NCBI GenBank assembly: GCA_017857175.1
Contig: JAFMDS010000003.1
Location: forward strand, 4,223-68,222
Origin: Candidatus Nanopelagicales bacterium
GTDB taxonomy: Bacteria > Actinomycetota > Actinomycetes > S36-B12
Reading direction: 5' to 3'
DNA length: 64,000 nucleotides
Numbering within the stretch: the first letter of the stretch is position 1; every line of letters starts with the position of its first letter. Of this stretch, positions 1-64,000 are shown piece after piece. The position numbers were made by a program, and so were the translations under genes. The notes under the pieces are model-generated. The model searched no databases, had not been told where the DNA came from, and saw only the letters and a program-made list of their open reading frames with translations.

Positions 1-712
1 CTACTGAGCTCATGAATTTCGACTGATACTCCAAACGAACATTTGATGAGCTCACTGCTTGTTGCCCGCCGCTTATTGTGTGATACCTATCTATGAAAAA
101 TGGTTGGAGATCATTAATTAATTGAACTCTATGGAAAATAATTTCAGTTCCCAGTTTGATTAGTTGGTCATCCCAGACGTCAAGAGTGCTTTCAATGTTT
201 TCTTTATTGGGTGAACGCAGTAATGCATTTCTCTGTTTCAACACCTTTTCGTAATCAGCTTTGACACCTGAAAAACGCGGAAACCTTTGAATGAGAGTTT
301 CGTCGAGAAAGTTTCGTCGTTCCCCTGGATCACCTTTCACCAAAGATAAATCCTCTGGTGAAAACATAACTGCTCTAATGATTCCTAAAATATCTCGTGA
401 ACGAGTTACTTGAGATCTGTTCACCTTCGCTCTATTTGTTTTACCAGGTTTAATTTCAAGGTCGATTGAAACCGATTTATCCTCTTGTACAAACATTGCA
501 CGAATGACAGCAGACTCAGAACCAGTCTTTACCAGAGGTTGATCAGATGAGACTCTATGACTGCCCAATGTTGCAAGATAATAAATGGCCTCCACAATAT
601 TTGTTTTACCTTGACCATTAGGGCCAACAAAAATATTTACCCCTTGATCGCACGCCACTGTGACGTCGTCATAAGACCTAAAATTGATCAGATTGAGGGC
701 CTGGACCCACAT
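1..712 (-). CDS. recF: DNA replication/repair protein RecF (5' part; runs off the window edge)
   Basis: Manual translation from ATG at 712: MWVQALNLINFRSY...GPNGQGKTNIVEAI...LGSHR...FSPEDLSLVKGDPGERRNFLD...KQRNALL (Walker A and RecF motifs). Lies directly downstream of dnaN; absent from the ORF track because it is truncated. Confidence 0.96.
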   Translation of the reverse strand, partial: MWVQALNLINFRSYDDVTVACDQGVNIFVGPNGQGKTNIVEAIYYLATLGSHRVSSDQPLVKTGSESAVIRAMFVQEDKSVSIDLEIKPGKTNRAKVNRSQVTRSRDILGIIRAVMFSPEDLSLVKGDPGERRNFLDETLIQRFPRFSGVKADYEKVLKQRNALLRSPNKENIESTLDVWDDQLIKLGTEIIFHRVQLINDLQPFFIDRYHTISGGQQAVSSSNVRLEYQSKFMSSV

Positions 713-715
713 GAA

Positions 716-1840
716 TCAGGCGGTAAGTCTGATAGGCATGAGCAAGTACTTGTAGTCCTCTTCAACGTTTGCGCCCTCTGCATTTAAGCCAGTAATAACA
801 GCGGGTTTTGTTGCGACCGTGAACGAGAACAGAGATTTAGGGCTTGCTATTGCATTCAGCCCATCAATGAGAAAACCCGGGTTGAATGCAATTTCAATGT
901 CATCACCGTCAACCTCTGCCCCGATGACCTCATTAGCTTGAGCATCCTCACCCGTTCCGGCTCTTAGACTTAACTCCGATCCGCTGAAAGTCATACGTAT
1001 TGGAGTGTTTCTTTCAGCAACGAGCGCGACACGTTTCACAGCATTCATAAGTTCCTGTGTGTCAATTGTTGCTCGTGTGGATGATTCATTAGGCAACAAC
1101 GATCTATATTTTGGAAACTCCCCATCAAGGAGACGTGTTGTTGTGCGCATTCCTTCGGATTCAAAACCAATTAACTTCTCACCATCAGGTGCAATGGCGA
1201 TCGAAACCGTACTGGAACTGGTCATATTCTTGGCAGCGTCGGCAAGAATTTTCGCTGGAATAAGAGTGTTTAATTCTATTGACGTTTTTGTTGGAGACCA
1301 CGGAAATGTCCGCACTGCTAATCGGTATCGATCGGTAGCAGCGAGAGTGATGTTCCCACCATCAATTTCCATTCGTATTCCAGTGAGCACTGGCAGCGTG
1401 TCATCTTTACCTGCCGCAATTGCAACCTGTGAGACTGCCTGAGCAAAGGCTTCACTGTCAACACTTCCTGCTGTTGTTGGCATATCCGGGAGAGATGGGT
1501 AGTCCTCAACAGGAAGAGTTGGAAGGGTGAACGTACTTCGACCACACTCGATGGCAACTCGATTTCCATCAACTTTGACAAGGACTGGCGCGGCAGGGAG
1601 AGATTTTGTTATGTCAGCGAGGAGGCGACCTGAAACCAAAACTTTTCCTGGTTCAAGAACATCAACAGGACAATTAACTCTCGCAGAGACTTCATAATCA
1701 AAACTACTTAAGGTGAGACTGTCGCCGTCTGCGACCAACATCACTCCCGATAGCACTGGCATCGATGGACGTGATGGAAGTGTTCGAGCAGCCCACGTCA
1801 CCGCGTGAGCCAAAGCATCACGTTCAACACGGATCTGCAT
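716..1840 (-). CDS. dnaN: DNA polymerase III beta sliding clamp
   Basis: ATDRYRLA, RLLDGEFPKY, IAFNPGFL and C-terminal LLMPIR motifs. Start placed at MQIRVERD (1840) after an AAGGGAG RBS. Confidence 0.98.
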   Translation of the reverse strand: MQIRVERDALAHAVTWAARTLPSRPSMPVLSGVMLVADGDSLTLSSFDYEVSARVNCPVDVLEPGKVLVSGRLLADITKSLPAAPVLVKVDGNRVAIECGRSTFTLPTLPVEDYPSLPDMPTTAGSVDSEAFAQAVSQVAIAAGKDDTLPVLTGIRMEIDGGNITLAATDRYRLAVRTFPWSPTKTSIELNTLIPAKILADAAKNMTSSSTVSIAIAPDGEKLIGFESEGMRTTTRLLDGEFPKYRSLLPNESSTRATIDTQELMNAVKRVALVAERNTPIRMTFSGSELSLRAGTGEDAQANEVIGAEVDGDDIEIAFNPGFLIDGLNAIASPKSLFSFTVATKPAVITGLNAEGANVEEDYKYLLMPIRLTA

Positions 1841-1861
1841 AGTTACTCCCTTAATGTTCAA

Positions 1862-2415
1862 TAGAGAAAAATTGTGGGTAAATCAGGTACTTACTTATGC
1901 CATAACTCTAGTGATCTGGGTTATGTCAGTTAAGTTGAAGGCTGAGAATATTGCAATCCCTACTTCTTGGTGATTTTGTGTCCACAAGCTTGGGCCTAAT
2001 GGTAATTAACAAATTAAATATGAATGATAAGTAGTAGTCGTCATAGGTGCTGTGGAATTTGGGGATAACGAGCATATTGAGAGGGTTTTATGCGTGTCCT
2101 CCTCCACACCACTTGTGGACACACACCTACTCCGATGTGGATAACTGTGGATAACTATGAATAGGGGTTGGGTTATCCCCATTAATAAGTTGCCAAGCCC
2201 AAGAATGTGTGAGGAAGAGGGAAGATCTCTAATAGTTGTACACAGGTTGTGCACTAGTGGGGACAAGGGGACATTTGTTGTTCATCTTGTCCCCTTTTAA
2301 TACAACTTTTCATACTTATACACAAGTTTATCCACATTAGATTTCCACAACTGTGGAGAAAATGGGGATAAACAACACCATTGTGACGAAATGTGACTAA
2401 CGAGGTGTTACATCA
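1862..2415. other. Replication origin oriC (dnaA-dnaN intergenic region)
   Basis: Many DnaA boxes: TGTGGATAA 2136-2144 and 2146-2154, TTATCCCCA 2173-2181, TTGTACACA 2236-2244, TTATACACA 2316-2324, TTATCCACA 2328-2336, TGTGGAGAA 2352-2360, TGGGGATAA 2363-2371. AT-rich tract at 2003-2030. Confidence 0.95.
2003..2068 (-). promoter_or_regulatory. Basal unwinding module: tandem DnaA boxes, GC spacer, DnaA-trios and AT-rich DUE
   Basis: Minus strand reads TTATCCCCA-AATTCCACA-GCACC-TAT GAC GAC TAC TAC-TTATCATTCATATTTAATTTGTTAATT, the same architecture as the Bacillus subtilis BUS. Confidence 0.8.
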
Positions 2416-3855
2416 TTACATGGGACGAGGCTGTGACTTGATACGGCTCGTGAGATCAGTTACCTGATTGTAGAGGCTTCGGCGCTCAGCCATAAGTTCA
2501 CGGATCTTACGGTCAGCGTGCATGACGGTTGTGTGGTCTCGACCACCAAATGCTTGACCGATCTTTGGAAGTGACAGGTCCGTGAGCTCCCTACACAGAT
2601 ACATGGCAATTTGGCGAGCGGTAACAAGGGTGCGACTTCTACTTGATCCACAAAGCTCTTCAATGCTCACACCGAAATACGAAGCGCAAGCCCCCATTAT
2701 TTGAGCTGCAGTAATTTCTGGCCCAGTTTCCGAAGGGAGCAGGTCTTTGAGAACAGCTTCTGTGATAGATAGATCCACGGGTTGTTGATTGAGTGAAGCA
2801 AATGCTGTCACTCGTATGAGTGCTCCCTCAAGTTCACGAATATTTGTAGAAATTTTTGAGGCAATGTATTCCAACACCTCAGGGGGTGCGACTAGACGCT
2901 CTTGCACAGTTTTCTTACGAAGAATCGCAATACGAGTTTCTAGGTCCGGTGGTTGAACATCGGTTATAAGTCCCCATTCGAAACGTGAACGCATACGGTC
3001 TTCAAAATCTTGAAGTTGTTTAGGCGGCAAGTCACTCGTTACAACGATCTGTTTATTTGCATTGTGCAATGTATTGAAAGTATGGAAAAACTCTTCCTGT
3101 GTCTGGACTTTTCCACTTAAAAACTGAATGTCATCAACAAGGAGAACGTCAATATCACGATATCGACGCTGGAAATTTGCAGCTTTGTCGTCGCGGATGC
3201 TGTTAATGAATTCGTTGGTGAATTCCTCGGAACTTATGTAACGAACATGTGTGCCTTTAAACAAAGTCCGGGTGTAATGCCCAATGGCATGGAGAAGATG
3301 AGTTTTCCCAAGGCCGGAACCACCGTAAATAAATAATGGGTTGTATGCCTGTGCTGGTTGTTCAGCCACTGCTACTGCGGCGGCGTGGGCAAATCTGTTA
3401 CTCGTACCGATGACGAATGTGTCGAACGTGTACTTGTCATTGAGGCGGCCCGTGTCCTCTTTGTTAACAGGTGAACCCATACCTGGCCGAGAAGGGGAGG
3501 GTGAGTTGAGGGGCGCAGGGGGATCAACATCAAGTTCGGCTGCGTAGGTGCCATCCGCAAGATTATCTGTCTCATCCTCGTCGAGGCCGGGAGCAATAGA
3601 TGGATCTACCGTGACTGCGAGTCGGATTTCACGACCAATGATTTGACTCAATGCTTGCGTGACAAGGGGGCGTAATCGAGTTTCGAGGACATCTTTGGTG
3701 AAATCATTAGGGGCGGCGATCAAAGCCGTGTCTTCAACGAGCCCAAGGGGGCGTGTGAGAGACACGAATGCCTTTTGTTGTGGACTAAGGGAGCCGTCAC
3801 TGAGGGAGGCTAAAGCAGCACTCCACATCGTTGTGAGATCGGTTTCCCCAGCCAT
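2416..3855 (-). CDS. dnaA: Chromosomal replication initiator DnaA
   Basis: [34 protein letters not shown] and [11 protein letters not shown] motifs. Confidence 0.99.
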
Positions 3856-3885
3856 TTGCCCTCAAATCCTTGAAATTTCCAGATT

Positions 3886-3917
3886 TTGTCCACATGGTTA
3901 TCCACAGTTGTGGATGC
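3886..3917. promoter_or_regulatory. DnaA boxes upstream of dnaA (autoregulation)
   Basis: TTGTCCACA 3886-3894, TTATCCACA 3898-3906 and degenerate TGTGGATGC 3909-3917. Confidence 0.85.
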
Positions 3918-4166
3918 AGTGAGTAACGTTAGTGCCCAAGTGCGTGTTTTGACAAGTCAAATTAGAAACTTTTGGTCCAAAGCCCATGTCGTTGCCACTG
4001 AAAGACCTAGGAGGGTGGTAAGCGGATCCAAATAGCTAGGGTGTTTATGGTGACCCGCGTTTGACCGAATGATGTGAGTGGCGTAGTCTCAGGCAGCCGA
4101 ATGACATAGGGCTTCCCCGCTGTGTTCGGTTTCGGTTCTAGCAATCACGCAGTAAATAGGAGAGTC

Positions 4167-4301
4167 ATGAAGCGCACGTTCCAGCCTAATACCCGCCGCC
4201 GGGCAAAGACCCACGGTTTCCGGGCTCGGATGCGCACACGCGCTGGCCGCAGCATCCTGGCAGCTCGTCGCACCAAAGGTCGCGCGCGCCTTTCTGCATA
4301 A
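4167..4301 (+). CDS. rpmH: 50S ribosomal protein L34
   Basis: Manual translation [44 protein letters not shown], with AGGAG RBS. Below the ORF-track length cut-off. Confidence 0.99.
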
Positions 4302-4386
4302 GTCGTGCTTGCACTCCACCTGTGTGTGGAGGATGAAGTTCCCGGCCTGTCCCATGTTGGCGCGGTTGTTGGTTCTGGAGGTCTAG

Positions 4387-4719
4387 GTGTTACCAACCTC
4401 AAATCGCATGCGCAGATCAGATGATTTTCGAATAGTGCGGCGCCGAGGTCAGAAAATCGTGTCGGAATGCCTAATTATTCATATTCTCCAAGGGGTTTAT
4501 GGGCAAGAGTCGCCCCGAGTGGGGATTACCGTAGGTAAGGACTGTGGTAATTCAGTGGCCCGCCATCGCCTGAGTAGACGGATCCGTGGAGCAATAGCTC
4601 AACAAATAGAAGTTCTACCCCCAGGTTGTGGTGTTGTTATCAGGGCGCTACCGGCTGCAAGTCAAACAGATGATCTGAATCAGGTGTTGGCCTCTGGGAT
4701 CCAACAGGCGTTGTCATGA
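4387..4719 (+). CDS. rnpA: Ribonuclease P protein component
   Basis: MLPTSNRMRRSDDF...RVGITVGK..GNSVARHRLSRRIR (RNR-like motif); position after rpmH. Confidence 0.93.
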   Translation: MLPTSNRMRRSDDFRIVRRRGQKIVSECLIIHILQGVYGQESPRVGITVGKDCGNSVARHRLSRRIRGAIAQQIEVLPPGCGVVIRALPAASQTDDLNQVLASGIQQALS

Positions 4720-5111
4720 GTAACAAGTTCACGAAGTCTCTGACTGGCTCAAGGATCACAAAAACATTCAAATATCTGGGAAATGGTGCTTTGTGGACAT
4801 GGGACCATTCATTCGGTTATTTCCTGAGATTCGTGCTTCTAGTGTTGATTAAGGGCTATCAATTGGCTATTTCTCCTCTTTTACCACCAAGTTGTAGGTT
4901 TCATCCGAGTTGTTCGGCGTACGCGTTGGGGAGTGTGCGCGCACACGGATCTGCCAAGGGCTTAGCCTTAGCCACGGTACGTCTACTACGGTGCAACCCT
5001 TGGAATAAAGGTGGACTAGACCCCGTTCCCTCCCAGGGGCGTTGGTTACCGGATATTTATCCGGATGGTCGGCCACGATTAGGCTCGAACGGAGAACATG
5101 TTCATTCTTGA
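4716..5111 (+). CDS. yidD: Membrane protein insertion efficiency factor YidD
   Basis: YQLAISPLLPPSCRFHPSCSAY...RLLRCNPWNKGGLDPVP. Confidence 0.95.
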   Translation: MSNKFTKSLTGSRITKTFKYLGNGALWTWDHSFGYFLRFVLLVLIKGYQLAISPLLPPSCRFHPSCSAYALGSVRAHGSAKGLALATVRLLRCNPWNKGGLDPVPSQGRWLPDIYPDGRPRLGSNGEHVHS

Positions 5112-6048
5112 TTGGCTGCGTACGGCGGTCAGCTGGGTGTTGGTGCAGTTTCATCAACTACTGAGCAACGTTATGGATCCCAACAGTGGTTGGACCTGGG
5201 CTCTGTCAATTGTTGGCCTCGTCATCGTCATTCGAATACTTCTCATACCGCTGTTTGTTAAGCAAATTAAAGCGCAGAGAAATCTGCAAATTATTCAGCC
5301 GCAGATGAAAGAAATTCAAAAGAAGTATGCGGGCGATCGTGAGCGTCAATCACAAGAAATGATGAAGCTGTACCGGGAAACTGGTACTAATCCTTTAGCC
5401 TCATGTTTGCCAATTCTGTTGCAGGCGCCCATATTTTTCGCGTTGTTCAGCGTCTTGCAGGGCATTGCCATGATGCGTCCCGAAGGTGTTTTTAACTGGG
5501 ATCAGTACGCACCTCTGTTGCAGAACGCCCACGATGCCTCAATATTCGGTGTTCCGTTGTACGGCACATTTCTCAATGCAGATGAGGTCGCAGTCGATGG
5601 TTTCAGTCCGACAGCAACGCGAACCCTTGCGTTAATTTTGATCATCTTGATGAGCTCAACAACATTTTTAACTCAGCGTCAGTTGATTGTGAAAAACACA
5701 GCGCCTGGCAATCCCATGGTCCGTCAACAAAAGATTCTTTTGTACGTGTTTCCCATTGTGTTCGCAATTGGTGGTGTGAACTTCCCCATCGGTGTTTTGA
5801 TTTATTGGTTCACCACGAACCTCTGGACTATGGGGCAACAGTTCTATGTCATTAGAAACAACCCCCAACCTGGAACACCCGCGTTTGAGGCGAAAGAGGC
5901 TCGCAAGAAATCAAAAGCTTTGGCCAAAGGTAAAGGCGGAACTTCAACCGAGAGTGAAGTTACCGACACTGTGTCGGTAACACCTGAGCGAGTTCAGCCA
6001 AAACGAACCCCGAAAAGTAAAAGAAGTCCCAATAAGAAAAAGAAGTAG
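5098..6048 (+). CDS. yidC: Membrane protein insertase YidC
   Basis: IRILLIPL, NPLASCLPILLQAPIF and GVLIYWFTTNLW motifs; basic C-terminal tail. Confidence 0.97.
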   Translation: MFILDWLRTAVSWVLVQFHQLLSNVMDPNSGWTWALSIVGLVIVIRILLIPLFVKQIKAQRNLQIIQPQMKEIQKKYAGDRERQSQEMMKLYRETGTNPLASCLPILLQAPIFFALFSVLQGIAMMRPEGVFNWDQYAPLLQNAHDASIFGVPLYGTFLNADEVAVDGFSPTATRTLALILIILMSSTTFLTQRQLIVKNTAPGNPMVRQQKILLYVFPIVFAIGGVNFPIGVLIYWFTTNLWTMGQQFYVIRNNPQPGTPAFEAKEARKKSKALAKGKGGTSTESEVTDTVSVTPERVQPKRTPKSKRSPNKKKK

Positions 6049-6110
6049 TCACCTGTGGACCGAGGCTTTGATCTCGGTGGCAAATAAGACATTCATTATG
6101 AGGAGCAGAA

Positions 6111-6638
6111 ATGACCGAAACAACACAAGAAGTCCAGGAAGTCGCAAAAGAAACTACCCGCAAGGAAATTGATCGCAAGCAACTTGACCAAGAAGGCGAT
6201 GTTGCCGCTGATTACCTTGAGGGTCTGCTTGATATTTGCGATCTTGATGGTGATATCGATATTGAGGTCGATGCAAGCCGTGCTCGTGTCTCCATTGTTG
6301 AGGTGGAAAAAGGGGACCTCAAGCATTTAATTGGTGACGACGGAGAAGTTCTCCAAGCACTTCAAGAGCTTTCCCGTTTAGCTGCTTCACGTGAAACAGG
6401 TGAGCGGTCACGCTTAATGCTTGATATTGCGGGGTACCGCACACAGCAAAAAGAGGTGCTGGAAGAGGCAGCAAAGTCCGCATGTGCCGAGGCAACTCGC
6501 ACCGCGGCACCGGTGCGCATGGCCCCCATGAACCCCTATGAGCGCAAGGTGGTCCATGACCTGGTAGCGACACTCGGCTTGGTCAGCGAGTCAGAGGGCG
6601 ATGAGCCTGCGCGACGTGTGGTAATCAGAGTTTCATAG
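6111..6638 (+). CDS. jag: Jag/KhpB family KH-R3H RNA-binding protein
   Basis: LIGDDGEVLQALQEL (KH) and PMNPYERKVVHD (R3H); conserved position after yidC. Confidence 0.93.
   Translation: MTETTQEVQEVAKETTRKEIDRKQLDQEGDVAADYLEGLLDICDLDGDIDIEVDASRARVSIVEVEKGDLKHLIGDDGEVLQALQELSRLAASRETGERSRLMLDIAGYRTQQKEVLEEAAKSACAEATRTAAPVRMAPMNPYERKVVHDLVATLGLVSESEGDEPARRVVIRVS
6383..6398. promoter_or_regulatory. parS site (inside jag)
   Basis: TGCTTCACGTGAAACA, one mismatch to TGTTTCACGTGAAACA. Confidence 0.8.
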
Positions 6639-6642
6639 TCCT

Positions 6643-7293
6643 ATGGTTTCCCGTGAAACATCCCGGGATTTACCCGAGTGGATGGAACCCGCTCGGGAGG
6701 GGCTCGAACGCTATTCAGAAATCTTGGCTGGTCCAGGACTGGAACGTGGACTTATGGGTCCACGGGAATTACCGCGAATGTGGGACCGCCATATTCTCAA
6801 TTGCGCGGTTGTGGCGGATCCAGGTTCAGGACTGATCCCCACAGGTAGCCTCGTGGCCGATGTTGGCTCAGGTGCCGGCCTTCCTGGTGTTGTGTGGGCC
6901 TTGGTGCGTTCGGATATCTCCATGGTTCTGATCGAACCACTCCTACGCCGAGCAACCTTCCTGACCGAAACCGTAGTGGACCTAGGACTCTCTGAGCGAG
7001 TCACTGTCCTTCGAGGACGGGCTGAAAAAGTAATGGCAACACCAGGGTGGGCAGGTGTCGATGTTGTGACTGCTCGTGCGGTTGCCCCAATGGATCGTCT
7101 TGTGGGCTGGACGATGCCGCTACTGAAAACTCAAGGCAGGCTGGTTGCACTCAAAGGAAGTAACGCGGTGAGTGAACTGGAGCAGGCAGAGGGTGTGCTC
7201 AAGGATTTTGGGGTTGATTCTGCGGAGGTTATTTACTGCGGGGCTGGAGTTGTGGACCCAGAAACGACCGTGGTTGTTGCCCGAAGGGGCTGA
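6643..7293 (+). CDS. rsmG: 16S rRNA m7G527 methyltransferase
   Basis: GLMGPRE..RMWDRHILNC, DVGSGAGLPG, VTARAVA and ALKG motifs. Confidence 0.96.
   Translation: MVSRETSRDLPEWMEPAREGLERYSEILAGPGLERGLMGPRELPRMWDRHILNCAVVADPGSGLIPTGSLVADVGSGAGLPGVVWALVRSDISMVLIEPLLRRATFLTETVVDLGLSERVTVLRGRAEKVMATPGWAGVDVVTARAVAPMDRLVGWTMPLLKTQGRLVALKGSNAVSELEQAEGVLKDFGVDSAEVIYCGAGVVDPETTVVVARRG
6645..6660. promoter_or_regulatory. parS site (5' end of rsmG)
   Basis: GGTTTCCCGTGAAACA, which translates as VSRET. Confidence 0.75.
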
Positions 7294-7440
7294 GTCTGAT
7301 TTCACGTCGACCCTGTGCTGAGGGGTGTAATGAGTACGGCACAATGACCACATGCAGCCAGTGCAATCCACTCCCAAGTCTGAATTACCACCCCATGAGA
7401 CATTGAAACCCACACCAGTAGGCCTTGGCTGGCCGCCCAA

Positions 7441-7456
7441 TGTTTCACGGGAAACA
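7441..7456. promoter_or_regulatory. parS site upstream of parA
   Basis: TGTTTCACGGGAAACA, one mismatch to consensus. Confidence 0.85.
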
Positions 7457-7509
7457 TCCCCTGAGGGCCAAAAATTGCAGGAGCACAACACTGGATTGGG
7501 CTGGCCACG

Positions 7510-8280
7510 ATGACCCGAATCATCACGATAGCAAATCAAAAAGGTGGGGTGGGCAAGACCACAACTACCGTCAATATTGCCGCGGCGTTAGCTCAAATAG
7601 GGAAAAAGACCCTTGTAATCGATCTCGACCCCCAAGGAAATGCCACCACAGCATTGGGAATTGAGCACCATGAAGGCACGCCCGGTGTTTATGACGTACT
7701 TATGGGGGAGAAATCCCTCCATGAAGTTCTTGAGCCATGTATTGAAGTCCCAGGCCTATGGGGTGCGCCGGCAACTATTGATCTGGCAGGGGCAGAGATT
7801 GAATTAGTGTCCCAGGTAGCCAGGGAATATCGACTCTCGAAGGCAATCAGTGCACTCGGTGAGCGGGAAAACTTTGATTACATCCTTTTGGACTGCCCTC
7901 CGAGTTTGGGACTACTGACCCTCAATGGGCTCGTGGCAGCAAAAGAAGTTCTGTTGCCCATCCAATGTGAGTACTACGCCCTCGAGGGCTTATCGCAACT
8001 ACTAAAAAGTGTTGCAATGGTGACCGAACACCTCAACCCAGACTTAGAGGTCACGGCGATCATCTTGACCATGTATGACGGTCGTACTCGGTTGGCAAGC
8101 CAAGTCGCTGATGAGGTGAGAACCCACTTTGGGACACAGGTCCTCGAGACAGTTATCCCCAGGAGTGTGCGAGTCTCTGAAGCTCCCTCCTATGGGCAAA
8201 CAGTGTTGACCTATGACCCCACATCCTCAGGGGCAATTGCCTACCGTGAGGCAGCTACACAACTTGATGCACTCCAGTAA
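7510..8280 (+). CDS. parA: Chromosome partitioning ATPase ParA/Soj
   Basis: NQKGGVGKTTT, DLDPQGNA, DCPPSLG and IPRSVRVSEAPS motifs. Confidence 0.98.
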   Translation: MTRIITIANQKGGVGKTTTTVNIAAALAQIGKKTLVIDLDPQGNATTALGIEHHEGTPGVYDVLMGEKSLHEVLEPCIEVPGLWGAPATIDLAGAEIELVSQVAREYRLSKAISALGERENFDYILLDCPPSLGLLTLNGLVAAKEVLLPIQCEYYALEGLSQLLKSVAMVTEHLNPDLEVTAIILTMYDGRTRLASQVADEVRTHFGTQVLETVIPRSVRVSEAPSYGQTVLTYDPTSSGAIAYREAATQLDALQ

Positions 8281-8290
8281 CACCTGTCAC

Positions 8291-8310
8291 TTATCCACAA
8301 GTTATCCACA
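8291..8310. promoter_or_regulatory. Two perfect tandem DnaA boxes between parA and parB
   Basis: TTATCCACA at 8291-8299 and 8302-8310. Confidence 0.85.
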
Positions 8311-8327
8311 GAAATATGAGGTAGGAA

Positions 8328-9293
8328 ATGGCAACTCCCAAGAGAGGACTCGGTAAAGGACTCGGAGCACTGATTCCAACAGGTCCAGCCCCAACAGATT
8401 CTGTGGAGGATGAATCAACCGAAACGGGTACGTCGGAAGTAGTCGGTGATCAGGGACCACAGCAATCGGCTGTTGGTTACTTGGAACTTCCCATTGGCAG
8501 TGTTACGCCCAATCCGCACCAGCCACGGTCTGTATTCGATGAGGATGCACTCAATGAACTGGTCTTCTCCATTAAAACAATTGGCCTTTTGCAGCCAATT
8601 GTTGTGCGCCAATTACCGGATGGCGCATATGAACTGGTTGCAGGCGAGCGTCGATTGCGCGCGTGCACGATCGCGGGCTTGACACACATCCCAGCGATTA
8701 TTCGCCACACGGACGATGCAAACATGTTGCGCGATGCACTCTTGGAAAACTTGCACCGTTCAAATCTCAACGCACTCGAAGAAGCAGCAGCGTATTCACA
8801 GATGTTGACCGACTTTGGCTGCACTCAAGATGAATTGGCACAGCGAATCGGGCGTTCACGGCCACAGGTAAGTAACACATTGCGATTATTGAAACTCCCC
8901 GCCTCCGTTCAAAAACGAGTTGCAAGTGGCGTGCTGAGTGCCGGGCATGCACGCGCACTGTTAGCTTTGGACTCGCCAGAAGCAATGGAGTCCCTAGCAA
9001 AAAAAATCGTCGCTGAGGGATTGAGTGTTCGCAACGTTGAGGAACTCATTGCCATTGGTGCAGTGGAGGGTTCCACCACAAGACGGAAAGATCGAAAGCG
9101 TTCATCGCGCAATGAAGGCGTCGAGGAAGTTGTTCGTCTGATCACTGAAGCATTGTCCGATCGCCTTGATACTCGAGTAACCATCGAAGGTTTTATGGGC
9201 AAAGGATCACAAGGAAAAATTGTCATAGAGTGCGCCGATATTGCTGACGCACGGCGAATCTCAGAAATCGTCGTTGGGAAACTCGAGGACTAG
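8328..9293 (+). CDS. parB: Chromosome partitioning protein ParB
   Basis: GLGKGLGALI, GLLQPIVVR, AGERRLRA, ENLHR and an HTH (GRSRPQVSNTLRLL). Confidence 0.98.
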   Translation: MATPKRGLGKGLGALIPTGPAPTDSVEDESTETGTSEVVGDQGPQQSAVGYLELPIGSVTPNPHQPRSVFDEDALNELVFSIKTIGLLQPIVVRQLPDGAYELVAGERRLRACTIAGLTHIPAIIRHTDDANMLRDALLENLHRSNLNALEEAAAYSQMLTDFGCTQDELAQRIGRSRPQVSNTLRLLKLPASVQKRVASGVLSAGHARALLALDSPEAMESLAKKIVAEGLSVRNVEELIAIGAVEGSTTRRKDRKRSSRNEGVEEVVRLITEALSDRLDTRVTIEGFMGKGSQGKIVIECADIADARRISEIVVGKLED

Positions 9294-9296
9294 CAA

Positions 9297-10232
9297 TTAC
9301 CGGCGTGTTGCGGCAAGAGCTAACTCGCCAAAAACCTGACCAACAGACAAGCCAGCAGCTGAAATAGCCATTGGTACCAGCGATGTTTCAGTCATACCAG
9401 GTGCGACATTGACCTCGATGAACCAGATATTCCCCTCAGCATCAAGTATCAAGTCGGTACGTGAAATATCCCTTAGACCTAGTACTTTGTGAACACTCAC
9501 AGCAAAATCAGTCACATGTTGCGTGTCCGATGCAGTGAGCCGAGCTGGAGTGAAAAACTCAGTGTGTCCTGCCGTGTAACGGGCATGGTAGTCATACATT
9601 CCTCTGACCGGAACAATTTCAACCGGTGGCAATGCAGCAGCTTCATCACCACGCTCAACCACTGTGATGGCAAGTTCTGTGCCAGTCACGGCCTGCTGAA
9701 TCATGACATGATCGTCGTAACCAAAAGCAGCAACCATGGCGGAAGGAATGTCATCGCGGGTCAAACAAAATGTGACACCCAAGGCTGACCCACCCGTGAG
9801 TGGTTTAACCACAAGTGGGAATGTCAAATCGCTAACAACCGCGTCGATAACTGAATTTGCCCCAAGTTCACGAAAGAAACTTTGTGGCAACACGACAAAC
9901 CGGGGAACGTTCTCTTGTGGGACAAGGCTGTTGGCAACACCTTTGTCAAACGCCAGTCGAGCAGCTTGCGCACTTGAGCCAACGAAAGGAATACCGAGGG
10001 ACTCCAATACATTTCGCAAGGATCCATCTTCACCCACAGCACCGTGGATGACAGGAATCACACAATCCGGTTTGTCCATTGAGATCACTTGAAGGGTTTC
10101 GGCAGTGACGTCAGATTCAGAGATCACAGAATCCGGCAAAACTTCACGCAGTGAGTTGGCCAACCGGCGCCCAGAGCGAAGGGATACATCCCTCTCGTGT
10201 GACAAGCCACCAGAAAGAACCAAAATATGCAC
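9297..10232 (-). CDS. D-alanine--D-alanine ligase family protein
   Basis: GGLSHERDVSLRSG, HGAVGEDG and FIEVNVAPGMTETSL motifs (ATP-grasp ligase). Confidence 0.9.
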   Translation of the reverse strand: MHILVLSGGLSHERDVSLRSGRRLANSLREVLPDSVISESDVTAETLQVISMDKPDCVIPVIHGAVGEDGSLRNVLESLGIPFVGSSAQAARLAFDKGVANSLVPQENVPRFVVLPQSFFRELGANSVIDAVVSDLTFPLVVKPLTGGSALGVTFCLTRDDIPSAMVAAFGYDDHVMIQQAVTGTELAITVVERGDEAAALPPVEIVPVRGMYDYHARYTAGHTEFFTPARLTASDTQHVTDFAVSVHKVLGLRDISRTDLILDAEGNIWFIEVNVAPGMTETSLVPMAISAAGLSVGQVFGELALAATRR

Positions 10233-10238
10233 AGATCC

Positions 10239-11528
10239 CTACCCTAAATTTGTAAATGGATTAAATGTTGTTGGAGCAGTTGGATTTGGAGAGCTCACCC
10301 CAAATGTGGCAATGAGGTCAATCTCTTTTTCGATGACAGACGCAAGCCGGCGAACCCCTTCACGAATTCGTTCCGGATCGGGATAGCAATAGGACAGGCG
10401 TAGGCTTTGTGCACCTTGGCCATCGGCATAAAAACCAGTTCCAGGGACGTAGGCAACGAGCTCTGAAATTGCACGAGGCAACATATTTGTTGCATCAAGG
10501 CCCGCGGGCAACGTCACCCAAGAGTAGAAGCCTCCGGACGGGATAGTCCATGTTGTTCCCGCAGGCATGAGTGCCTGCATGGATTCAAGGAGTGAGTCCC
10601 TGCGGTCCTGATAGATCTCTCGGAATGTCTTTATTTGCTCGCGCCACGGTTGCTCAGCAAGGTACCGAGAGATTGTCAGTTGGGAAAAATTGCTGGGACA
10701 GAGAGTGGCGGATTCGGCCGCCAGAACGATTTTCTCGCGGGCACCATGTGGTGCTATTACGTAACCGACACGTAATCCGGAAGCAATGATTTTTGAAAAT
10801 GACCCGAGATAAATAACTCCATGGTCATCCCGCGCACGGATGGCCTGCGGAATTTCTCCCTCAAAACCAAGGAGACTGTAGGGGTCATCCTCCAGTACGA
10901 GCACACCATTTTCTTGAGCAATAGCAAGGATTTCGTCACGGCGTTGCTGCGACTGTGTAAGTCCCGCCGGGTTGTGAAATGAAGGAATCGTGTAGATCAT
11001 TTTTACATTGCGGTGAGTTGCAAGTGCATGTTTTAGTGCATCGGGATTGAGACCTTGATCGTCCATCTCGACATGAACAACATTGCATTGGAATGAACGG
11101 AAAACACCCAATGCTCCAACGTATGACGGGGACTCAACAAGAACGGTATCTCCCGGGTCACAGAAAACTTTCGTGACAAGGTCCAATCCCATTTGGGAGC
11201 CGACGGTAATGATGACGTCATCGGCATGGGATTTAACACCCACCTCAGCTGCAATGTCCAAGATTTGTTCACGTAGGACGACATCGCCCTGCCCAGACCC
11301 GTACTGGAGAGCTGTGGTTCCTTGTTCACGAATGACTCTGGCTGCTATGTCGGCAAATATTTCAGTGTCGAGGGCTTGCACATAGGGCATCCCCCCTGCA
11401 AGGGAGACTACTTCGGGCCGGGAAGCGACGGCGAAAAGTGCTCGAATGGCTGATGCAGTCAGTCCCTGGGCACGTTGTGCGTAGGAGTCCACCCAAGGAT
11501 CTAGGCGCGATCCCACTTGCTCTGACAT
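10239..11528 (-). CDS. PLP-dependent aminotransferase class I/II (LysN/Aro8-like)
   Basis: SLAGGMP, FHNPAG, EDDPY and GSFSKIIASGLRVG (PLP lysine). Start placed at MSEQ (11528), 7 nt after a TAGGCT -10 element. Confidence 0.9.
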   Translation of the reverse strand: MSEQVGSRLDPWVDSYAQRAQGLTASAIRALFAVASRPEVVSLAGGMPYVQALDTEIFADIAARVIREQGTTALQYGSGQGDVVLREQILDIAAEVGVKSHADDVIITVGSQMGLDLVTKVFCDPGDTVLVESPSYVGALGVFRSFQCNVVHVEMDDQGLNPDALKHALATHRNVKMIYTIPSFHNPAGLTQSQQRRDEILAIAQENGVLVLEDDPYSLLGFEGEIPQAIRARDDHGVIYLGSFSKIIASGLRVGYVIAPHGAREKIVLAAESATLCPSNFSQLTISRYLAEQPWREQIKTFREIYQDRRDSLLESMQALMPAGTTWTIPSGGFYSWVTLPAGLDATNMLPRAISELVAYVPGTGFYADGQGAQSLRLSYCYPDPERIREGVRRLASVIEKEIDLIATFGVSSPNPTAPTTFNPFTNLG

Positions 11529-11572
11529 GGGGAAAAGCCTAGCCATACCCGTGCGGGAGTTACGCTGGGACA

Positions 11573-11677
11573 ATGAAATCAGCGTTTAAGGCTGTCCTAC
11601 TCATTGCCGTAGGTGTGGGGCTTGGTTTTCTGGTTCGACTGCTGTGGCCCACAGGACAACCACGTGAACTGAGGTAG
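11573..11677 (+). CDS. Putative 34-aa single-pass membrane microprotein (leaderless)
   Basis: Manual translation MKSAFKAVLLIAVGVGLGFLVRLLWPTGQPRELR*. TACGCT -10 lies 6 nt before the ATG; the ORF fills the gap between the aminotransferase and cwlM. Confidence 0.65.
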   Translation: MKSAFKAVLLIAVGVGLGFLVRLLWPTGQPRELR

Positions 11678-11683
11678 TGAGCG

Positions 11684-12745
11684 TTAACGCGGTGCACAAA
11701 AAGAAGTGATCGCAGCGGCGACGCCCTGAGCTATGGCATCGTGAAAAGCTTCAGACTGCAGTCGCTTGGAATCATCAAGATTGGACATGTACCCCAAATC
11801 GATGCGGACTGCGGGCATTGTTGTTAGGCGCAAGAGGTCCCAAGTGCGGGGATGTGTGCGGCAGTCTTTTCGGTCTGTTCGACTCACCAGTTCCTCATTG
11901 ATGGCATCGGCCAGATTCTTGCCAGACGGGGAGAAATTTCCACCATCGGGATTACCGTAGTAAAAGAGTGCTATCCCATTGGGTTTTGAGCTCTCGGACT
12001 GGTCAACATGGAGTGAGATAACAAGGTCCGCTGCCATTTCGTTGGCAAAGTTGGCACGTTGAGCGGGTGTCATGAATGTTATGGATGGATTGTCATTCCC
12101 GGTGTGAGCCGGGCGAGTAAGAATTACTTGGGTGCCTAATGCTGCGAGGCGACCTTCAATTCTGACCGCGATAGCGTAGGTGATTTCAGGGAATGGTGAG
12201 TCACCTGGATCCAATACAACAACTTTGTCAGCGATACCCGTTTGCAGGCTGGCCAAATGAGCATGCTCCCTCAGGGCGCCAGAGTCACCGCCCACAACAG
12301 AACGCGAAAGTCTTTCAAATGCGCGAAGTGTGTCTAGGCCACAGGTGCCGTCTGCGCTAACACCGACACCACGTTGAAACTCACGCAAGGCACCATCGGT
12401 TGCGGGACCAAATATTCCATCGGGGCGTCCGGCATTGAATCCCAATTGATTGAGTCGACGTTGCAACTCTGTGACGTCGTCACCGATCATGACGTGACCT
12501 GCGGTAAAGGCCAGTACTCGGTCGCCGAGTTGCCAACGGGCTTCGTCCAGTCGCCGAAATGTTTCGGGACCTACTACTCCATCAACCGTGATCCCACGTT
12601 CCTGCTGAAAGATTCGAACAGCATTATCAACGTCAGCATCGAAGGCGTTGTTGACAGTGGGATCACTGTCAGTAATAAGTCCGAGGTGCGCGAGCCGTGC
12701 GCGAACCTCCGCTACGGCCGCCCCGGTGGAACCAAGGCGGAGCAT
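11684..12745 (-). CDS. cwlM: CwlM-like N-acetylmuramoyl-L-alanine amidase with two peptidoglycan-binding domains
   Basis: FQQERGITVDGVVGPET and FQRGVGVSADGTCG PG-binding repeats; Amidase_3-like C-terminus (ISLH, WDLLRLTTMPAVRID); downstream of trxA. Confidence 0.88.
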   Translation of the reverse strand: MLRLGSTGAAVAEVRARLAHLGLITDSDPTVNNAFDADVDNAVRIFQQERGITVDGVVGPETFRRLDEARWQLGDRVLAFTAGHVMIGDDVTELQRRLNQLGFNAGRPDGIFGPATDGALREFQRGVGVSADGTCGLDTLRAFERLSRSVVGGDSGALREHAHLASLQTGIADKVVVLDPGDSPFPEITYAIAVRIEGRLAALGTQVILTRPAHTGNDNPSITFMTPAQRANFANEMAADLVISLHVDQSESSKPNGIALFYYGNPDGGNFSPSGKNLADAINEELVSRTDRKDCRTHPRTWDLLRLTTMPAVRIDLGYMSNLDDSKRLQSEAFHDAIAQGVAAAITSFCAPR

Positions 12746-12748
12746 GGT

Positions 12749-13069
12749 TTACAGGTAGGGCTGCAGGTCTGCGAGCAGCGCGGCCTTGGGCTTTGCACCG
12801 ATGATCGTCTTAACAATTTCCCCACCCTTGTACACGTTCATGGTCGGGATCGAAGTGATGCCATAGGAGCCTGGCGTTGATGGATTCTCGTCCACATTCA
12901 TCTTTGCGATGATGAGTCCATCATGTGCGGCTGCGATTTCCTCGAGGATCGGGGCAACCATTTTGCATGGTCCACACCACTCGGCCCAGAAATCAACAAG
13001 AACGGGTTTGTCGCTCATCAGGACTTCTTCAGCAAAATTTGCGTCGGTCACGATCTTCATTGCACCCAT
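12749..13069 (-). CDS. trxA: Thioredoxin
   Basis: WAEWCGPCK active site. Confidence 0.98.
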   Translation of the reverse strand: MGAMKIVTDANFAEEVLMSDKPVLVDFWAEWCGPCKMVAPILEEIAAAHDGLIIAKMNVDENPSTPGSYGITSIPTMNVYKGGEIVKTIIGAKPKAALLADLQPYL

Positions 13070-13132
13070 GGGGTTCTCCTTTTAGTCGGCTTTAACATAG
13101 TTGGTCGATAAAATTGCGGCTACGGGGCACCT

Positions 13133-14071
13133 TTATGAGGCGTCTTTATGAGCAAGGAATCGTTCTGCATCGAGGGCAGCCGAGCAACCTGTCCCAGCGG
13201 CGGTGATTGCTTGGCGGTAAGTGTGGTCCACCAGGTCACCGCATGCGAAAACCCCTGCAGCTGATGTGTGCGTGGATGGCGCTTCCACTTTGACATACCC
13301 TTCAAGGTCAAGTTCGACTTTGCCATGGAGCAGTTCAGACCGTGGGTCGTGACCAATTGCAATGAAGAGTCCGGTGATAGCCAGTTCCCGCTCGGCACCA
13401 GTTTCAGTGTCTCGCAACGTCACACCGGTCAACTTGGGATCGCCGTGTATGGCAGCAACCTCGCTGTTCCAAGCAACATGGATTTTCTCATTGGCCAATG
13501 CACGCTCTTGCATGATCTTGCTCCCCCGCAGCTCACCGCGACGGTGGACGAGGGTAACGGATCGTGCAAAACGAGTGAGGAAAGTTGCTTCCTCCAGTGC
13601 GGAGTCACCACCACCAACGACCGCAATGTCTTGGTCACGGAAGAAGAAACCGTCGCATGTTGCGCACCAAGAAACACCATGTCCGCTGAGACGCTTTTCA
13701 TTTGGTAAACCCAATTCGCGGTAACCAGATCCCATGGCCAAAATGAGTGAGTGCGCTTGATGCACCATGCCCGAGCCATCTGTTACGGATTTGATGTCAC
13801 CATCGACATTGATCTCAGTGATGTCGTCGGTGATTATTTCGGCCCCAAATCGGACTGCTTGTGCCCGCATGTTTTCCATCAATTGCGGACCCATGATCCC
13901 TGTTTCAAATCCAGGAAAGTTCTCAACTTCGGTGGTGTTCATGAGTGCTCCGCCTGCGGTGACCGCACCCTCAAATAGGAGGGGATTCAACTGGGCTCGA
14001 GCTGCATAGACAGCAGCCGTATAACCCGCTGGGCCAGACCCAATAATGATGACGTTACGAACTTCACTCAA
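13133..14071 (-). CDS. trxB: Thioredoxin reductase
   Basis: [22 protein letters not shown] and YRQAITAAG motifs. Start uncertain (TTG 14071 or GTG 14098). Confidence 0.97.
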
Positions 14072-14165
14072 TGCAACCACTGCTTTCAGGACATGCACTC
14101 CGCGAGTGCCGAGGGGATTTCTACTCCAGCCTCAGTGTAGGCCAGTGGGGTTGTACATAGAAAAT

Positions 14166-15074
14166 TTAGTTGAGGGATTGAGTCACGTGGCTGTATATGT
14201 CAAAAGGGATGGTTCCACAGTTGGGGCCCACGACCCAAATATCCAATACACCGAGATCGGGGGAATCTGCCTGGCTCTTGAGCATGGATGATCCGTACTC
14301 CAGGCGTTCATCTGGTGTGAGAAGTGCATTCATGCCTTCAACCATGACAACAGGAATAATGACGATTCCCGCATCTTTACCCATGAACGTGGCCCGATCC
14401 ACCAATAGGGCCTGGGAGGTATCAGAGCGTGTGATTGCGGTGATGCAGTTGCGTAGCGCAATTTCACTCTCGGTCATGCCATCGGCTTTCTTAGGTGACA
14501 TCTTCTTAAACGGCACTTTGAACATGTCCAAGGTAGAGGCCACACCTACATTTTTCAGAGACTCCATGACGGTGGTCCCCAAGTTATCGGGCCGGTAATC
14601 GGTTCCACTTTCCATCACATTCACGGCTGGAGGAACAAATCCTGCTTGGACGATCCGAGGGCTGTTGCTGGAAGGACTCGAGGAAAGAGCCTCTACCGGT
14701 GGAGCGTCTGCAACGAGGACATCACCGTTTGAACCCGAATTATTTGGATCCGAATTGTTGAATACTGTCACGCCAATGCCTACGGCGAAAAGAGTCACAC
14801 TGGCCGCGACGAGTCCACCGACCCAGCGACCTCCCATTACTCGACTATTGCGCTGGGATCTGGCGAGAGAAATATCGATGACTTCAGTGGTGGAAGTGCC
14901 GGCATCCACGCTACCAATGCGATCGGCCGCCTCGAGGGAAATATTGGTCTGAAGCTGCTCCCAGAGGTCCTCTGGCATGGGTGTGATCGGCTCGGCGTTG
15001 AGTGAGTGACCAAATGAGCGTAGTGCGGCACGTAATTCAGGCTGATCACTTGGATCATCAAAGTCATTCGCCAT
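14166..15074 (-). CDS. Putative membrane-anchored anti-sigma factor (RsmA-like)
   Basis: MPEDLW motif, one TM helix (WVGGLVAASVTLFAVGIGV), SGTDY and VVGPNC motifs; overlaps the sigM stop; GAGGAGG RBS. Confidence 0.7.
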   Translation of the reverse strand: MANDFDDPSDQPELRAALRSFGHSLNAEPITPMPEDLWEQLQTNISLEAADRIGSVDAGTSTTEVIDISLARSQRNSRVMGGRWVGGLVAASVTLFAVGIGVTVFNNSDPNNSGSNGDVLVADAPPVEALSSSPSSNSPRIVQAGFVPPAVNVMESGTDYRPDNLGTTVMESLKNVGVASTLDMFKVPFKKMSPKKADGMTESEIALRNCITAITRSDTSQALLVDRATFMGKDAGIVIIPVVMVEGMNALLTPDERLEYGSSMLKSQADSPDLGVLDIWVVGPNCGTIPFDIYSHVTQSLN

Positions 15075-15690
15075 CGACGTGGGCACCTCCTCTCGTGCTT
15101 GTGACGGTATCGGTGGGGTCTTGGTTCCGCAGGTGGGCAAGACGTTCGGCCAATTTCACGCGGCCACGACTACACCGGCTCTTTACCGTGCCAGGTGGAC
15201 ACCCCAATTCGGCGGCCGCGGCCTCCACGGAATATCCCTCGACATCAACGAGAACTACTGCATTGCGCTGGTCCTCGGGCAATTCGGCCAAGGCTGCAGA
15301 GATTTCCAACATGGTTTCACGTTCATCCATATGATCACGGGGATCCTGGATCTCAACCCCGTTGTCATCATTGTGGTCGGGTAGCGCAACCGTGGGGCGT
15401 ACTTTTCGCCGGCGCATGCGATCCAAACTGGCGTTTACCACGATTCGGTGGAGCCAAGTTGTGACTGCGGCGTCTCCACGGTATTGATCCGCTCGACGAA
15501 ATGCGGAAATCAGCGCATCTTGAACTGAGTCTGCTGCCTCTTCAGGATCCCCAGTGGTTCGAAGTGCCACGGACCATAAGCGGTCCTTGTGTCGCGCCAC
15601 CAGAACATTGAAAGCCTGGGGGTCCCCATTGATGTGCGCGGTCAGCAACTCACGATCTGTGAGCTCGACCAATGGGGCTTGGGACACCAC
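15064..15690 (-). CDS. sigM: ECF RNA polymerase sigma factor SigM
   Basis: HKDRLWSVALRT, VTTWLHRIVVNA and GTVKSRCSRGR motifs; conserved oriC-proximal position. Probably leaderless (TAGGCT 6 nt before the GTG at 15687). Confidence 0.93.
   Translation of the reverse strand: MVSQAPLVELTDRELLTAHINGDPQAFNVLVARHKDRLWSVALRTTGDPEEAADSVQDALISAFRRADQYRGDAAVTTWLHRIVVNASLDRMRRRKVRPTVALPDHNDDNGVEIQDPRDHMDERETMLEISAALAELPEDQRNAVVLVDVEGYSVEAAAAELGCPPGTVKSRCSRGRVKLAERLAHLRNQDPTDTVTSTRGGAHVDGE
15102..15128 (-). promoter_or_regulatory. Putative SigM-dependent internal promoter for the anti-sigma gene
   Basis: Minus strand GGAAC-N17-CGTCA, 28 nt upstream of the anti-sigma ATG; matches the mycobacterial SigM consensus GGAAC-N16-18-CGTCR. 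Confidence 0.7.
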
Positions 15691-15754
15691 CCAAGCCTAA
15701 TGAATTCGGCTGGGGGATTACCGATGGCAGCGCGAGAAAAATCGGCATGCTGGA

Positions 15755-17332
15755 TCAATCCGTCGTGGGTGTCCCGAAAACGGTGACATCGGAAATACCG
15801 CCCTGGTACTTGGTGCCATTCTGAGTTGGGGGTATTCCCGTGAGCCATACAAGTACGTACCTGCCAGTAACGGGACGAGGTGCCCGCAAATCAATCTGTG
15901 GTCCGGCGTTGTCAATACTGACTAGTTTGGTCCAGAGATCGGGATCGGCTTGAATGTCCTCTGAGACACGCACTTGAATGTCGGTTCCAAACCCAACCAA
16001 ACTGAGTGAAACACCCTGGACCGACAGACTCTCACCAAGATCAACAATCAGGCCTACGCCACCCTTGTTGCCCAATGTTCGTGTTGGGTAGGTCTTGGTG
16101 GTCCAGGCACTGACCAGATCGCCATCAATGGCCAAGGCTGAAATTTTGTTTTTTTCGGTGCCGTCGATGCCTCCATTTTTCCCGAAAGGGTCAAATGACC
16201 GAGAATCGACAATGGGAATGGATCCCTCTGCGTCATCAATCTGCACCTCAACAAATGGCCGGGCTGGGCTGGTGAGCAACTCCTGCGCATCGGTCCCGGA
16301 GCCATCAATAGATTCATCGCCATTCGCCGAGGAGCTATCTGACGACAACATGGTGGACCCGACAAAACCGAGTGCGACGACAATCGCAATGCCCACCAGA
16401 GTTGCAATGCCGCGCTTAACGTAGGTCATTGGCGTGTTGGGAGTTGTGATGATGGGCCCACGAACCGTGGTGGAACTCACCGGTGTCACATAATCCTTGG
16501 CAGATGCGATTGCATTGGCAAAGCCGAGAGAATCCTGAATTCGGGTGGCCCCTCGAGGCTTGTGAACACCGATCACACTGCGCCCAACGACCTCATCAAT
16601 AGCGCGCGGAATCCCTGCCTTAATACTGGAGGGGAGGGGTACGTCCTTACCCGCTTTGGGTGTGAAGGGAATGGGTAAGGGTGCTTGATGATCCACACTA
16701 TTAACGGGATACGGCCATAGGCCCGTGCTGAAGCAATAGAGCAATGATCCAAGTCCATCAACGTCGCGCCGCACACCATCTTGGGTGTCAACTGATTTTT
16801 CGCGAGGGAAGAGCGGGCCAAATAATGCGTAATCGACAGCAAGTCCGCGAATTGCAATCTCGCGCGACTCAGTGATAAAAACACAGGATGGACGCAGTCG
16901 ACCGTGTTCCAAATTTACCGTGAGTGCAGCATTAAGTGCCCAGGCAACATTGGAAACGTAATCCAAGGACTCTTCAGAATCAAAAGGCGTGTCCCCGCGT
17001 TCAAGCAAAGATTGGGATAACGACTTCCCAGTGCTCCACTCACTGATCACCGCGGTGTAGGCGGGATCATCAAAGGTGGCAGAGATGCTTAGAACATCGA
17101 GTAAACGAAGCAGTCGTCGATCCTCTGCGCGAGCTGCCGCTTGGGCGGCGCCAAGCACCGCGGAAATGCGGGCATCCTCTGAGCGAATTAGTCGAATGGA
17201 CACCGAGCGTTCAAGAATCTCGTCACGGCCTCGCCACAATTGCACGGGAAATTGATCCTCCGCTGCTGGTGGGTGCTCGGAAATCAACTCCAGCAGCGTA
17301 TAGCGACTCAATTGTGTGCCGCTGGCGATCAT
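15755..17332 (-). CDS. Pseudokinase with a TM helix and extracellular discoidin-like domain (MviN C-terminal homolog)
   Basis: LWRGRDEILERSV kinase N-lobe; degenerate HGRLRP (HRD) and RGL (DFG); C-terminal GVGLIVDLG...GRYVLVWLT. Confidence 0.8.
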   Translation of the reverse strand: MIASGTQLSRYTLLELISEHPPAAEDQFPVQLWRGRDEILERSVSIRLIRSEDARISAVLGAAQAAARAEDRRLLRLLDVLSISATFDDPAYTAVISEWSTGKSLSQSLLERGDTPFDSEESLDYVSNVAWALNAALTVNLEHGRLRPSCVFITESREIAIRGLAVDYALFGPLFPREKSVDTQDGVRRDVDGLGSLLYCFSTGLWPYPVNSVDHQAPLPIPFTPKAGKDVPLPSSIKAGIPRAIDEVVGRSVIGVHKPRGATRIQDSLGFANAIASAKDYVTPVSSTTVRGPIITTPNTPMTYVKRGIATLVGIAIVVALGFVGSTMLSSDSSSANGDESIDGSGTDAQELLTSPARPFVEVQIDDAEGSIPIVDSRSFDPFGKNGGIDGTEKNKISALAIDGDLVSAWTTKTYPTRTLGNKGGVGLIVDLGESLSVQGVSLSLVGFGTDIQVRVSEDIQADPDLWTKLVSIDNAGPQIDLRAPRPVTGRYVLVWLTGIPPTQNGTKYQGGISDVTVFGTPTTD

Positions 17333-18996
17333 GCTTTCACCTTATGCCCAAACTTGGCTGCGATGGTGCGTTGAGCAATGCCAATTTCCTCAACCCGCAA
17401 AGCCCAGGATGCAAGTAGATAAACAAGCACACCCACAATGCTCGCAATGACTATTTGCACGAGGACAAGCAATTTATTGGAGTAATCAAGGGCGCTATTC
17501 GGACCATAAAGAAAGTTGCGAGTTATACCGGATGCAGCGAACATGGACAGTGTGGCAATGATTCCTGCTACTCCCATGCGGGCAATCACGAACACGGTTC
17601 GTCCCGATCGCATACCACCCAGGCGTCGAGCCAATACAACCCAAGAAACAATCAACGCTACCCAGTAAGAGGCTGAATAGCACAGCGCGATGAAGGCAAT
17701 TTGGTCTCCACCGCCAGATATAGCTCCACTTGCTGGTACTAGGAGTATGAGCAAAATAGCTGAGAAAATTACCGTGAGAATAAATGGTGTCCGAGTGTCC
17801 TCCAAAGCGTAATAGCCTCGCAGTAGGACATAAAAAAGTGTGAAGGGCACAAGGCCCAGCATGAAAATGGAGATAACTAGACCGAGTAACTCCGCCTGGG
17901 CCGTTGTCGCCGCGCCATAACCAAAAAGTAGAACCGCGACACCGACACCTGAAACAAACAGAATCGCAGTCACAGGAATGACGAGGAATGACACCAGGCG
18001 CATTGCGCCGGAAACGTCACGTCCGGCTTGCGCGAGTTTGCCCGCATGCGCAACGCGACTCAACGCGGGCAAAAGTGCGGTGACAATGGAGACGGTGATC
18101 ACGCTGTGCGGAAGCATAAACACTAAATGAGCTTTTTGATAGGTGGTTAGGCCAGCAGCAACTTCACCTGTTGCTGCGGCATTGACATTTGCCTGAGTAG
18201 CGAGCCGAGTGATGACGAGGTAAGTGATTTGGTTAACCAAAACCAACCCAATGGTCCACATGGCCAGAGTTCCTGCTTTGCCAAGACCATGTCCCTTCCA
18301 GTCAAAACGTGGACGCCAAAAATACCCCGCCCGTGAAAGTACAGGGACCAAAATAAGTGCCTGTACTGCCACACCAAGCGTGGTACCGATACCAAGGAGC
18401 AACACTTGGTCGGTGGTCAATTCCCCATCAGCTGCGGCAGAGGTTCCTGCAATCGCAATGAATAGTAGGAAGGTCGCAATGGCAACAATATTGTTTGCGA
18501 TAGGCGCAAACATGGGGGCTCCAAATTTGCCGCGCGAATTGAGCACCTGGCTCAGCATCGCATAAATTCCATAGAAAAATATTTGCGGCAAACACAGGCG
18601 TGCGAAGGCAACGGCCAAATCAAATTCTTTTTGCGGGTAATCACTTGGAGTGTAAAGATCAACAATAAGTGGTGCGAAAATAACAGCGAGAATAGAAAAT
18701 ACGAGAAGGACAATAGAGGCAAGTGTGATCAATCGATCTGCATACGCACTTCCATCGTCTGCGTCCTCTTTCATCTTTCGAACAAGCTGAGGTATGAATA
18801 CTGCGTTGAGTGCGCCACCAATTACAAGAATGTAAATCATGTTGGGTAGAGAGTTGCCCAGTGAAAATGTGTCAGAGACGAGGAAGAAGCCCAGAGCAGC
18901 GGTCATACTAATGTCGCGCAAGACCCCCGTGATGCGTGATGTAATTGTTCCTGCGGCCATCACGGTGCTGGGTCTGAGAAGTGATTGCTCAGACAT
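17329..18996 (-). CDS. murJ: Lipid II flippase MurJ/MviN
   Basis: GTITSRITGVLR, NSLPNMIY, GGALNAVFIP, PQIFFYG and YYALEDTRTP motifs; many TM helices. Confidence 0.96.
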   Translation of the reverse strand: MSEQSLLRPSTVMAAGTITSRITGVLRDISMTAALGFFLVSDTFSLGNSLPNMIYILVIGGALNAVFIPQLVRKMKEDADDGSAYADRLITLASIVLLVFSILAVIFAPLIVDLYTPSDYPQKEFDLAVAFARLCLPQIFFYGIYAMLSQVLNSRGKFGAPMFAPIANNIVAIATFLLFIAIAGTSAAADGELTTDQVLLLGIGTTLGVAVQALILVPVLSRAGYFWRPRFDWKGHGLGKAGTLAMWTIGLVLVNQITYLVITRLATQANVNAAATGEVAAGLTTYQKAHLVFMLPHSVITVSIVTALLPALSRVAHAGKLAQAGRDVSGAMRLVSFLVIPVTAILFVSGVGVAVLLFGYGAATTAQAELLGLVISIFMLGLVPFTLFYVLLRGYYALEDTRTPFILTVIFSAILLILLVPASGAISGGGDQIAFIALCYSASYWVALIVSWVVLARRLGGMRSGRTVFVIARMGVAGIIATLSMFAASGITRNFLYGPNSALDYSNKLLVLVQIVIASIVGVLVYLLASWALRVEEIGIAQRTIAAKFGHKVKA

Positions 18997-21175
18997 TTTC
19001 TGAACCACCCTTCTTGTTAGCCTTTTCCTGCGAGAGCGAATTGGATTGTGTGGCTTTATGGATCCGACGCGTTATACCAACAACAACAAATATGACGATA
19101 GCAATAAATGCCGCCGCAATGACCCAGGCAGCAGCACGCGCGTATGCGGTCGATACAAGTTCAATTCGAGCAGGTGAGCCAAATGTTTCGCCACCAGGGG
19201 TGAGCAGTTGGACACCGGCAGGCAGGGTTTGTCCTCCAACGATGTCCACTTCAAGTTCAACACTTACCTTTTTCCCGGGGTCAATTGTTATGCCGTACAT
19301 CGGCTCACTCACCAGACGTGCACCCGGGTATCCGCGCAATTGGACACCAACCGTGACCGACCTGTCCAAGTCGTTTGCAATTGTCACTGGAACCAGACCA
19401 TTTTCTGCGGAGAGTGTGATGGTGCCTTCAGAGAGTGCGTACACCTTATTAATCTCTTGTCGCAGACCTGTTCGAATACTTGCCAACAACTCGGCACCAG
19501 TTTCAGGATCTTGGCGCCATGCTTCGGATTCGGTTCTCAAAATCGCTTCGGCATAGGCGTCGGTGAAACCTGTTGGGTTATCCAGAACATCTGTGAGCGC
19601 GGCCAATTGAATTGAGGCCTGCTTGACTTGATTTAAATAGTCCTCACTCAATTCAGAAGCTTTGGCTTTTTCTCCATAGCCGCCACGCTCTCGAATGGTG
19701 GACGTTGCTCCTTGCTTCAGGAGTTCACTGAGCGTGGCGCGTGCAAGCCACGGAGCAGTTCCTGTTGCACCCAAAAGGTCTCCGAGTGCGTCAGGTGATG
19801 GATTCCAGTACACATCGCGCGGTGCAGCAACGACGTAATTTGACTGCGCGTTCTCAGGAAGAAGCTGACTCATGATTGCAGTCTCTGATAGGAATCGCTG
19901 TCGCATCAGGATTCCTTGCGAGCGTGAATCTTGTTTGATTGCCAACGTGTCACTGAGCCCCGAATCGATCAGGACGGCATTCATTCCACCAAACGTTGTG
20001 CCGAGGACGCCCATGCCAAAACTTTCTACATCAGGATTAGTGGGGGGCAGGGCACGGCTACTGAGAATCACCGTGCGCATTCCAGAGGATGCGAGAACAT
20101 CGCTGGTTCTTTTACTGAGTCGGCCATCGGGAGCCCAATACACAGTTCCCGTGACGGGACTGCCAAGAATTGCACCGGCCATCACTGGCGCCATCGTGGT
20201 AGCACGCACAAGGTCAACATTCATCTCTGCACGTTGCAGTGCACTGGCATCGATGTTGGCATAGGAAACTACGCGCGCGGGAACTCGGTCAGAATCATCT
20301 TGAGCACGTGATGCAGTGAGGACGTCTGACACTCGAACCAACCAGTCTTGGGCACCCTGTGAGAGATCACCAACGTTCACCGTGTCACCCGAACGCACCT
20401 GGTAGCCAGAGGCGATCTCTTGGGCGCTCTGGAGTAGCGCAGGGTCGATGATCCAACTGACTTTTGCAGGATTTGCCGTACCAAGAGTGAGAAGCGAATC
20501 CAATCTCCCATCAGGCATGAGAGCTCGAGGGGTATTTTCGTTGAGTAGAACACCGTTGGCTTGGGTTGCTGGAGCACTCATCAGGGGCCATAGCCACACA
20601 AGCGAGATCTTGTCTGTCCCTGAACTCATCCATGGAATGAATGTGCGCAGACCACCTTGTCGCTGAGAGGAGAGATCAACACCTTTTTGCTTACCAAGAA
20701 CCTCGACCATGAGGGGGTAGACACCATCTTTGCCCAGTGGTAGCGAGACAAAGGGTTCGGACAGGGCGAAGGTCTTTTCCTCACCCGGCGCCATGGATTC
20801 GGTGACATCGACGCGAGTTCTGTTCAAAAAATAATCAATAGGTTCCGGGTCGGGGTTCAATTCGAGGGCTGACATTGAGGTTATGGCAGAACGTTTGGTC
20901 AAGGGAGATGCCGACACACCCAATCGAACCGAAACACCCTCAATCACTTCGCTGGACGTATTGACCAGCCTCCCAGAGATGCGCAAAGTCTCACCCCTGG
21001 CCGGAACAACGGGGGTGAAAGTGTCTAGAACAACGGTGATGGCTGAGCCCAAGGGGTCCGCGGAGGCCTTGGGTGCCTGGGGGATCCAGGCGGCGAGGGA
21101 AAGAAAGACCGAGCAAATGGTCAGACCCGTGATCCACAGGGACAAGGCACGGGCCTTGCTACGTGGAAACACCAT
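18989..21175 (-). CDS. Secreted membrane-anchored glycoprotein (DUF6049 / Rv3909-like)
   Basis: Signal peptide, WLWPL, DGRLDSLL, IDPALL, QRFLSET and PVTIANDL motifs, C-terminal TM helix; conserved upstream of murJ. Confidence 0.8.
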   Translation of the reverse strand: MVFPRSKARALSLWITGLTICSVFLSLAAWIPQAPKASADPLGSAITVVLDTFTPVVPARGETLRISGRLVNTSSEVIEGVSVRLGVSASPLTKRSAITSMSALELNPDPEPIDYFLNRTRVDVTESMAPGEEKTFALSEPFVSLPLGKDGVYPLMVEVLGKQKGVDLSSQRQGGLRTFIPWMSSGTDKISLVWLWPLMSAPATQANGVLLNENTPRALMPDGRLDSLLTLGTANPAKVSWIIDPALLQSAQEIASGYQVRSGDTVNVGDLSQGAQDWLVRVSDVLTASRAQDDSDRVPARVVSYANIDASALQRAEMNVDLVRATTMAPVMAGAILGSPVTGTVYWAPDGRLSKRTSDVLASSGMRTVILSSRALPPTNPDVESFGMGVLGTTFGGMNAVLIDSGLSDTLAIKQDSRSQGILMRQRFLSETAIMSQLLPENAQSNYVVAAPRDVYWNPSPDALGDLLGATGTAPWLARATLSELLKQGATSTIRERGGYGEKAKASELSEDYLNQVKQASIQLAALTDVLDNPTGFTDAYAEAILRTESEAWRQDPETGAELLASIRTGLRQEINKVYALSEGTITLSAENGLVPVTIANDLDRSVTVGVQLRGYPGARLVSEPMYGITIDPGKKVSVELEVDIVGGQTLPAGVQLLTPGGETFGSPARIELVSTAYARAAAWVIAAAFIAIVIFVVVGITRRIHKATQSNSLSQEKANKKGGSENV

Positions 21176-21216
21176 ATGGTGAGGATAAACGCAAGGGGTG
21201 GGTAACCTTGGCTGCC

Positions 21217-22653
21217 ATGTCCACTTCCCTGCAGCGCCAAGCGATCACGAGCCTGGCTCCGGTGGCTGGATTACTCACCGAATTAGGTGCCATTTTCAGC
21301 GCTGGCGGTTATGACCTTGCACTCGTCGGTGGTCCCGTGCGGGACGCATTTCTGGGTCGAGTGACCGATCTGTCTGATCTGGACTTCACCACGAATGCCC
21401 ATCCGGAGCAGATTCTGAATCTGCTCAAGGGTTGGGCGGAAAATACATGGGACACCGGAATCGCGTTTGGAACCATCAGCGCACTCAAGGATGACCGTCA
21501 AATTGAAATCACGACCTATCGCACAGAAAATTATGATCTGGACTCCCGCAAGCCGACGGTAGAGTTTGGCACCAACCTCGCTGAGGATCTAAGCCGTCGG
21601 GATTTCACCATTAATTCAATGGCACTAACTTTGCCAGACTTCGTATTCACGGATCTCTATGACGGTCTTGATGATCTCGCGGCGAAGAGAATTCGAACCC
21701 CGCTGAGTCCGCAGATCTCTTTTGACGATGACCCTTTGCGCATGATGCGGGCGGCACGCTTTGCGGGACAGCTGGGTTTTGAGGTTGTACCCGAAGTTGC
21801 GGCTGCAATTAAAGAGCAAGCTTCACGGATTGAAATAGTTTCAGCAGAAAGAATAAGAGATGAACTCATCAAAATAATTCTCTCTGATAATCCCAGGCTT
21901 GCACTAACGGTTCTTGTTGAAACTGGCCTTGCTGAGTATGTCTTACCCGAACTACCACTGCTGCAGTTGGAAGAGGACGAGCATCACCACCATAAAGATG
22001 TTTATGAGCACACACTGAAAGTTCTTGAGCAGGCGATCGAACTTGAAAAGTCACACGAACCACACATGGAGCGGGACTTAACCTTGCGTTTTGCCGCACT
22101 TTTGCACGATATCGGTAAACCGAAAACCCGAAAGTTTGAACCCGATGGTGGTGTGTCATTCCACCACCATGAGGTTGTTGGTGCTCGCATGACCAAGAAG
22201 CGCATGAAGGCTCTACGTTTTAGCAATGAACAAATTGACGATGTCTCACGACTAGTTGAATTGCATCTGCGTTTTCATGGGTATGGAACAGGTGAATGGT
22301 CTGATTCCGCTGTGCGTCGTTATGTCCGTGACGCGGGACCGTTGTTATCTCGTCTACACAAACTCACCAGGGCTGATTCAACGACCCGCAATAAGAATCG
22401 TGCGGCACGCCTGCAAATGGCCTACGACAGTTTGGAAAAACGGATTGAGGTTCTTGAGGAGCAAGAGGAACTCAATGCAATTCGCCCGGATCTTGATGGA
22501 CAACAAATCATGCAAATTCTAGGAATTAGTCCAGGCCGCGAGGTTGGTGAGGCTTATAAATACCTATTGGAACTTAGGCTTGATCGAGGACCACTATCTC
22601 CTCAACTTGCACAACAAGAACTTCTTGCCTGGTGGGCTGCACGCCAGCCCTGA
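21217..22653 (+). CDS. CCA tRNA nucleotidyltransferase with HD domain
   Basis: LVGGPVRD, DLDFTT, RRDFTINSMA, DDPLRMMRAARF and LLHDIGKP motifs. Start placed at MSTS (21217). Confidence 0.95.
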   Translation: MSTSLQRQAITSLAPVAGLLTELGAIFSAGGYDLALVGGPVRDAFLGRVTDLSDLDFTTNAHPEQILNLLKGWAENTWDTGIAFGTISALKDDRQIEITTYRTENYDLDSRKPTVEFGTNLAEDLSRRDFTINSMALTLPDFVFTDLYDGLDDLAAKRIRTPLSPQISFDDDPLRMMRAARFAGQLGFEVVPEVAAAIKEQASRIEIVSAERIRDELIKIILSDNPRLALTVLVETGLAEYVLPELPLLQLEEDEHHHHKDVYEHTLKVLEQAIELEKSHEPHMERDLTLRFAALLHDIGKPKTRKFEPDGGVSFHHHEVVGARMTKKRMKALRFSNEQIDDVSRLVELHLRFHGYGTGEWSDSAVRRYVRDAGPLLSRLHKLTRADSTTRNKNRAARLQMAYDSLEKRIEVLEEQEELNAIRPDLDGQQIMQILGISPGREVGEAYKYLLELRLDRGPLSPQLAQQELLAWWAARQP

Positions 22654-23851
22654 TAAGAATTTCTAGAACGGTCCACACTCCAGCGATCAATAATGTGTAC
22701 CAGAGACCGGACAAGCTGCCCAAATATGTGCCACTGAGAAGTGGGACCAGCCATACAATGATGACAGCCCAGCGGATCCATGGCGCATAAGGTCCTAGTT
22801 TTTCACCAGTATGAAGTCCAGTGCGCTCTGCAATTTCAAAAAGTCCGTTGGTGAATTGTCCACGGATGTACTGGGCAGAATGGGTATGGCCTGAGAGCCA
22901 ACCGCCGATGACAATGATGATGCCTAGGCCAAATAGCGCCCACAGCCCCGCCACCAGGTATGCCAGGAAGTTTTGATAGACCACTATTGACGCACCCTCG
23001 AAAATACTGCCTTCAAATTGGTTGGTAAAGACTTCTTCACCTGTGGTTACCAGTGCGTAAATCAACACGGCATTGACCATAACCGCGATGCCGGCAGCGA
23101 CACTTGTCCGAGCTCTGCGGCGAGCTAACAAAATCGAAATAATGAATAGCAAGGCAATGAATACGACGACCCAGTTCAAAGCTGGTGCAGAGAAGGAATA
23201 GACGGTGCGTGCTTGATCCAAAGCGGGAACGCTCATCAAAGTGAATTGCGCATCTGTTGCAGGAATTGAAACATTTTCAGCGAAACTTATTCCTTGCTCA
23301 ACGAGTTTCTGTTGTGCCAACTCAAGAAGGGGATCAAGGTTCAGAACTAAATTGTCACCTTGAATCTCAATGGGGCCACTGGGATCACCGGAGAGAACAG
23401 CAACGAGTCCCTTCTGCGCGGCAGTGTTGAGAGTTATCCATGCTTTTGAGAATGCATCAGATGTAATGATTGCGGTGACCGCGTTACCAATTAAAGAGTT
23501 GATTCCCGAGGCAATTGGTCCGGCTAATGCATCACCTAGGACTCCACCTCCGGGAAGAATTCCCCCGAGAAATTCACTGACAATTTCTTCTGTGTCAATG
23601 CGTTCAAGGATTGCGTCTGTGACAACTTCTGCCAGAGCTTCCTGGACTTCCGGGCTGTCCCCGATTGGACCGACGGTTTCGATATAGCGTTCTGCGTCTA
23701 GAACAGTGGAGTGAGCCCAGTGCCCGGCAACGGCCACTGGGGTCAAAATGGTGGCAATGACAAACACGATCACCGAAAAAATCGACTTGATCCTGATGCG
23801 ATCTCGTGTGACTGGGCTGCGCTGATAGGACTCCGTGGGACTCATTGCCAT
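22574..23851 (-). CDS. Hypothetical integral membrane protein
   Basis: 425-aa ORF with an N-terminal TM helix, a large soluble loop and several C-terminal TM helices; 10 nt downstream of the MFS gene. Confidence 0.8.
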   Translation of the reverse strand: MAMSPTESYQRSPVTRDRIRIKSIFSVIVFVIATILTPVAVAGHWAHSTVLDAERYIETVGPIGDSPEVQEALAEVVTDAILERIDTEEIVSEFLGGILPGGGVLGDALAGPIASGINSLIGNAVTAIITSDAFSKAWITLNTAAQKGLVAVLSGDPSGPIEIQGDNLVLNLDPLLELAQQKLVEQGISFAENVSIPATDAQFTLMSVPALDQARTVYSFSAPALNWVVVFIALLFIISILLARRRARTSVAAGIAVMVNAVLIYALVTTGEEVFTNQFEGSIFEGASIVVYQNFLAYLVAGLWALFGLGIIIVIGGWLSGHTHSAQYIRGQFTNGLFEIAERTGLHTGEKLGPYAPWIRWAVIIVWLVPLLSGTYLGSLSGLWYTLLIAGVWTVLEILIRAGVQPTRQEVLVVQVEEIVVLDQA

Positions 23852-23860
23852 GCGGAAACT

Positions 23861-25147
23861 CTATAGAACTAGTTTGGGGCGTGTGGCCTGGTACCAAAAA
23901 CTGGCCATTGCCAGACCTAATCCCACGAATACGTACAGCGCGGGGGCGATCCCACTCACGGGGGCCACGAAGGCAACCAGAACAATGCCGGAGACCAGTG
24001 AAATGTTCACACTCATGTCGAAAATTGCGAAAACTCGACCTAAACGGTCATCGGGGATACTTTCTTGGATTGCGGTGTCGGAGCACACTTTCACCGCTTG
24101 ACCAGCGAACCCTAGGCTGAATGCACTGAGAACGAGCGCGAAAAATACCTCACCGACAGCACCCCAAGCGAAAACCATCATGCCGAGGGCAGCTTGTGCA
24201 ACCGTGAGAGCTGACCACAGGGAGACGCCAATTCGACGGGTAATCCATGGTGTCGCAACCGCCGCGATCAATGCAGCGCTTGCAGCCGCCCCGGTGAGAA
24301 TGGCGAAATCGGCCAAAGCAGCATTTGCGTTGACAGAATCATGAAACGTGTTGCGGAGTAGAAGCAGTGCTCCCGCCGTGATCACACCAAATGAAATTCG
24401 ATTGATGGCAACGATCACGACAGCCCTACCTGCAACTCGGTGCGAGTTCAAGGCTTTAAGCCCATCAATCAAGTCGGCAGTGACACCTTTGAGAGTGTCC
24501 ACGAGTGCCAGTGATAGTGGGTGAGTTGGACCCAGTGCGGTTGGTTGCAGTGTTCGAGAAATGAGACCGGCAGAAACAAAGGCCCCAATGGAAAACAGGA
24601 GAAGTGCCACACTGCCTTGGTCGCCACCACCGAATAGCTCTCTGATGCCTAATCCCAATGTGGCGCCAAGAACGAATGCAATTGTTCCTGACGTTGGTGT
24701 CAATGCATTTGCTGTGATCAACTGCTTATCTGATGCCACATGCGGCAACGATGCCGAAAGACCTGCCAAGACAAAGCGCCCAACCCCGAGTACCGCAAGT
24801 ACAAAAATACCGAGAAGTATTGAATCTTGGCCAGCGAGGACAACCGCGATGACAGGAACGGTGAAAAGTCCTTTGAGGAGATTTGCTTTATAAAGAATGT
24901 TGCGTCGAGACCACCGGTCAAGAAAGACCCCAACAAAGGGTCCAATAATTGAGTAGGGCAACAAAAGAATGGAAAACGCAATTGCAATTGCTGCAGCGTT
25001 AGGTTCTCTCTCCGGTGAAAAAAGGACGAAGGAGGCGAGGGCTGCTTGAAATAGTCCATCACCGAATTGTCCGGCAATACGAATGCTGTAAAGGGCTCGA
25101 AAATTACGCTGGGCGAGCAGTGATCGAAAAATCGGTAGCGTCGCCAC
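23861..25147 (-). CDS. MFS transporter
   Basis: About 12 hydrophobic segments, motif A GVFLDRWSRR, LGRVFAIFD. Confidence 0.92.
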   Translation of the reverse strand: MATLPIFRSLLAQRNFRALYSIRIAGQFGDGLFQAALASFVLFSPEREPNAAAIAIAFSILLLPYSIIGPFVGVFLDRWSRRNILYKANLLKGLFTVPVIAVVLAGQDSILLGIFVLAVLGVGRFVLAGLSASLPHVASDKQLITANALTPTSGTIAFVLGATLGLGIRELFGGGDQGSVALLLFSIGAFVSAGLISRTLQPTALGPTHPLSLALVDTLKGVTADLIDGLKALNSHRVAGRAVVIVAINRISFGVITAGALLLLRNTFHDSVNANAALADFAILTGAAASAALIAAVATPWITRRIGVSLWSALTVAQAALGMMVFAWGAVGEVFFALVLSAFSLGFAGQAVKVCSDTAIQESIPDDRLGRVFAIFDMSVNISLVSGIVLVAFVAPVSGIAPALYVFVGLGLAMASFWYQATRPKLVL

Positions 25148-25175
25148 GGGGACGACGCTACCGATTCAGTCGTTT

Positions 25176-26285
25176 TTAACTTTCGATGGTCCCGGCAATA
25201 AAGTCCTCGACAGCCTGCTTTGCCTCAGAGTCGTTGTACTGAACAGGCGGAGACTTCATGAAATAGCTTGACGCAGAAAGAATCGGTCCACCGATTCCTC
25301 GATCTTTAGCTATTTTGGCCGCCCGTACCGCGTCAATGATGACGCCCGCACTGTTAGGGGAGTCCCATACTTCGAGTTTATATTCGAGGTTAAGGGGTAC
25401 GTCGCCAAAAGCCCGACCCTCAAGGCGTACGAATGCCCATTTACGGTCATCGAGCCAGGCCACATAGTCGGATGGACCAATGTGCACATTGTCCTTGCCC
25501 AGATCATGTGATAGCTGTGAGGTGACTGACTGTGTTTTGGAAATCTTTTTGGACTCCAGACGATCACGTTCCAACATGTTCATGAAGTCCATGTTGCCAC
25601 CAACATTGAGTTGGTAGGTACGGTCAACAATGACACCGCGGTCTTCAAAGAGTTTCGCGAGTACCCGGTGGGTAATGGTGGCCCCAACCTGACTCTTAAT
25701 GTCGTCTCCGACGATTGGTAGGCCGGCATCTTTGAACTTCTGCGCCCATTCAGGTGTGCCCGCAATGAATACTGGTAGCGCGTTGACAAATGCGCACCCG
25801 GCATCAATTGCGCACTGTGCATAAAACTTTGCAGCAGCTTCAGAGCCAACGGGTAGATAACACACAACGACATCGACTTTGTTGTCCTTGAGCAAGTTAA
25901 CGACATCAACTTCAGTGGCATCGGATTCCGTGATCATTTCCCGGTAATACTTGCCCAAACCATCAAGTGTTCGCCCACGTGAGACTTTAACGCCAGTTTC
26001 AGGGACATCACACAACTTAATGGTGTTGTTCTCTGAGGCACCGATGGCGTCAGCTAAATCGAGACCAACTTTCTTGGAATCCACATCAATGGCAACAACG
26101 AACTTGACATCACTGACATGGTAAGGACCGAACTGAACGTGCATGAGACCAGGAACAAATTCACCTGCCACCGCATTCTTGTAGTACTCAACACCTTGGA
26201 CGAGTGATGTTGCGCAGTTTCCAACACCGACGATTGCGACGCGAATTTCTCCGCCCTGTTGTCCCCCATCAGATTGCATACTCAT
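25176..26285 (-). CDS. ino1: myo-inositol-1-phosphate synthase
   Basis: [30 protein letters not shown] and WDSPNSAG motifs. Confidence 0.98.
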
Positions 26286-26358
26286 TTATTGCCTTTCAGT
26301 TGTGGACCCTGTTGTAATGGATCCGTTTCATGTGAACTTCTCTTGTTGAGAAATTTCT

Positions 26359-26922
26359 TCAGTGAGACTTTCGTTCTTGATCAATTAGTTCAGTGAGCCA
26401 ACGAACTTCACGCTCTGCTCCGTCAAGTCCATGTTCCTGTAGTTGCAAGGTGTAGTTGTCAACACGTTGGGCACTGCGAGCTATCGAATCCCGGAGTGAG
26501 TCAACGCGTTCCTCCAACCGCGAGCGACGACCTTCGAGGATCCGGATCCTGGTGCGAGCTTCGGTTTTGGCAAAGAAGGCTAGGTGGGCGGCAAAACCCT
26601 CGTCCTCCCAGGCTTCAGGGCCTGGTTTATTTGCCCACTCATGGAAACGGTCCTTGCCGACTGCTGTGAGTGCATAAATAATTCGAGTGCGCTTGCCGGT
26701 GAGGGGTGGCGCAGTGGATTCTGTTGCGGGCGTGAGCGATACCTCTTCGATCAATCCCTGTGCGGTCATTCTTTTGAGCGCCGGATAGAGAGAGCCGTAG
26801 GACAGGGCGCGGAACGGGCCCAGCACGGTGGTGAGTTGTTTACGGAGTTCATAGCCATGAAGTTCCCCGTCATTGAGCACACCAAGGATGGCGAAGCTGA
26901 GAACATCGCGGCGACTACTCAT
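26359..26922 (-). CDS. PadR family transcriptional regulator (Rv0047c-like)
   Basis: LHGYELRK..SYGSLYPALKR winged HTH. True start is MSSRRD (26922), leaderless; upstream of ino1. Confidence 0.93.
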   Translation of the reverse strand: MSSRRDVLSFAILGVLNDGELHGYELRKQLTTVLGPFRALSYGSLYPALKRMTAQGLIEEVSLTPATESTAPPLTGKRTRIIYALTAVGKDRFHEWANKPGPEAWEDEGFAAHLAFFAKTEARTRIRILEGRRSRLEERVDSLRDSIARSAQRVDNYTLQLQEHGLDGAEREVRWLTELIDQERKSH

Positions 26923-26928
26923 AAATCT

Positions 26929-26949
26929 AATATATCGAATCGATATATT
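26929..26949. promoter_or_regulatory. Perfect 21-bp inverted repeat, probable PadR operator
   Basis: AATATATCGA-A-TCGATATATT, overlapping the TATATT -10 of padR. Confidence 0.8.
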
Positions 26950-26997
26950 GTGATGCACGAGGGTGAGTATTCCGAGAAAACAACTTAGACTCCAGCC

Positions 26998-27516
26998 ATG
27001 GCCCAGATACGCAGACCAGGTGTCAGTGGCCGAATCGCACGTGGCGAATCTGTGCAAAATCCCCCAAAACGGGGACCTCTTCCTCCACCAGAGCATGTAG
27101 ATGACCCCACAAAACCACGTTCTGTGGTGGATTACGGTCTCCAACGCAGCGCGGATGTCACCAGACTGCACCGAGGGGGGTTGCTGTCCAGTGACTTCTG
27201 CGACGCTGATCCGTATTTACTCAAAGCAGCCAAGTTCCACGGGGAAGATTGCCAACGAAAATGCCCGGCCTGCTCACGAGGTGGGTTGCGCGAACTCCGC
27301 TATGTCTATGGGGACGAGCTCGGCCCTTATGCCGGCAGAATCCGGAAAGCCGATGAGCTACCCCGAATGTGCTCAACTTTTGGGGAATTCAGAGTTTACG
27401 TGGTTGAAGTCTGCCTGGAATGCCATTGGAACTACATGATTAAGGCCTTCACACTAGGAGATGGAACTCCTCGGCGTGCCGTGCCGTCAATTAGGGCAGA
27501 TGATCTGTTGGACTAG
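26998..27516 (+). CDS. DUF5318 family protein (Rv0049-like)
   Basis: VVDYGLQR, CDADPYLLKAAKFHGE, CPAC and VYVVEVCLECHWN motifs; upstream of ponA. Confidence 0.88.
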   Translation: MAQIRRPGVSGRIARGESVQNPPKRGPLPPPEHVDDPTKPRSVVDYGLQRSADVTRLHRGGLLSSDFCDADPYLLKAAKFHGEDCQRKCPACSRGGLRELRYVYGDELGPYAGRIRKADELPRMCSTFGEFRVYVVEVCLECHWNYMIKAFTLGDGTPRRAVPSIRADDLLD

Positions 27517-27597
27517 GGGCACTAGCAATCCCTCACTAGCAAGAACCTCACGACATTACGACCACTCACCTTCCCCGAGTTCCGCGATTGGACACCT

Positions 27598-29775
27598 GTG
27601 AGCACCCCTCGCAAAAAGAGCACCAAAAGCGCACCTGCCAAAAATGCGCCAGCGCGAAAAAAGGCGAGCACGGCAAAGCCTGCCCTGTGGAGACGCGCAT
27701 GGGTGCGCAGGCTCCTGTGGCTCGCGTTACTCATCGGTGCGATAGCAACATCTGTTTTCGCTGTTGCACTCGCTCGCACGAATGTGCCCACACCAAATGA
27801 ACTCGCTACGAGTGAAGCCACGATTGTTTATTACGCAGACGGCAAAAACGAAGTCGGAAGACTCGGGGAGGCCACTCGCCGAAGCGTCACCCTCGACGAC
27901 ATTCCCGTCGATGTCCAACAAGCCGTGCTCGCAGCGGAAGATAGAGACTTTTACAACCACGGGGGAATATCACCCATTGGCATTGCGCGAGCGGCATTCA
28001 ACAATGTCACGGGCGGCAACACCCAAGGTGGTTCAACCATTACTCAGCAATACGCCAAGATCGCATACCTAAGTCAAGATCGAACTTGGACGAGAAAAAT
28101 CAACGAAGCCCTGCTGGCTTTCAAGTTGGAAACCGTAGTTTCAAAGGATCAAATCCTTGAGGACTACTTAAACACGATCTACTTCGGCAGAAATGCCAAC
28201 GGGATTGAAGCTGCATCCATCGCCTACTTTGGTAAAAATGTTAACGAATTGGATTTCACCGAAGGCGCCGTCCTTGCATCCGTGATCAAGTCACCATCAA
28301 CTTTTGCACTTGATGAAAACATCAAAGAACTCAGAGGACGCTGGAACTACGTTCTCGACTCGATGGTGGAAACCGGTGCAATATCGCAAAAACAGCGTGA
28401 CTCATCTGCATTCCCCGAGATCCTTCCCTTGAAGCAGGGCGATCGACTGGGTGGGCAGGTCGGATTCTTGTTAACCGCTGTAGAACAACAACTCCTCGCA
28501 CAAGGTTTCGATGAAGAGGAAATCCAGCGCGGAGGCCTCACAGTCATTTCTTCATTTGACAGGCGGGCACAGCGAGCGGCACAGCGAGCGGTCAAAAACA
28601 ACGGACCGGAATCGGGAACTGAGGGGTTGCGCATTGGTTTGGCCGCAGTGCGACCAGGTACAGGTGAGGTGCTTGCGATGTACGGCGGATCAGATTTCAT
28701 CCAAGACCAGATCAACAATGCAACCCGTCCATTTGCACAGGCTGGATCAACATTCAAACCGTTTGCGTTGGCAGCCGCACTTGAGCAAGGTATTCCCCTG
28801 CAATCATTGTGGAATGGTGACTCGCCATCCACGGTGAATGGCTACACATTCAGCAACTACGGTGACAATTCATATGGAACCGTCTCACTGCTTCAAGCAA
28901 CTGAACTCAGTATCAACTCCGCATATGTAGAACTCGAAGCCGATATTGGCGTGGGCAGCGTCGCCGAAGCGGCTTTGGGTGCTGGGATTCCAGCGGATAC
29001 GCCAGGCATGAATCTTGATTCACTCGATCTCACCTTTGTGTTAGGAACGGCATCGCCCTCAGGCCTTAACGTTGCAACCGCCTATGCGACATTCGCGGAT
29101 GGCGGCACTCGGACAGGCAACACTTTCATTACAAAGGTCACGGGATCGAATGGTGGTCTGCTGTATGAGTACGAAGCGGAGTCCACCCCAGTTTTTGATG
29201 CGGACATTGCAAACACTGTTAATTACGCGCTCCAAAAAGTTGTCACAGCGGGTACAGCCAAGTCTGCACAGGCATTGGGACGTCCTGCGGGGGCAAAGAC
29301 CGGAACAACCGACGACAACAAGAGTGCCTGGTTCGCCGGCTACACACCGCAAATTGCTGCCGCAGTCCTGATGGCGAAAGAGGATGCCGAGGGAATCCCC
29401 ATTTCCATGTCAGGCACGGGTGGCCTGCGCACCGTGACAGGTGGATCATTCCCTGCCGCAATCTGGACAGCCTTCATGAAAGACGCCCTCAAGAAAGAGC
29501 CCATTGTTGAATTTGAGGCACCCCCCAAGGACGCGACAGTGCCTTTGAAGTGCCCGGACTTCATTGATACCGATATTTCAAAGATTCCCTATGGCTGCCC
29601 GGTCCCCGATGTGCAGAATGAATTTGGCAACGAAACAATTGTGCAAGATCCGGTCGTTGTTCCCGAGGAATCCCCAACCGATGTTGTGACCCCCGAGCCA
29701 ACGGAAACGGCACCGGATAATGAGTTTGGTCCCGAACCCGAAGCCCCACCCATTGACGAAGGCCGACCAGAGTAA
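27598..29775 (+). CDS. ponA: Class A penicillin-binding protein (transglycosylase/transpeptidase)
   Basis: AAEDRDFY, GGSTITQQYAK and YLNTIYFG (TG); STFK, SIN and KTGT (TP). Confidence 0.95.
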   Translation: MSTPRKKSTKSAPAKNAPARKKASTAKPALWRRAWVRRLLWLALLIGAIATSVFAVALARTNVPTPNELATSEATIVYYADGKNEVGRLGEATRRSVTLDDIPVDVQQAVLAAEDRDFYNHGGISPIGIARAAFNNVTGGNTQGGSTITQQYAKIAYLSQDRTWTRKINEALLAFKLETVVSKDQILEDYLNTIYFGRNANGIEAASIAYFGKNVNELDFTEGAVLASVIKSPSTFALDENIKELRGRWNYVLDSMVETGAISQKQRDSSAFPEILPLKQGDRLGGQVGFLLTAVEQQLLAQGFDEEEIQRGGLTVISSFDRRAQRAAQRAVKNNGPESGTEGLRIGLAAVRPGTGEVLAMYGGSDFIQDQINNATRPFAQAGSTFKPFALAAALEQGIPLQSLWNGDSPSTVNGYTFSNYGDNSYGTVSLLQATELSINSAYVELEADIGVGSVAEAALGAGIPADTPGMNLDSLDLTFVLGTASPSGLNVATAYATFADGGTRTGNTFITKVTGSNGGLLYEYEAESTPVFDADIANTVNYALQKVVTAGTAKSAQALGRPAGAKTGTTDDNKSAWFAGYTPQIAAAVLMAKEDAEGIPISMSGTGGLRTVTGGSFPAAIWTAFMKDALKKEPIVEFEAPPKDATVPLKCPDFIDTDISKIPYGCPVPDVQNEFGNETIVQDPVVVPEESPTDVVTPEPTETAPDNEFGPEPEAPPIDEGRPE

Positions 29776-29783
29776 ACGCAATC

Positions 29784-31097
29784 ATGGAGTCGAGATTTAA
29801 GGAGCGCATTGGCGGACCGTGGGGGCAATTAGCCGCACGTTCGTACACGCTGCTTCCCCCGATTTCTCTCCTGATTATCTTGTCGGGATTTACCTACTCA
29901 CTGGGGTACTTTCTTGACTTCTCGTGCGTGGCCGATGGATGGGCAGACCCAATGCGCTACATGCATTTGTGCTACTCCGATATCCCTGCTCTTTATGTGG
30001 AGCGCGGATTTTCCGACAACGTGATTCCATACCTGCAATCTGCAGGGAACGGTTCTTACTTGGAGTACCCGGTAATTACGGGTGCTTTCATGTTCGTGGC
30101 CGCAACAATGACTGGATTGGTGCAAGACTCATATCCCGATAGTTTCCGAGCTTTCTTCGATGTGAATGTTGTTCTGCTCTTCATCCCTTTTGTCGTAACC
30201 GTCATTGCAACGGCGTTTACAACCCAGAAATTGCGGGGTCAACCGATGCAGGCTGCCATGGTTGTTTTCGCACCCACCATGATTCTTGCGGCAACAATCA
30301 ATTGGGATTTGATTCCGATTGCACTGGTTTCTTTGGCGTTGTTGGCCTGGTCGCATGACCGATTCACTTTGACAGGTGCGTTTCTTGGACTGGCAATAGC
30401 CGCAAAGTTCTATCCGATCGTTCTGCTTATTGGATTTTTCCTTTTGGCGTGGCGTAAGCGAGAATGGAAGCCAACCAGACAACTGGTTGTTGCGACCTTC
30501 ATTGCATTTCTTGCCGTCAACATTCCCTTTGCTGTGGCCAATTTCGCAGGCTGGTCGTTCTTTTATCGATTCAATTTCGATAGAGCTGTTGATTTTGGGT
30601 CACTGTGGTTCGCGATAACTCAAATAGGCTTACCTGGAATCCCTGAAACAGCTCTTAACGTTATTGCAACTGCCTCTTTTGTTGTTCTACTTATAGGTAT
30701 TGCCTTACTGGTCAAAAAGGCACCAAACACGCCCACGATTTATCAGGTTCTCTTCCTGGTGTTAGCCGCATTTGTTGTTACCAACAAGGTTTACTCACCT
30801 CAATATGTCCTGTGGTTAGTTCCCTTGGCAGTTCTGGCGCGACCTAATTGGCGAGATTTCATAATTTGGCAGGTAGGTGAATTGAGTTACTTTGCTGCTA
30901 TCTGGTGGTTCCTCGCGGGCTACGGAGTAGAAGATTTCAAAGGTCTCACTCCGGAGTGGTATGCGGCGGCAACTTTTGTTCATATTGCCGCCACCGTTTA
31001 CTTTGCGGTGATGGTGATACGCGATATTCAGTCAAGTGTTTCAAGGAACACGGAATCAAATCGAGATGTTGTGAAGCGAACATCCGCGCTGAGTTGA
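29784..31097 (+). CDS. GT87/DUF2029 membrane glycosyltransferase (Rv0051-like)
   Basis: CYSDIPALY, LEYPV, INWDL, AAKFYP and NKVYSPQYVLWL motifs. Confidence 0.88.
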   Translation: MESRFKERIGGPWGQLAARSYTLLPPISLLIILSGFTYSLGYFLDFSCVADGWADPMRYMHLCYSDIPALYVERGFSDNVIPYLQSAGNGSYLEYPVITGAFMFVAATMTGLVQDSYPDSFRAFFDVNVVLLFIPFVVTVIATAFTTQKLRGQPMQAAMVVFAPTMILAATINWDLIPIALVSLALLAWSHDRFTLTGAFLGLAIAAKFYPIVLLIGFFLLAWRKREWKPTRQLVVATFIAFLAVNIPFAVANFAGWSFFYRFNFDRAVDFGSLWFAITQIGLPGIPETALNVIATASFVVLLIGIALLVKKAPNTPTIYQVLFLVLAAFVVTNKVYSPQYVLWLVPLAVLARPNWRDFIIWQVGELSYFAAIWWFLAGYGVEDFKGLTPEWYAAATFVHIAATVYFAVMVIRDIQSSVSRNTESNRDVVKRTSALS

Positions 31098-32185
31098 TCA
31101 CCAACGCGAGGCACAACGCTTTTCCCATTGACCCACACCATTGAAACGTGTTGGTGAGGCGGCTCAACAAACCATCGTTGTTTGCCATCAATGGTGAAAG
31201 GCGAAAGGGCACGGCCTGCAGCATCAAGAGCACCCGTACCCAGAGACACTGCTCGTTGACGCAGTGAGGTTGTGGGTGAGGGCGCGGTTAAACCAATGCC
31301 ATGCGCTGTACCCCCGGAAATAACAACGGCGGTTGCGTCCTTGGGGCCGGTGCGCTGGCGATACCCGACCCGAGTGTGTTCAGGAATGGGGTGCACGGCA
31401 AGGACAGTCCCCGTAACTCGAAGGGCAGAGCGCTCACCCAGCCACAAGCGGGTGCCCACCCGCGTGCGGATTATCAGTTCAGTGGCACTGGAGGCAATCA
31501 AAGCAAGTTCGGCATCAGTGCAGTGGGAAACCCACACGACGGGTGCAGGGGGCGAATGCCCCTCCCAGACTGCCGTCTCGGCTTGCCAGAGTCCCGCCCA
31601 ACGCATCACTTCATGGGCGTGCGCTTGATCACGGGTACCTTCTGAATTCGGGCGATCAATAGGAAGATGCAGGGATAAACCCTCGATAAAAATTCGCCCG
31701 GTTGCCATCGCCAGGCGAACACGCTCGTTGGCAAACGCACCTAATAATTCGCCTTCAGTGAATCCGAACCGCAACATGGATGTTCGGGCTTCAAGGATGA
31801 TTCGCACACCACCGGGGCCATCGAGAAGCTCTTGAAGTGCCTCGGGACTGGCTACGGTGCGAATTATGCGACCTGAGTAAAACTTCTCTCCCATTTCCCA
31901 CCACTTGGCGGCCGCTACGGTGTCCCGAGAATCAAATGGCTCCAAAACGACGATGTCGCCTTCGGTGACACTGGCGATTGATTCGATTTCAAAGACGGTT
32001 CCAACAGCGATCGTGTCTGAGCCAAGATTCATGGCCTCTGAGCCAAGAAGCTCTTGTCCGAATCCGTAGCCGTTGCCCTTGATCACGGGTACAAGCCGAT
32101 GACCTGTTGCAGTCATGATCGCCTGGGAGACGGCCTGCAGGTGTGTGCGCCACTTCTCCGCATTGATGGTTAACGTGAATGCCAC
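31028..32185 (-). CDS. Alanine racemase-like PLP fold-III protein
   Basis: VPVIKGNGYGFG (PLP lysine motif), RVGTRLWLG and VGYRQR motifs. Confidence 0.82.
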   Translation of the reverse strand: MAFTLTINAEKWRTHLQAVSQAIMTATGHRLVPVIKGNGYGFGQELLGSEAMNLGSDTIAVGTVFEIESIASVTEGDIVVLEPFDSRDTVAAAKWWEMGEKFYSGRIIRTVASPEALQELLDGPGGVRIILEARTSMLRFGFTEGELLGAFANERVRLAMATGRIFIEGLSLHLPIDRPNSEGTRDQAHAHEVMRWAGLWQAETAVWEGHSPPAPVVWVSHCTDAELALIASSATELIIRTRVGTRLWLGERSALRVTGTVLAVHPIPEHTRVGYRQRTGPKDATAVVISGGTAHGIGLTAPSPTTSLRQRAVSLGTGALDAAGRALSPFTIDGKQRWFVEPPHQHVSMVWVNGKSVVPRVGDQLSADVRFTTSRFDSVFLETLD

Positions 32186-32322
32186 TACTTCTCCCGATCA
32201 AACTTGATTGTGTTGTCAACTCGTAAACACCATAATTGCAGTAGCACGCATGTGAGCATGGAGCCTCGCCGTGAAATCGGCACCCGAAATCAGAAAATAG
32301 CGCCCCCCGTTATTCTTGGTCC

Positions 32323-32931
32323 ATGGTGCGCAGGAAAGATCCGATCCACCCAACCAGAATGCTTCTCATTGATACCACGGTCTCACTCCTTGACATCTAT
32401 TCACTCGAAGAACTGAGTGCTGAGATGGTTTTGAAATCTTCAGGCGTGTCAAAAGGATCGATGTACCACTTCTTTCCAGACTTCTCGTCACTGCTCGAAG
32501 CAGCATTCTTGCAACGCTTTTCGCGCCATGTGGAGCAGTCCATTGCTGCTATTGAATCGATTGTGGATCTAAGCAGCAACCAAGAGGAATTTTTTACCAA
32601 GCTAGAGGCTGTCACTATCGCAACACAGAGTGAGATTCGTAGGGTTCACCGATTCGAACGAGCTCGGATACTGGCGAAAGCTGAACGCAATGAGCGGTTC
32701 AAAAACGATCTCGCTTTAGTGCAGCAACATCTAACTGACTCTCTAGCCGATTGTTTTGCGCAAGCTCAGCAGCAAGGTTGGCTGAACACGAGTTTCGAAC
32801 CACGCACTGGAGCCGTTTATATTCAGGCGTACACCTTGGGAAAGATCGTTGATGATATTTCACCAACACCCATGGATCCTGATGACTGGAACGCACTCAT
32901 CATGCGCATCGCCCGTTTAGCACTGGGCTAG
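32323..32931 (+). CDS. TetR/AcrR family transcriptional regulator
   Basis: SGVSKGSMYHFFPD HTH; leaderless (TATTCT-6 nt-ATG). Confidence 0.88.
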   Translation: MVRRKDPIHPTRMLLIDTTVSLLDIYSLEELSAEMVLKSSGVSKGSMYHFFPDFSSLLEAAFLQRFSRHVEQSIAAIESIVDLSSNQEEFFTKLEAVTIATQSEIRRVHRFERARILAKAERNERFKNDLALVQQHLTDSLADCFAQAQQQGWLNTSFEPRTGAVYIQAYTLGKIVDDISPTPMDPDDWNALIMRIARLALG

Positions 32932-32945
32932 GTCAAAACTTCGCG

Positions 32946-34052
32946 TTATCGCTTTTGGTACCACTTAAATGCTCGTGTCCAAACTTTTCTAATGTCAAAA
33001 TCCCATTCACCGACATATTCTTGAACATAACCACCTGAGCCGAGTTTGAAATTAATGAGCCCAAATAGGTGGTTGTCAGGATCAAGGGTGTTAGAGATTC
33101 CACGTAGGTCGTAGGTATCACAACCTAATTCTCTTGCAGTTTCAATCATGTTCCACTGCAATGCATTTGATGGGCGAGCATCTCTATCTGCTGTCGTGCT
33201 GGCGCCGTAGGAATACCAGGCATGCTTATTAACCGTAACCATGATTGTTGCTGCGGCAACATGTCCTTCATACTCAGCAACGTGCAATGTGAGGTGTTCA
33301 CCGAGTGCATCCCACATGCGTTCAAAGTAGATAAGTCCCCGTGGAGTAAACCCATCACGCTGCGCCGTTTCAACATAGACAGAATGAAAAGCGGGTAGGT
33401 CGGAGCGCGTTCCTAAGCGAACCACGACACCGGACTTTTCAGCTTTGCGAATATTGCGTCGCCACTGCTGATTGAATCCAGCCAAAATATCTTTGGAGCT
33501 CCTATCAGCGAGTGGCACCTGAAAGACGAAGCGAGGTTGAACGTCGCCAAAACCTGCACCATCAGAGGCCTCCTGACTCCAGCCCATTTTCTTCAACTCG
33601 TTAACAACTCTTGATGCAGTTTCGAAGGTGCGATCTGGCTCTATTTCACTGATCAATCCAACGTGAACGTTGGCGATCGCCTCCTTGACCGTGTCGGTAT
33701 CCCATTGAGCGACCACCACCGGCGGTCCAATTTTCAGTTGGAAGGCACCACGAGATTTAACATGAGACACCAACGGTTTTAGCCACGACTCAAGGTTTTC
33801 AGATGACCAGTCGATTGCAGGGCCTTCAGGAATATATGCCAGCGATCTCTGAGGCAACCTGGGTACGGATCGATAGAGAACCAAAGCAACACCGACCAGT
33901 GTGGAGTTACGAAACCATCCAATTGATTCTGGTTTCCAACCAACTTTCACCTCACCCCATTGAGGTAATTGCAAAAATGATACGTGGCCATCAGCGGATT
34001 GAATGAAGTCCTCGTGGGTTTGCGAGCAGATAGCCCGAACAACCAGACTCAT
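32946..34052 (-). CDS. femX: FemABX family lipid II aminoacyltransferase
   Basis: SFLQLPQWG, LAYIPEGP, QPRFVFQVPL, FNQQWRRNIRKA, WYSYGAS, YDLRGI and FKLGSGG motifs. Confidence 0.92.
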   Translation of the reverse strand: MSLVVRAICSQTHEDFIQSADGHVSFLQLPQWGEVKVGWKPESIGWFRNSTLVGVALVLYRSVPRLPQRSLAYIPEGPAIDWSSENLESWLKPLVSHVKSRGAFQLKIGPPVVVAQWDTDTVKEAIANVHVGLISEIEPDRTFETASRVVNELKKMGWSQEASDGAGFGDVQPRFVFQVPLADRSSKDILAGFNQQWRRNIRKAEKSGVVVRLGTRSDLPAFHSVYVETAQRDGFTPRGLIYFERMWDALGEHLTLHVAEYEGHVAAATIMVTVNKHAWYSYGASTTADRDARPSNALQWNMIETARELGCDTYDLRGISNTLDPDNHLFGLINFKLGSGGYVQEYVGEWDFDIRKVWTRAFKWYQKR

Positions 34053-34828
34053 GAAATATCAACCACAACAGGCGCATGATCTGATGCACCCTTGCCCTTA
34101 CGTGCATCGCGATCGATATATGCATCAGTGACCCTGGATGTGAAGGCGCTATTTCCATAAATCAAGTCAATGCGCATTCCCCAACCTCGGTGAAATGAAC
34201 CATTGCGATAGTCCCAAAATGTAAATGGCTCCCCTTTGAGCGATCGAGGCATCACCTCACTCAAACCGAGTTCCTCCAGTTCCGTGAGCGCCGCTCGCTC
34301 GGCGGCCGTGACATGGGTGGAATCAATAAACTGAGAAATATCCCAGACATCAGCATCGGTGGGAGCAATGTTGTAGTCGCCGATTGCGGCAAATGGTTGA
34401 TCTGGATTAGCGGCCAACTCAGACTGGACTGTTGCGTTCAGTGCTTTGAACCATTCCAATTTGTAGTTGTAGTGCTCATGCCCTGGTTCACGACCATTCG
34501 GGCAGTACAAGCTCCACACTCGAACACCGCCACAGGTCGCGCCTATTGCGCGCGGTTCGGCAGCACCGTCAAAGTCTGGTTGTCCCACCAGCCCGCGGGT
34601 GACATCAGTAATGCCGACGCGACTGAGAATCGCAACACCATTCCATCGCCCCGTTCCGAGCGTTACTGCCTCGTAACCAGCCGCCTGAATGGGAAGGTGC
34701 GGAAAGGCATCATCGGTGCATTTCAATTCCTGTAGTGCGACAACATCTGGCTTGGCACTTTCGAGCCACTCGACCACGCGATCAATCCGGGCACCGACCG
34801 AGTTCACGTTCCAGGTAGCAATTCGCAC
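34049..34828 (-). CDS. xth: Exodeoxyribonuclease III
   Basis: ATWNVNS, LQELK, PNG, GDYNIAP, RID and SDHAP motifs. Confidence 0.95.
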   Translation of the reverse strand: MRIATWNVNSVGARIDRVVEWLESAKPDVVALQELKCTDDAFPHLPIQAAGYEAVTLGTGRWNGVAILSRVGITDVTRGLVGQPDFDGAAEPRAIGATCGGVRVWSLYCPNGREPGHEHYNYKLEWFKALNATVQSELAANPDQPFAAIGDYNIAPTDADVWDISQFIDSTHVTAAERAALTELEELGLSEVMPRSLKGEPFTFWDYRNGSFHRGWGMRIDLIYGNSAFTSRVTDAYIDRDARKGKGASDHAPVVVDIS

Positions 34829-34876
34829 GTATGAAGTCTATTCCCCAGCCCCGTCGGACTGAGATTGTTGCGAATT

Positions 34877-35335
34877 TCAATGTTGGGCGACGGCTGATTC
34901 GAGATCAGCAACAATAATTTTCTGCATACCCATCATTGCTTCCATTGCCCGCCCGGCTTTTTCGGGATCGGGGTTGCCCAGGCATTCACCGAGCTGCTTT
35001 GGAATGATTTGCCAGGAGACACCAAATTTGTCTTTCAGCCAACCACATTGGCTCGCAGTTCCGCCAGCATTAATAAATGCTTCCCAGAATCTATCCACTT
35101 CTTCTTGCCCATCGCAATCCAAAAATATTGAGAAAGCTTCAGAGTGACTGAACTGGGGGCCACCGTTGAGGGCGATATATTTTTGATTCAATATTTCAAA
35201 ATCGACAGTGAAAACCTCTCCACCGGGTCCATGTGAAACGTTATTAATTCGACCATCACCCAGAACGCGAATATAGTGCTGGGCAGCGTCTTCGGCCTGG
35301 GAGTCAAACCACAGCATGTGCCTAATCGATGTCAT
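34877..35335 (-). CDS. VOC family protein (PhnB / 3-demethylubiquinone-9 methyltransferase-like)
   Basis: LWFDSQAEDAA, ALNGGP and CGWLKDKFGVSWQI motifs. Confidence 0.92.
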   Translation of the reverse strand: MTSIRHMLWFDSQAEDAAQHYIRVLGDGRINNVSHGPGGEVFTVDFEILNQKYIALNGGPQFSHSEAFSIFLDCDGQEEVDRFWEAFINAGGTASQCGWLKDKFGVSWQIIPKQLGECLGNPDPEKAGRAMEAMMGMQKIIVADLESAVAQH

Positions 35336-35446
35336 GGCTCAGAGAGTATCCCTCGATGCGGTTATCTGATGGTTGACGGGATCTCTTAGCAATGATGGGG
35401 GCAGCGTCGAGAAATCTATGCTCACAAGGTAGCCTGTGAGGGCTGA

Positions 35447-35499
35447 AACCCTCCTGTCACGGAAAGGCCGTGACCGTTTAGTCCGAAGGAGGTGGGTTA
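35447..35499 (+). ncRNA. Putative S6:S18 ribosomal protein leader (cis-regulatory RNA)
   Basis: ACCCTCCT can pair with the SD region AGGAGGTGGGT and encloses the hairpin GTCACGG-AAAGG-CCGTGAC followed by CG; immediately upstream of rpsF. Confidence 0.7.
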
Positions 35500-35503
35500 A
35501 TTC

Positions 35504-35812
35504 ATGCGTAAATATGAAGTCATGGTCATTCTTGATCCTGAACTCGATGAAAAAACAATTGCCCCCAGCCTCGATGCATTCCTGAATGTCATCAAGGCCG
35601 ATGGTGGATCTGTTGAGAAAGTTGATTTATGGGGCAAGCGTCGCTTCGCCTATGAAATCAACCACAAAGGCGAGGGCTACTACGCGGTCATTGAACTGAC
35701 CTCAACACCTGCTGCTGTTGCTGAACTCGACCGTCAACTTTCTCTCAATGAGGCTGTCATGCGCACCAAGGTGTTGCGACCAAATTGGAGTGTCGCGGAG
35801 AAGGCTAGCTAG
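35504..35812 (+). CDS. rpsF: 30S ribosomal protein S6
   Basis: [12 protein letters not shown]...[10 protein letters not shown]. Confidence 0.98.
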
Positions 35813-36288
35813 TGGCCGCCGGGGATATCACTGTGACGGTTGTTGGTAACTTAACCAACGATCCTGAACTGCGTTTCACCCCGAGTGGTGCTGCTGTTGC
35901 TTCTTTCACCGTTGCTTCAAGTTCACGTTACTTGGACAAAACCACCAATGAGTGGAAAGACGGTGAACCCACTTACCTGCGATGCAGTGTGTGGCGTCAA
36001 TATGCTGAAAACGTTGCTGAGTCCCTGACAAAAGGAACTCGCGTCATCGTTTCTGGCAAGTTGAAGCAGCGTTCCTACGAAACCCGCGAGGGCGAGAAGC
36101 GAACGGTAATGGAAATCGAAGTTGAAGATGTTGGCCCCGCATTGCGCTATGCAACCGCGAAGGTCAATCGTGTTCAGCGCTCTGATGGTGGCTTCAATGC
36201 AAGTGGACCTGCAGGTGGCTCTGCGCCAGCTGACGATCCGTGGGCAACTGGTGCACCAGCAGCAAACTTCGATGAACCCCCATTCTAA
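35812..36288 (+). CDS. ssb: Single-stranded DNA-binding protein
   Basis: [16 protein letters not shown] and C-terminal DEPPF. Confidence 0.98.
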
Positions 36289-36337
36289 TCGAGATTCAAC
36301 AAATCTAATTTTCAACACGTATATATAGGAGTCAAAA

Positions 36338-36598
36338 ATGGCACGCGATAACAAGCGCCAACCAGCGCGCGATGCGCAGAAGATGGTTAAGGCTAAGGCC
36401 TGCGCATTCTGCAAAAAAGACGTTAAAGGTCTGGACTACAAAGACGTGAACTTGCTGCGCAAGTTCATTTCAGACCGAGGCAAGATTCGTGCACGTCGGG
36501 TTACAGGTAACTGCACCCAGCACCAGCGCGATGTTGCTATGGCCGTGAAGAATGCCCGTGAAATGGCTCTTCTTCCCTACTCAGCTGCCACACGCTAA
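36338..36598 (+). CDS. rpsR: 30S ribosomal protein S18 (zinc-binding C+ form)
   Basis: CAFC...[28 protein letters not shown]. Confidence 0.98.
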
Positions 36599-36612
36599 GA
36601 AAGGGACTAGAC

Positions 36613-37059
36613 ATGAAACTCATTCTCACGCAAGAAGTTAATGGCCTTGGTATCCCAGGCGACATCGTCGAAGTCAAAGACGGCTACGGCCGTAACTTCC
36701 TTCTCCCACGTGGCTTTGCAATTGCATGGACCCGCGGTGGCGAGAAGCAGGTGACTTCGATCAAGCGCGCTCAGAAGGTGCGCGAGGTTCGGGACCGCGA
36801 TCACGCCAATGAAATTAAGCAGGCTCTCGAGTCCATGACAATCGTGGTACCGGTCAAAGCTGGGGAAACCGGAAAACTCTTTGGATCGGTGACTGCAGCT
36901 GACGTTGCATTTGCGGTCCAGACATCCGGCGGCATTGCAATTGACAAGCGCAAGGTGACATTGTCCAAGGCAATCAAGACTGTGGGCAAGCACAATGCCA
37001 CCGTCGAGGTGCACCCTGGAGTCACCGCGAAGGTTTCCTTCGAGGTTTCAGCCAGTTAA
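36613..37059 (+). CDS. rplI: 50S ribosomal protein L9
   Basis: MKLILTQEV..LG..GDIVEVKDGYGRNFLLP and GKLFGSVT. Confidence 0.98.
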   Translation: MKLILTQEVNGLGIPGDIVEVKDGYGRNFLLPRGFAIAWTRGGEKQVTSIKRAQKVREVRDRDHANEIKQALESMTIVVPVKAGETGKLFGSVTAADVAFAVQTSGGIAIDKRKVTLSKAIKTVGKHNATVEVHPGVTAKVSFEVSAS

Positions 37060-37074
37060 TCGCATCCAAATGTT

Positions 37075-37109
37075 GAAGTGGGGCGGCCCTTATTGGCCGT
37101 CCCACTTTC
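37075..37109 (+). terminator. Intrinsic terminator after rplI
   Basis: AAGTGGGGCGGCC-loop-GGCCGTCCCACTT hairpin followed by TCATTT. Confidence 0.75.
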
Positions 37110-37140
37110 ATTTGCTCGGAAACTTCGCAATACTTTTCCC

Positions 37141-38172
37141 ATGACGTCGCAATCTTTTGAAAACAACACAGCGACGGAAACTGAGCTTTACATCCGCTTT
37201 CTTGAAGCACATGAGGCTGAAGTATTGGTCGAACTTATCCGTGAGTCTTATGGCGATACTTATGACGCGGAGTGGGTTTATCAACCTGAGCAAATTGCAC
37301 ACCGCATAAGCACGAACACACTGCGCAGCGCGATCGGTCACTTGGCTGACGGAACCATTCTCGGCCACATGGCTTTAATGGTGGAGGAAACAACCGAACG
37401 GGTGATGCATGCGGGTGTGGCCGTGGTTCGAGATGCCGCTCGCGGTCACCATGTCTTTGAAAAACTTAAGCGCTTTGCCGCCCAGTGGGCCACGGAAGCT
37501 GGATATCTAGGGATATTTAGCGAGGCAACTTCAGCTCACCCCTATTCACAAAAGGCAAACATCGCTCTCGGTGCCCATGAAACTGGATTCCTGCTCGGGT
37601 GGATTCCGTCAACGGTGAGCAATAATGCGGCGATCGATCCTGATGCCCACAGACAATCCGTTGCACTGTTCTATCTGAAACTTAATAATGGCGATAACCG
37701 ACCCATGTTTGTGCCAAAAAAGCATCAGACAATTGTGCAGTCCATCCTGGAGACTTCTGGCCTACATGGGGAAATAGTTCAGGCTGCATCTGAAATAAAA
37801 ATTCCCAATGAATCAATCCTTTTCGTTGAAGAAAAAGATGATCACAACTCAGCAGTCATCCATGTTGAGATACCCGGTAACGATCTCGCTCAAGTGGTCA
37901 ATCAGATTCGCATCGAACAGATTGATGTTAAAGATCGAGATGCGGTGTATCTCGACATGCCTTTACAAGTACCCAATACGCAAATTGTCTTAGAACTCCA
38001 GGATCCCGAACTGCCATTTAGTTTCGCTGGAATATTTCCCAACCGAAGCCGCAATGGTGATGTCCTGCGACTGCAATCATTTGGCCTCGTTGACCTCCAC
38101 ACGGCAGATATTGTTACGGCATCAGATCACGGGAAACAAATGTTGGACTATGTTTTAAATGATTTGCGGTAG
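37141..38172 (+). CDS. GNAT-fold hypothetical protein
   Basis: AVVRDAARGHHVF (acetyl-CoA-binding-like motif) and HPYSQK; start placed at MTSQ (37141). Confidence 0.7.
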   Translation: MTSQSFENNTATETELYIRFLEAHEAEVLVELIRESYGDTYDAEWVYQPEQIAHRISTNTLRSAIGHLADGTILGHMALMVEETTERVMHAGVAVVRDAARGHHVFEKLKRFAAQWATEAGYLGIFSEATSAHPYSQKANIALGAHETGFLLGWIPSTVSNNAAIDPDAHRQSVALFYLKLNNGDNRPMFVPKKHQTIVQSILETSGLHGEIVQAASEIKIPNESILFVEEKDDHNSAVIHVEIPGNDLAQVVNQIRIEQIDVKDRDAVYLDMPLQVPNTQIVLELQDPELPFSFAGIFPNRSRNGDVLRLQSFGLVDLHTADIVTASDHGKQMLDYVLNDLR

Positions 38173-38180
38173 ATCATGAA

Positions 38181-38211
38181 AGTGGGCGGACATAAATGCT
38201 GCCCGCCCACT
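38181..38211. terminator. Bidirectional hairpin between convergent genes
   Basis: AGTGGGCGG...CCGCCCACT. Confidence 0.7.
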
Positions 38212-38227
38212 CACATAATGATGAAAT

Positions 38228-38578
38228 CTAGATAACCGGCGGACCATACTTATTGTCACCGGGTGTTCCTTTTGTTGCCCAGAAGACGATCAACACAATT
38301 TGACCGACAAGGGGAATCAATCCGATGAGTAACCACCATGCTGAATGATCAGCGTCGTGCAATCGGCGGAAATAGAGACCGAATAGAGGGAGAAAGATTG
38401 CAAGGGTCCAGATCAAGGTGATGTAGGTGCCACCGTCCATCGAACTGGTGAGCAAAGAAATTATGAAGCCGACAACGTAGGTGAAAAGCACAAACCACCA
38501 GAACTCCGAGCGGCTCGCTCTGCCATTGAATTTGACGTAATTGGAAAATCCGGACTTGATTGCTTCACCGAAAGACAT
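38228..38578 (-). CDS. DUF805 (YhaH-like) membrane protein
   Basis: FNGRASRSEFWWF, RRLHD and GTPGDNKYGP motifs. Confidence 0.95.
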   Translation of the reverse strand: MSFGEAIKSGFSNYVKFNGRASRSEFWWFVLFTYVVGFIISLLTSSMDGGTYITLIWTLAIFLPLFGLYFRRLHDADHSAWWLLIGLIPLVGQIVLIVFWATKGTPGDNKYGPPVI

Positions 38579-38674
38579 TTTTCTCCTCTATTGATTAGTG
38601 TCATGTCGCCTTTTCTCGTTTAGGCTATCGAATAGAGCCTCTGAGGCGAAGGCCATTCGACAATATGCGATTAC

Positions 38675-38911
38675 TTGCCCGTGCGTATTTTTGTCCCTTT
38701 CGTTGCATCTGGCGCACTCCTTCTGTCAGAGGTCAGAGGTCAGAGGTATGTGTCGTGCACGCTCTACGGGACATGGACGCCGCAAAGCCCTGGCTCTATC
38801 GATGCCTCAATTATTGGGACCGATGAGGCGAATCCCTCGTGGGCATATCAAGGCGCCTCACTTGATGCGCCGACTGAAGCAACACTAAATTCACTCGCGG
38901 CACGAGTCTGA
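38675..38911 (+). pseudogene. Possible remnant of an exported-protein gene containing a 7-bp tandem repeat
   Basis: Signal-peptide-like VRIFVPFVASGALLLS followed directly by (GTCAGAG)x3 at 38725-38745; short ORF. Confidence 0.3.
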
Positions 38912-39012
38912 CTGGATGGTCAATCCAACAGAAATAGCGACAAATAGGACATAGTTATGTTTATGACTGCACCCGCATGGGTGACGGAGGACATCAAGAA
39001 AGGTGTAACCCC

Positions 39013-39735
39013 ATGAGTGGTTTCAACATCGCTGAAGTACTAGACGAGGCTTGGAGCCTCACAAAGCGCCAATATTGGCATTGGCTGTTAGTGATTGTCG
39101 TGGCAATCGCAATCCCAGTTGCAATCATTGTGGTGGGGGTACTTGCTGCAATTGCGGTTCCCGCACTCGGTGGAATAGTTATTTTGATTGGCATCCTTGG
39201 CTTTTTCTACACCTTCTTGGGTTTACTCCGAAATGCGTATAACTCAAGTGAAGGAGCCAAGCCATCAGTCGGAGTGCTCTTGCGTTCAGACCGCTATTGG
39301 TGGTTTCTGGTAGGTGGCGCGATTTACATCGGCATTGTGGTCATTGGCCTTTTTGCTCTGATCATTCCAGGACTCATCTTTGGCTTTATGTTCGCATTAT
39401 TCCCATTTGCACTCATTGGTCGTCCCGGAACTACAGGAATTGGCGCGCTAGCTCATAGCTGGGAACTGATCACCACTGCGTTCTGGCGATACATAGGCTT
39501 GCGTGTTGTTCTCTTTGGAACGACTGTTGCACTTGCCGTTGTTGGAGCCGTTGTTCAAGGGGTGTTCAGTGCCGTCGCGGGAGATAGCGACATCGGTGCA
39601 ATCACTGCAATTCTCTTGGTGGTTGGTGCTGTAATCGCGATATTCATCAATGTCTTCATTGCAGCTTTTACCTATCTTGCTGATGCGCTGGCTTACCGTC
39701 GACTTGCCGGTGATGGAGAAGTCATTCGTCCGTAA
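39013..39735 (+). CDS. Hypothetical integral membrane protein
   Basis: About 6 TM segments; GLFALIIPG and ALAHSWELI patterns; start at MSGF after GAAAGG. Confidence 0.8.
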   Translation: MSGFNIAEVLDEAWSLTKRQYWHWLLVIVVAIAIPVAIIVVGVLAAIAVPALGGIVILIGILGFFYTFLGLLRNAYNSSEGAKPSVGVLLRSDRYWWFLVGGAIYIGIVVIGLFALIIPGLIFGFMFALFPFALIGRPGTTGIGALAHSWELITTAFWRYIGLRVVLFGTTVALAVVGAVVQGVFSAVAGDSDIGAITAILLVVGAVIAIFINVFIAAFTYLADALAYRRLAGDGEVIRP

Positions 39736-39751
39736 AGTTTGAAATAGTGAG

Positions 39752-39783
39752 CCCGGGGCTGGAGAACATCCACCCCGGGTTTT
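39752..39783. terminator. Hairpin terminator between convergent genes
   Basis: CCCGGGG...CCCCGGG followed by TTTT. Confidence 0.65.
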
Positions 39784-40317
39784 CTATTGATCTTTGCTGT
39801 CTGCCGTGCGCAATCGTTGAGGCAGCTGAGCAATCAGCCCATCACTGGCTCGCTCAATCATCTGCAACACGGTGGTGAAGCCGTCGCCCGAACCGTAGTA
39901 AGGATCGGGAACATCAAGATCTGGGTGGGGCATAGGCAAGTGCGATAGTTCGGGATCAAATGCGCGGAACATAATGAGCTCAGGTGAGTGATCGCTGTTG
40001 TTGATCATGTACTCAACATTGGTGTAGTTACTGGAATCCATAACAACAATGAGGTCGAGTCCATTCATCCAAGTGGAATCAATTTGTCGCGCTCGGTGGC
40101 TCTTTAAAGAGTAGTCATGATCAGACAAAGTGCTCAATGCGCGCTCATCAGCATTATGACCAATATGCCAGTCACCGGTTCCCGCAGAATCTACCGCGAC
40201 CCTGTTAGTCAGCCCTGCTTGTTCAATTCTGTCGCGCAGGACTGCCTCGGCCATAGGGGACCGGCAAATATTGCCCAAACAGACGGTGGTGATGCGATAC
40301 GGGGTTTTGTTCATCAT
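39784..40317 (-). CDS. Low-molecular-weight protein tyrosine phosphatase
   Basis: VCLGNICRSPMAE P-loop and DVPDPYYG. Confidence 0.95.
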   Translation of the reverse strand: MMNKTPYRITTVCLGNICRSPMAEAVLRDRIEQAGLTNRVAVDSAGTGDWHIGHNADERALSTLSDHDYSLKSHRARQIDSTWMNGLDLIVVMDSSNYTNVEYMINNSDHSPELIMFRAFDPELSHLPMPHPDLDVPDPYYGSGDGFTTVLQMIERASDGLIAQLPQRLRTADSKDQ

Positions 40318-40345
40318 CTTCCAATATTGGTGAGTGCGACGAAAG

Positions 40346-41401
40346 TTACTTTCTTTGCATTTTTGTGCGATAGGCCATGACATCTTCTAATGAAGAAGAC
40401 GTGTCCCGAGCTTCGTAGCTAGTAGGTAAATAGATAGTAGACGGCTTAACGCCACCAATTTGATCCAAAATCATGGTTGCAGCGGCCCGGCCCATGGCTT
40501 CGGCATCTCTAGAGACAGCACTAATTCTCGGTCGCAATATGCGGAGCCAAGGAAGGTCGTCAACCACGACCAAAGCTACGTCTCGACCTGGCCGAATCCC
40601 TAACTCGGAGAAAGATTCCAGTACTCCAATCGTTGCCTGCACACCGCCTGACAAAATTGCCGTGGGTCTCTTTGCGGGATTCCCTGTCATGACTGCCGTT
40701 GTCTCTTTACGGGCAAATGCCGCAGAAAATGCTCCGGTGATCTCGAATGACTTTTTCATGGCTTCTGGCGAAGTCATTAATCCTTCAAGGAAACCCTTGA
40801 CCCGCTCTCTAGTTGGGCGAACATCGGGTGAACCCGTGACGAGCACCATGCTTGTATGCCCCAAATTCACGAGATCATTCGTGGCTGCTTTTATCCCCGT
40901 GACGTGGTCAAAGAGAGTCCTGCCAATGTCTAGGTTGTCGAGATCCCGATCGATGAGGACAACAGGTTTATCGTATGCAGACACAATTTTGCGGAGTTTG
41001 GGAGTTGAGTCGACGACAGTAGAAAGAAGTAGGCCATCAACTCGTCGTTGCTTGAGCATGGTCATTCGTTCAATTTCCTGAGTCTGGCTTCCACCACCAT
41101 TCATTACTAAAAGTGTGTATCCAGACGAGTTAAGCACTGACTCAAGTCCTTCAATTACATCGCTAAAAAATGGAGTGGCGAAGTCACGCACAACGTAACC
41201 GATGAGTCGACTCGAACCTCGACGAAGCGACTGCGCAACTGGATCGGGTGAGTAGCCCAATTCGCGGGCCGCATCTTCAACCCGCCGCTTCATGTCGATA
41301 CTGACGTCAGGGTGATTACTGAGAACGCGGGATACAGATGAGACGGCGACCCCAGCCCTCGTTGCAACATCGTGAATCGTCACCTGGCGACTTTTGGTCA
41401 C
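40346..41401 (-). CDS. LacI family transcriptional regulator
   Basis: TIHDVATRAGVAVSSVSRVLS HTH, YSPDPVAQSL hinge and a periplasmic-binding-like domain. Confidence 0.96.
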   Translation of the reverse strand: MTKSRQVTIHDVATRAGVAVSSVSRVLSNHPDVSIDMKRRVEDAARELGYSPDPVAQSLRRGSSRLIGYVVRDFATPFFSDVIEGLESVLNSSGYTLLVMNGGGSQTQEIERMTMLKQRRVDGLLLSTVVDSTPKLRKIVSAYDKPVVLIDRDLDNLDIGRTLFDHVTGIKAATNDLVNLGHTSMVLVTGSPDVRPTRERVKGFLEGLMTSPEAMKKSFEITGAFSAAFARKETTAVMTGNPAKRPTAILSGGVQATIGVLESFSELGIRPGRDVALVVVDDLPWLRILRPRISAVSRDAEAMGRAAATMILDQIGGVKPSTIYLPTSYEARDTSSSLEDVMAYRTKMQRK

Positions 41402-41514
41402 GATTTCCCTCGCTTTGCTCTTTATTTTTTGTGGTGCTCATGGGCACTGTGTGCGGAGACTACCAAGTGACACGGAGGTAGGTTTCGAATCAGCAGAACT
41501 CACGGTCAAACTAC

Positions 41515-41528
41515 TGGAAACGATACCA
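41515..41528. promoter_or_regulatory. LacI-type operator, copy 1
   Basis: TGGAAACGATACCA between the divergent lacI and enolase genes. Confidence 0.75.
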
Positions 41529-41611
41529 ACAATAGATGCTATGGTGCACAATACAGACATCATTATTGGTCACGCAAATGTCCATCGGACGTACCTCTGA
41601 GGAGTGAGTGA

Positions 41612-42739
41612 ATGAAAATCGCGTCAATTGATCCAATCCCTGTTGCGTATCCCGAGCCTAATGACTTTAACGCGACGCGTTATCTGTGCCTCGTCAAGAT
41701 CACCACGGACGATGGAGTGGTTGGTTGGGGTGAATCCATTACCCAATTCCCAGAGGCAAATGCACCCGTTGCCGCACTGATCGACGGCCTCGCGGAATAT
41801 GTTATTGGTCAGGATCCAGTCCATACCGAAAAGATTTGGCGAGACTTAAAATCCCGCACTTGGTGGTACGGATACCGGGGCGGCCTAGCTTCTTATGCAA
41901 TCTCGGCGATTGATATCGCATTGTGGGACATAAAGGGGAAGGTCCTCGGTCGAAGCGTCCTCGATCTTTTGGGAGGGCCTGTGCATGAACGCTTGCCCGC
42001 TATCGCGTCCTCACATGCTCACTATGAATCAATCCCTCGAATGGCTGAAGAAGCTGTTGAATGGCTATCGACTGGCATGCAGGGCATGAAAGTAGGATTT
42101 GGCAAACGTGGCGACGCACACCTGGGATACGAACACAATCGGGACGTTGAGTACATGCGATCTATGCGGGAAGCAATCGGATCGGATAAAAAAATTATGA
42201 TTGATTGCGGAATCAATGTGAAATGGGATGTGGCCACAGCGGTGAAACGTGTGAGGGCATTCGATGAATACAACTTAGAGTGGATTGAGGAACCACTGGG
42301 TGCATGGGATCCAGAAGGATATGCAACGCTCCGCTCAAAAACGGAGTCATTAATCGCTTATGGAGAACGCGAATGGAACCTGAGTGGATTTGAGAATGTT
42401 CTGGCGACAGGTAGTTGTGATGTTCTCGGCGTCGATCCAGGACGAGCTGAGGGAATTACGGGGTTCAAGAAAGTAACAGATAGATGTGAGTTTTACGGAC
42501 GACAGGCAAATGCGCATGCTTGGTCAAGTGCCATTGTTAGTGCTGCCAGCGTTGCAATAAGTTTTAGTACAACAAGCAGCAAACTATTTGAATTCAAACC
42601 CCTACGAAATCCCATGCAACATGAATTAGTTTCTAATCCCCTCACTCACACAGATGGCTGGCTCTATCCTCCAACGGGTCTCCCAGGCCTTGGTATTGAG
42701 ATCAATGAAGATATTGTTGACCGATACCGAGTGAATTAA
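41612..42739 (+). CDS. Mandelate racemase-subgroup enolase (probable acid-sugar dehydratase)
   Basis: IDIALWDIKGK, metal ligands in MID, WIEEP and GERE, His-Asp dyad (VDP, AHAW), PGLGIE. Confidence 0.92.
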   Translation: MKIASIDPIPVAYPEPNDFNATRYLCLVKITTDDGVVGWGESITQFPEANAPVAALIDGLAEYVIGQDPVHTEKIWRDLKSRTWWYGYRGGLASYAISAIDIALWDIKGKVLGRSVLDLLGGPVHERLPAIASSHAHYESIPRMAEEAVEWLSTGMQGMKVGFGKRGDAHLGYEHNRDVEYMRSMREAIGSDKKIMIDCGINVKWDVATAVKRVRAFDEYNLEWIEEPLGAWDPEGYATLRSKTESLIAYGEREWNLSGFENVLATGSCDVLGVDPGRAEGITGFKKVTDRCEFYGRQANAHAWSSAIVSAASVAISFSTTSSKLFEFKPLRNPMQHELVSNPLTHTDGWLYPPTGLPGLGIEINEDIVDRYRVN

Positions 42740-42748
42740 GTCCAAAGA

Positions 42749-43999
42749 ATGTCGTACAACCCTGGTTCTGTTGATCCACTAAGAATTATGGTCAACTATC
42801 AAGTAAGTGAATTATCAAACGTGGAAATTGAGGCAGTAACTTTTTTACTTGCCGATTTTTTGTCTACGACTAGCGCGTATCTTTATGGCAAGAATTCCTT
42901 GGATTATGCTAATCTACGTGGCTCTGAACTTGCGGCCTATCTAGCCATTGCATCATCAAATGGCGATATGGATGATGTGGACTGGGGAGAGGTACATCAC
43001 CCCGGATCAGTAATTCTGCCTGCCGTCTTGGCGGTCGGAATTGAGAGGCATTCCAGTTCAGATCAGATTCAGCGCGCCATTCAGGCTGGCTATCAAAGTG
43101 CCGCGATTTTCAGTGGAATCATGTCCTCTGAGATTAGGCAAAAATGGCATGCAACATCAATGGCAGGCGCTGTAGGGGCAACACACGCAATAGCGGAACT
43201 AATTGGTCTCACGGCCAATCAGGCATATGCAGCGCTGAGCTTGACATGTGCGAATATTGGCGGGCTTGCGCAGGCAGGTATTGAGAGAAACGGTGCTGCG
43301 CAATTCAATCGTGGGGCAGCTGCGTCTCTGAGTGTCATTGCCGCCAGGGCTGCGTTGATGGATATCCCACATCTTCCGGGTTCATTTACCTCACTCATGC
43401 TTGCGTGGGGTATCGACCCTGACTTAGCAGGCATTGAGGCAGAAGCAAAATCGCAGCAGGCCCTTGGAATTCAGGGCGCATCGCTTCGGTTACTCCCTGT
43501 TTCAGGCTATATGCAAGCCGCAGTGCATGCCGTTGTTTCTGTGCTCATGCGTAGCAGTGGCTTCTCGAGTCTACAGATTTCAGTTGCCCCTTCCACTTAT
43601 CGGCTTACTGTGACGGGTCAGTCCCCATACAACTGGGTCGATGACTACTGGTGGGATTTGCCATTAATGGTGAATCACCTGTTACAAGGGGCCAATGCTT
43701 TTTCGAGGCGGATACCTGTCCTAAACGGAGGAACTCAGTTGAGTGTTGAATTTTTAGAGGATTCCAGTTTGGCTCCCAATGAAGCTCGCCTGCAGTACAG
43801 AAATTCCTCAGGTCAAATTGAATTACACAATTTTGTTGCTCCGGGTGGTTTGCCGCTTGACGAAACTACAAGGAATTTATGGGATCAAAAGTGTTCGCTC
43901 TGGTTAGGTGTTTCTCCAGAAAGAAATCTTGCAGCAGCCCAGGCGATCATGAGTAATGGTCTTCAAGGAAAGAATCTTGCGGAACTATTTAGCATTTAA
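42749..43999 (+). CDS. MmgE/PrpD family protein (divergent)
   Basis: DMDDVDWGEVHHPGSVILPAVLA and WHATSMAG motifs. Confidence 0.75.
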   Translation: MSYNPGSVDPLRIMVNYQVSELSNVEIEAVTFLLADFLSTTSAYLYGKNSLDYANLRGSELAAYLAIASSNGDMDDVDWGEVHHPGSVILPAVLAVGIERHSSSDQIQRAIQAGYQSAAIFSGIMSSEIRQKWHATSMAGAVGATHAIAELIGLTANQAYAALSLTCANIGGLAQAGIERNGAAQFNRGAAASLSVIAARAALMDIPHLPGSFTSLMLAWGIDPDLAGIEAEAKSQQALGIQGASLRLLPVSGYMQAAVHAVVSVLMRSSGFSSLQISVAPSTYRLTVTGQSPYNWVDDYWWDLPLMVNHLLQGANAFSRRIPVLNGGTQLSVEFLEDSSLAPNEARLQYRNSSGQIELHNFVAPGGLPLDETTRNLWDQKCSLWLGVSPERNLAAAQAIMSNGLQGKNLAELFSI

Positions 44000-45069
44000 G
44001 AGTTATTGAGTAAATCCAGCAGAAAATGCTCGACATCTGCGGTACTCGCGGTACCGCGCAGGTCTTTCGTTCGAGTTTCCGGATTAAGCAGAGAGACCTC
44101 TATTGCATTCATCAGTGAGGTTGCAGCCTTGTTCAAATTCAAGTGCTCGAGCATCATGACTCCAGACCAAATTGTGGCTATTGGGTTAGCAATTCCCGAG
44201 CCCGCGATATCCGGTGCCGATCCATGTACAGGTTCAAACATGGAAGGCATGTTTGGATCAGCACTTAAATTAGCGGATGCTGCAATTCCTAAACTTCCAA
44301 CTGTGGCTGAACCCAGATCAGAGAGAATGTCACCATAAAGGTTAGAGGCAACGACAACATCAAATTCCTGTGGCCGCGTTACGAATTCCGCGGCTGCAGC
44401 ATCGATGAGCTTCTTTGATAATTCAATATCGGGGTATTCTTGCATTGTCTCTGCAACAACTTCGTCCCAGAAAGTCATTGTGTGAATAATTCCATTTGAT
44501 TTTGTAACCGAGGTTACTTTGTGCCGACGATTTCTTGCGGCTTCAGCGGCAAATCGGGTTATTCGTTCGATTCCAAAACGGGTAAAAATATCATTCTGCA
44601 CAGCAAACTCACGACATGTTCCTTTAAATGAGCGTCCACCAGACTCGGAGTACTCCCCTTCAGTGTTTTCGCGAACGATCAACATATTGATGTGTTCACC
44701 ATCTGGTAGTTGCACATTTGGACGAACGCCATCAAACTGGCGTACAGGACGAAGGTTGACAAATAGGTCGAATTCCCTGCGGATAGGCATGAGTAATCCC
44801 CAAAGGGTGACATCATCAGGGACTTCAGGATCACCGATCGCACCAAGAAATATGCAATCGAATTCGGAAAGTTGAGCGATACCGTCAGTTGGCATCATCT
44901 GACCGTTCACTTTGAAGTAGTCGGATCCCCAGTCAAGCCAAGTCCAATCAATGGAAAGACCGGCCTGGTGCAAAGCAGCGTCCAACACTTTCACGGCCAC
45001 GGGTATGACTTCCTTGCCAATTCCGTCACCCGGAATGACGGCGACCCTTTTTGCGCTATTCAATGACAT
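43996..45069 (-). CDS. Tartrate dehydrogenase/decarboxylase / D-malate dehydrogenase (IDH/IMDH family)
   Basis: PGDGIGKEV, WGLLMPIRREF..VNLRP, RENTEGEYS, TKSNG and EPVHGSAPDIAG motifs. Confidence 0.88.
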   Translation of the reverse strand: MSLNSAKRVAVIPGDGIGKEVIPVAVKVLDAALHQAGLSIDWTWLDWGSDYFKVNGQMMPTDGIAQLSEFDCIFLGAIGDPEVPDDVTLWGLLMPIRREFDLFVNLRPVRQFDGVRPNVQLPDGEHINMLIVRENTEGEYSESGGRSFKGTCREFAVQNDIFTRFGIERITRFAAEAARNRRHKVTSVTKSNGIIHTMTFWDEVVAETMQEYPDIELSKKLIDAAAAEFVTRPQEFDVVVASNLYGDILSDLGSATVGSLGIAASANLSADPNMPSMFEPVHGSAPDIAGSGIANPIATIWSGVMMLEHLNLNKAATSLMNAIEVSLLNPETRTKDLRGTASTADVEHFLLDLLNNS

Positions 45070-45133
45070 TCCTCAAGGATTAGTCGGTTGGAGCCGAGAG
45101 TGGCCGATATTCGCACAGATTAGTACATGATAC

Positions 45134-45147
45134 CGGTAACGTTTCCA
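45134..45147. promoter_or_regulatory. LacI-type operator, copy 2
   Basis: CGGTAACGTTTCCA upstream of the tartrate dehydrogenase-like gene. Confidence 0.8.
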
Positions 45148-45154
45148 CCACCTA

Positions 45155-45952
45155 TCAATACATCAATTGACCACCAGAGATATTAAGGAGCGCCCCGGTC
45201 ATGTAGCTGGAGGCATCTGAAGCCAGGAATAAAACCGCACCCGCCATTTCCTCGGGTGCACCCAATCTGCCCATGGGCACCATGGAAATGAATGCGGAAA
45301 CCGCGGAAGGACCTTGACCACCATGCAACATTGTCGTGTCCACTCCGCCAGGTGCAACAACATTCACCCGCACTCCGTCAGCGGCAAATGAGCGGGCTAG
45401 CCCTCGTGTCATAGACACGACACCCCCTTTGGCAGCTGCGTAGACGACTGAGCCACCGAATCCGCCCGTCCACCATCCTTGCGAAGAAAAGTTCACAATT
45501 GACCCTTTGGTTCCCTGCCTCACAAAAACATCACGTGCGGTTCGATTGAGAAAAAAAGATGCTTTCAAGTTAACGGAATGTTGAATATCCCAATCCTCTT
45601 CAGTGATTTCATCAATTGTGTCTCGTCGAATTAGCACAGCTGCAAGATGTGCGACCGCGGCCATGGGCGCACCAAGAGTTGCATGGCGAAAAATCTCCTG
45701 ATGTGAACTCAAATCTGCCAAGTCACATACAACTTTTACGTGCCCCGAACCAGGAAGTTGATTAAGTGTGTCATCAAGTGACTCGGCAGTCAGATCAACA
45801 GCGACAACTAATGCGCCCGCCTCCGCAAAGGCCACCGCTGTCGCTCTACCGATTTCACCTCCAGCACCAGTTACGACAACATGATTCCCTGCCAATCCTG
45901 AATCATTGCGCCACGTTGGAATTTCCTCAGAGTTAAGTATGGACTTAGTCAT
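45155..45952 (-). CDS. Short-chain dehydrogenase/reductase
   Basis: TGAGGEIG, YAAAK and VNVVAPG motifs; start MTKS after a GAGGAG RBS. Confidence 0.93.
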   Translation of the reverse strand: MTKSILNSEEIPTWRNDSGLAGNHVVVTGAGGEIGRATAVAFAEAGALVVAVDLTAESLDDTLNQLPGSGHVKVVCDLADLSSHQEIFRHATLGAPMAAVAHLAAVLIRRDTIDEITEEDWDIQHSVNLKASFFLNRTARDVFVRQGTKGSIVNFSSQGWWTGGFGGSVVYAAAKGGVVSMTRGLARSFAADGVRVNVVAPGGVDTTMLHGGQGPSAVSAFISMVPMGRLGAPEEMAGAVLFLASDASSYMTGALLNISGGQLMY

Positions 45953-45986
45953 GCGTGATCTCCTCAGATCGGATTCATTATGCAGT

Positions 45987-47213
45987 CTATTGAGTGAGTA
46001 ACATGAGGCTTTTTGGCTTTCTGACAGCAAGCAAATTTCCATATTGCGTATCCCCGACTAGGCGCAATTCAGGGAATCGATTCGCTATATTTCGCAATGC
46101 AATTTGCGTTTCAAGGCGTGCGAGGGGTGCACCTAGGCAAAAGTGAGGTCCGTGTCCAAATGACACATTTCCAGCATCTTTGCGATGTGAATTGAAGTGA
46201 TTTGGGGTAGTGAATCGCCTAGGGTCTCGATTTGCCGCACCAATAAGGAAAAATACGTAATCCCCCTGAATTATCTCAACTCCATTAACTTCGATGTTCT
46301 TACGAGCTATTCGGGTTTGTCGCTGAATTGAATTATCGAAGCGGAGTACTTCTTCGGTTAGTTTCTCAGTGATAGTCTGATCGTCAACCAATTCCGAATA
46401 GGACTCACGTTGCTGAAGTAGAATGTTAAGCGCATTACCAATCAAGCCTTCGGTGGTTTCAAAGCCAGCAAAAAATAGCTGGATCACGAGTGCGATCAGC
46501 TCTTCGCGTGAGAATGATCCATCTTCGTTTTCGATAACGATTAGATCGCTGAGCAGGTCGTGAGTTGGATGTTGCTCCTTTTCTTTGATCAAGGATTCCA
46601 GGTACTCAGATGCTTCTATTACAGCTTCATTTGCTGATCGCGCAGCTTCAGGTGTCATAACTCCTGCAGATAGTAGATTCACTATTCCTTCAGCCCACCG
46701 GTTTAGGTCACTTAACCTAGAAAATGGGATGCCAAGTAATTTAGAGATCACCATGGCAGGGAGTTTGAACGAAAACATTTGAATAAGATCAAACTGGCGA
46801 TCTGTGGGCCACTGGTCTAGCAAGTCATTGACCAGAGTTTCGATATCGGATTTCATTGAACCAATTCGACGAGCGGTGAATGCCTTACTCACCAGTCGGC
46901 GAAGGCGGGTGTGATCCGGTGCGTCTCGAAAAGACATCATCGCCTCAAGGCAGTCGAATACCGCTCGGTTCTGTACGCGTACATCCGGATCCAGCAGGCT
47001 CGCTGCCTGAGCGATTCGACCTCCTGCACCGAAGTCCATGGACTGAAGACCCTGCTGTACGGAATCAAAGGGAGTTACCAGCCAGCCATTCACCTTCTGA
47101 CTCCACACCACAGGGGATTCGGACAATAATCGTTCGTAGAATGGGTATGGATTATGAAAGAAATCCGGTGTTAAGAAATCATCTTCTGAAATCCTGGAAA
47201 CGATACTAGCCAT
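45987..47213 (-). CDS. Cytochrome P450
   Basis: DAPDHTRLRR, AGFETT I-helix, EEVLR ExxR motif and FGHGPHFCLG heme motif. Confidence 0.97.
   Translation of the reverse strand: MASIVSRISEDDFLTPDFFHNPYPFYERLLSESPVVWSQKVNGWLVTPFDSVQQGLQSMDFGAGGRIAQAASLLDPDVRVQNRAVFDCLEAMMSFRDAPDHTRLRRLVSKAFTARRIGSMKSDIETLVNDLLDQWPTDRQFDLIQMFSFKLPAMVISKLLGIPFSRLSDLNRWAEGIVNLLSAGVMTPEAARSANEAVIEASEYLESLIKEKEQHPTHDLLSDLIVIENEDGSFSREELIALVIQLFFAGFETTEGLIGNALNILLQQRESYSELVDDQTITEKLTEEVLRFDNSIQRQTRIARKNIEVNGVEIIQGDYVFFLIGAANRDPRRFTTPNHFNSHRKDAGNVSFGHGPHFCLGAPLARLETQIALRNIANRFPELRLVGDTQYGNLLAVRKPKSLMLLTQ
47195..47208. promoter_or_regulatory. LacI-type operator, copy 3 (within the first codons of the leaderless P450 gene)
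   Basis: TGGAAACGATACTA; a TAGTGT -10 lies 6 nt upstream of the P450 ATG. Confidence 0.65.
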
Positions 47214-47353
47214 GGCGATACACTAATGGATAAGCAACGTTGGCGAACGATTTTCAGGGTATAGGTGAGGAACTCATGTACCTGAGTATGTGGGATTGCA
47301 CCATGTCACCATTGCCAGTGCAAATCAGTTGCGGTGCGGAGCAATAGACCGCT

Positions 47354-48190
47354 ATGTGGCCGATTTTTTTCGGAGCTCTAGCTGCGGTGAGCACGGCAAT
47401 TGGTCTGATGCTCACCAAAAGCATTTCCCAACGCATGCCCGCCTGGCAAGTAGTAGGGCCGCTGTTTCTTCTCAACACTTTACTCGTTTTACCTGCCATT
47501 CCCATTGGTCCTGCTTGGAAAGTTCCGTCATTTGAGATTTTCCTTCTTCATGCATTCTCCACAATTTTATTAATCGCAGGCGCTGCTTGTGTCTTTCTAC
47601 TGATAACACGGGGTCGTGCTTCGAGCGTCTCTGTTGGACGTGCCGTGTCGCCTGTTGCGGTGCTTATCGCGGGACCAATTCTTTTGGGGAATACGGAATC
47701 ACGAGCGCTCATAATTGGCGCGATTATCGTCATGCTTGGAGCATTGCTCCCTCTACGAAAAGGATTCGAAGGAATCTCCTCGGGCGTGACGCTTGGGATA
47801 TTGATTTTCCTTGGTTTCGCAGAAGGCACTGTCACTGTCTTAACAGCAATGTTGGCATTACAAGGTGTAGGCCTGCCCGAAATCTATATTGTACGTACAC
47901 TGATAGCAGGAATATTTTTCACGCTTTTAGTGCTCCCTCGCGATTTGAAGTTGAAGGACCTTAAACCATTAACCGTCCGAGCAGTTTTTGTTACGGGTGG
48001 GTATTTCTTCACAATTCTTGGAGTTCGTGACGGTGATGTTGTCCCAGTTCAGGCTCTGTGGGCTACCGCACCAATGCTGGTGATTTTATTGGAGTGGATC
48101 AGACTTCGGGAAAGACCGCAGATCGGGGCCATGGTTGGTGCCGTTGTTGTGGCAATCGGCGTTCTAGTGTTACTGAGTGCGGCGAATTAG
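47354..48190 (+). CDS. DMT/EamA family transporter
   Basis: About 10 TM segments in two repeats; P..V.I...ILLG and LRERP..GAMVG patterns. Confidence 0.8.
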   Translation: MWPIFFGALAAVSTAIGLMLTKSISQRMPAWQVVGPLFLLNTLLVLPAIPIGPAWKVPSFEIFLLHAFSTILLIAGAACVFLLITRGRASSVSVGRAVSPVAVLIAGPILLGNTESRALIIGAIIVMLGALLPLRKGFEGISSGVTLGILIFLGFAEGTVTVLTAMLALQGVGLPEIYIVRTLIAGIFFTLLVLPRDLKLKDLKPLTVRAVFVTGGYFFTILGVRDGDVVPVQALWATAPMLVILLEWIRLRERPQIGAMVGAVVVAIGVLVLLSAAN

Positions 48191-48245
48191 TCTTGAGAAG
48201 GATCTGCATGCTCAATGGAAATATTGGTACACAGAGGGAAACCAA

Positions 48246-49574
48246 ATGAAGTACAAGTCAGTGTCTGGGAACAGCATATTGGAGCAAAGTGCTCATGCGG
48301 CGCATAATCTAGCTTCGTTGGGAGTAAATAAAGGCGATCGCATTGGTATTTGTGCAAATAATTCCATGGAATTAGTGACACTTGTTATCGCTGCACTTCG
48401 ATCTGGCATCATCCCCGCTCTCATTAGTTCCCAGGCGACTGAGAGGGAATTAACTGAATTAACTCATGACATTGATGCATGCCGTGTCTTCCGCGACGGT
48501 GATCTTGACAAAATTGTTTACGGAAACAATTTATCAATGGAAATTGAAGTTGCTATCTCCGATTTCCCTCAGTGTCGACCAATGCACTTCACATCGGGTA
48601 CGACCGGCCGGCCGAAAGCTGTATGGAGTGGATGGTTGACGCAATCGGAATCTCTTGAATGGGTGCAGGAAGAAATTGATACATGGGAATTTGTCGAGTC
48701 CGATACCCACTTGGTCAACGGACCGCTAAACCATTCGGCACCTTTACGATTCGCGATCATGACTGTGTTCGCAAAAGGATCGCTTATTATTCCCGAGAAA
48801 TTTGTTGCCAAGCTTGCTTTAGAACTCATGATCAACGAAGGTGTGACAACAACTTTTGCGGCTCCTGCACATCTGCAACGAATCATGGCTGTGGCAAGTC
48901 CGGACCTGCGATTAGAGTCAATGCGGCTAGTTGCGCATGCAGGCTCATTTTGCCCGGATCACGTTCGTATCTGGGCACATGAATTTTTCGGGGTGGAAAC
49001 AGTGGTCGAGTTTTACGGCTCAACAGAAGGCCAATTCACTATCTGTCTAGCGAACGAATGGCGCGACAACCCCGGAAGTGTCGGCCGCGCACGACAGGGG
49101 CGCCAATTGATTACAGATGCTGAGGGGCAGATTTGGTGTCAGGTTCCTGATTTTTCGAGGTTTAGCTATTGGGGTGATGAGACTAAATCCCAAGCAACAT
49201 GGAGGCAGGGTAATTGGTTTTCGGTTGGTGACTTCGGACAAATTGACTCAAGTGGGTACTTGTATCTCGAGGGGCGTAAGGGAGATTTGATTATTTCAGG
49301 AGGTGTGAATGTTTATCCAGCGGAAATCGAACGCGTGATTTCTAGCCTGCAGGGGGTCGCGGAGTCGGTGGCCTTCGGCCTACCCGATTCGGAATGGGGC
49401 CAACGAGTGTGTGTCGCTGTCCTGGGAACCGCAACCGAGTCCGAAATTGATAAACACCTCCGGGAACAACTCTCCGGACCCAAACGACCCAAGAGCGTAT
49501 TTTTGATCGAGAACTTTCCTAGGACGCATTCCGGCAAAGTAGATCGCATACAGGTGGCGAAAATCTTTGGGTGA
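48246..49574 (+). CDS. AMP-binding acyl-CoA synthetase family protein
   Basis: FTSGTTGRPKAV, FYGSTEG, GD.G.ID, IISGGVNVYPAEIE and SGKVDR motifs. Confidence 0.93.
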   Translation: MKYKSVSGNSILEQSAHAAHNLASLGVNKGDRIGICANNSMELVTLVIAALRSGIIPALISSQATERELTELTHDIDACRVFRDGDLDKIVYGNNLSMEIEVAISDFPQCRPMHFTSGTTGRPKAVWSGWLTQSESLEWVQEEIDTWEFVESDTHLVNGPLNHSAPLRFAIMTVFAKGSLIIPEKFVAKLALELMINEGVTTTFAAPAHLQRIMAVASPDLRLESMRLVAHAGSFCPDHVRIWAHEFFGVETVVEFYGSTEGQFTICLANEWRDNPGSVGRARQGRQLITDAEGQIWCQVPDFSRFSYWGDETKSQATWRQGNWFSVGDFGQIDSSGYLYLEGRKGDLIISGGVNVYPAEIERVISSLQGVAESVAFGLPDSEWGQRVCVAVLGTATESEIDKHLREQLSGPKRPKSVFLIENFPRTHSGKVDRIQVAKIFG

Positions 49575-49668
49575 GGCTCACTGAGGGTTGACCGAGTCCA
49601 CTGACTGCTAATTCATTGAGTGGGTTTTGAAAACAGTCTTGACGATCAGGGCACCTATCGGTGTAGAA

Positions 49669-49682
49669 TGGTAACGTTTCCA
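49669..49682. promoter_or_regulatory. LacI-type operator, copy 4
   Basis: TGGTAACGTTTCCA directly after a TAGAAT -10 (TTGACG at 49639-49644). Confidence 0.85.
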
Positions 49683-49700
49683 GAAATCAGAAGGGCTTTC

Positions 49701-50837
49701 ATGAGTTCATTAGTTGAGACGCCGTTGGCTCTACCCAACCTCACCATTGTCGGAATTGAAACTATCCCTATCAGGGTTCCATTGGATCGCGTTTATCGAG
49801 GCAGCCATTACCAAATGACGCATCGTTCGACCATTATTACAAAGGTCATGACGGCTTCGGGAATAACTGGAGTTGCCTATGCAGGCGATGAAGATGCGGG
49901 TCTACTCGAGATTAATGAGATCATCAACAAGGAAATTGGGCCACTTCTTATAGGTGAAGATGCATTTGCAGTAGAGAAATGCTGGGAGATAACAAGACCT
50001 GCAACATGGAACATCCTTAGGGATCGTCGCTTGGGTCTTGTTGCCACCGCCTGTCTAGACGTAGCAATCTGGGATGCAATTGGCCAAGCGCTCAATACGC
50101 CACTCTGGAAACTATGGGGGGGCTATCGAAGAGAAGTTCCTGTGATCACCATTGGTGGTTATTACGCTGAGGACGCCAACATTGAAAAAGAGGTAACGAG
50201 CCTTGTTGAGGCTCAATTTGCGGGAATGAAATTCAAAGTAGGCGGCTTGTCACCCGAAGAAGATATCAAGCGCGTTGAACAAGCTCGTCGGGTAGCTGGA
50301 CCAGATTTCGCCCTTGCAGTTGATGCCAATCAGGGCTGGACTCCACAGGAAGCAATTCGTTTCTCTCAACTTGCGCAGGATCTAAATCTCATGTGGTTTG
50401 AGGAACCGTGCCAATGGCAGAACGACCGACGTGCCATGCGAGAAGTACGTTCTCGGGGCACGATTCCGATTTGTGCAGGTCAAAGTGAATTCTCAGCAGC
50501 GGGATGCAGGGATCTCATGGAAATAGGTAGTATTGATTTTTGCAATTTCGATTCCTCGTGGTCGGGTGGTCCAACGGAGTGGCGAAGGGCCGCGGCCATG
50601 GCAACGACTTTCGATGTCAAGATGGCACATCACGAAGAAGCACACGTATCGGCTCATTTGCTGGCATCAATCCCACATGGAACATTCGTTGAATTTTTCC
50701 ATCCGCAGCGCGATCCGATCTGGCACAACTTAATCGCTAACGCTCCCGCTTTGAAAGACGGAAAAATGCAGTTGAGCGATCGACCAGGACTTGGTTGGGA
50801 ACTTGATGAAGACTACATAAACAAGTACCGCATTTAG
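49701..50837 (+). CDS. Mandelate racemase-subgroup enolase (second)
   Basis: GGYY, KFK, VDANQ, WFEEP, AGQSE, NFD/HH dyad and PGLGWE motifs. Confidence 0.92.
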   Translation: MSSLVETPLALPNLTIVGIETIPIRVPLDRVYRGSHYQMTHRSTIITKVMTASGITGVAYAGDEDAGLLEINEIINKEIGPLLIGEDAFAVEKCWEITRPATWNILRDRRLGLVATACLDVAIWDAIGQALNTPLWKLWGGYRREVPVITIGGYYAEDANIEKEVTSLVEAQFAGMKFKVGGLSPEEDIKRVEQARRVAGPDFALAVDANQGWTPQEAIRFSQLAQDLNLMWFEEPCQWQNDRRAMREVRSRGTIPICAGQSEFSAAGCRDLMEIGSIDFCNFDSSWSGGPTEWRRAAAMATTFDVKMAHHEEAHVSAHLLASIPHGTFVEFFHPQRDPIWHNLIANAPALKDGKMQLSDRPGLGWELDEDYINKYRI

Positions 50838-50884
50838 TTTTCATCTAGCCCCATGTAAACCCAATCTCGAGAGGAATACAGCAA

Positions 50885-51898
50885 ATGAAAATGAGAATGC
50901 GCGAGGCAATCGTAAGCGCATTGGCGGACGAAATGAGATCCGATCCGACCGTGATACTTCTCGGTGAGGACATCGCTGGAGCGGGGGGCCCATTCAAAAC
51001 CTCCGATGGACTGCTGGATGAGTTCGGTCCAATGAGAGTGCGAGATACTCCAATTTCCGAGATGGGATTCACTGGCGCAGCGGTCGGCGCGTCAGCATTG
51101 GGGCTTCGTCCAGTTGTTGAAATCATGTTCATGGAATTTCTTGGAGTGGCACTTGATCAACTTGTGACCGAGGCTGCAAAGTTTAGATACCTCAGCGCTG
51201 GGCAAATTTCTTGTCCCCTAGTTGTCCGCGCTTCAATCGGAGCAGGTTTGGGATTTGGCAGTCAACACAGTCAAACATTAGAAAATTGGGTTACTTCAAC
51301 GCCGGGCCTCAAGGTTGTCACCGTAAGTAGTCCGCAATCTGCATATGACCTGATGCGATCTGCGATTCGTGACCCGGATCCTGTAATTGTCCTAGAGCCA
51401 CGTGTGCTGTATGCCGATCGAAGTGAAGTGGAAACAGGCGATCACCGTATTGGGAAATTGGGTGTTGCCCACTTGGCTCAAATTGGCGAGGATCTCACCA
51501 TTGTTGCCATGGGTCAGACCGTGAATATCGCGGTCAGGGGAACTCAACAGGCAGGAGTGAGCGCAGACATTATTGATTTACGCACACTGGCACCATGGGA
51601 TCGCGAGACTGTTTTCAACTCGGTAAAGAAGACGGGCCGACTTGTTGTGATTGAGGAAGCACCTGAGAGCGGTGGTTGGGGAAGTCAGATCGTGTCGGCA
51701 GTCACCGAAAACCAATTCCGCGATCTTAAGAGTCCAACTGTTCGCATTACGACTCCAAATGTTCCGGTCCCGTATGGTAAGAAACTGGAATCAAAATTCC
51801 TACCGTCGCCAGATGAAGTGGCACACACCTTGTCTGAATTTCTCGAAACTGGAAATGTTCCTGCGCCATGGTGGGTAAGAGAAGGGTACGTCCAATGA
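50885..51898 (+). CDS. 2-oxoacid/acetoin dehydrogenase E1 beta subunit
   Basis: GEDI, RVRDTPISE, RPVVEIMF, QHSQ and IIDLRTLAPWD motifs. Confidence 0.95.
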   Translation: MKMRMREAIVSALADEMRSDPTVILLGEDIAGAGGPFKTSDGLLDEFGPMRVRDTPISEMGFTGAAVGASALGLRPVVEIMFMEFLGVALDQLVTEAAKFRYLSAGQISCPLVVRASIGAGLGFGSQHSQTLENWVTSTPGLKVVTVSSPQSAYDLMRSAIRDPDPVIVLEPRVLYADRSEVETGDHRIGKLGVAHLAQIGEDLTIVAMGQTVNIAVRGTQQAGVSADIIDLRTLAPWDRETVFNSVKKTGRLVVIEEAPESGGWGSQIVSAVTENQFRDLKSPTVRITTPNVPVPYGKKLESKFLPSPDEVAHTLSEFLETGNVPAPWWVREGYVQ

Positions 51899-52911
51899 GC
51901 ACTGTCCTGAAGTCAACGGAAACTGCCATTCAAAGGCGTGAGGCTCTCGCTCGGGGGGCCAAGCAGCAATTTGAGCGAATGATCGAAATCCGAACTATCG
52001 AGGCGGTTGTCAACGATCTTTTTGCTGCTGGAAGTATTCACGGAACGACACATCTTTGTGTTGGCCAGGAAGCACTTGATGTTGGAATCGCGCTAGCACT
52101 GCGTCCCACAGATATGGTTACCGCGACCTATCGCAGTCACGGAATTGCTCTGGCACTAGGAATGACTCCACTCGAAGTAATGGGTGAGATCATGGGTAAA
52201 GATGTTGGTTGTACCGATGGCGTTGGCGGATCAATGCATTTGTGTGACATGTCAGTTGGCTTGTTGCCAACCTTTGCAATTGTTGGTGCGGGATATCCGG
52301 TAGCTGCAGGCGCGGCATTAGCTTTTCAAACACTTGGACAAGACAGCGTGGCTCTTGCAATGGCAGGCGACGGGTCCACAAATATCGGCGCATTCCATGA
52401 GTCACTCAATTTGGCAGCAATATGGAAGTTACCTGTAATTTTTGTGGTGGATAACAATGTCTATGGCGAATACTCGCGCATTGACACGACAACCCCAATA
52501 GAAGACTTGTATCTCCGCGCGGCGTCCTTTGACATTCCTGGCATAGTCGTTGATGGAATGGATGTCACAGCTGTTGAGGCAGTTGTTAGACAGGCTGCAG
52601 ATCGCGCTCGCCGGTGTGAAGGGCCCACTCTGATAGAAGCCAAGACCTATCGATTTTCGGGGCATTCACGTGCGGATCAAGCCCCGTATCGCCCAGTTGG
52701 CGAACTCGAATCTTGGCAGCAGCGGGACCCAATCAAACTTATGTCCGAAAAGTTGGTGAATGAAGGTGTCCTGACTTCTGATCAGGTCCTGCAAATCACG
52801 GAGTCGACCAGAGAATCAATATCGGAATTAGTCGCAGGGCTTGAGGCGCTGCCAGAGCCAGAATACTCGGCAATGTTTAACAATGTTTGGACAACAGAGA
52901 AGGTGACGTAG
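51895..52911 (+). CDS. 2-oxoacid/acetoin dehydrogenase E1 alpha subunit (TPP-dependent)
   Basis: HLCVGQEA, GGSMH, TPP motif GDG...NN and TYRFSGHS; ATGA overlap with E1 beta. Confidence 0.95.
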   Translation: MSTVLKSTETAIQRREALARGAKQQFERMIEIRTIEAVVNDLFAAGSIHGTTHLCVGQEALDVGIALALRPTDMVTATYRSHGIALALGMTPLEVMGEIMGKDVGCTDGVGGSMHLCDMSVGLLPTFAIVGAGYPVAAGAALAFQTLGQDSVALAMAGDGSTNIGAFHESLNLAAIWKLPVIFVVDNNVYGEYSRIDTTTPIEDLYLRAASFDIPGIVVDGMDVTAVEAVVRQAADRARRCEGPTLIEAKTYRFSGHSRADQAPYRPVGELESWQQRDPIKLMSEKLVNEGVLTSDQVLQITESTRESISELVAGLEALPEPEYSAMFNNVWTTEKVT

Positions 52912-52915
52912 GGCG

Positions 52916-53152
52916 ATGAAGACTTCAGTTAAAATGCCACGCGTCGCCGACACGGTTGACGAAGTCGTCATTGCCGAATGGCTTGTTGAAGTAGGAGCCA
53001 GAGTTGAAATTGGCGACGTACTCATGAATGTAGAGACCGACAAAGCGGTCGTAGAAGTCCCCAGTCCAGTTTCCGGGGTGCTCCTCGCGCAACTCGTAGC
53101 TGTTGACGACGAAGTGGTCACCGGAACCCCGATCGCCCAGTTAGAAACATGA
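52916..53152 (+). CDS. Stand-alone lipoyl-domain carrier protein
   Basis: 78 aa with VETDKAVVEVPSP lipoyl-lysine motif; no E2 catalytic domain follows. Confidence 0.92.
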   Translation: MKTSVKMPRVADTVDEVVIAEWLVEVGARVEIGDVLMNVETDKAVVEVPSPVSGVLLAQLVAVDDEVVTGTPIAQLET

Positions 53153-53177
53153 TTCCTTAACGAACTAGGAGGTTGCC

Positions 53178-54077
53178 ATGAATGTCAAGCCGTCAATCAT
53201 TGACACACATGTTCATTTTTTCGACATGAGGCAAAAGGAGTGGGATCTTGAGTGGTCGTGGCTAGCCCCTCAATCGGATCATCCGATTCTGGGAAACATT
53301 GACGCTATTAAGTCTCAGAGTTTCGACCTCACTGCCCTCGAAGGTGAGAGCAGGTTTGCAGGTGTCACAGGCTTTGTTCACGTACAAGCGGCAATTGGGT
53401 CTAGGGATCCGGTCACAGAAACCAAGTGGGTCGATCACATGGCCATGGCTTCATCGATTCCGGTTCAAATAGTGGGTCACGTTGATCTTGCAACTTCGCA
53501 AGGACCGCGTCAGATCGAACAGCATCTCGAGGCATCGGCAAGATTTGCGGGTGTTCGGGATTTCTCCCTGGAACCTGCCTTAGCCTCGGGTGACTTTTCT
53601 GCGTATGGACCATCATTCAAAGTTCTAACGGATGAAAACTTGGTCCTGGACTTGGATTGCGAGTTCCAAAATATGCCAGCAGCAAAATTATTGGCTGGCC
53701 GGAATCCTGACATGAATATTGTTTTAGAACATATCGGATTTCCACGCCGGCGCGATGACCAGTATTTCTCTGATTGGTCATTGGGAATCAAAACACTTGC
53801 AGAAGTACCTAATGTGATGTGCAAAATATCGGGGCTCGGGATGACCGATCCGCGGTTCACGGCTAAGTCATTACAGCCTTGGTTGGAAGTCTGCCTAGAT
53901 GCTTTTGGTCCAGATCGGCTTGTCATCGGTTCCAACTGGCCAATTGACCGCTTGTACAGTTCCTATGACGCGATTATCGGGCTTTATCGTGAATTCTTCA
54001 GCCAACTCTCGATCGATGACCAAGAAAAAATCTTCAATTTAAATACAAAGAAGGTATACCGCTTCAATAACGAGTGA
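53178..54077 (+). CDS. Amidohydrolase-2 sugar lactonase (COG3618, L-fuconolactonase-like)
   Basis: IDTHVH, VHVQAA, VLEHIG.P, KISG and FGPDRL..GSNWP motifs. Confidence 0.85.
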   Translation: MNVKPSIIDTHVHFFDMRQKEWDLEWSWLAPQSDHPILGNIDAIKSQSFDLTALEGESRFAGVTGFVHVQAAIGSRDPVTETKWVDHMAMASSIPVQIVGHVDLATSQGPRQIEQHLEASARFAGVRDFSLEPALASGDFSAYGPSFKVLTDENLVLDLDCEFQNMPAAKLLAGRNPDMNIVLEHIGFPRRRDDQYFSDWSLGIKTLAEVPNVMCKISGLGMTDPRFTAKSLQPWLEVCLDAFGPDRLVIGSNWPIDRLYSSYDAIIGLYREFFSQLSIDDQEKIFNLNTKKVYRFNNE

Positions 54078-54095
54078 ATGTATCTCTAATGCAGG

Positions 54096-55148
54096 CTAGC
54101 GTTCGACCCATGCGCCCTGTCGGGCACTACGATAAATCAAATCGAGAGCTTCAACTGTTCGTGCACCTAACTCAAGAGGCGCATCGTTGACGACTGGTTT
54201 TCCGCGAGTGAGGTCAAGGATCACCTCAACAGGACCAAAGCAGTCGTAATGACCTGCATTGGGTGGAAGTTCAACGTCAACGGTCGAACCGTCTGGTCGA
54301 TACAACCAAACCTGATCACGCTCAACATCGATTCGGAATTGGCCCTCAGACCCGTAAGCGGAAATACACAATTGGTGCCGGTTATTGGCTGCACCCATAT
54401 GGTTGGATGCACCGAATGCGGTACCAATAGAACCATCTTGATACTTGAGAGTGATGGCGTCGTGTAATTCAACTGGCGCGTTCATGGAGTTAAGCATGAG
54501 GGCAAATGCACCTGTTACTCGCTGGTCCAGTAGCCAGAGGCTCATGCCAAAAGCATGTGAAAGTTGAGCTTGGGCGTAACCACCGCCAGATAGTAGAGGG
54601 TTAGTCCACGTAGCTTGTTCTGGAGTTGTGTCTGCGGAGGCTTCGGGGTAGGCGCCAGTATTTGAAAGCAATTCTCGCGTTTGTGACGCCATAACAATAG
54701 ACACTGCTTCAATTTGGCCAATCCCGATATCAGTCATGAGTGACTTTGCCTTCTTCAGCATGGGGCTGAAATTCCAACCGAATGCACAGGTGACACTTCG
54801 GCCGTTCTTCTCCGCAAGTTCAACAAGTTCCCACGCATGATCGGGATTGAGAGTGACAGGCTTTTCAATCAGGACGTTAGCCCCCGCTTCGAGTGCGGCC
54901 TTTGCGTGTTCGTAATGCAACCCAGATGGACTCGCCACGAGAACTACATCGACACTCTCAGAGAGTACATCGACGTAATTTTCACTAGCAACCTTGAATC
55001 CAAAATTCGCCCGGATCCGCTCGAGAGCTTCCTTGCCATGGCGGGAAACACCTACAAACTCGACGTCTTCGTGCTTCGCAAAAGTGGGTAGATGTGATGA
55101 CACCGCCCAAGAACCTCCACCTATCACACCGAATCTAATTGGACTCAT
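54096..55148 (-). CDS. Gfo/Idh/MocA family oxidoreductase
   Basis: GVIGGGSWA, ASPSGLH, VLIEKP and SGGG....QLSH motifs. Confidence 0.92.
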   Translation of the reverse strand: MSPIRFGVIGGGSWAVSSHLPTFAKHEDVEFVGVSRHGKEALERIRANFGFKVASENYVDVLSESVDVVLVASPSGLHYEHAKAALEAGANVLIEKPVTLNPDHAWELVELAEKNGRSVTCAFGWNFSPMLKKAKSLMTDIGIGQIEAVSIVMASQTRELLSNTGAYPEASADTTPEQATWTNPLLSGGGYAQAQLSHAFGMSLWLLDQRVTGAFALMLNSMNAPVELHDAITLKYQDGSIGTAFGASNHMGAANNRHQLCISAYGSEGQFRIDVERDQVWLYRPDGSTVDVELPPNAGHYDCFGPVEVILDLTRGKPVVNDAPLELGARTVEALDLIYRSARQGAWVER

Positions 55149-55198
55149 GGAATATCTCCTTAATCAGTACGCAGTTTTACAATGGATTTCAGCAGATT

Positions 55199-56209
55199 TC
55201 AAGATGGGCTTAGTCGTTCTCTGAGGCGGTCGAAGGAAACAGCAATAATCAACAAGATTCCTGTCGCTATGGATTGCCAGAAGGATTGAACATTAAGCAA
55301 GGTAAGACCTGTGCTCAAAACTTGAATGATCATCAAGCCCAGGAAAGTTCCGATGATTGTGCCCCTACCACCATTGAGACTGGCTCCGCCAAGAACTATC
55401 GCAGTGACCACTAGGAGTTCATAACCGCGGGCATTATTTGGAGAGGCTGCTCCAAGTTGCGACACCAAGATAAGACCCGCTACCGAAGCGGCTAGTCCAG
55501 AAAGGATGAACGCAACAAAGATCACGCGACGACTGGGGATTCCGACGAGTCGAGCGGCCACTGGATTTGCGCCAATGGCGTACACCTGCCGACCGTAAAC
55601 CGTGTATTTCAAGACGATGAATCCTGCGATGAGTGTTATCCCAAAGATAATAACTGGCATCGGGATGTTGAGAAACGGTCTTGCGGTTCCGATGTAGCCG
55701 AAGTCGCGAATCAATACTGTTTGGCCATCGCCAATCAGTTGTCCAATTCCGAAGAAGGTGGCCAGGCCACCAAGAGTGACAATCAGACTGTTAACACCGA
55801 CAACGGTCACAAAGAATCCATTGATGACGCCGACGAGGAGACCTACAGCTAACCCAATGGCAACTGCCGACCCTAATGCCATACTTTGAGCCAGGGTGGC
55901 GGTTACCATGCCGCACATCGCGGCTGCAGATGCAACCGACAGGTCAACTTGACCAGCTACGAGCAAGATCGTTCCAGGCACAGCCATGATTCCAATGACA
56001 GCGATGCTTGTGAGCATGTTCAGCATGTTGTTAGTCGTGAAAAATACGGGGCTAGTCAAAGTGAACAAAAGGATCAGCGCGCCAAGCACCATAACTAGTG
56101 CGAGGGTTTCGGGGAGTTGACGCCTTGGTGGTCTCGATAATCCAAGAGTTGACGCTACAGAAACTTCGTCCCTGACTGCGGGGACTGTTCCCTCATCCAT
56201 TGTGTTCAT
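55199..56209 (-). CDS. Sugar ABC transporter permease (RbsC-like)
   Basis: GQVDLSV, YGRQVYAIGANPVAARLVGI and AIVLGGASLNGGRG motifs. Confidence 0.95.
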   Translation of the reverse strand: MNTMDEGTVPAVRDEVSVASTLGLSRPPRRQLPETLALVMVLGALILLFTLTSPVFFTTNNMLNMLTSIAVIGIMAVPGTILLVAGQVDLSVASAAAMCGMVTATLAQSMALGSAVAIGLAVGLLVGVINGFFVTVVGVNSLIVTLGGLATFFGIGQLIGDGQTVLIRDFGYIGTARPFLNIPMPVIIFGITLIAGFIVLKYTVYGRQVYAIGANPVAARLVGIPSRRVIFVAFILSGLAASVAGLILVSQLGAASPNNARGYELLVVTAIVLGGASLNGGRGTIIGTFLGLMIIQVLSTGLTLLNVQSFWQSIATGILLIIAVSFDRLRERLSPS

Positions 56210-56270
56210 GTGGCGCCTCTCCTTGTTGCAGTAAACGTGTGAATTGAATTCGTTAAATTAATTTCTGTGC

Positions 56271-57785
56271 TCATCCGCCAGACGCGTCTGTTAAAGCGAC
56301 CACTGAAACTTCGTGGTAGTCCAGATTGCTCGTGATTTTTCCTGCGGACATCACAACGGCTCGATCGGCAACCTGGACTACTTCTTCATAATCGGAGGTC
56401 GAGATCAATATCCCGACACCTTCGTCTGCAAGTTGTCGGATAACTGCATAAATTTCCTGTCGCGCACCTACGTCTACGCCCCGTGTTGGCTCCAGAAGAA
56501 CCAGAACCTTTGAGCCGGCATTAAGCCAGCGAGCGAGAAGCACCTTCTGTTGGTTTCCACCAGAGAGGAATGAAATTGCTTTATCTGCCCCACTTTCGGA
56601 AACCCTGATTCGAAGAGCCGTTCGCCATTTTTCAAATGAAGTGCGCTCTTTCTTGCCGTTCGCCCAGAAGGTGCCACCGAGAACACCAGACCAAAACGGA
56701 GCGACAAGGTTCATGCCACTAGAGAGTCCAAGAAAGGCCCCTTCGCGCTTGCGATCAGCGGGTAAAAGCCCAACGCCCAAGCCGATCGCGTTTCGTGGAG
56801 AACGTGCAGGAGGACCCCCATTGATGAAAAGCTCGCCTGCGGTTATTTTCTGAACTCCGAACGCAGCTTCAGCAACCTCAGAGATCCCGGAGCCAACTTT
56901 CCCGTAGAGTGCAACGACTTCGCCGGGCAAGATCACAAGGTTGGCATCCTCGAATGAGCCAGCAGATGCGGCGTCGCGGAGTTCGATCAGTGGTTCTGCG
57001 TTAGCCGGAATCAGGTTCATCTTTGGACGCCCGAATTCATCTATTTTGGAGCCAACCATTGCCTCAATAAGTATAGATCGGTCAATGTTTCGAGCATCAC
57101 TAGAGGACAACGCGAGATTACCGTCACGTAGTACAACTACATCGTCGGCAACTCGGCGTAATTCGTCGAGTCGATGCGTGATGTAGATCATTGCGGTACC
57201 TTTGTCGCGAAGGCGATCGATGAATTCGAATAAAGTGTCGACTTCATCGCCTGAAAGAGCCGCCGTGGGTTCATCAAGAACCAAAATTGCGGCTTTATCT
57301 GATAAAGCTCGCGCAATTTCAATGACCTGTCGCTCACCTACTCTCAGGGACGACATGAGAGCATTCGGATCGATATCGACTTCAAGATCATTGAGGATTC
57401 GTTGGGCTTCACGGCGCATTTGGCGCCATTGGACGAAACCTTTCTTGGATATTAATCGACCTAAGAAGATATTTTCGGCAACACTTAATGTGCCCGCATC
57501 GTTAATCTCTTGGTAAATCATTCTGATTCCCAAGTTTCCTGCGGTTATAGGCGTCAATTTTGAAAAAGTTTGATTAGCCACGGAGATTTCCCCGGAATCG
57601 GGTTCGTAATCCCCACTAATGATTTTTACAAGAGTTGATTTGCCTGCGCCATTTTCGCCAAGTAGTGCGAGAACGCGTCCCGAGGTGGCGTCGAGGTCAA
57701 TACCGTGCAAGACCTCGACACCACCAAAGGATTTCTTAATCCCTCGGACAGATAGTGCAATTTCCTTCCGAGAGTTTTCTAGCAT
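56271..57785 (-). CDS. Sugar ABC transporter ATP-binding protein (RbsA-like, double NBD)
   Basis: GENGAGKST, LDEPT, LSGGNQQK and EPTRGVDVGA motifs. Confidence 0.96.
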   Translation of the reverse strand: MLENSRKEIALSVRGIKKSFGGVEVLHGIDLDATSGRVLALLGENGAGKSTLVKIISGDYEPDSGEISVANQTFSKLTPITAGNLGIRMIYQEINDAGTLSVAENIFLGRLISKKGFVQWRQMRREAQRILNDLEVDIDPNALMSSLRVGERQVIEIARALSDKAAILVLDEPTAALSGDEVDTLFEFIDRLRDKGTAMIYITHRLDELRRVADDVVVLRDGNLALSSSDARNIDRSILIEAMVGSKIDEFGRPKMNLIPANAEPLIELRDAASAGSFEDANLVILPGEVVALYGKVGSGISEVAEAAFGVQKITAGELFINGGPPARSPRNAIGLGVGLLPADRKREGAFLGLSSGMNLVAPFWSGVLGGTFWANGKKERTSFEKWRTALRIRVSESGADKAISFLSGGNQQKVLLARWLNAGSKVLVLLEPTRGVDVGARQEIYAVIRQLADEGVGILISTSDYEEVVQVADRAVVMSAGKITSNLDYHEVSVVALTDASGG

Positions 57786-57791
57786 GCTTAA

Positions 57792-58910
57792 TCAGCATCC
57801 GCTCACATCGTAGAAGTCACCGATATTATTTTCGGTGACGTAGAGGTGGTCCACGAGCAGTTCCTTGGGAATGGTTACGCCATTGACTGCATCAATGAGG
57901 TAGGGAATTCCGATTTCGCCGTAACGCTCTGGGAAGAACGCTGCGCTACCTGCCCATTGACCTCCTGAAGCAATTTCGCAATGTGAGATCTTGTCGACTC
58001 CCATACCGGAAACGGCGATCTGGTCTTCGCGGCCAGCGGTACGTGCAGCAGCGAGTGCAGCACTGATGCCGTCATCGTTGATGGCAACAACTGCGATGCG
58101 ACTTGCATCTGGGAGTGCTGTCAGAGTGTCTGTGACAGCCGTGAGGGCAATGTCTTGACGCCCGGCATCCAGTTCGCGGACCTGGGTAGTCGCTTCATCG
58201 ATGGGACCACACACAGACTCAAAGCCCTCGCGCTGTCCATCCATGCGGGCGTCGTTAACGGAACCAACCCCGAAGTCTTCAAGGGAAATCCAAGCATCAA
58301 TCTTGCAATCCCAATTTTCCTTGACCCAGTTGCCGAGGCCTTCGCCACCGATAAACCCTGCACGAGCGTTATTGGCGCCCATGAAAGCTGTCTGGCAATC
58401 ACCTTGAGCAATGTCGATTGCAATTACTGGTACACCCTGTGGGCCTGCATCGCAGATCTCCTGGCCAGCGTCAGCAACAGGCTGGAAGTTCATGTATCCC
58501 TGAACACCTTGAGCCTCGAAGTTCTTAACACACGCCAAAGCTGTTGCTGCATCGAGCTTGCTATCGCAGAAGATCAGTGTCGCACCCGCGATTTCAGCCT
58601 GCTCTTTGAATCCGTCAGATACTGACTTACTGAATGGAATTGAATCGTCAAGGGCGATGATTCCTAGCGTTACGCCCTCACCACTGCCTGGCTCTGCTCC
58701 ACGAAATTCAACGAATTCACCCGAGGCAACTTCTGCGGTTTCTTCGCTGGTTTCCTCGACGACGACTTCTTCGGAAGGCGATTCTTCCACCGTTGCAGTC
58801 GCTGCTGCATCAGTTGATTCTGCGTCATCACTGCTGCTGCAAGCTGAAAGAGTCAGCGCGGCAGCGGCTACAAGAGAAGCGATTTGAGCCCCTCGTCTAA
58901 ATCGAATCAT
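57792..58910 (-). CDS. Sugar ABC transporter substrate-binding lipoprotein
   Basis: Lipobox LSAC, acidic linker and a Peripla_BP_4-like domain; start MIRF after GGAGG. Confidence 0.92.
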   Translation of the reverse strand: MIRFRRGAQIASLVAAAALTLSACSSSDDAESTDAAATATVEESPSEEVVVEETSEETAEVASGEFVEFRGAEPGSGEGVTLGIIALDDSIPFSKSVSDGFKEQAEIAGATLIFCDSKLDAATALACVKNFEAQGVQGYMNFQPVADAGQEICDAGPQGVPVIAIDIAQGDCQTAFMGANNARAGFIGGEGLGNWVKENWDCKIDAWISLEDFGVGSVNDARMDGQREGFESVCGPIDEATTQVRELDAGRQDIALTAVTDTLTALPDASRIAVVAINDDGISAALAAARTAGREDQIAVSGMGVDKISHCEIASGGQWAGSAAFFPERYGEIGIPYLIDAVNGVTIPKELLVDHLYVTENNIGDFYDVSGC

Positions 58911-58934
58911 ATGATTTCCTCCGAGTTCATGTAT

Positions 58935-58948
58935 TGGAAAGGTTTCCA
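58935..58948. promoter_or_regulatory. LacI-type operator, copy 5
   Basis: TGGAAAGGTTTCCA, 25 nt upstream of the SBP start; TTGACA on the minus strand at 58974-58979. Confidence 0.75.
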
Positions 58949-59014
58949 GAATCATTGCCCAAGGTTTCGGATGTGTCAAGGATCTTTGTAAAATTGTTAT
59001 TCAGCCAAACAGGT

Positions 59015-59362
59015 TCAACTGGCTTCAGCTGCGTTAGCGGCTATTTTTTCATTCATGTGCCACACCTGTTCGGCCATAAAGAGATTGCCAGATTCATCTG
59101 TGAGGGACTTGATGACATCGGTAAACCAGATCGCCCACTCAGTATTGGCAGTCGAATTTGCCATTGAGCCGAGGCATGACTCAATCGTTGGGTGACATTC
59201 CGCGTACCCGAACACCTGATTTCCACGACGAAATAGACTGTAGTTTCTCCACCCACCCGCCCATAGATCTCCCAGTAGTTGAGGCCACACTTCTTCGTGT
59301 CGTCGTTCGTACTCCTCTATTTTGTCTTCATAAATCTCCATAATGAATAGCAAACGCTCCAT
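59015..59362 (-). CDS. rhaM: L-rhamnose mutarotase family protein
   Basis: EYERRHEEVWP..L...G.RNYSLF motif; start MERL after GGAGG. Confidence 0.85.
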   Translation of the reverse strand: MERLLFIMEIYEDKIEEYERRHEEVWPQLLGDLWAGGWRNYSLFRRGNQVFGYAECHPTIESCLGSMANSTANTEWAIWFTDVIKSLTDESGNLFMAEQVWHMNEKIAANAAEAS

Positions 59363-59377
59363 GCAATTCCTCCAAAT

Positions 59378-59391
59378 CGGTAACGTTTCCG
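59378..59391. promoter_or_regulatory. LacI-type operator, copy 6
   Basis: CGGTAACGTTTCCG upstream of the mutarotase gene. Confidence 0.8.
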
Positions 59392-59476
59392 GCGATTTAC
59401 CCATACTGGACTTGAGTTGAGGTCGCGTCAACCGGAATCAATGGAATATAGGGGCCAAATGCCCGTGAAATACATT

Positions 59477-59605
59477 TTATCCACAGGCTGTGGATAACTT
59501 TTAAGCGTGTCTCCCCACCGAATGACACAAAAAAAAGAATCTATGCACAATTTGAACACAGGTTCATCACACAAGAGTCACAGATATTGCACAGATCTGC
59601 ACACA
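59477..59605. promoter_or_regulatory. DnaA-box cluster upstream of dnaB
   Basis: Inverted perfect pair TTATCCACA-ggc-TGTGGATAA (59477-59497) plus degenerate CTATGCACA, TTGAACACA, TATTGCACA and CTGCACACA. Confidence 0.8.
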
Positions 59606-59709
59606 GGGGAAATGGACACGCTCTCAGGCGAGGTCTAACGTCAGGGGTTCGGTGTTTACTGGTGGGCAGAAGTGCCAGAACAGGTCATGGTCAAGAGTGG
59701 AGGTTCAAT

Positions 59710-61083
59710 GTGAGCGTTGCAGAACTGCACGTGCCCGAAGAACCAGAAGGCTATGACCGTCAAGATCGCACACCACCCAATGACGTTGCTGCAGAACAAT
59801 CCATTCTGGGAGCAATGCTACTGAGCAAAGATGCAATCGCCGATGTTGTCGAAATGATTCGGGCTGACGACTTTTACAAACCAGCACACTCCACAATCTA
59901 TGACGTCATTCTGGATCTTTACGGTCGTGGCGAACCAGCGGATGCTGTCACTGTTGCATCGGAGCTCACCAAAGCAGGAGAAATCTCACGCATTGGCGGC
60001 GCGAGCTACCTACACACGCTTGTCTCTATGGTCCCCACTGCCGCAAACGCCAACTATTACGGGCGCATTGTTCGTGAGCAAGCAATTTTGCGCCGACTAG
60101 TTACTGCCGGAACTCGAATTGTGCACATGGGTTACAGCGGACAAGGTGAAGTCGATGACGTTGTTGATCGCGCGCAGGCTGAGGTCTATGAAGTCACCGA
60201 GCGTCGCACGAGTGAGGACTATGCACCGCTTGCTGACATCATGCAAGGAACGCTGAACGAAATTGAAGCAATTTCAAATCGCGATGGTGAAATGGTGGGT
60301 GTCCCCACAGGTTTCGCAGAGCTCGACACATTAACCAACGGACTGCATCCAGGACAGCTCATCATTCTTGCTGCTCGTCCGGCACTCGGTAAGTCAACAC
60401 TGGGGTTGGATATTTGCCGTAGCGCCTCCATCAAGAATGGTTTGACCAGCGTCATCTTCTCGCTGGAAATGAGTCGCAATGAGATTGTCATGCGACTTCT
60501 TTCTGCTGAAGCGCAAGTTGCATTGCATCACATGCGTTCTGGGCAAATGAGTGAAGCAGACTGGTCCAAACTCGCCAACAAAATGGGTGTGGTCAGTGAG
60601 GCTCCACTATTTATTGATGATTCACCCAATATGACTCTGATGGAAATTCGCGCAAAGTGTCGCAGGCTCAAGCAGCGTCACGACCTACGGCTAGTTGTCA
60701 TCGACTACCTCCAACTCATGACCAGTGGTAAGCGTGTTGAGAATCGCCAACAGGAAGTTTCTGAATTTTCTCGCTCGTTGAAATTGTTGGCCAAAGAACT
60801 TGATGTTCCCGTCATTGCAATCTCACAGCTCAACCGTGGACCAGAGCAACGCCAAGACAAACGGCCAATGCTTTCTGACCTTCGCGAGTCGGGATCGCTC
60901 GAACAAGATGCGGACATGGTTGTTCTTTTGCACCGCGAGGATGCCTATGAGCGTGAATCACCTCGTGCGGGTGAGGCAGACTTCATTGTGGCCAAACACC
61001 GCAATGGCCCAACAGCCAATATCAATGTGGCATTCCAAGGGCACTACTCTCGTTTTGTTGACATGGCTCGAGACTCGATCTAA
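59710..61083 (+). CDS. dnaB: Replicative DNA helicase DnaB (no intein)
   Basis: AEQSILGAML, AARPALGKS, DYLQLM, SQLNR, LSDLRESGSLEQDAD and AKHRNGP motifs; GTG start after GGAGG. Confidence 0.98.
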   Translation: MSVAELHVPEEPEGYDRQDRTPPNDVAAEQSILGAMLLSKDAIADVVEMIRADDFYKPAHSTIYDVILDLYGRGEPADAVTVASELTKAGEISRIGGASYLHTLVSMVPTAANANYYGRIVREQAILRRLVTAGTRIVHMGYSGQGEVDDVVDRAQAEVYEVTERRTSEDYAPLADIMQGTLNEIEAISNRDGEMVGVPTGFAELDTLTNGLHPGQLIILAARPALGKSTLGLDICRSASIKNGLTSVIFSLEMSRNEIVMRLLSAEAQVALHHMRSGQMSEADWSKLANKMGVVSEAPLFIDDSPNMTLMEIRAKCRRLKQRHDLRLVVIDYLQLMTSGKRVENRQQEVSEFSRSLKLLAKELDVPVIAISQLNRGPEQRQDKRPMLSDLRESGSLEQDADMVVLLHREDAYERESPRAGEADFIVAKHRNGPTANINVAFQGHYSRFVDMARDSI

Positions 61084-61114
61084 AGCCTGACTTACTTTCA
61101 AGGGAGAGTTATCC

Positions 61115-62257
61115 GTGGGCGTTGAAGCAATAGCTCGAGAGAAATTCGAAATCTTCAACCACAAGACCTACATCAACTCATGTTCCCAAGCAGCATTGGC
61201 ACAAGAAGTGCGAGCTGCCTACAACGCCTATCTAGATGGTTTGGTCGAGTTCGGCTCACCCTGGGAAACATGGGTTGGTGTGCAGGAGAATGTGCGCTCA
61301 CTGCTCGGACAGATTCTCGGTGCCCATGCTGATGAAGTTGCGATCACAACTTCAGCCTCCGCAGCCGTTAATGCCATAGCTAGTTGCTTTGATTTTGACA
61401 AAGGACCAAGCCAAATACTCACGACATCACTTGAGTTTCCCACCGTAGGACAGATATGGCACGCTCAGGAGCGACGTGGTGCACAAGTAGTTCACTTGCC
61501 TGCAGGTTCTGACCATCGAGTGACTGCGCAACAGGTGGCGGATGCAATCACCTCAGACACAGCGATCGTGTCGGTGACGCATGTCTGTTACCGCAATGGC
61601 GCGATGAATGACATCAAAGCAATCGTTGAAGCAGCTCACGGTCAAGGTGTACCCGTATTAGTGGACGCTTACCAATCTGTGGGAGCGGTACCTCTTGACT
61701 TCGCTGAACTCGGCGCAGACTTCGTTGTTGGTGGCCTTTTGAAGTACATGCTGAGCAGCCCTGGTGTTGGTTTCCTGTTGGTCAATTCGGCTACGGCAGC
61801 TGAATACATCCCAACTACTACGGGTTGGTTTGCCGCTCGCGATATTTTCGCCATGGACATAAATGCATTCGATCCCGCGAAGGATGCAAGACGCTTTGAA
61901 TCAGGAACACCGAATGTTCCGAGTTTGTATGCCGCCCAAGCTGGGTTGGGGCTCTTATTGGAGGTTGGGGTCAGTAACGCTTGGGACGTATCGCGCCAAT
62001 TGCATGAGGAACTCAGAGTCGGTGTGGAGGCACTTGGCGGCACAGTTGTAACGCCGAGTGGATCTGGTGCTCATGGCCCCATGATCGCCATCGCGACAAC
62101 AGATGAGCACGCACTGGTGAATTCCATGGCCGCTGATGGGGTCATCGTGTCCTCGCGAGATGGAAACCTGAGAGTAAGTCCGCATTTTTACAACAACTCA
62201 AATGACGTAGAAATCGTTTTAAGTGCCTTGAAAACGAATCGGCACTTGCTCGTTTGA
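61115..62257 (+). CDS. Class V PLP enzyme (kynureninase-like)
   Basis: EFPT, DAYQSVG, GGLLKY (PLP lysine), TGWFA, RRFESGTP and RVSPHFYN motifs. Confidence 0.8.
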   Translation: MGVEAIAREKFEIFNHKTYINSCSQAALAQEVRAAYNAYLDGLVEFGSPWETWVGVQENVRSLLGQILGAHADEVAITTSASAAVNAIASCFDFDKGPSQILTTSLEFPTVGQIWHAQERRGAQVVHLPAGSDHRVTAQQVADAITSDTAIVSVTHVCYRNGAMNDIKAIVEAAHGQGVPVLVDAYQSVGAVPLDFAELGADFVVGGLLKYMLSSPGVGFLLVNSATAAEYIPTTTGWFAARDIFAMDINAFDPAKDARRFESGTPNVPSLYAAQAGLGLLLEVGVSNAWDVSRQLHEELRVGVEALGGTVVTPSGSGAHGPMIAIATTDEHALVNSMAADGVIVSSRDGNLRVSPHFYNNSNDVEIVLSALKTNRHLLV

Positions 62258-62423
62258 ACGGAGCGTCCATGCGTCATTAAATCCCTCGTACCGCATGGCC
62301 AACTAACTTGTTGCGCATTTTGGATATAAAGGGATCTTTATGGATATCACTTTCCCCTCTTCATTCCCTACCATCACGTCCTGACTCGGATCAGTAATGG
62401 CAGGCAGACAATAGGAGGACGAC

Positions 62424-63905
62424 ATGGTTCGAACCGTTGGAATTGTTGGAGCGGGATTCGCTGGACTTGTCACAGCCAAGGTACTCAAGGATTTTGGTTT
62501 CGAACCCCAAGTATTTGAAAGTGATTCGGAAGTGGGTGGAGTTTGGGCGGCGAGCCGTCGCTACCCGGGTTTGACCACGCAAAACGTGCGAAGTACTTAT
62601 GCCTTGAGCGATTTTCCTTACCCAAAGAGCTACCCCGAATGGCCATCGGGGCAACAAGTTCAAGAGTATATGGCCGATTATGCGAATCACTTTGAACTTA
62701 ATCCGCTTATACAACTAAACACTAAAGTTGAGTCAGCGACTTTTGATGAGGCCGCTAACCAATGGGTGATCACTACATCTGGCACAGGGGCCGGTACCAC
62801 CAATGTTGATTACCTGGTGGTCTGCAATGGAATCTTTTCCGATCCCTCGATACCCGAGTGGCCGGGAGCAGCAGAATTCAAGGAGGCAGGCGGCCAGATC
62901 ATTCACACGTCTGACTTTCATGATTTAAGCATGGTGAAAGACAAAAACGTAATTGTCGTTGGTTTTGGAAAATCCTCCTGTGATGCTGCTGCTGCCACAG
63001 TCGGTACTAGTACCAGCACCACTATTGTCGCTCGAAAAATTATTTGGAAAATTCCAAAGAAGTTCAAGAACGTGTTGAACTACAAAATGCTTTTGCTCAC
63101 CAGAATGGGCGAGGCACTATTTCCCTATATAGACCGACACGGTGTTGAAAAATTCATGCATGGCAGTGGTAAGGCTGTGAGCAAAGGCATGCTGGGCAGT
63201 GTGCAGGGTGTGGTCACTTCGCAATTTAAACTGGATGAAATAGACCTCAACCCACATACAGGGTTAGAAACCATAGTTCGAAGCACCGTGAGTTTAGCGT
63301 CGGACAACTTCTTTGACTATGTTCAAAAAGGTCAACTCACAGTCGAGCGTGACACTGAAATTGTGAAGTGTGAGCCAGGAAATGTATTGCTATCAAATGG
63401 CAAAAAGTTACCGGCAGACATCTTGATTTGCGGCACCGGATTCCACCAACGTGTGCCATTTTTTGACGAAAAAACTATGCAAGAAGTCACAGACGACAAG
63501 GGAAACTTCCAGTTATATCGACAGATTCTTCCGTTAAACACCCCAGCTCTTGCATTCAACGGATACAACTCGTCATTTTTTAGTCAGCTGAATGCAGAAG
63601 CTGGAGCGTGGTGGATAGCCGCGAATCTCAGCGGAATGCTTGACCTTCCCAGTGAAAAAGACCAACGATTGCACACTGAAAGACGTTTAGCATGGATGGA
63701 AGAGCGCACTGAAGGAAAGCATTCAAAAGGAACTAACATCATTCCGTTTTCTATTCACAACGTGGACGAACTTCTGGACGACCTAAACCTCTCCATTGGC
63801 GGATTCAAGAGATTCCGGGAATGGTTATTGCCTATCAATCCCAAAGATTATGCACCGCTTGAAGGAAGACTGATCAAACGCAGAGACAAGATGAACGCCC
63901 GATGA
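62424..63905 (+). CDS. Class B flavin-containing monooxygenase
   Basis: GAGFAG, GGVW, FMO signature F...GGQIIHTSDF, GFGKS and CGTGF. Confidence 0.92.
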   Translation: MVRTVGIVGAGFAGLVTAKVLKDFGFEPQVFESDSEVGGVWAASRRYPGLTTQNVRSTYALSDFPYPKSYPEWPSGQQVQEYMADYANHFELNPLIQLNTKVESATFDEAANQWVITTSGTGAGTTNVDYLVVCNGIFSDPSIPEWPGAAEFKEAGGQIIHTSDFHDLSMVKDKNVIVVGFGKSSCDAAAATVGTSTSTTIVARKIIWKIPKKFKNVLNYKMLLLTRMGEALFPYIDRHGVEKFMHGSGKAVSKGMLGSVQGVVTSQFKLDEIDLNPHTGLETIVRSTVSLASDNFFDYVQKGQLTVERDTEIVKCEPGNVLLSNGKKLPADILICGTGFHQRVPFFDEKTMQEVTDDKGNFQLYRQILPLNTPALAFNGYNSSFFSQLNAEAGAWWIAANLSGMLDLPSEKDQRLHTERRLAWMEERTEGKHSKGTNIIPFSIHNVDELLDDLNLSIGGFKRFREWLLPINPKDYAPLEGRLIKRRDKMNAR

Positions 63906-64000
63906 GTAAGGAACTTGATAACAAGTCCGTCATCTTGACTGGAGGTGCGACGCTGTTTGGCGCAGCTGTAGCCAGAAAAATTGTTGATGCTGGCGCCAAA
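63902..64000 (+). CDS. Short-chain dehydrogenase (5' fragment; runs off the window edge)
   Basis: Manual translation MSKELDNKSVILTGGATLFGAAVARKIVDAGAK; ATGA overlap with the FMO stop. Confidence 0.8.
   Translation, partial: MSKELDNKSVILTGGATLFGAAVARKIVDAGAK

Follow-up and report, generated by a model that had tools for sequence, protein, structure and literature searches.

E1 enzymes that function with a detached lipoyl domain and without a normal E2 occur in the oadh2 cluster of Haloferax volcanii and, as QncN/QncL, in quinocarcin synthesis, where they serve amino-acid-derived acids or natural-product extender units. The itaconate (C5-dicarboxylate) module consists of Ict-Ich-Ccl (RipABC), and the sugar O-demethylating P450s are of the CYP236A type, with a linked ferredoxin/reductase. 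In the parts of the published account that cover the non-phosphorylative L-fucose and L-rhamnose routes 1 and 3, the upper steps follow the order mutarotase, dehydrogenase, lactonase, dehydratase, and the genes for the mutarotase, dehydrogenase, COG3618-type lactonase, enolase dehydratase and SDR are clustered with a transporter and a regulator (PMC11199699). The locus analyzed here, in a 64,000-nucleotide stretch of a Candidatus Nanopelagicales genome (the window), contains genes for the same kinds of enzymes, with the lactonase a likely one, likewise clustered, but differs from these routes in possessing E1 and a lipoyl carrier and no aldolase or FAH hydrolase, two enolases, enzymes that score under the curated cut-offs, and downstream diacid enzymes. 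It is set apart from oadh2 and QncN/QncL, by their descriptions only, in that E1 and the lipoyl carrier close a sugar catabolic regulon. The itaconate module is absent from the island, but CaiB, MaoC and CitE relatives, PrpD and glyoxalase-fold genes recur in other island copies (all HMM scores of the RipABC relatives are below cut-off), and CitE (52%) and MaoC (51%) are encoded elsewhere in the genome.

The analysis directly establishes the gene content, edges, operator-like sites, conservation and modular split of this island (Table 1), which is carried by only part of the population of its host, an aquatic actinobacterium. Public contigs join position 40299 to 59598, leaving out exactly the island genes; in this empty allele, 185 other bases take the place of the island. 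The joint, which places the island edges at the LacI end and the mutarotase end, is present in three of the four DNA runs examined (the fourth has a loose end at 59598) and in one of the four RNA-library runs. Given this joint and the LacI-type palindromes, the island genes are one unit. The GC content is 0.494, against 0.534 for the genome, and neither an integrase nor a tRNA was found between 40300 and 59597. All genes listed in an earlier note on this DNA were found intact, as 18 ORFs (40346-59362) or 16 functions if the three ABC subunits are counted as one; their Pfam families agree with the labels given there, and among the encoded proteins the tartrate-dehydrogenase-like enzyme alone exceeds an NCBIfam cut-off. 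The note also held that the island lacks a kinase, isomerase, aldolase and FAH hydrolase, and this was borne out: BLAST queries for FAH hydrolases (3), DHDPS-type aldolases (2), FGGY kinases (2), class II aldolase, DeoC and fucose-isomerase-like proteins produced no island match at E≤1e-5, and PfkB kinases and KDPG aldolases, outside these queries, were judged by Pfam, all 18 ORFs belonging to other families.

Table 1 Features of the island, in window coordinates.
Feature	Position	Strand	Basis or remark
Population-variable genomic island, 19,298 bp	40300..59597	none	public contigs with joint 40299->59598
LacI-family repressor	40346..41401	-	PF00356 + PF00532
LacI-type palindrome ahead of MR1	41515..41528	none	0 mismatches; source of search pattern
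MR1, mandelate-racemase-subgroup enolase	41612..42739	+	profile, structure-relative, alignment matches
Divergent MmgE/PrpD-family protein	42749..43999	+	PF03972 N-terminal domain only, 60 bits
Tartrate/D-malate-type beta-decarboxylating dehydrogenase (TDH)	43996..45069	-	TIGR02089
LacI-type palindrome ahead of TDH gene	45134..45147	none	1 mismatch
SDR dehydrogenase, core	45155..45952	-	family match; start inferred at 45952
Cytochrome P450, CYP107/BioI-like	45987..47213	-	family and structure-relative matches
LacI-type palindrome over first P450 codons, divergent P450/DMT junction	47195..47208	none	1 mismatch
DMT/EamA transporter	47354..48190	+	PF00892
Acyl-CoA ligase, rare accessory	48177..49574	+	PF00501
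LacI-type palindrome ahead of MR2-E1beta-E1alpha-lipoyl-lactonase	49669..49682	none	0 mismatches
MR2, mandelate-racemase-subgroup enolase, lower module	49704..50837	+	ORF opens 49620; start inferred at 49704
ThDP-dependent E1 beta subunit	50885..51898	+	PF02779 + PF02780
ThDP-dependent E1 alpha subunit	51868..52911	+	PF00676; start inferred at 51895
Free-standing 78-aa lipoyl carrier	52916..53152	+	PF00364 64 bits; lipoylation Lys43
COG3618-type amidohydrolase	53178..54077	+	PF04909; nearest PDB 4DLF
Gfo/Idh/MocA dehydrogenase, upper module	54096..55148	-	family matches
Monosaccharide ABC permease	55199..56209	-	PF02653
Monosaccharide ABC ATPase, two ABC domains	56271..57785	-	domain matches
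Sugar-binding lipoprotein	57792..58910	-	PF13407; start inferred at 58910
LacI-type palindrome of ABC-Gfo unit	58935..58948	none	directly after best-scoring promoter-like site of the unit (58979-58951, minus strand)
RhaM-family mutarotase	59015..59362	-	PF05336; start inferred at 59362
Sixth LacI-type palindrome, ahead of mutarotase	59378..59391	none	by eye; two mismatches

The predicted LacI operators are palindromes with a central CG, of which five were identified at unit heads by pattern and the sixth, which has two mismatches and hence falls outside the count, by eye. The search pattern was itself taken by eye from the site at 41515, so that this one site is circular as evidence. At no more than one mismatch, the window contains nine matches compared to the expectation of 2.36 ± 1.52, and none of the 100 shuffles reached nine. 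These operators, heading the transcription units, support the proposal of a single LacI-controlled regulon; across the 73 loci surveyed, a LacI family gene is present in 41, and a related palindrome is intergenic in 36.

Conservation was assessed in 21 hand-picked clusters and, additionally, in 73 loci, 93 stretches and 50 MR2-bearing genomes (kin, many of them incomplete). The co-occurrence of the genes in other genomes, which had been proposed as a check, was observed: the set recurs, reshuffled, across Actinomycetota, and three further genomes carry 17 of the 18 genes. Two modules can be distinguished in it: the upper one comprises the ABC importer, the mutarotase, Gfo and the enolase MR1, and the lower one, which is also found alone, the enolase MR2, E1 and the lipoyl carrier. 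Among the 50 MR2-bearing genomes, 32 encompass MR1 and 30 Gfo, all 30 Gfo genomes being MR1-positive and all 18 MR1-negative genomes lacking Gfo; 11 of these 18 keep the cluster-type E1alpha. RidA-family genes adjoin the lower module in 5 of the 73 loci, which would fit a 2-oxo acid feed. Within the 93 actinobacterial stretches, there was no FAH match and DHDPS matched in two; CaiB is present in 24, and RipB/RipC-like scores were obtained in other copies. A CitE-type C-C lyase (16 stretches) and a fucose/arabinose-isomerase-like gene (10 stretches, one query) occur as well, so that the absence of a lyase and an isomerase characterizes the island copy and not the system.

The modularity is relevant to a rather unlikely alternative, namely, that the gene set, instead of encoding one linear pathway, funnels several related rare sugars or sugar acids, where MR1 and MR2 would act on different substrates that converge on E1, and P450, PrpD, TDH and the ligase would handle side groups or side products. 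This possibility is in line with the presence of the lower module without the upper one in 11 of the 50 genomes, with larger islands in which there are 3-4 paralogues of Gfo and two each of the MR2-like genes and ABC sets, and with the interchange of accessory sets among copies (esterases, ceramidase-like, creatininase-like, M81 amidases, Ord-like amine dehydrogenase); the island copy, however, includes a single importer, a single repressor and a single type of operator, and the same 17 of 18 genes stay together in three other genomes.

The imported substrate is likely a modified aldose, with deoxy, O-methyl or branched sugars as candidates. In alignments, the sugar-binding lipoprotein has Gly/small and Phe in place of two polar ligand contacts of the ribose-binding protein, and the mutarotase retains the catalytic Tyr/His and has another residue in place of the second Trp in the Trp-Trp pair; with 57.3 bits on TIGR02625 (cut-off 99.6), it was rejected as a rhamnose/fucose-type RhaM/FucM. 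The SDR is present in 20 of the 21 picked clusters. The amidohydrolase (Amidohydro_2 fold; 103.5 bits on NF052480, cut-off 400) is likely a sugar lactonase. MR1, in turn, is likely an aldonate or lactone dehydratase/eliminase: among known structures, it is closest to those of the eliminases AtGCI (4GGB) and DauB (5OLC), at about 30% identity, and it retains Lys160, Asp198, Glu226, Glu252, His302 and Trp304 (hand-counted numbering from the alignment), which include base, acid and metal ligands. As far as the relevant part of the source describes AtGCI galactarolactone cycloisomerase and Zobellia DauB, the Lys base, His acid, three acidic metal ligands and post-His Trp are common to MR1 (PMC5698469), which differs in having Gly158 (hand-counted) for the first Lys of the Lys-x-Lys pair and other capping-domain residues. 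L-rhamnonate dehydratase was rejected for both MR1 (121 bits) and MR2 (96 bits; cut-off 393), and the L-fuconate dehydratase model was not among the matches of either at 1e-20.

Anhydro-galactonate cycloisomerases are among the nearest characterized relatives of MR1 and MR2, and other copies encode xylose-isomerase-like TIM barrels and an apionate-lactonase-like protein, which would suit a non-reducing substrate (a cyclitol, anhydro-sugar, lactone or ascorbate-derived acid) imported via a sugar-type ABC system; this is improbable because the core mutarotase (17 of the 21 picked clusters), with intact catalytic residues, implies an anomeric center. More doubtful still is a characterized L-rhamnose/L-fucose-like route with divergent enzymes, the aldolase or FAH hydrolase being encoded elsewhere and E1 representing unrelated cargo. 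The genome does have one FAH-family and two DHDPS-family genes outside the island, but these sit in other contexts; the mutarotase, lactonase and dehydratases are far under the cut-offs; in two relatives, a separate operon for rhamnose isomerase, kinase and aldolase, which includes a mutarotase of its own, lies adjacent; and E1 is present in all 21 picked clusters, under the same operator type. That no characterized pathway maps one-to-one onto the island, as claimed originally, is borne out by the below-cut-off profile scores and the literature comparison.

In the lower module, two features of MR2 suggest a diacid substrate: its cap is rich in Arg, and the third metal-ligand position is occupied by Gln260. 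The closest structures, 3NO1/3MSY/4H83 from a marine actinobacterium (515 bits; Z 52-55; rmsd 1.2-1.4 Å over 354-366 residues), share this Gln, but their titles state no function, and a literature search found no publication on them. The characterized structural neighbors are tied (Z about 45), and non-diacid enzymes are among them, which counts against the diacid-based reading. Identification with L-talarate/galactarate dehydratase was rejected (NF047820, 174 bits against 500; Gln rather than an acid at the third ligand position). MR2 relatives adjoin TctC receptors and fumarase-family lyases.

Sequence comparison shows that, like the acetoin dehydrogenase system AcoABCL and the heterotetrameric PDH/BCKDH complexes, the island E1 is of the alpha2beta2 type, with the ThDP motif, catalytic histidines and an accompanying lipoyl domain; it differs from them in its separate E1alpha clade (100/98), the sugar-acid context, and the lack of an E2 catalytic domain, E3-binding domain and E3, the 78-aa carrier being the sole such component in the island. 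Partners across the clade are a full E2, a split E2 or lipoyl only, and a split-E2 query of three closed chromosomes of the lipoyl-only clade produced no E2 catalytic match at 1e-32. The genome encodes E2s and, at a contig end, an E3 fragment in other operons; these E2s (C31, C81) could unload the carrier in trans, which counts against E2-free release. E1beta scores 320.1 bits on NF006667 (cut-off 321), and PdhA was rejected for E1alpha (TIGR03182, 325 bits against 394; separate clade). In each of the 34 rows that make up the E1alpha clade, Arg occupies a site that is Met in PdhA, and Thr or Ser takes the place of the pocket Phe, as would suit a substrate that is polar and anionic. Membership in AcoABC was rejected as well: E1alpha lies apart from the two AcoA-context rows, and AcoC, AcoX and butanediol dehydrogenase are not nearby.

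Nevertheless, all 34 rows share an active-site Glu (E201; Met in PdhA) with E1s in acetoin-dehydrogenase contexts, which favors ketol cleavage over decarboxylation. Under this alternative, which we regard as unlikely although worth considering, SDR/Gfo would produce a 4- or 5-keto-aldonate and E1 would cleave the ketol C-C bond, passing one fragment to lipoyl and releasing an aldehyde, so that a 2,6-dideoxy or 3-C/3-O-substituted sugar would yield malate, citramalate or tartrate skeletons for MR2, PrpD, TDH and CitE. In its favor are the two core dehydrogenases, the weak nearest matches of Gfo to C3-type dehydrogenases and the polar contacts lost in the binding protein and mutarotase, and it would account for the need of CoA re-activation despite a thioester-forming E1. 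Conversely, the E1alpha clade is apart from AcoA-context rows in the tree, aldehyde dehydrogenase is not core (8 of the 93 stretches, nearly all without sugar genes), and the strict MR1-Gfo pairing argues for early elimination to a 2-keto acid.

The remaining genes are accessory: P450, MmgE/PrpD and TDH are each present in 6 of the 21 picked clusters, and the DMT/EamA transporter in 9. The acyl-CoA ligase has a counterpart in one other cluster (42% identical) and, on the basis of these two clusters, likely fills the place that a family III CoA-transferase has in other copies. TDH scores 477 bits on TIGR02089 (cut-off 470.4) and 444.5 on NF006048 (cut-off 501). The 21 PDB matches of the P450 at 1e-55 are CYP107/BioI-type or unnamed, none a named sugar demethylase, which counts against O-demethylation; a redox partner was not found in the island, and a ferredoxin-reductase-type gene is located elsewhere in the genome.

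The reading we prefer, tentatively and as somewhat short of probable, is that a modified sugar is imported and oxidized unphosphorylated to a 2-keto-3-deoxy acid, with E1/lipoyl decarboxylation, self-release and disposal of a malate-like acid. ABC import and mutarotation of the aldose would be followed by C1 oxidation by Gfo or SDR, lactone opening and beta-elimination by MR1; MR2 would catalyze a second dehydration or an epimerization, probably on a diacid; and the P450 would remove a substituent, for instance O-methyl. E1 would then decarboxylate the acid and reductively acylate the carrier, resulting in an acid one carbon shorter, with the acyl group released without E2 and the carrier reoxidized by the host E3. 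Such release is conceivable for an acyl thioester with a 4-hydroxy or 4-carboxy group, which can cyclize to a lactone or anhydride; the relevant part of one source describes cyclic anhydrides from succinyl- and glutaryl-type thioesters (PMC8116961). The resulting malate/tartrate/citramalate-type acid would be consumed by the beta-decarboxylating dehydrogenase in the island copy or re-activated by the acyl-CoA ligase (elsewhere, family III CoA-transferase) for a CitE-type lyase. The diacid component draws on the recurring CaiB, the CitE-like lyase, the RipB/RipC-like scores, TDH above cut-off and the neighbors of MR2 relatives. Against this scheme, the two enolases cannot both be simple dehydratases at the same carboxyl end, and no gene clearly making a second carboxyl from an aldose was found in the island.

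Alphaproteobacterial plasmids carry relatives of MR1 (42-45%), Gfo (29-34%) and RhaM together with genes for FAH, DHDPS, ADC or a 2-hydroxyacid dehydrogenase; E1 is not encoded within the stretch viewed. Of the ending envisaged in the earlier note, E1/lipoyl is retained, standing where these cousins have FAH, DHDPS-family or acetoacetate-decarboxylase-family genes, but the accessory beta-decarboxylating dehydrogenase is not a defining ending. If the proposed scheme is correct, a thiamine-dependent E1 and a tiny free lipoyl carrier would end a pathway where an aldolase or hydrolase is usual.

Judging from its sequence and those of its relatives, the 18-gene island is a genuine catabolic system, conserved, mobile and under common regulation, and a variant of non-phosphorylative sugar oxidation that, in keeping with the earlier note, does not map one-to-one onto a characterised pathway, no characterised counterpart having been found. 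All 18 ORFs of the island are intact, and their Pfam families agree with the gene list drawn up from the sequence in that note. Only one island protein passed an NCBIfam cut-off, that of the tartrate dehydrogenase model (TIGR02089; 477 vs 470.4), matched by the tartrate/D-malate-type β-decarboxylating dehydrogenase (TDH); E1β fell narrowly short (320.1 vs 321), and the remaining proteins scored far under the cut-offs. For the binding protein, the Gfo/Idh/MocA dehydrogenase (Gfo), the SDR, E1α, the lactonase and the mutarotase, sequence searches of the PDB turned up nothing closely related.

Some 37 kb separate the island from dnaA; its neighbours are dnaB on one side and the gene for a low-molecular-weight phosphatase on the other. 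The genome measures 2.0 Mb, is 98% complete, and its sequence is present in aquatic, estuary, marsh and seawater sequencing runs. Contigs of three of the four DNA runs join position 40299 to 59598, and in the fourth run 59598 is a loose end; one of the four RNA-library runs also connects these two positions, across 185 other bases. The skipped stretch reaches from 46 bases before the LacI stop codon to 236 bases beyond the mutarotase start, and because public contigs skip exactly this LacI-to-mutarotase stretch, the island genes form one unit. In each of the four DNA runs, bins within the island are shallower than the flanking ones, which would follow if the island is carried by only part of the population, the depth giving no exact share. 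Pfam and tRNA searches detected neither an integrase nor a tRNA in the island; its edges cut into the 5' end of the phosphatase gene and the region upstream of dnaB, which suggests allele replacement through homologous recombination.

LacI-type palindromes with at most one mismatch occur nine times in the window, compared to 2.36 expected. Seven of these are in the island, five at the heads of units (MR1, TDH, P450/DMT transporter, MR2-E1 and ABC importer; MR1 and MR2 are the two enolases of the mandelate racemase subgroup), and a sixth unit-head palindrome, spotted by eye with two mismatches and thus outside this count, precedes the mutarotase. A related palindrome is intergenic in 36 of the 73 related loci retrieved with MR2, where 48 matches are intergenic and 17 coding, against three in a single mononucleotide-shuffled sequence, which is a weak control. 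The promoter scan (13 vs 20.4) and the terminator scan (21 vs 18.4) were both at chance level overall. RNA-library contigs cover the island in all four runs, two of which look flat like DNA, so that transcription cannot be read off; contig depth in these runs cannot rank genes, and the comparison has no silent control.

Nearly all of the 73 MR2 loci come from Actinomycetota, with Planktophila, Nanopelagicus, Microbacteriaceae, Nakamurella, Conexibacter, Gaiella, Acidimicrobiia, Actinomadura and Amycolatopsis among the hosts. Within 10 kb around MR2 (many contigs are shorter), ORF clustering with a composition filter, a crude procedure that misses frameshifted genes, identified LacI at 41 loci, E1β at 33, E1α at 32, the SDR at 24, the binding protein, ATPase and mutarotase at 22 each, the permease at 21, the lipoyl carrier at 20, Gfo at 19, the lactonase at 18, MR1 at 11, P450 at 7, PrpD at 6 and TDH at 4; gene order is shuffled among these loci. 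Whole-genome searches, covering 50 of the 73 genomes, which are kin and in many cases incomplete, found MR1 in 32, Gfo in 30 and E1α in 44 at 1e-70 (41 at 2e-86 or better). MR1 and Gfo co-occur almost perfectly; 11 of the 18 genomes without the two retain MR2 together with the cluster-type E1, and 7 have MR2 but no cluster-type E1. The co-occurrence in other genomes on which the earlier note had staked its proposal is borne out: in three of 21 clusters that were chosen for richness and then extended, again from kin and often incomplete genomes, 17 of the 18 island genes are found together, the acyl-CoA ligase being the sole gene missing. The system is rare and patchy: a search of 400 genomes sampled from the phylum, with 5 candidates scored in each, gave no Gfo at 1e-80, and the MR2 orthologue was present in 2 of 60 relatives but in none of 21 members of the same genus. 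Cultured strains with related clusters are Antiquaquibacter soli WY-16, Conexibacter arvalis DSM 23288 and Actinomadura sp. NBRC 104412.

Several loci differ in content. In four stretches from two genomes (L089-L092; G061, G085) the island is enlarged: Gfo is present as 3-4 paralogues, there are two each of MR2-like genes and ABC sets, amidase-like genes occur as well, and a 2-oxoacid:ferredoxin oxidoreductase pair lies next to it. Sugar genes and the cluster-type E1 are missing from three Amycolatopsis loci (L029, L030, L052), where MR2 is joined by LacI, the operator type is the same, and the neighbours are a cyclase, a fusion of FAD monooxygenase and hydrolase (894 aa), an intradiol dioxygenase and an Fe-ADH. 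The fold of the 370-aa protein of locus L002 is confidently predicted (pLDDT 88.8); Foldseek found no match to the model at E<=0.001, and its Atlas neighbours are all unnamed.

Coordinates of the island, selected parts and side observations
Source	Position	Feature	Remark
Window	40300-59597 (genes 40346-59362)	Island	
Window	48177-49574	Acyl-CoA ligase	
Window	52916-53152	78-residue lipoyl domain	Missed by ORF listing at 80 aa
Window	59477-59497	Inverted repeat just inside right island edge, upstream of dnaB	Resembles two DnaA boxes
Window	37078-38172	364-aa ORF after rplI	No Pfam match at 0.001; acetyltransferase-like by eye
Window	61115-63905	Class V aminotransferase (kynureninase/SufS-like) and flavin monooxygenase, after dnaB, outside island	Neither found in related loci
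Window	18381-18394	Exact operator-pattern match inside murJ-like gene	Probably chance
Related locus L021	8668-10605	Apionate-lactonase-like gene after E1 module	197 bits vs cut-off 750
Related locus L002	6222-7334	370-aa protein, no Pfam family; family in 10/73 loci, not in window	Invariant Cys/His motifs, look metal-binding
Related locus L073	4488-5144	Split E2: free lipoyl domain and 212-218 aa catalytic-domain gene	Own clade
Related locus L096	1426-2082	Split E2, as in L073	Own clade
Related locus L097	14669 on	Split E2, as in L073	Own clade
Host genome G000, contig C31	42071-47103	Other E1 of the genome, alpha-beta fusion with own E2; adjoins glyoxalase-fold and FAD oxidoreductase genes	Long branch in tree

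The nearest relatives of MR1 are AtGCI and DauB, which act on sugar acids by eliminating a ring oxygen from either C3 or C4 (PMC5698469). MR2 is a close relative of the structures 3NO1/3MSY/4H83, to which no function is assigned; it has Lys176/Lys178, Asp207, Glu233, Gln260, Asp283 and His310 along with the invariant Arg41, Arg106, Arg108 and Arg109, and its distant relatives adjoin genes for tricarboxylate receptors and for lyases of the fumarase or PEP-mutase family. Of the contacts through which ribose is bound, some are kept in the binding protein and others replaced by Gly and Phe, and the mutarotase is without one of two Trp contacts; both changes would suit a sugar that has fewer free hydroxyls. 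In two Planktophila-type genomes, a kinase-type rhamnose operon adjoins the cluster, which argues against plain L-rhamnose as the substrate. Apiose, aceric acid, 4-O-methylglucuronate, 3-O-methylrhamnose, mycarose-type dideoxy sugars and N-acyl deoxyamino sugars were also weighed, none of them backed by direct test.

The published non-phosphorylative routes, as covered by PMC11199699, PMC10444878 and PMC9795676, are completed by an aldolase, by a dehydratase and a dehydrogenase, or by an SDR and a hydrolase, whereas the ending proposed here employs E1 and a lipoyl carrier; the review of oxidative pentose routes (PMC9795676) contains no match for thiamine, lipo or decarboxyla. A literature search, with most subscription journals outside its coverage, found no description of this system. 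Upper-module relatives on Chelativorans, Shinella and Jannaschia plasmids are accompanied by FAH, DHDPS-family, acetoacetate-decarboxylase-family or 2-hydroxyacid dehydrogenase genes; the Jannaschia cluster is an analogue, its enolases being just 25-28% identical to MR1 and MR2. Among 93 related actinobacterial stretches, which overlap by genome, FAH was found in none, DHDPS in 2, a family III CoA-transferase (CaiB) in 24, a CitE-like lyase in 16 and an E2 catalytic domain in 11. Only one other cluster has a similar ligase (42%), with TDH present and no CaiB seen.

The cluster E1αs form one clade of 34 in a 48-row tree (100/98), separate from PdhA and from rows in acetoin dehydrogenase context, as labelled by gene neighbours. 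Within this clade, one group of eight rows contains the five full-E2 rows, another is made up of the three rows in which a lipoyl domain is accompanied by an E2 catalytic gene of its own (212-218 aa), and the window E1α belongs to a 22-row group (100/99) where the free carrier is the sole E2-type part seen; the split-E2 catalytic domain had no match at 1e-32 in three closed chromosomes of that group. Because the tree is midpoint-rooted, we only infer that E2 was lost stepwise, from full to split to lipoyl only. The host carries a lipoate ligase/transferase-family gene and an E3 fragment at a contig end. E1 enzymes with a detached lipoyl domain have precedents in Haloferax and in quinocarcin synthesis; we know of none in sugar catabolism.

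It may be, with a probability that we place slightly short of even, that a modified sugar is oxidised to a 2-keto-3-deoxy acid, which E1 and the lipoyl carrier would decarboxylate, the resulting hydroxy- or carboxy-acyl group then releasing itself from the carrier. Succinyl- and glutaryl-type thioesters are described as forming anhydrides (PMC8116961), and by analogy such release might extend to a lipoyl thioester. This reading leaves the place of the two enolases and the source of the second carboxyl unexplained. Arg268 is present in all 34 clade E1αs (Met in PdhA, Lys in a rhizobial/clostridial group), as is Glu201, which is Met in PdhA; Glu201 is common to the AcoA-context rows and points to acetoin-type (ketol) cleavage by E1, an alternative that we nevertheless deem improbable. 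A multi-substrate funnel, compatible with either E1 chemistry, likewise appears unlikely. Returning to the 2-keto-3-deoxy acid route, its full extension is doubtful: a 2-keto acid derived from the sugar would be shortened by oxidation through an E2-free E1 and the 78-residue carrier, from which the acyl group would unload itself by cyclisation, a fourth non-phosphorylative ending that would have arisen by stepwise E2 loss in one E1 clade and through which aquatic actinobacteria such as Planktophila would use a modified deoxy sugar without known catabolism.

The repressor and the binding protein offer two handles on the identity of the ligand. The thiamine/lipoyl ending, if true, would be a new branch of non-phosphorylative sugar catabolism and a case of lipoate catalysis without the acyltransferase core, would give a function to the structural-genomics enolase 3NO1/4H83, and would point to a dissolved carbon source for abundant aquatic actinobacteria.

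What the first reader, a model, noticed from the sequence alone, without database searches (positions are those of the whole stretch)
41515..59391. Six copies of one 14-bp LacI-type palindrome define the island regulon
Seen: TGGAAACGATACCA (41515), CGGTAACGTTTCCA (45134), TGGAAACGATACTA (47195), TGGTAACGTTTCCA (49669), TGGAAAGGTTTCCA (58935) and CGGTAACGTTTCCG (59378). Each sits at the 5' end of a different transcription unit, and five have the central CG typical of LacI operators. This is sequence-level evidence that the oppositely oriented operons, including the P450 and tartrate dehydrogenase-like genes, respond to one inducer.
Basis: partly seen in the sequence, partly recalled or inferred. 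Interest (0 to 1): 0.7.

Follow-up and report, generated by a model that had tools for sequence, protein, structure and literature searches.

The report
Local LacI operators, unknown sugar pathway
Six copies of one short palindrome sit at gene starts in a 19-kb accessory island of an aquatic actinobacterium and are very likely binding sites for the island's own LacI repressor, an ordinary kind of control, but over a predicted sugar-breakdown pathway whose substrate is unknown.

Summary
Confirmed. All six 14-mers are at the stated coordinates. A motif derived from 46 other genomes, without this window, is TGGAAACGTTTCCA and ranks them 1-6 in the 2.0-Mb genome. They lie in a 19.3-kb island, from lacI to a mutarotase gene, that 11 of 12 relatives' loci lack. 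In 52 related loci, all 31 carrying a LacI with the SSVSR helix have a site; 72 control loci have none. Corrections: three sites mark predicted internal promoters, and 47195 lies in codons 2-7 of a probably leaderless P450. Best reading: an ordinary local LacI repressor regulon; binding and inducer are untested. The regulated genes (sugar ABC transporter, mutarotase, dehydrogenases, lactonase-like hydrolase, two enolase-family enzymes, E1 with a free lipoyl carrier, P450) predict an oxidative route for an unidentified monosaccharide; only the tartrate-dehydrogenase-like gene passed a curated cut-off. P450 and tdh operators recur in a rearranged cluster. The scan noted similar clusters on other DNA. 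New member of a known kind; interest 0.3.

The parts
40346..41401 (-). LacI-family regulator, recognition helix GVAVSSVSR, hinge YSPDPVAQSL; predicted cognate repressor
   Evidence: PF00356 + periplasmic-binding domains; helix invariant in 23 aligned orthologues
41515..41528 (.). operator 1, shared by divergent lacI (113 bp upstream) and enolase 1 (83 bp upstream); covers the predicted -35 region of the enolase 1 promoter (TG-n-TATGGT at 41540-41545)
41612..42739 (+). enolase 1, mandelate racemase/muconate lactonizing family, single Lys (GMK) motif
42749..43999 (+). MmgE/PrpD-family protein
43996..45069 (-). tartrate dehydrogenase-like beta-decarboxylating dehydrogenase
   Evidence: TIGR02089 477 bits vs cut-off 470.4; PRK08194 444.5 vs 501
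45134..45147 (.). operator 2, 64 bp before tdh, 1 nt upstream of a candidate -10 (TATCAT); predicted internal promoter
45155..45952 (-). short-chain dehydrogenase
45987..47213 (-). cytochrome P450, intact AGFETT / EEVLR / FGHGPHFCLG; probably leaderless (TAGTGT + 6 nt + ATG, in-frame stop just upstream)
47195..47208 (.). operator 3, inside P450 codons 2-7 (+6..+19 of the predicted leaderless transcript); also 145 bp upstream of the divergent EamA gene
47354..48190 (+). EamA/DMT transporter
48246..49574 (+). acyl-CoA ligase (AMP-binding)
49669..49682 (.). operator 4, overlaps last base of candidate -10 TAGAAT (TTGACG 19 bp upstream), 18 bp before enolase 2
49701..50837 (+). enolase 2, close to uncharacterised structures 3MSY/3NO1/4H83 (E 1e-153); Gln at the third metal-ligand position
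50885..52911 (+). TPP-dependent E1 beta then E1 alpha subunits
52916..53152 (+). free-standing 78-aa lipoyl carrier; no E2 catalytic or E3 gene in the island
53178..54077 (+). amidohydrolase 2, predicted sugar lactonase
54096..55148 (-). Gfo/Idh/MocA oxidoreductase, predicted sugar dehydrogenase
55199..58910 (-). monosaccharide ABC transporter: permease 55199-56209, ATPase 56271-57785, binding protein 57792-58910
58935..58948 (.). operator 5 (central GG/CC), 2 nt downstream of TTGACA-17-AATGAT, 24 bp before the binding-protein gene
59015..59362 (-). RhaM-family mutarotase
   Evidence: PF05336
59378..59391 (.). operator 6, 11 nt downstream of TTGACG-17-CAGTAT, 15 bp before the mutarotase start
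40305..59597 (.). accessory island, 49.5% GC, between the low-molecular-weight phosphatase gene and dnaB

Best explanation
The six palindromes (consensus TGGWAACGTTTCCA) are confined to a 19.3-kb accessory island and are most likely operators of the island's own LacI protein, which would repress the island's promoters, including its own, until a sugar-derived inducer releases it. Shown: sequences, positions, confinement, island limits, and co-occurrence with the SSVSR-helix LacI subfamily in other genomes. Inferred: dimer binding, with Arg of the helix on the outer G and the hinge helices at the central CG; repression, because every site overlaps or closely follows a candidate -35, -10 or start site; a leaderless P450 transcript, which explains the one site inside a gene. 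Inferred with lower confidence: the regulon imports a monosaccharide, oxidises it without phosphorylation (mutarotase, dehydrogenase, lactonase, enolase-family dehydratases, SDR) and decarboxylates a 2-oxo acid on E1 with the free lipoyl carrier. P450, PrpD, tdh and the ligase would be accessory steps. The sugar is likely deoxy- or otherwise modified.
For: Top 6 of 2.0 Mb with own and independent matrices. 64 sites of 16 bits or more in 52 orthologous loci vs 1.8 in shuffles. 31 of 31 loci with the SSVSR LacI have a site, 5 of 21 without it, 0 of 72 distant-P450 control loci (559 kb). Exact pattern: 4 hits in this genome, all in the island; 14 scattered hits in 21 same-genus genomes that lack the LacI, reversed control 12; clustered 5 of 5, 4 of 4 and 4 of 5 within about 40 kb in G026, G150, G106. 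LacI proteins with a TATVSR helix have TGTAAACGATTACG sites instead. The island spans exactly lacI to mutarotase. L092 holds the same genes rearranged, with 4 operators at the new unit starts, one touching the P450 ATG and divergent to tdh. Site form and autoregulation match LacI norms (PMC4052901).
Against: No binding or expression-response data. Promoter elements are consensus matches only; the scan found 13 promoter-like sites against 21 in shuffles and listed only the one before the binding-protein gene. Loci are kin and partly overlapping, so counts overstate independence. The published recognition code covers TVSR helices and this helix is SVSR; my reading of its V15S16 cell (GT) comes from machine-extracted table layout. 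No operator was found at the P450 start in L025, L028, L029, L031 or L035. All enzymes but tdh are far from characterised proteins, so the substrate is a guess.
Confidence: 0.9

Rival explanations
1. The sites belong to a global or distant regulator (a CcpA/cre-like catabolite box, or another of the genome's LacI proteins), not the local LacI.
For: The consensus fits the generic LacI/cre pattern TGnAAnCGnTTnCA (recalled). The genome has six LacI genes.
Against: No comparable sites outside the island. The other five helices are KSLVSL, TKTVSR, VASVSN, TATVSR and PATVSR; the published code links TK, TA and PA to other half-sites (layout-read). The motif tracks the SSVSR subfamily across genomes.
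Confidence: 0.03
2. The LacI regulon is real for the core (enolases, E1, transporter), but P450, tdh, EamA and ligase are passengers and the site at 47195 is a chance feature of coding sequence.
For: P450 occurs in only 7 of 52 enolase-2 loci and tdh in 4. G026 has the core cluster without this P450. Five loci show no operator at the P450 start. Under 1% of LacI sites lie in coding regions.
Against: 47195 ranks 4th in the genome on the independent matrix. L092 has an operator at the P450 start and facing tdh, and tdh operators occur in L072 and L037. Six of 8 near-full-length P450 orthologues at 41% identity or more from metagenomes sit among island genes. The peptide encoded over the site is not conserved among distant orthologues.
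Confidence: 0.08
3. The LacI binds these sites but acts at some of them as an activator, or the inducer is a pathway intermediate (lactone or acid) rather than the imported sugar.
For: At 41515, 47195 (EamA side) and 45134 a TAnnnT lies 24-25 nt from the site start, so the site sits at or just upstream of -35. Dual-mode LacI proteins exist (PckR).
Against: At the other positions the site overlaps -10 or the start site, which fits repression.
Confidence: 0.15
4. The island is an L-rhamnose or L-fucose regulon of known non-phosphorylative type.
For: RhaM-family mutarotase. Nearest lactonase structure is 4DLF/4DLM (recalled as L-fucono-1,5-lactonase). Such routes use enolase-family dehydratases and end in pyruvate plus lactate or lactaldehyde (PMC10444878).
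Against: Enolase 1 scores 121 bits against the L-rhamnonate dehydratase cut-off of 393; neither enolase passes any listed model. The lactonase match is only E 5e-16. No aldolase or hydrolase terminal step, and no isomerase or kinase, in the island.
Confidence: 0.12

Closest known systems
Local LacI-family sugar-catabolic regulons (Ravcheev et al. 2014, PMC4052901; passages and section 9 read)
   Same: Even palindrome with central CG, sites near gene starts, autoregulation, 20 or fewer genes, sugar uptake and catabolism.
   Different: This motif string was not found in print (six spellings). One site is inside a reading frame (under 1% of known sites). Effector and pathway are unassigned.
LacI recognition code (Camas et al. 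2010, PMC2978694; passages, Tables S1, S2 and Fig. S7 read as extracted text)
   Same: Arg at AA-20 with G at NT-6; Ser at AA-16 with G-rich NT-5/NT-4 half-sites.
   Different: The code was built on TVSR helices; this subfamily has an invariant SSVSR with V/I/L/M/P at AA-15 and mixes GA and GT half-sites (7 GA, 4 GT, 1 AT of 12 half-sites).
Actinomycetales RhaR (LacI-type) rhamnose regulon (PMC3870299, passages read)
   Same: LacI regulator, RhaM mutarotase, ABC uptake in actinobacteria.
   Different: No rhamnose isomerase, kinase or aldolase here. I could not see that paper's motif logos, which are figures.
Non-phosphorylative L-fucose/L-rhamnose pathways (PMC10444878, passages read)
   Same: Dehydrogenase, lactonase, enolase-family dehydratase and SDR logic.
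   Different: Two divergent enolases below all curated cut-offs; E1 with a free lipoyl carrier where a terminal aldolase or hydrolase would be; accessory P450, PrpD and tdh.
CYP236A sugar O-demethylases (PMC6292453, abstract start and passages read)
   Same: A P450 embedded in a carbohydrate-use locus.
   Different: 6G5O/6G5Q are not among the 21 best sequence hits or the listed top-50 fold hits, which are P450BioI and CYP107-type at 33% identity or less, one at 34%. No ferredoxin or reductase in the island.

Membership tests
LacI-family regulon | Regulator with LacI HTH and sugar-binding domain next to its targets | tested here: met
   PF00356 57.6 bits, PF00532/PF13377; gene lies inside the island
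LacI-family regulon | Hinge motif YxPxxxAxxL (recalled) and Arg at helix position 20 paired with G at NT-6 | tested here: met
   Y50, P52, A56, R25 invariant and L59 nearly invariant in 23 orthologues; G at NT-6 in 11 of 12 half-sites
LacI-family regulon | Even palindrome with central CG | tested here: met
   5 of 6 sites; de novo consensus TGGAAACGTTTCCA
LacI-family regulon | Sites near gene starts, usually 30-140 bp upstream, with autoregulation | tested here: met
   83, 64 and 113 bp (lacI itself); 15-24 bp for three sites; one site in codons 2-7
LacI-family regulon | Motif co-conserved with the orthologous regulator | tested here: met
   31 of 31 loci with the SSVSR LacI; 0 of 72 control loci
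LacI-family regulon | Direct binding and release by an effector | not testable with these tools
   needs EMSA and a ligand screen
Global regulator (CcpA/cre type) | Many sites across the genome | tested here: not met
L-rhamnose regulon / pathway | RhaA/RhaB/RhaD, or L-rhamnonate dehydratase plus aldolase or hydrolase | tested here: not met
CYP236A sugar demethylase | Close sequence or structural kinship to 6G5O/6G5Q | tested here: not met
   absent from the best hits; no pairwise identity was computed
Tartrate dehydrogenase (TIGR02089) | Score above the curated cut-off | tested here: inconclusive
   477 vs 470.4 passes; PRK08194 444.5 vs 501 fails
Self-mobile element (integrative island) | Integrase or transposase, tRNA target, flanking direct repeats | tested here: not met
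   no such gene among the island proteins; longest junction repeat 8 bp; a tRNA scan was not run

The most novel reading that the evidence does not exclude
The operators delimit an undescribed catabolic route, spread through aquatic and soil actinobacteria, for a modified (deoxy or O-methyl) monosaccharide. A P450 unrelated to CYP236A removes the modification, and an E1 working on a free lipoyl carrier replaces the usual aldolase step. The binding protein has non-polar residues where ribose-binding protein has several polar contacts (contact list recalled), and a second, distant P450-mutarotase-lactonase-dehydrogenase cluster exists (L117).
Probability: 0.2. Interest if true: 0.65.

Novelty: new member of a known kind. 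Interest (0 to 1): 0.3.

Why it matters
As regulation it is textbook: a local LacI with several operators. Its use is practical. The motif gives a sequence tag that fixes membership of an uncharacterised gene set whose order is shuffled between genomes, and it shows that a P450, a PrpD protein and a tartrate-dehydrogenase-like enzyme are wired to a sugar transporter. The LacI and the binding protein offer two direct ligand screens for the unknown substrate of a pathway found in lake, marsh and soil actinobacteria, including streamlined Planktophila and Nanopelagicus genomes. It also adds an SSVSR-helix/TGGWAAC pair to the LacI recognition code.

Tried and rejected
I first took tdh to be on the + strand, which would have put 45134 between converging genes; it is on the - strand. 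A seemingly missing core gene (xylose-isomerase-like) was an artefact of shadow ORFs in my first clustering (redone in 33). The phylum-wide LacI profile search gave 3 of 400 genomes, all with other helices and other motifs, so not orthologues; only 5 candidates were scored per genome. Folds of the binding protein (pLDDT 93) and P450 (pLDDT 79) gave only distant matches and no substrate. The promoter scan showed no enrichment. RNA-library contigs of three studies cover most of the island, but contigs cannot show strand, start or level and may hold DNA, so they are not used as evidence of expression. Paper searches that found nothing relevant in their listings: motif spellings, PDB codes 3MSY/3NO1/4H83 (29), Nanopelagicales or acI with P450 (28, 59), enzyme-set terms, leaderless operator precedent (89). 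Most subscription papers and the RegPrecise database were not searchable, so prior description there is not excluded. No complex prediction was run.
Full report
Observation. The six strings are present exactly and once each at the stated positions, and five have a central CG. In the window's genome (2,002,012 bases, 83 contigs) they are the six best hits of a matrix built on them, and leave-one-out scoring lets at most two other positions reach a held-out site. To avoid circularity I fetched 52 loci by protein similarity to enolase 2 and ran a palindromic Gibbs search on the 46 that had an upstream region and passed 55% identity. The consensus was TGGAAACGTTTCCA; I kept the 35 sites above 12 bits. 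That matrix ranks the window's six sites 1 to 6 in the genome, at 16.4-22.2 bits against 15.9 for the next.

Anatomy. The genes are lacI(-); enolase 1 and prpD(+); P450, sdr and tdh(-); EamA and ligase(+); enolase 2, E1 beta, E1 alpha, a free lipoyl carrier and an amidohydrolase(+); and mutarotase, binding protein, ATPase, permease and Gfo/Idh/MocA(-). Site 41515 serves the lacI/enolase 1 divergon. Sites 45134, 49669 and 58935 lie in gaps within same-strand runs, 64, 18 and 24 bp before tdh, enolase 2 and the binding protein. Site 59378 is 15 bp before the mutarotase. Site 47195 covers codons 2-7 of the P450; an in-frame stop just upstream and TAGTGT six bases before the ATG suggest a leaderless transcript, which would put the operator at +6 to +19. 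Each site overlaps or closely follows a candidate promoter element, the clearest being TTGACA-17-AATGAT ending 2 nt before site 58935. These elements are consensus matches, and the region has fewer of them than its shuffles (13 vs 21).

The island is the regulon. In 11 of 12 loci from same-genus genomes the phosphatase gene directly precedes dnaB; the twelfth shows no phosphatase hit before its contig ends. A contig from a public run, in the 99%-or-more identity class, skips from 40299 to 59598, so the island varies among near-identical strains. It is 49.5% GC against 53.2 +/- 1.1% for 198 genome windows, with no junction repeat over 8 bp and no integrase among its proteins. Its LacI, enolase 2 and P450 were not found in the 21 same-genus genomes searched, 70-100% complete. 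Gain by recombination in the flanking genes is my inference.

Which protein binds. The genome has six LacI genes; only the island's has the helix VSSVSR. SSVSR is invariant in 23 aligned orthologues at 33-56% identity. With the window-trained matrix the 52 loci hold 64 sites of 16 bits or more, against 1.8 in shuffles. All 31 loci that contain such a LacI have a site, 5 of 21 without one in the fetched stretch do, and 72 loci of distant P450s (559 kb) have none. An exact degenerate pattern hits 4 times in this genome, all in the island; 14 times, each on a different contig, in 21 congeners, with 12 for the reversed control; and in tight clusters in G026, G150 and G106, which carry the LacI. 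Three LacI loci with a TATVSR helix instead carry TGTAAACGATTACG, as the code of Camas et al. would suggest (PMC2978694). That code was built on TVSR helices and I read its table from extracted layout, so it supports only weakly. These genomes are kin and the sets overlap in part, so the counts are not independent trials.

Do P450 and tdh belong? P450 is accessory: 7 of 52 loci, and absent from G026's larger cluster. But L092 has the same gene set in another order, with operators before enolase 1, enolase 2 and the binding protein, and one that touches the P450 ATG and faces tdh. tdh has an operator in L072 and L037, and in L045 and L047 the P450 follows an sdr that has one. In L025, L028, L029, L031 and L035 no site was found at the P450 start. 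Six of eight near-full-length metagenomic P450 orthologues at 41% identity or more sit among island genes. The 120 best protein hits, where named, are called only 'cytochrome P450', hypothetical or unannotated.

What is regulated. The binding protein folds like ribose-binding proteins at 22% identity or less. It keeps the equivalents of D89, R141 and N190 but has I, I, G and F opposite N13, R90, D215 and Q235 (the contact list is recalled and the alignment is distant), which hints at a less hydroxylated ligand. Mutarotase, Gfo/Idh/MocA, amidohydrolase, enolases and SDR match the logic of non-phosphorylative sugar oxidation (PMC10444878). Neither enolase passes a curated model, enolase 2 matches only uncharacterised structures, and no terminal aldolase or hydrolase is present. 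E1 alpha/beta with a lone lipoyl domain may decarboxylate a 2-oxo acid, borrowing one of the E2-type catalytic domains found elsewhere in the genome (3 matches). The P450 is intact, resembles BioI/CYP107 enzymes distantly, and has no redox partner in the island; a small ferredoxin gene exists elsewhere. These pathway steps are inference.

Comparison and verdict. Site shape, position, autoregulation and size fit ordinary local LacI regulons (PMC4052901). I did not find the motif or the gene set in print, within a library that lacks most subscription papers and RegPrecise. Two earlier notes of this scan describe similar operator-delimited enolase/E1 clusters in other genomes; they agree with my reading but are not evidence. 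The regulation is a new member of a known kind. The open question worth following is the substrate, which the LacI and binding protein make directly screenable. Interest 0.3.

Noticed in passing
window 59477-59497: Inverted pair TTATCCACA-GGC-TGTGGATAA upstream of dnaB; both arms match the DnaA-box consensus (recalled). Similar boxes lie before dnaB in relatives. The scan listed it as terminator-like.
   Followed up: no
G015, G003, G016, G020, G013 and others, dnaB loci (L089-L091): dnaB matches are split or partial within open frames of 850 aa or more, probably an intein; the window's dnaB is uninterrupted.
   Followed up: no
window 52916-53152: Free-standing lipoyl carrier after E1 beta/alpha with no E2 or E3; 16 loci share it, while 5 other loci have a full E2.
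   Followed up: partly
window 49701-50837 and 41612-42739: Enolase 2 has Gln (AGQSE) where the third metal ligand is usually Glu; enolase 1 has GMK in place of KxK. Both are conserved in the aligned orthologues.
   Followed up: no
window 57792-58910: The binding protein has six invariant cysteines plus a usual C-terminal one, suggesting disulfides.
   Followed up: no
window about 40305-40346: The island replaced the 5' end and upstream region of the phosphatase gene, which now starts about 30 bp after the lacI stop on the same strand and may be read from the lacI promoter.
   Followed up: partly
L011-L014 and L008-L009 (G026): A 40-kb version of the cluster with two LacI, two enolase-2 and three Gfo paralogues and 11 motif sites, plus a second cluster with two more LacI paralogues.
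   Followed up: partly
L117:1938-8400: Two distant P450s (36-38%) beside Gfo, mutarotase and amidohydrolase homologues, with no motif site: a second P450-sugar cluster.
   Followed up: no
L028, L029, L031, L101 P450 starts: TAnnnT lies a few bases before the likely start codon here too, so a leaderless P450 divergent from EamA seems conserved, without the operator (read by eye).
   Followed up: partly
L072/L093 tdh: The tdh orthologue is in three frames (frameshifts or assembly errors) yet keeps its operator.
   Followed up: no
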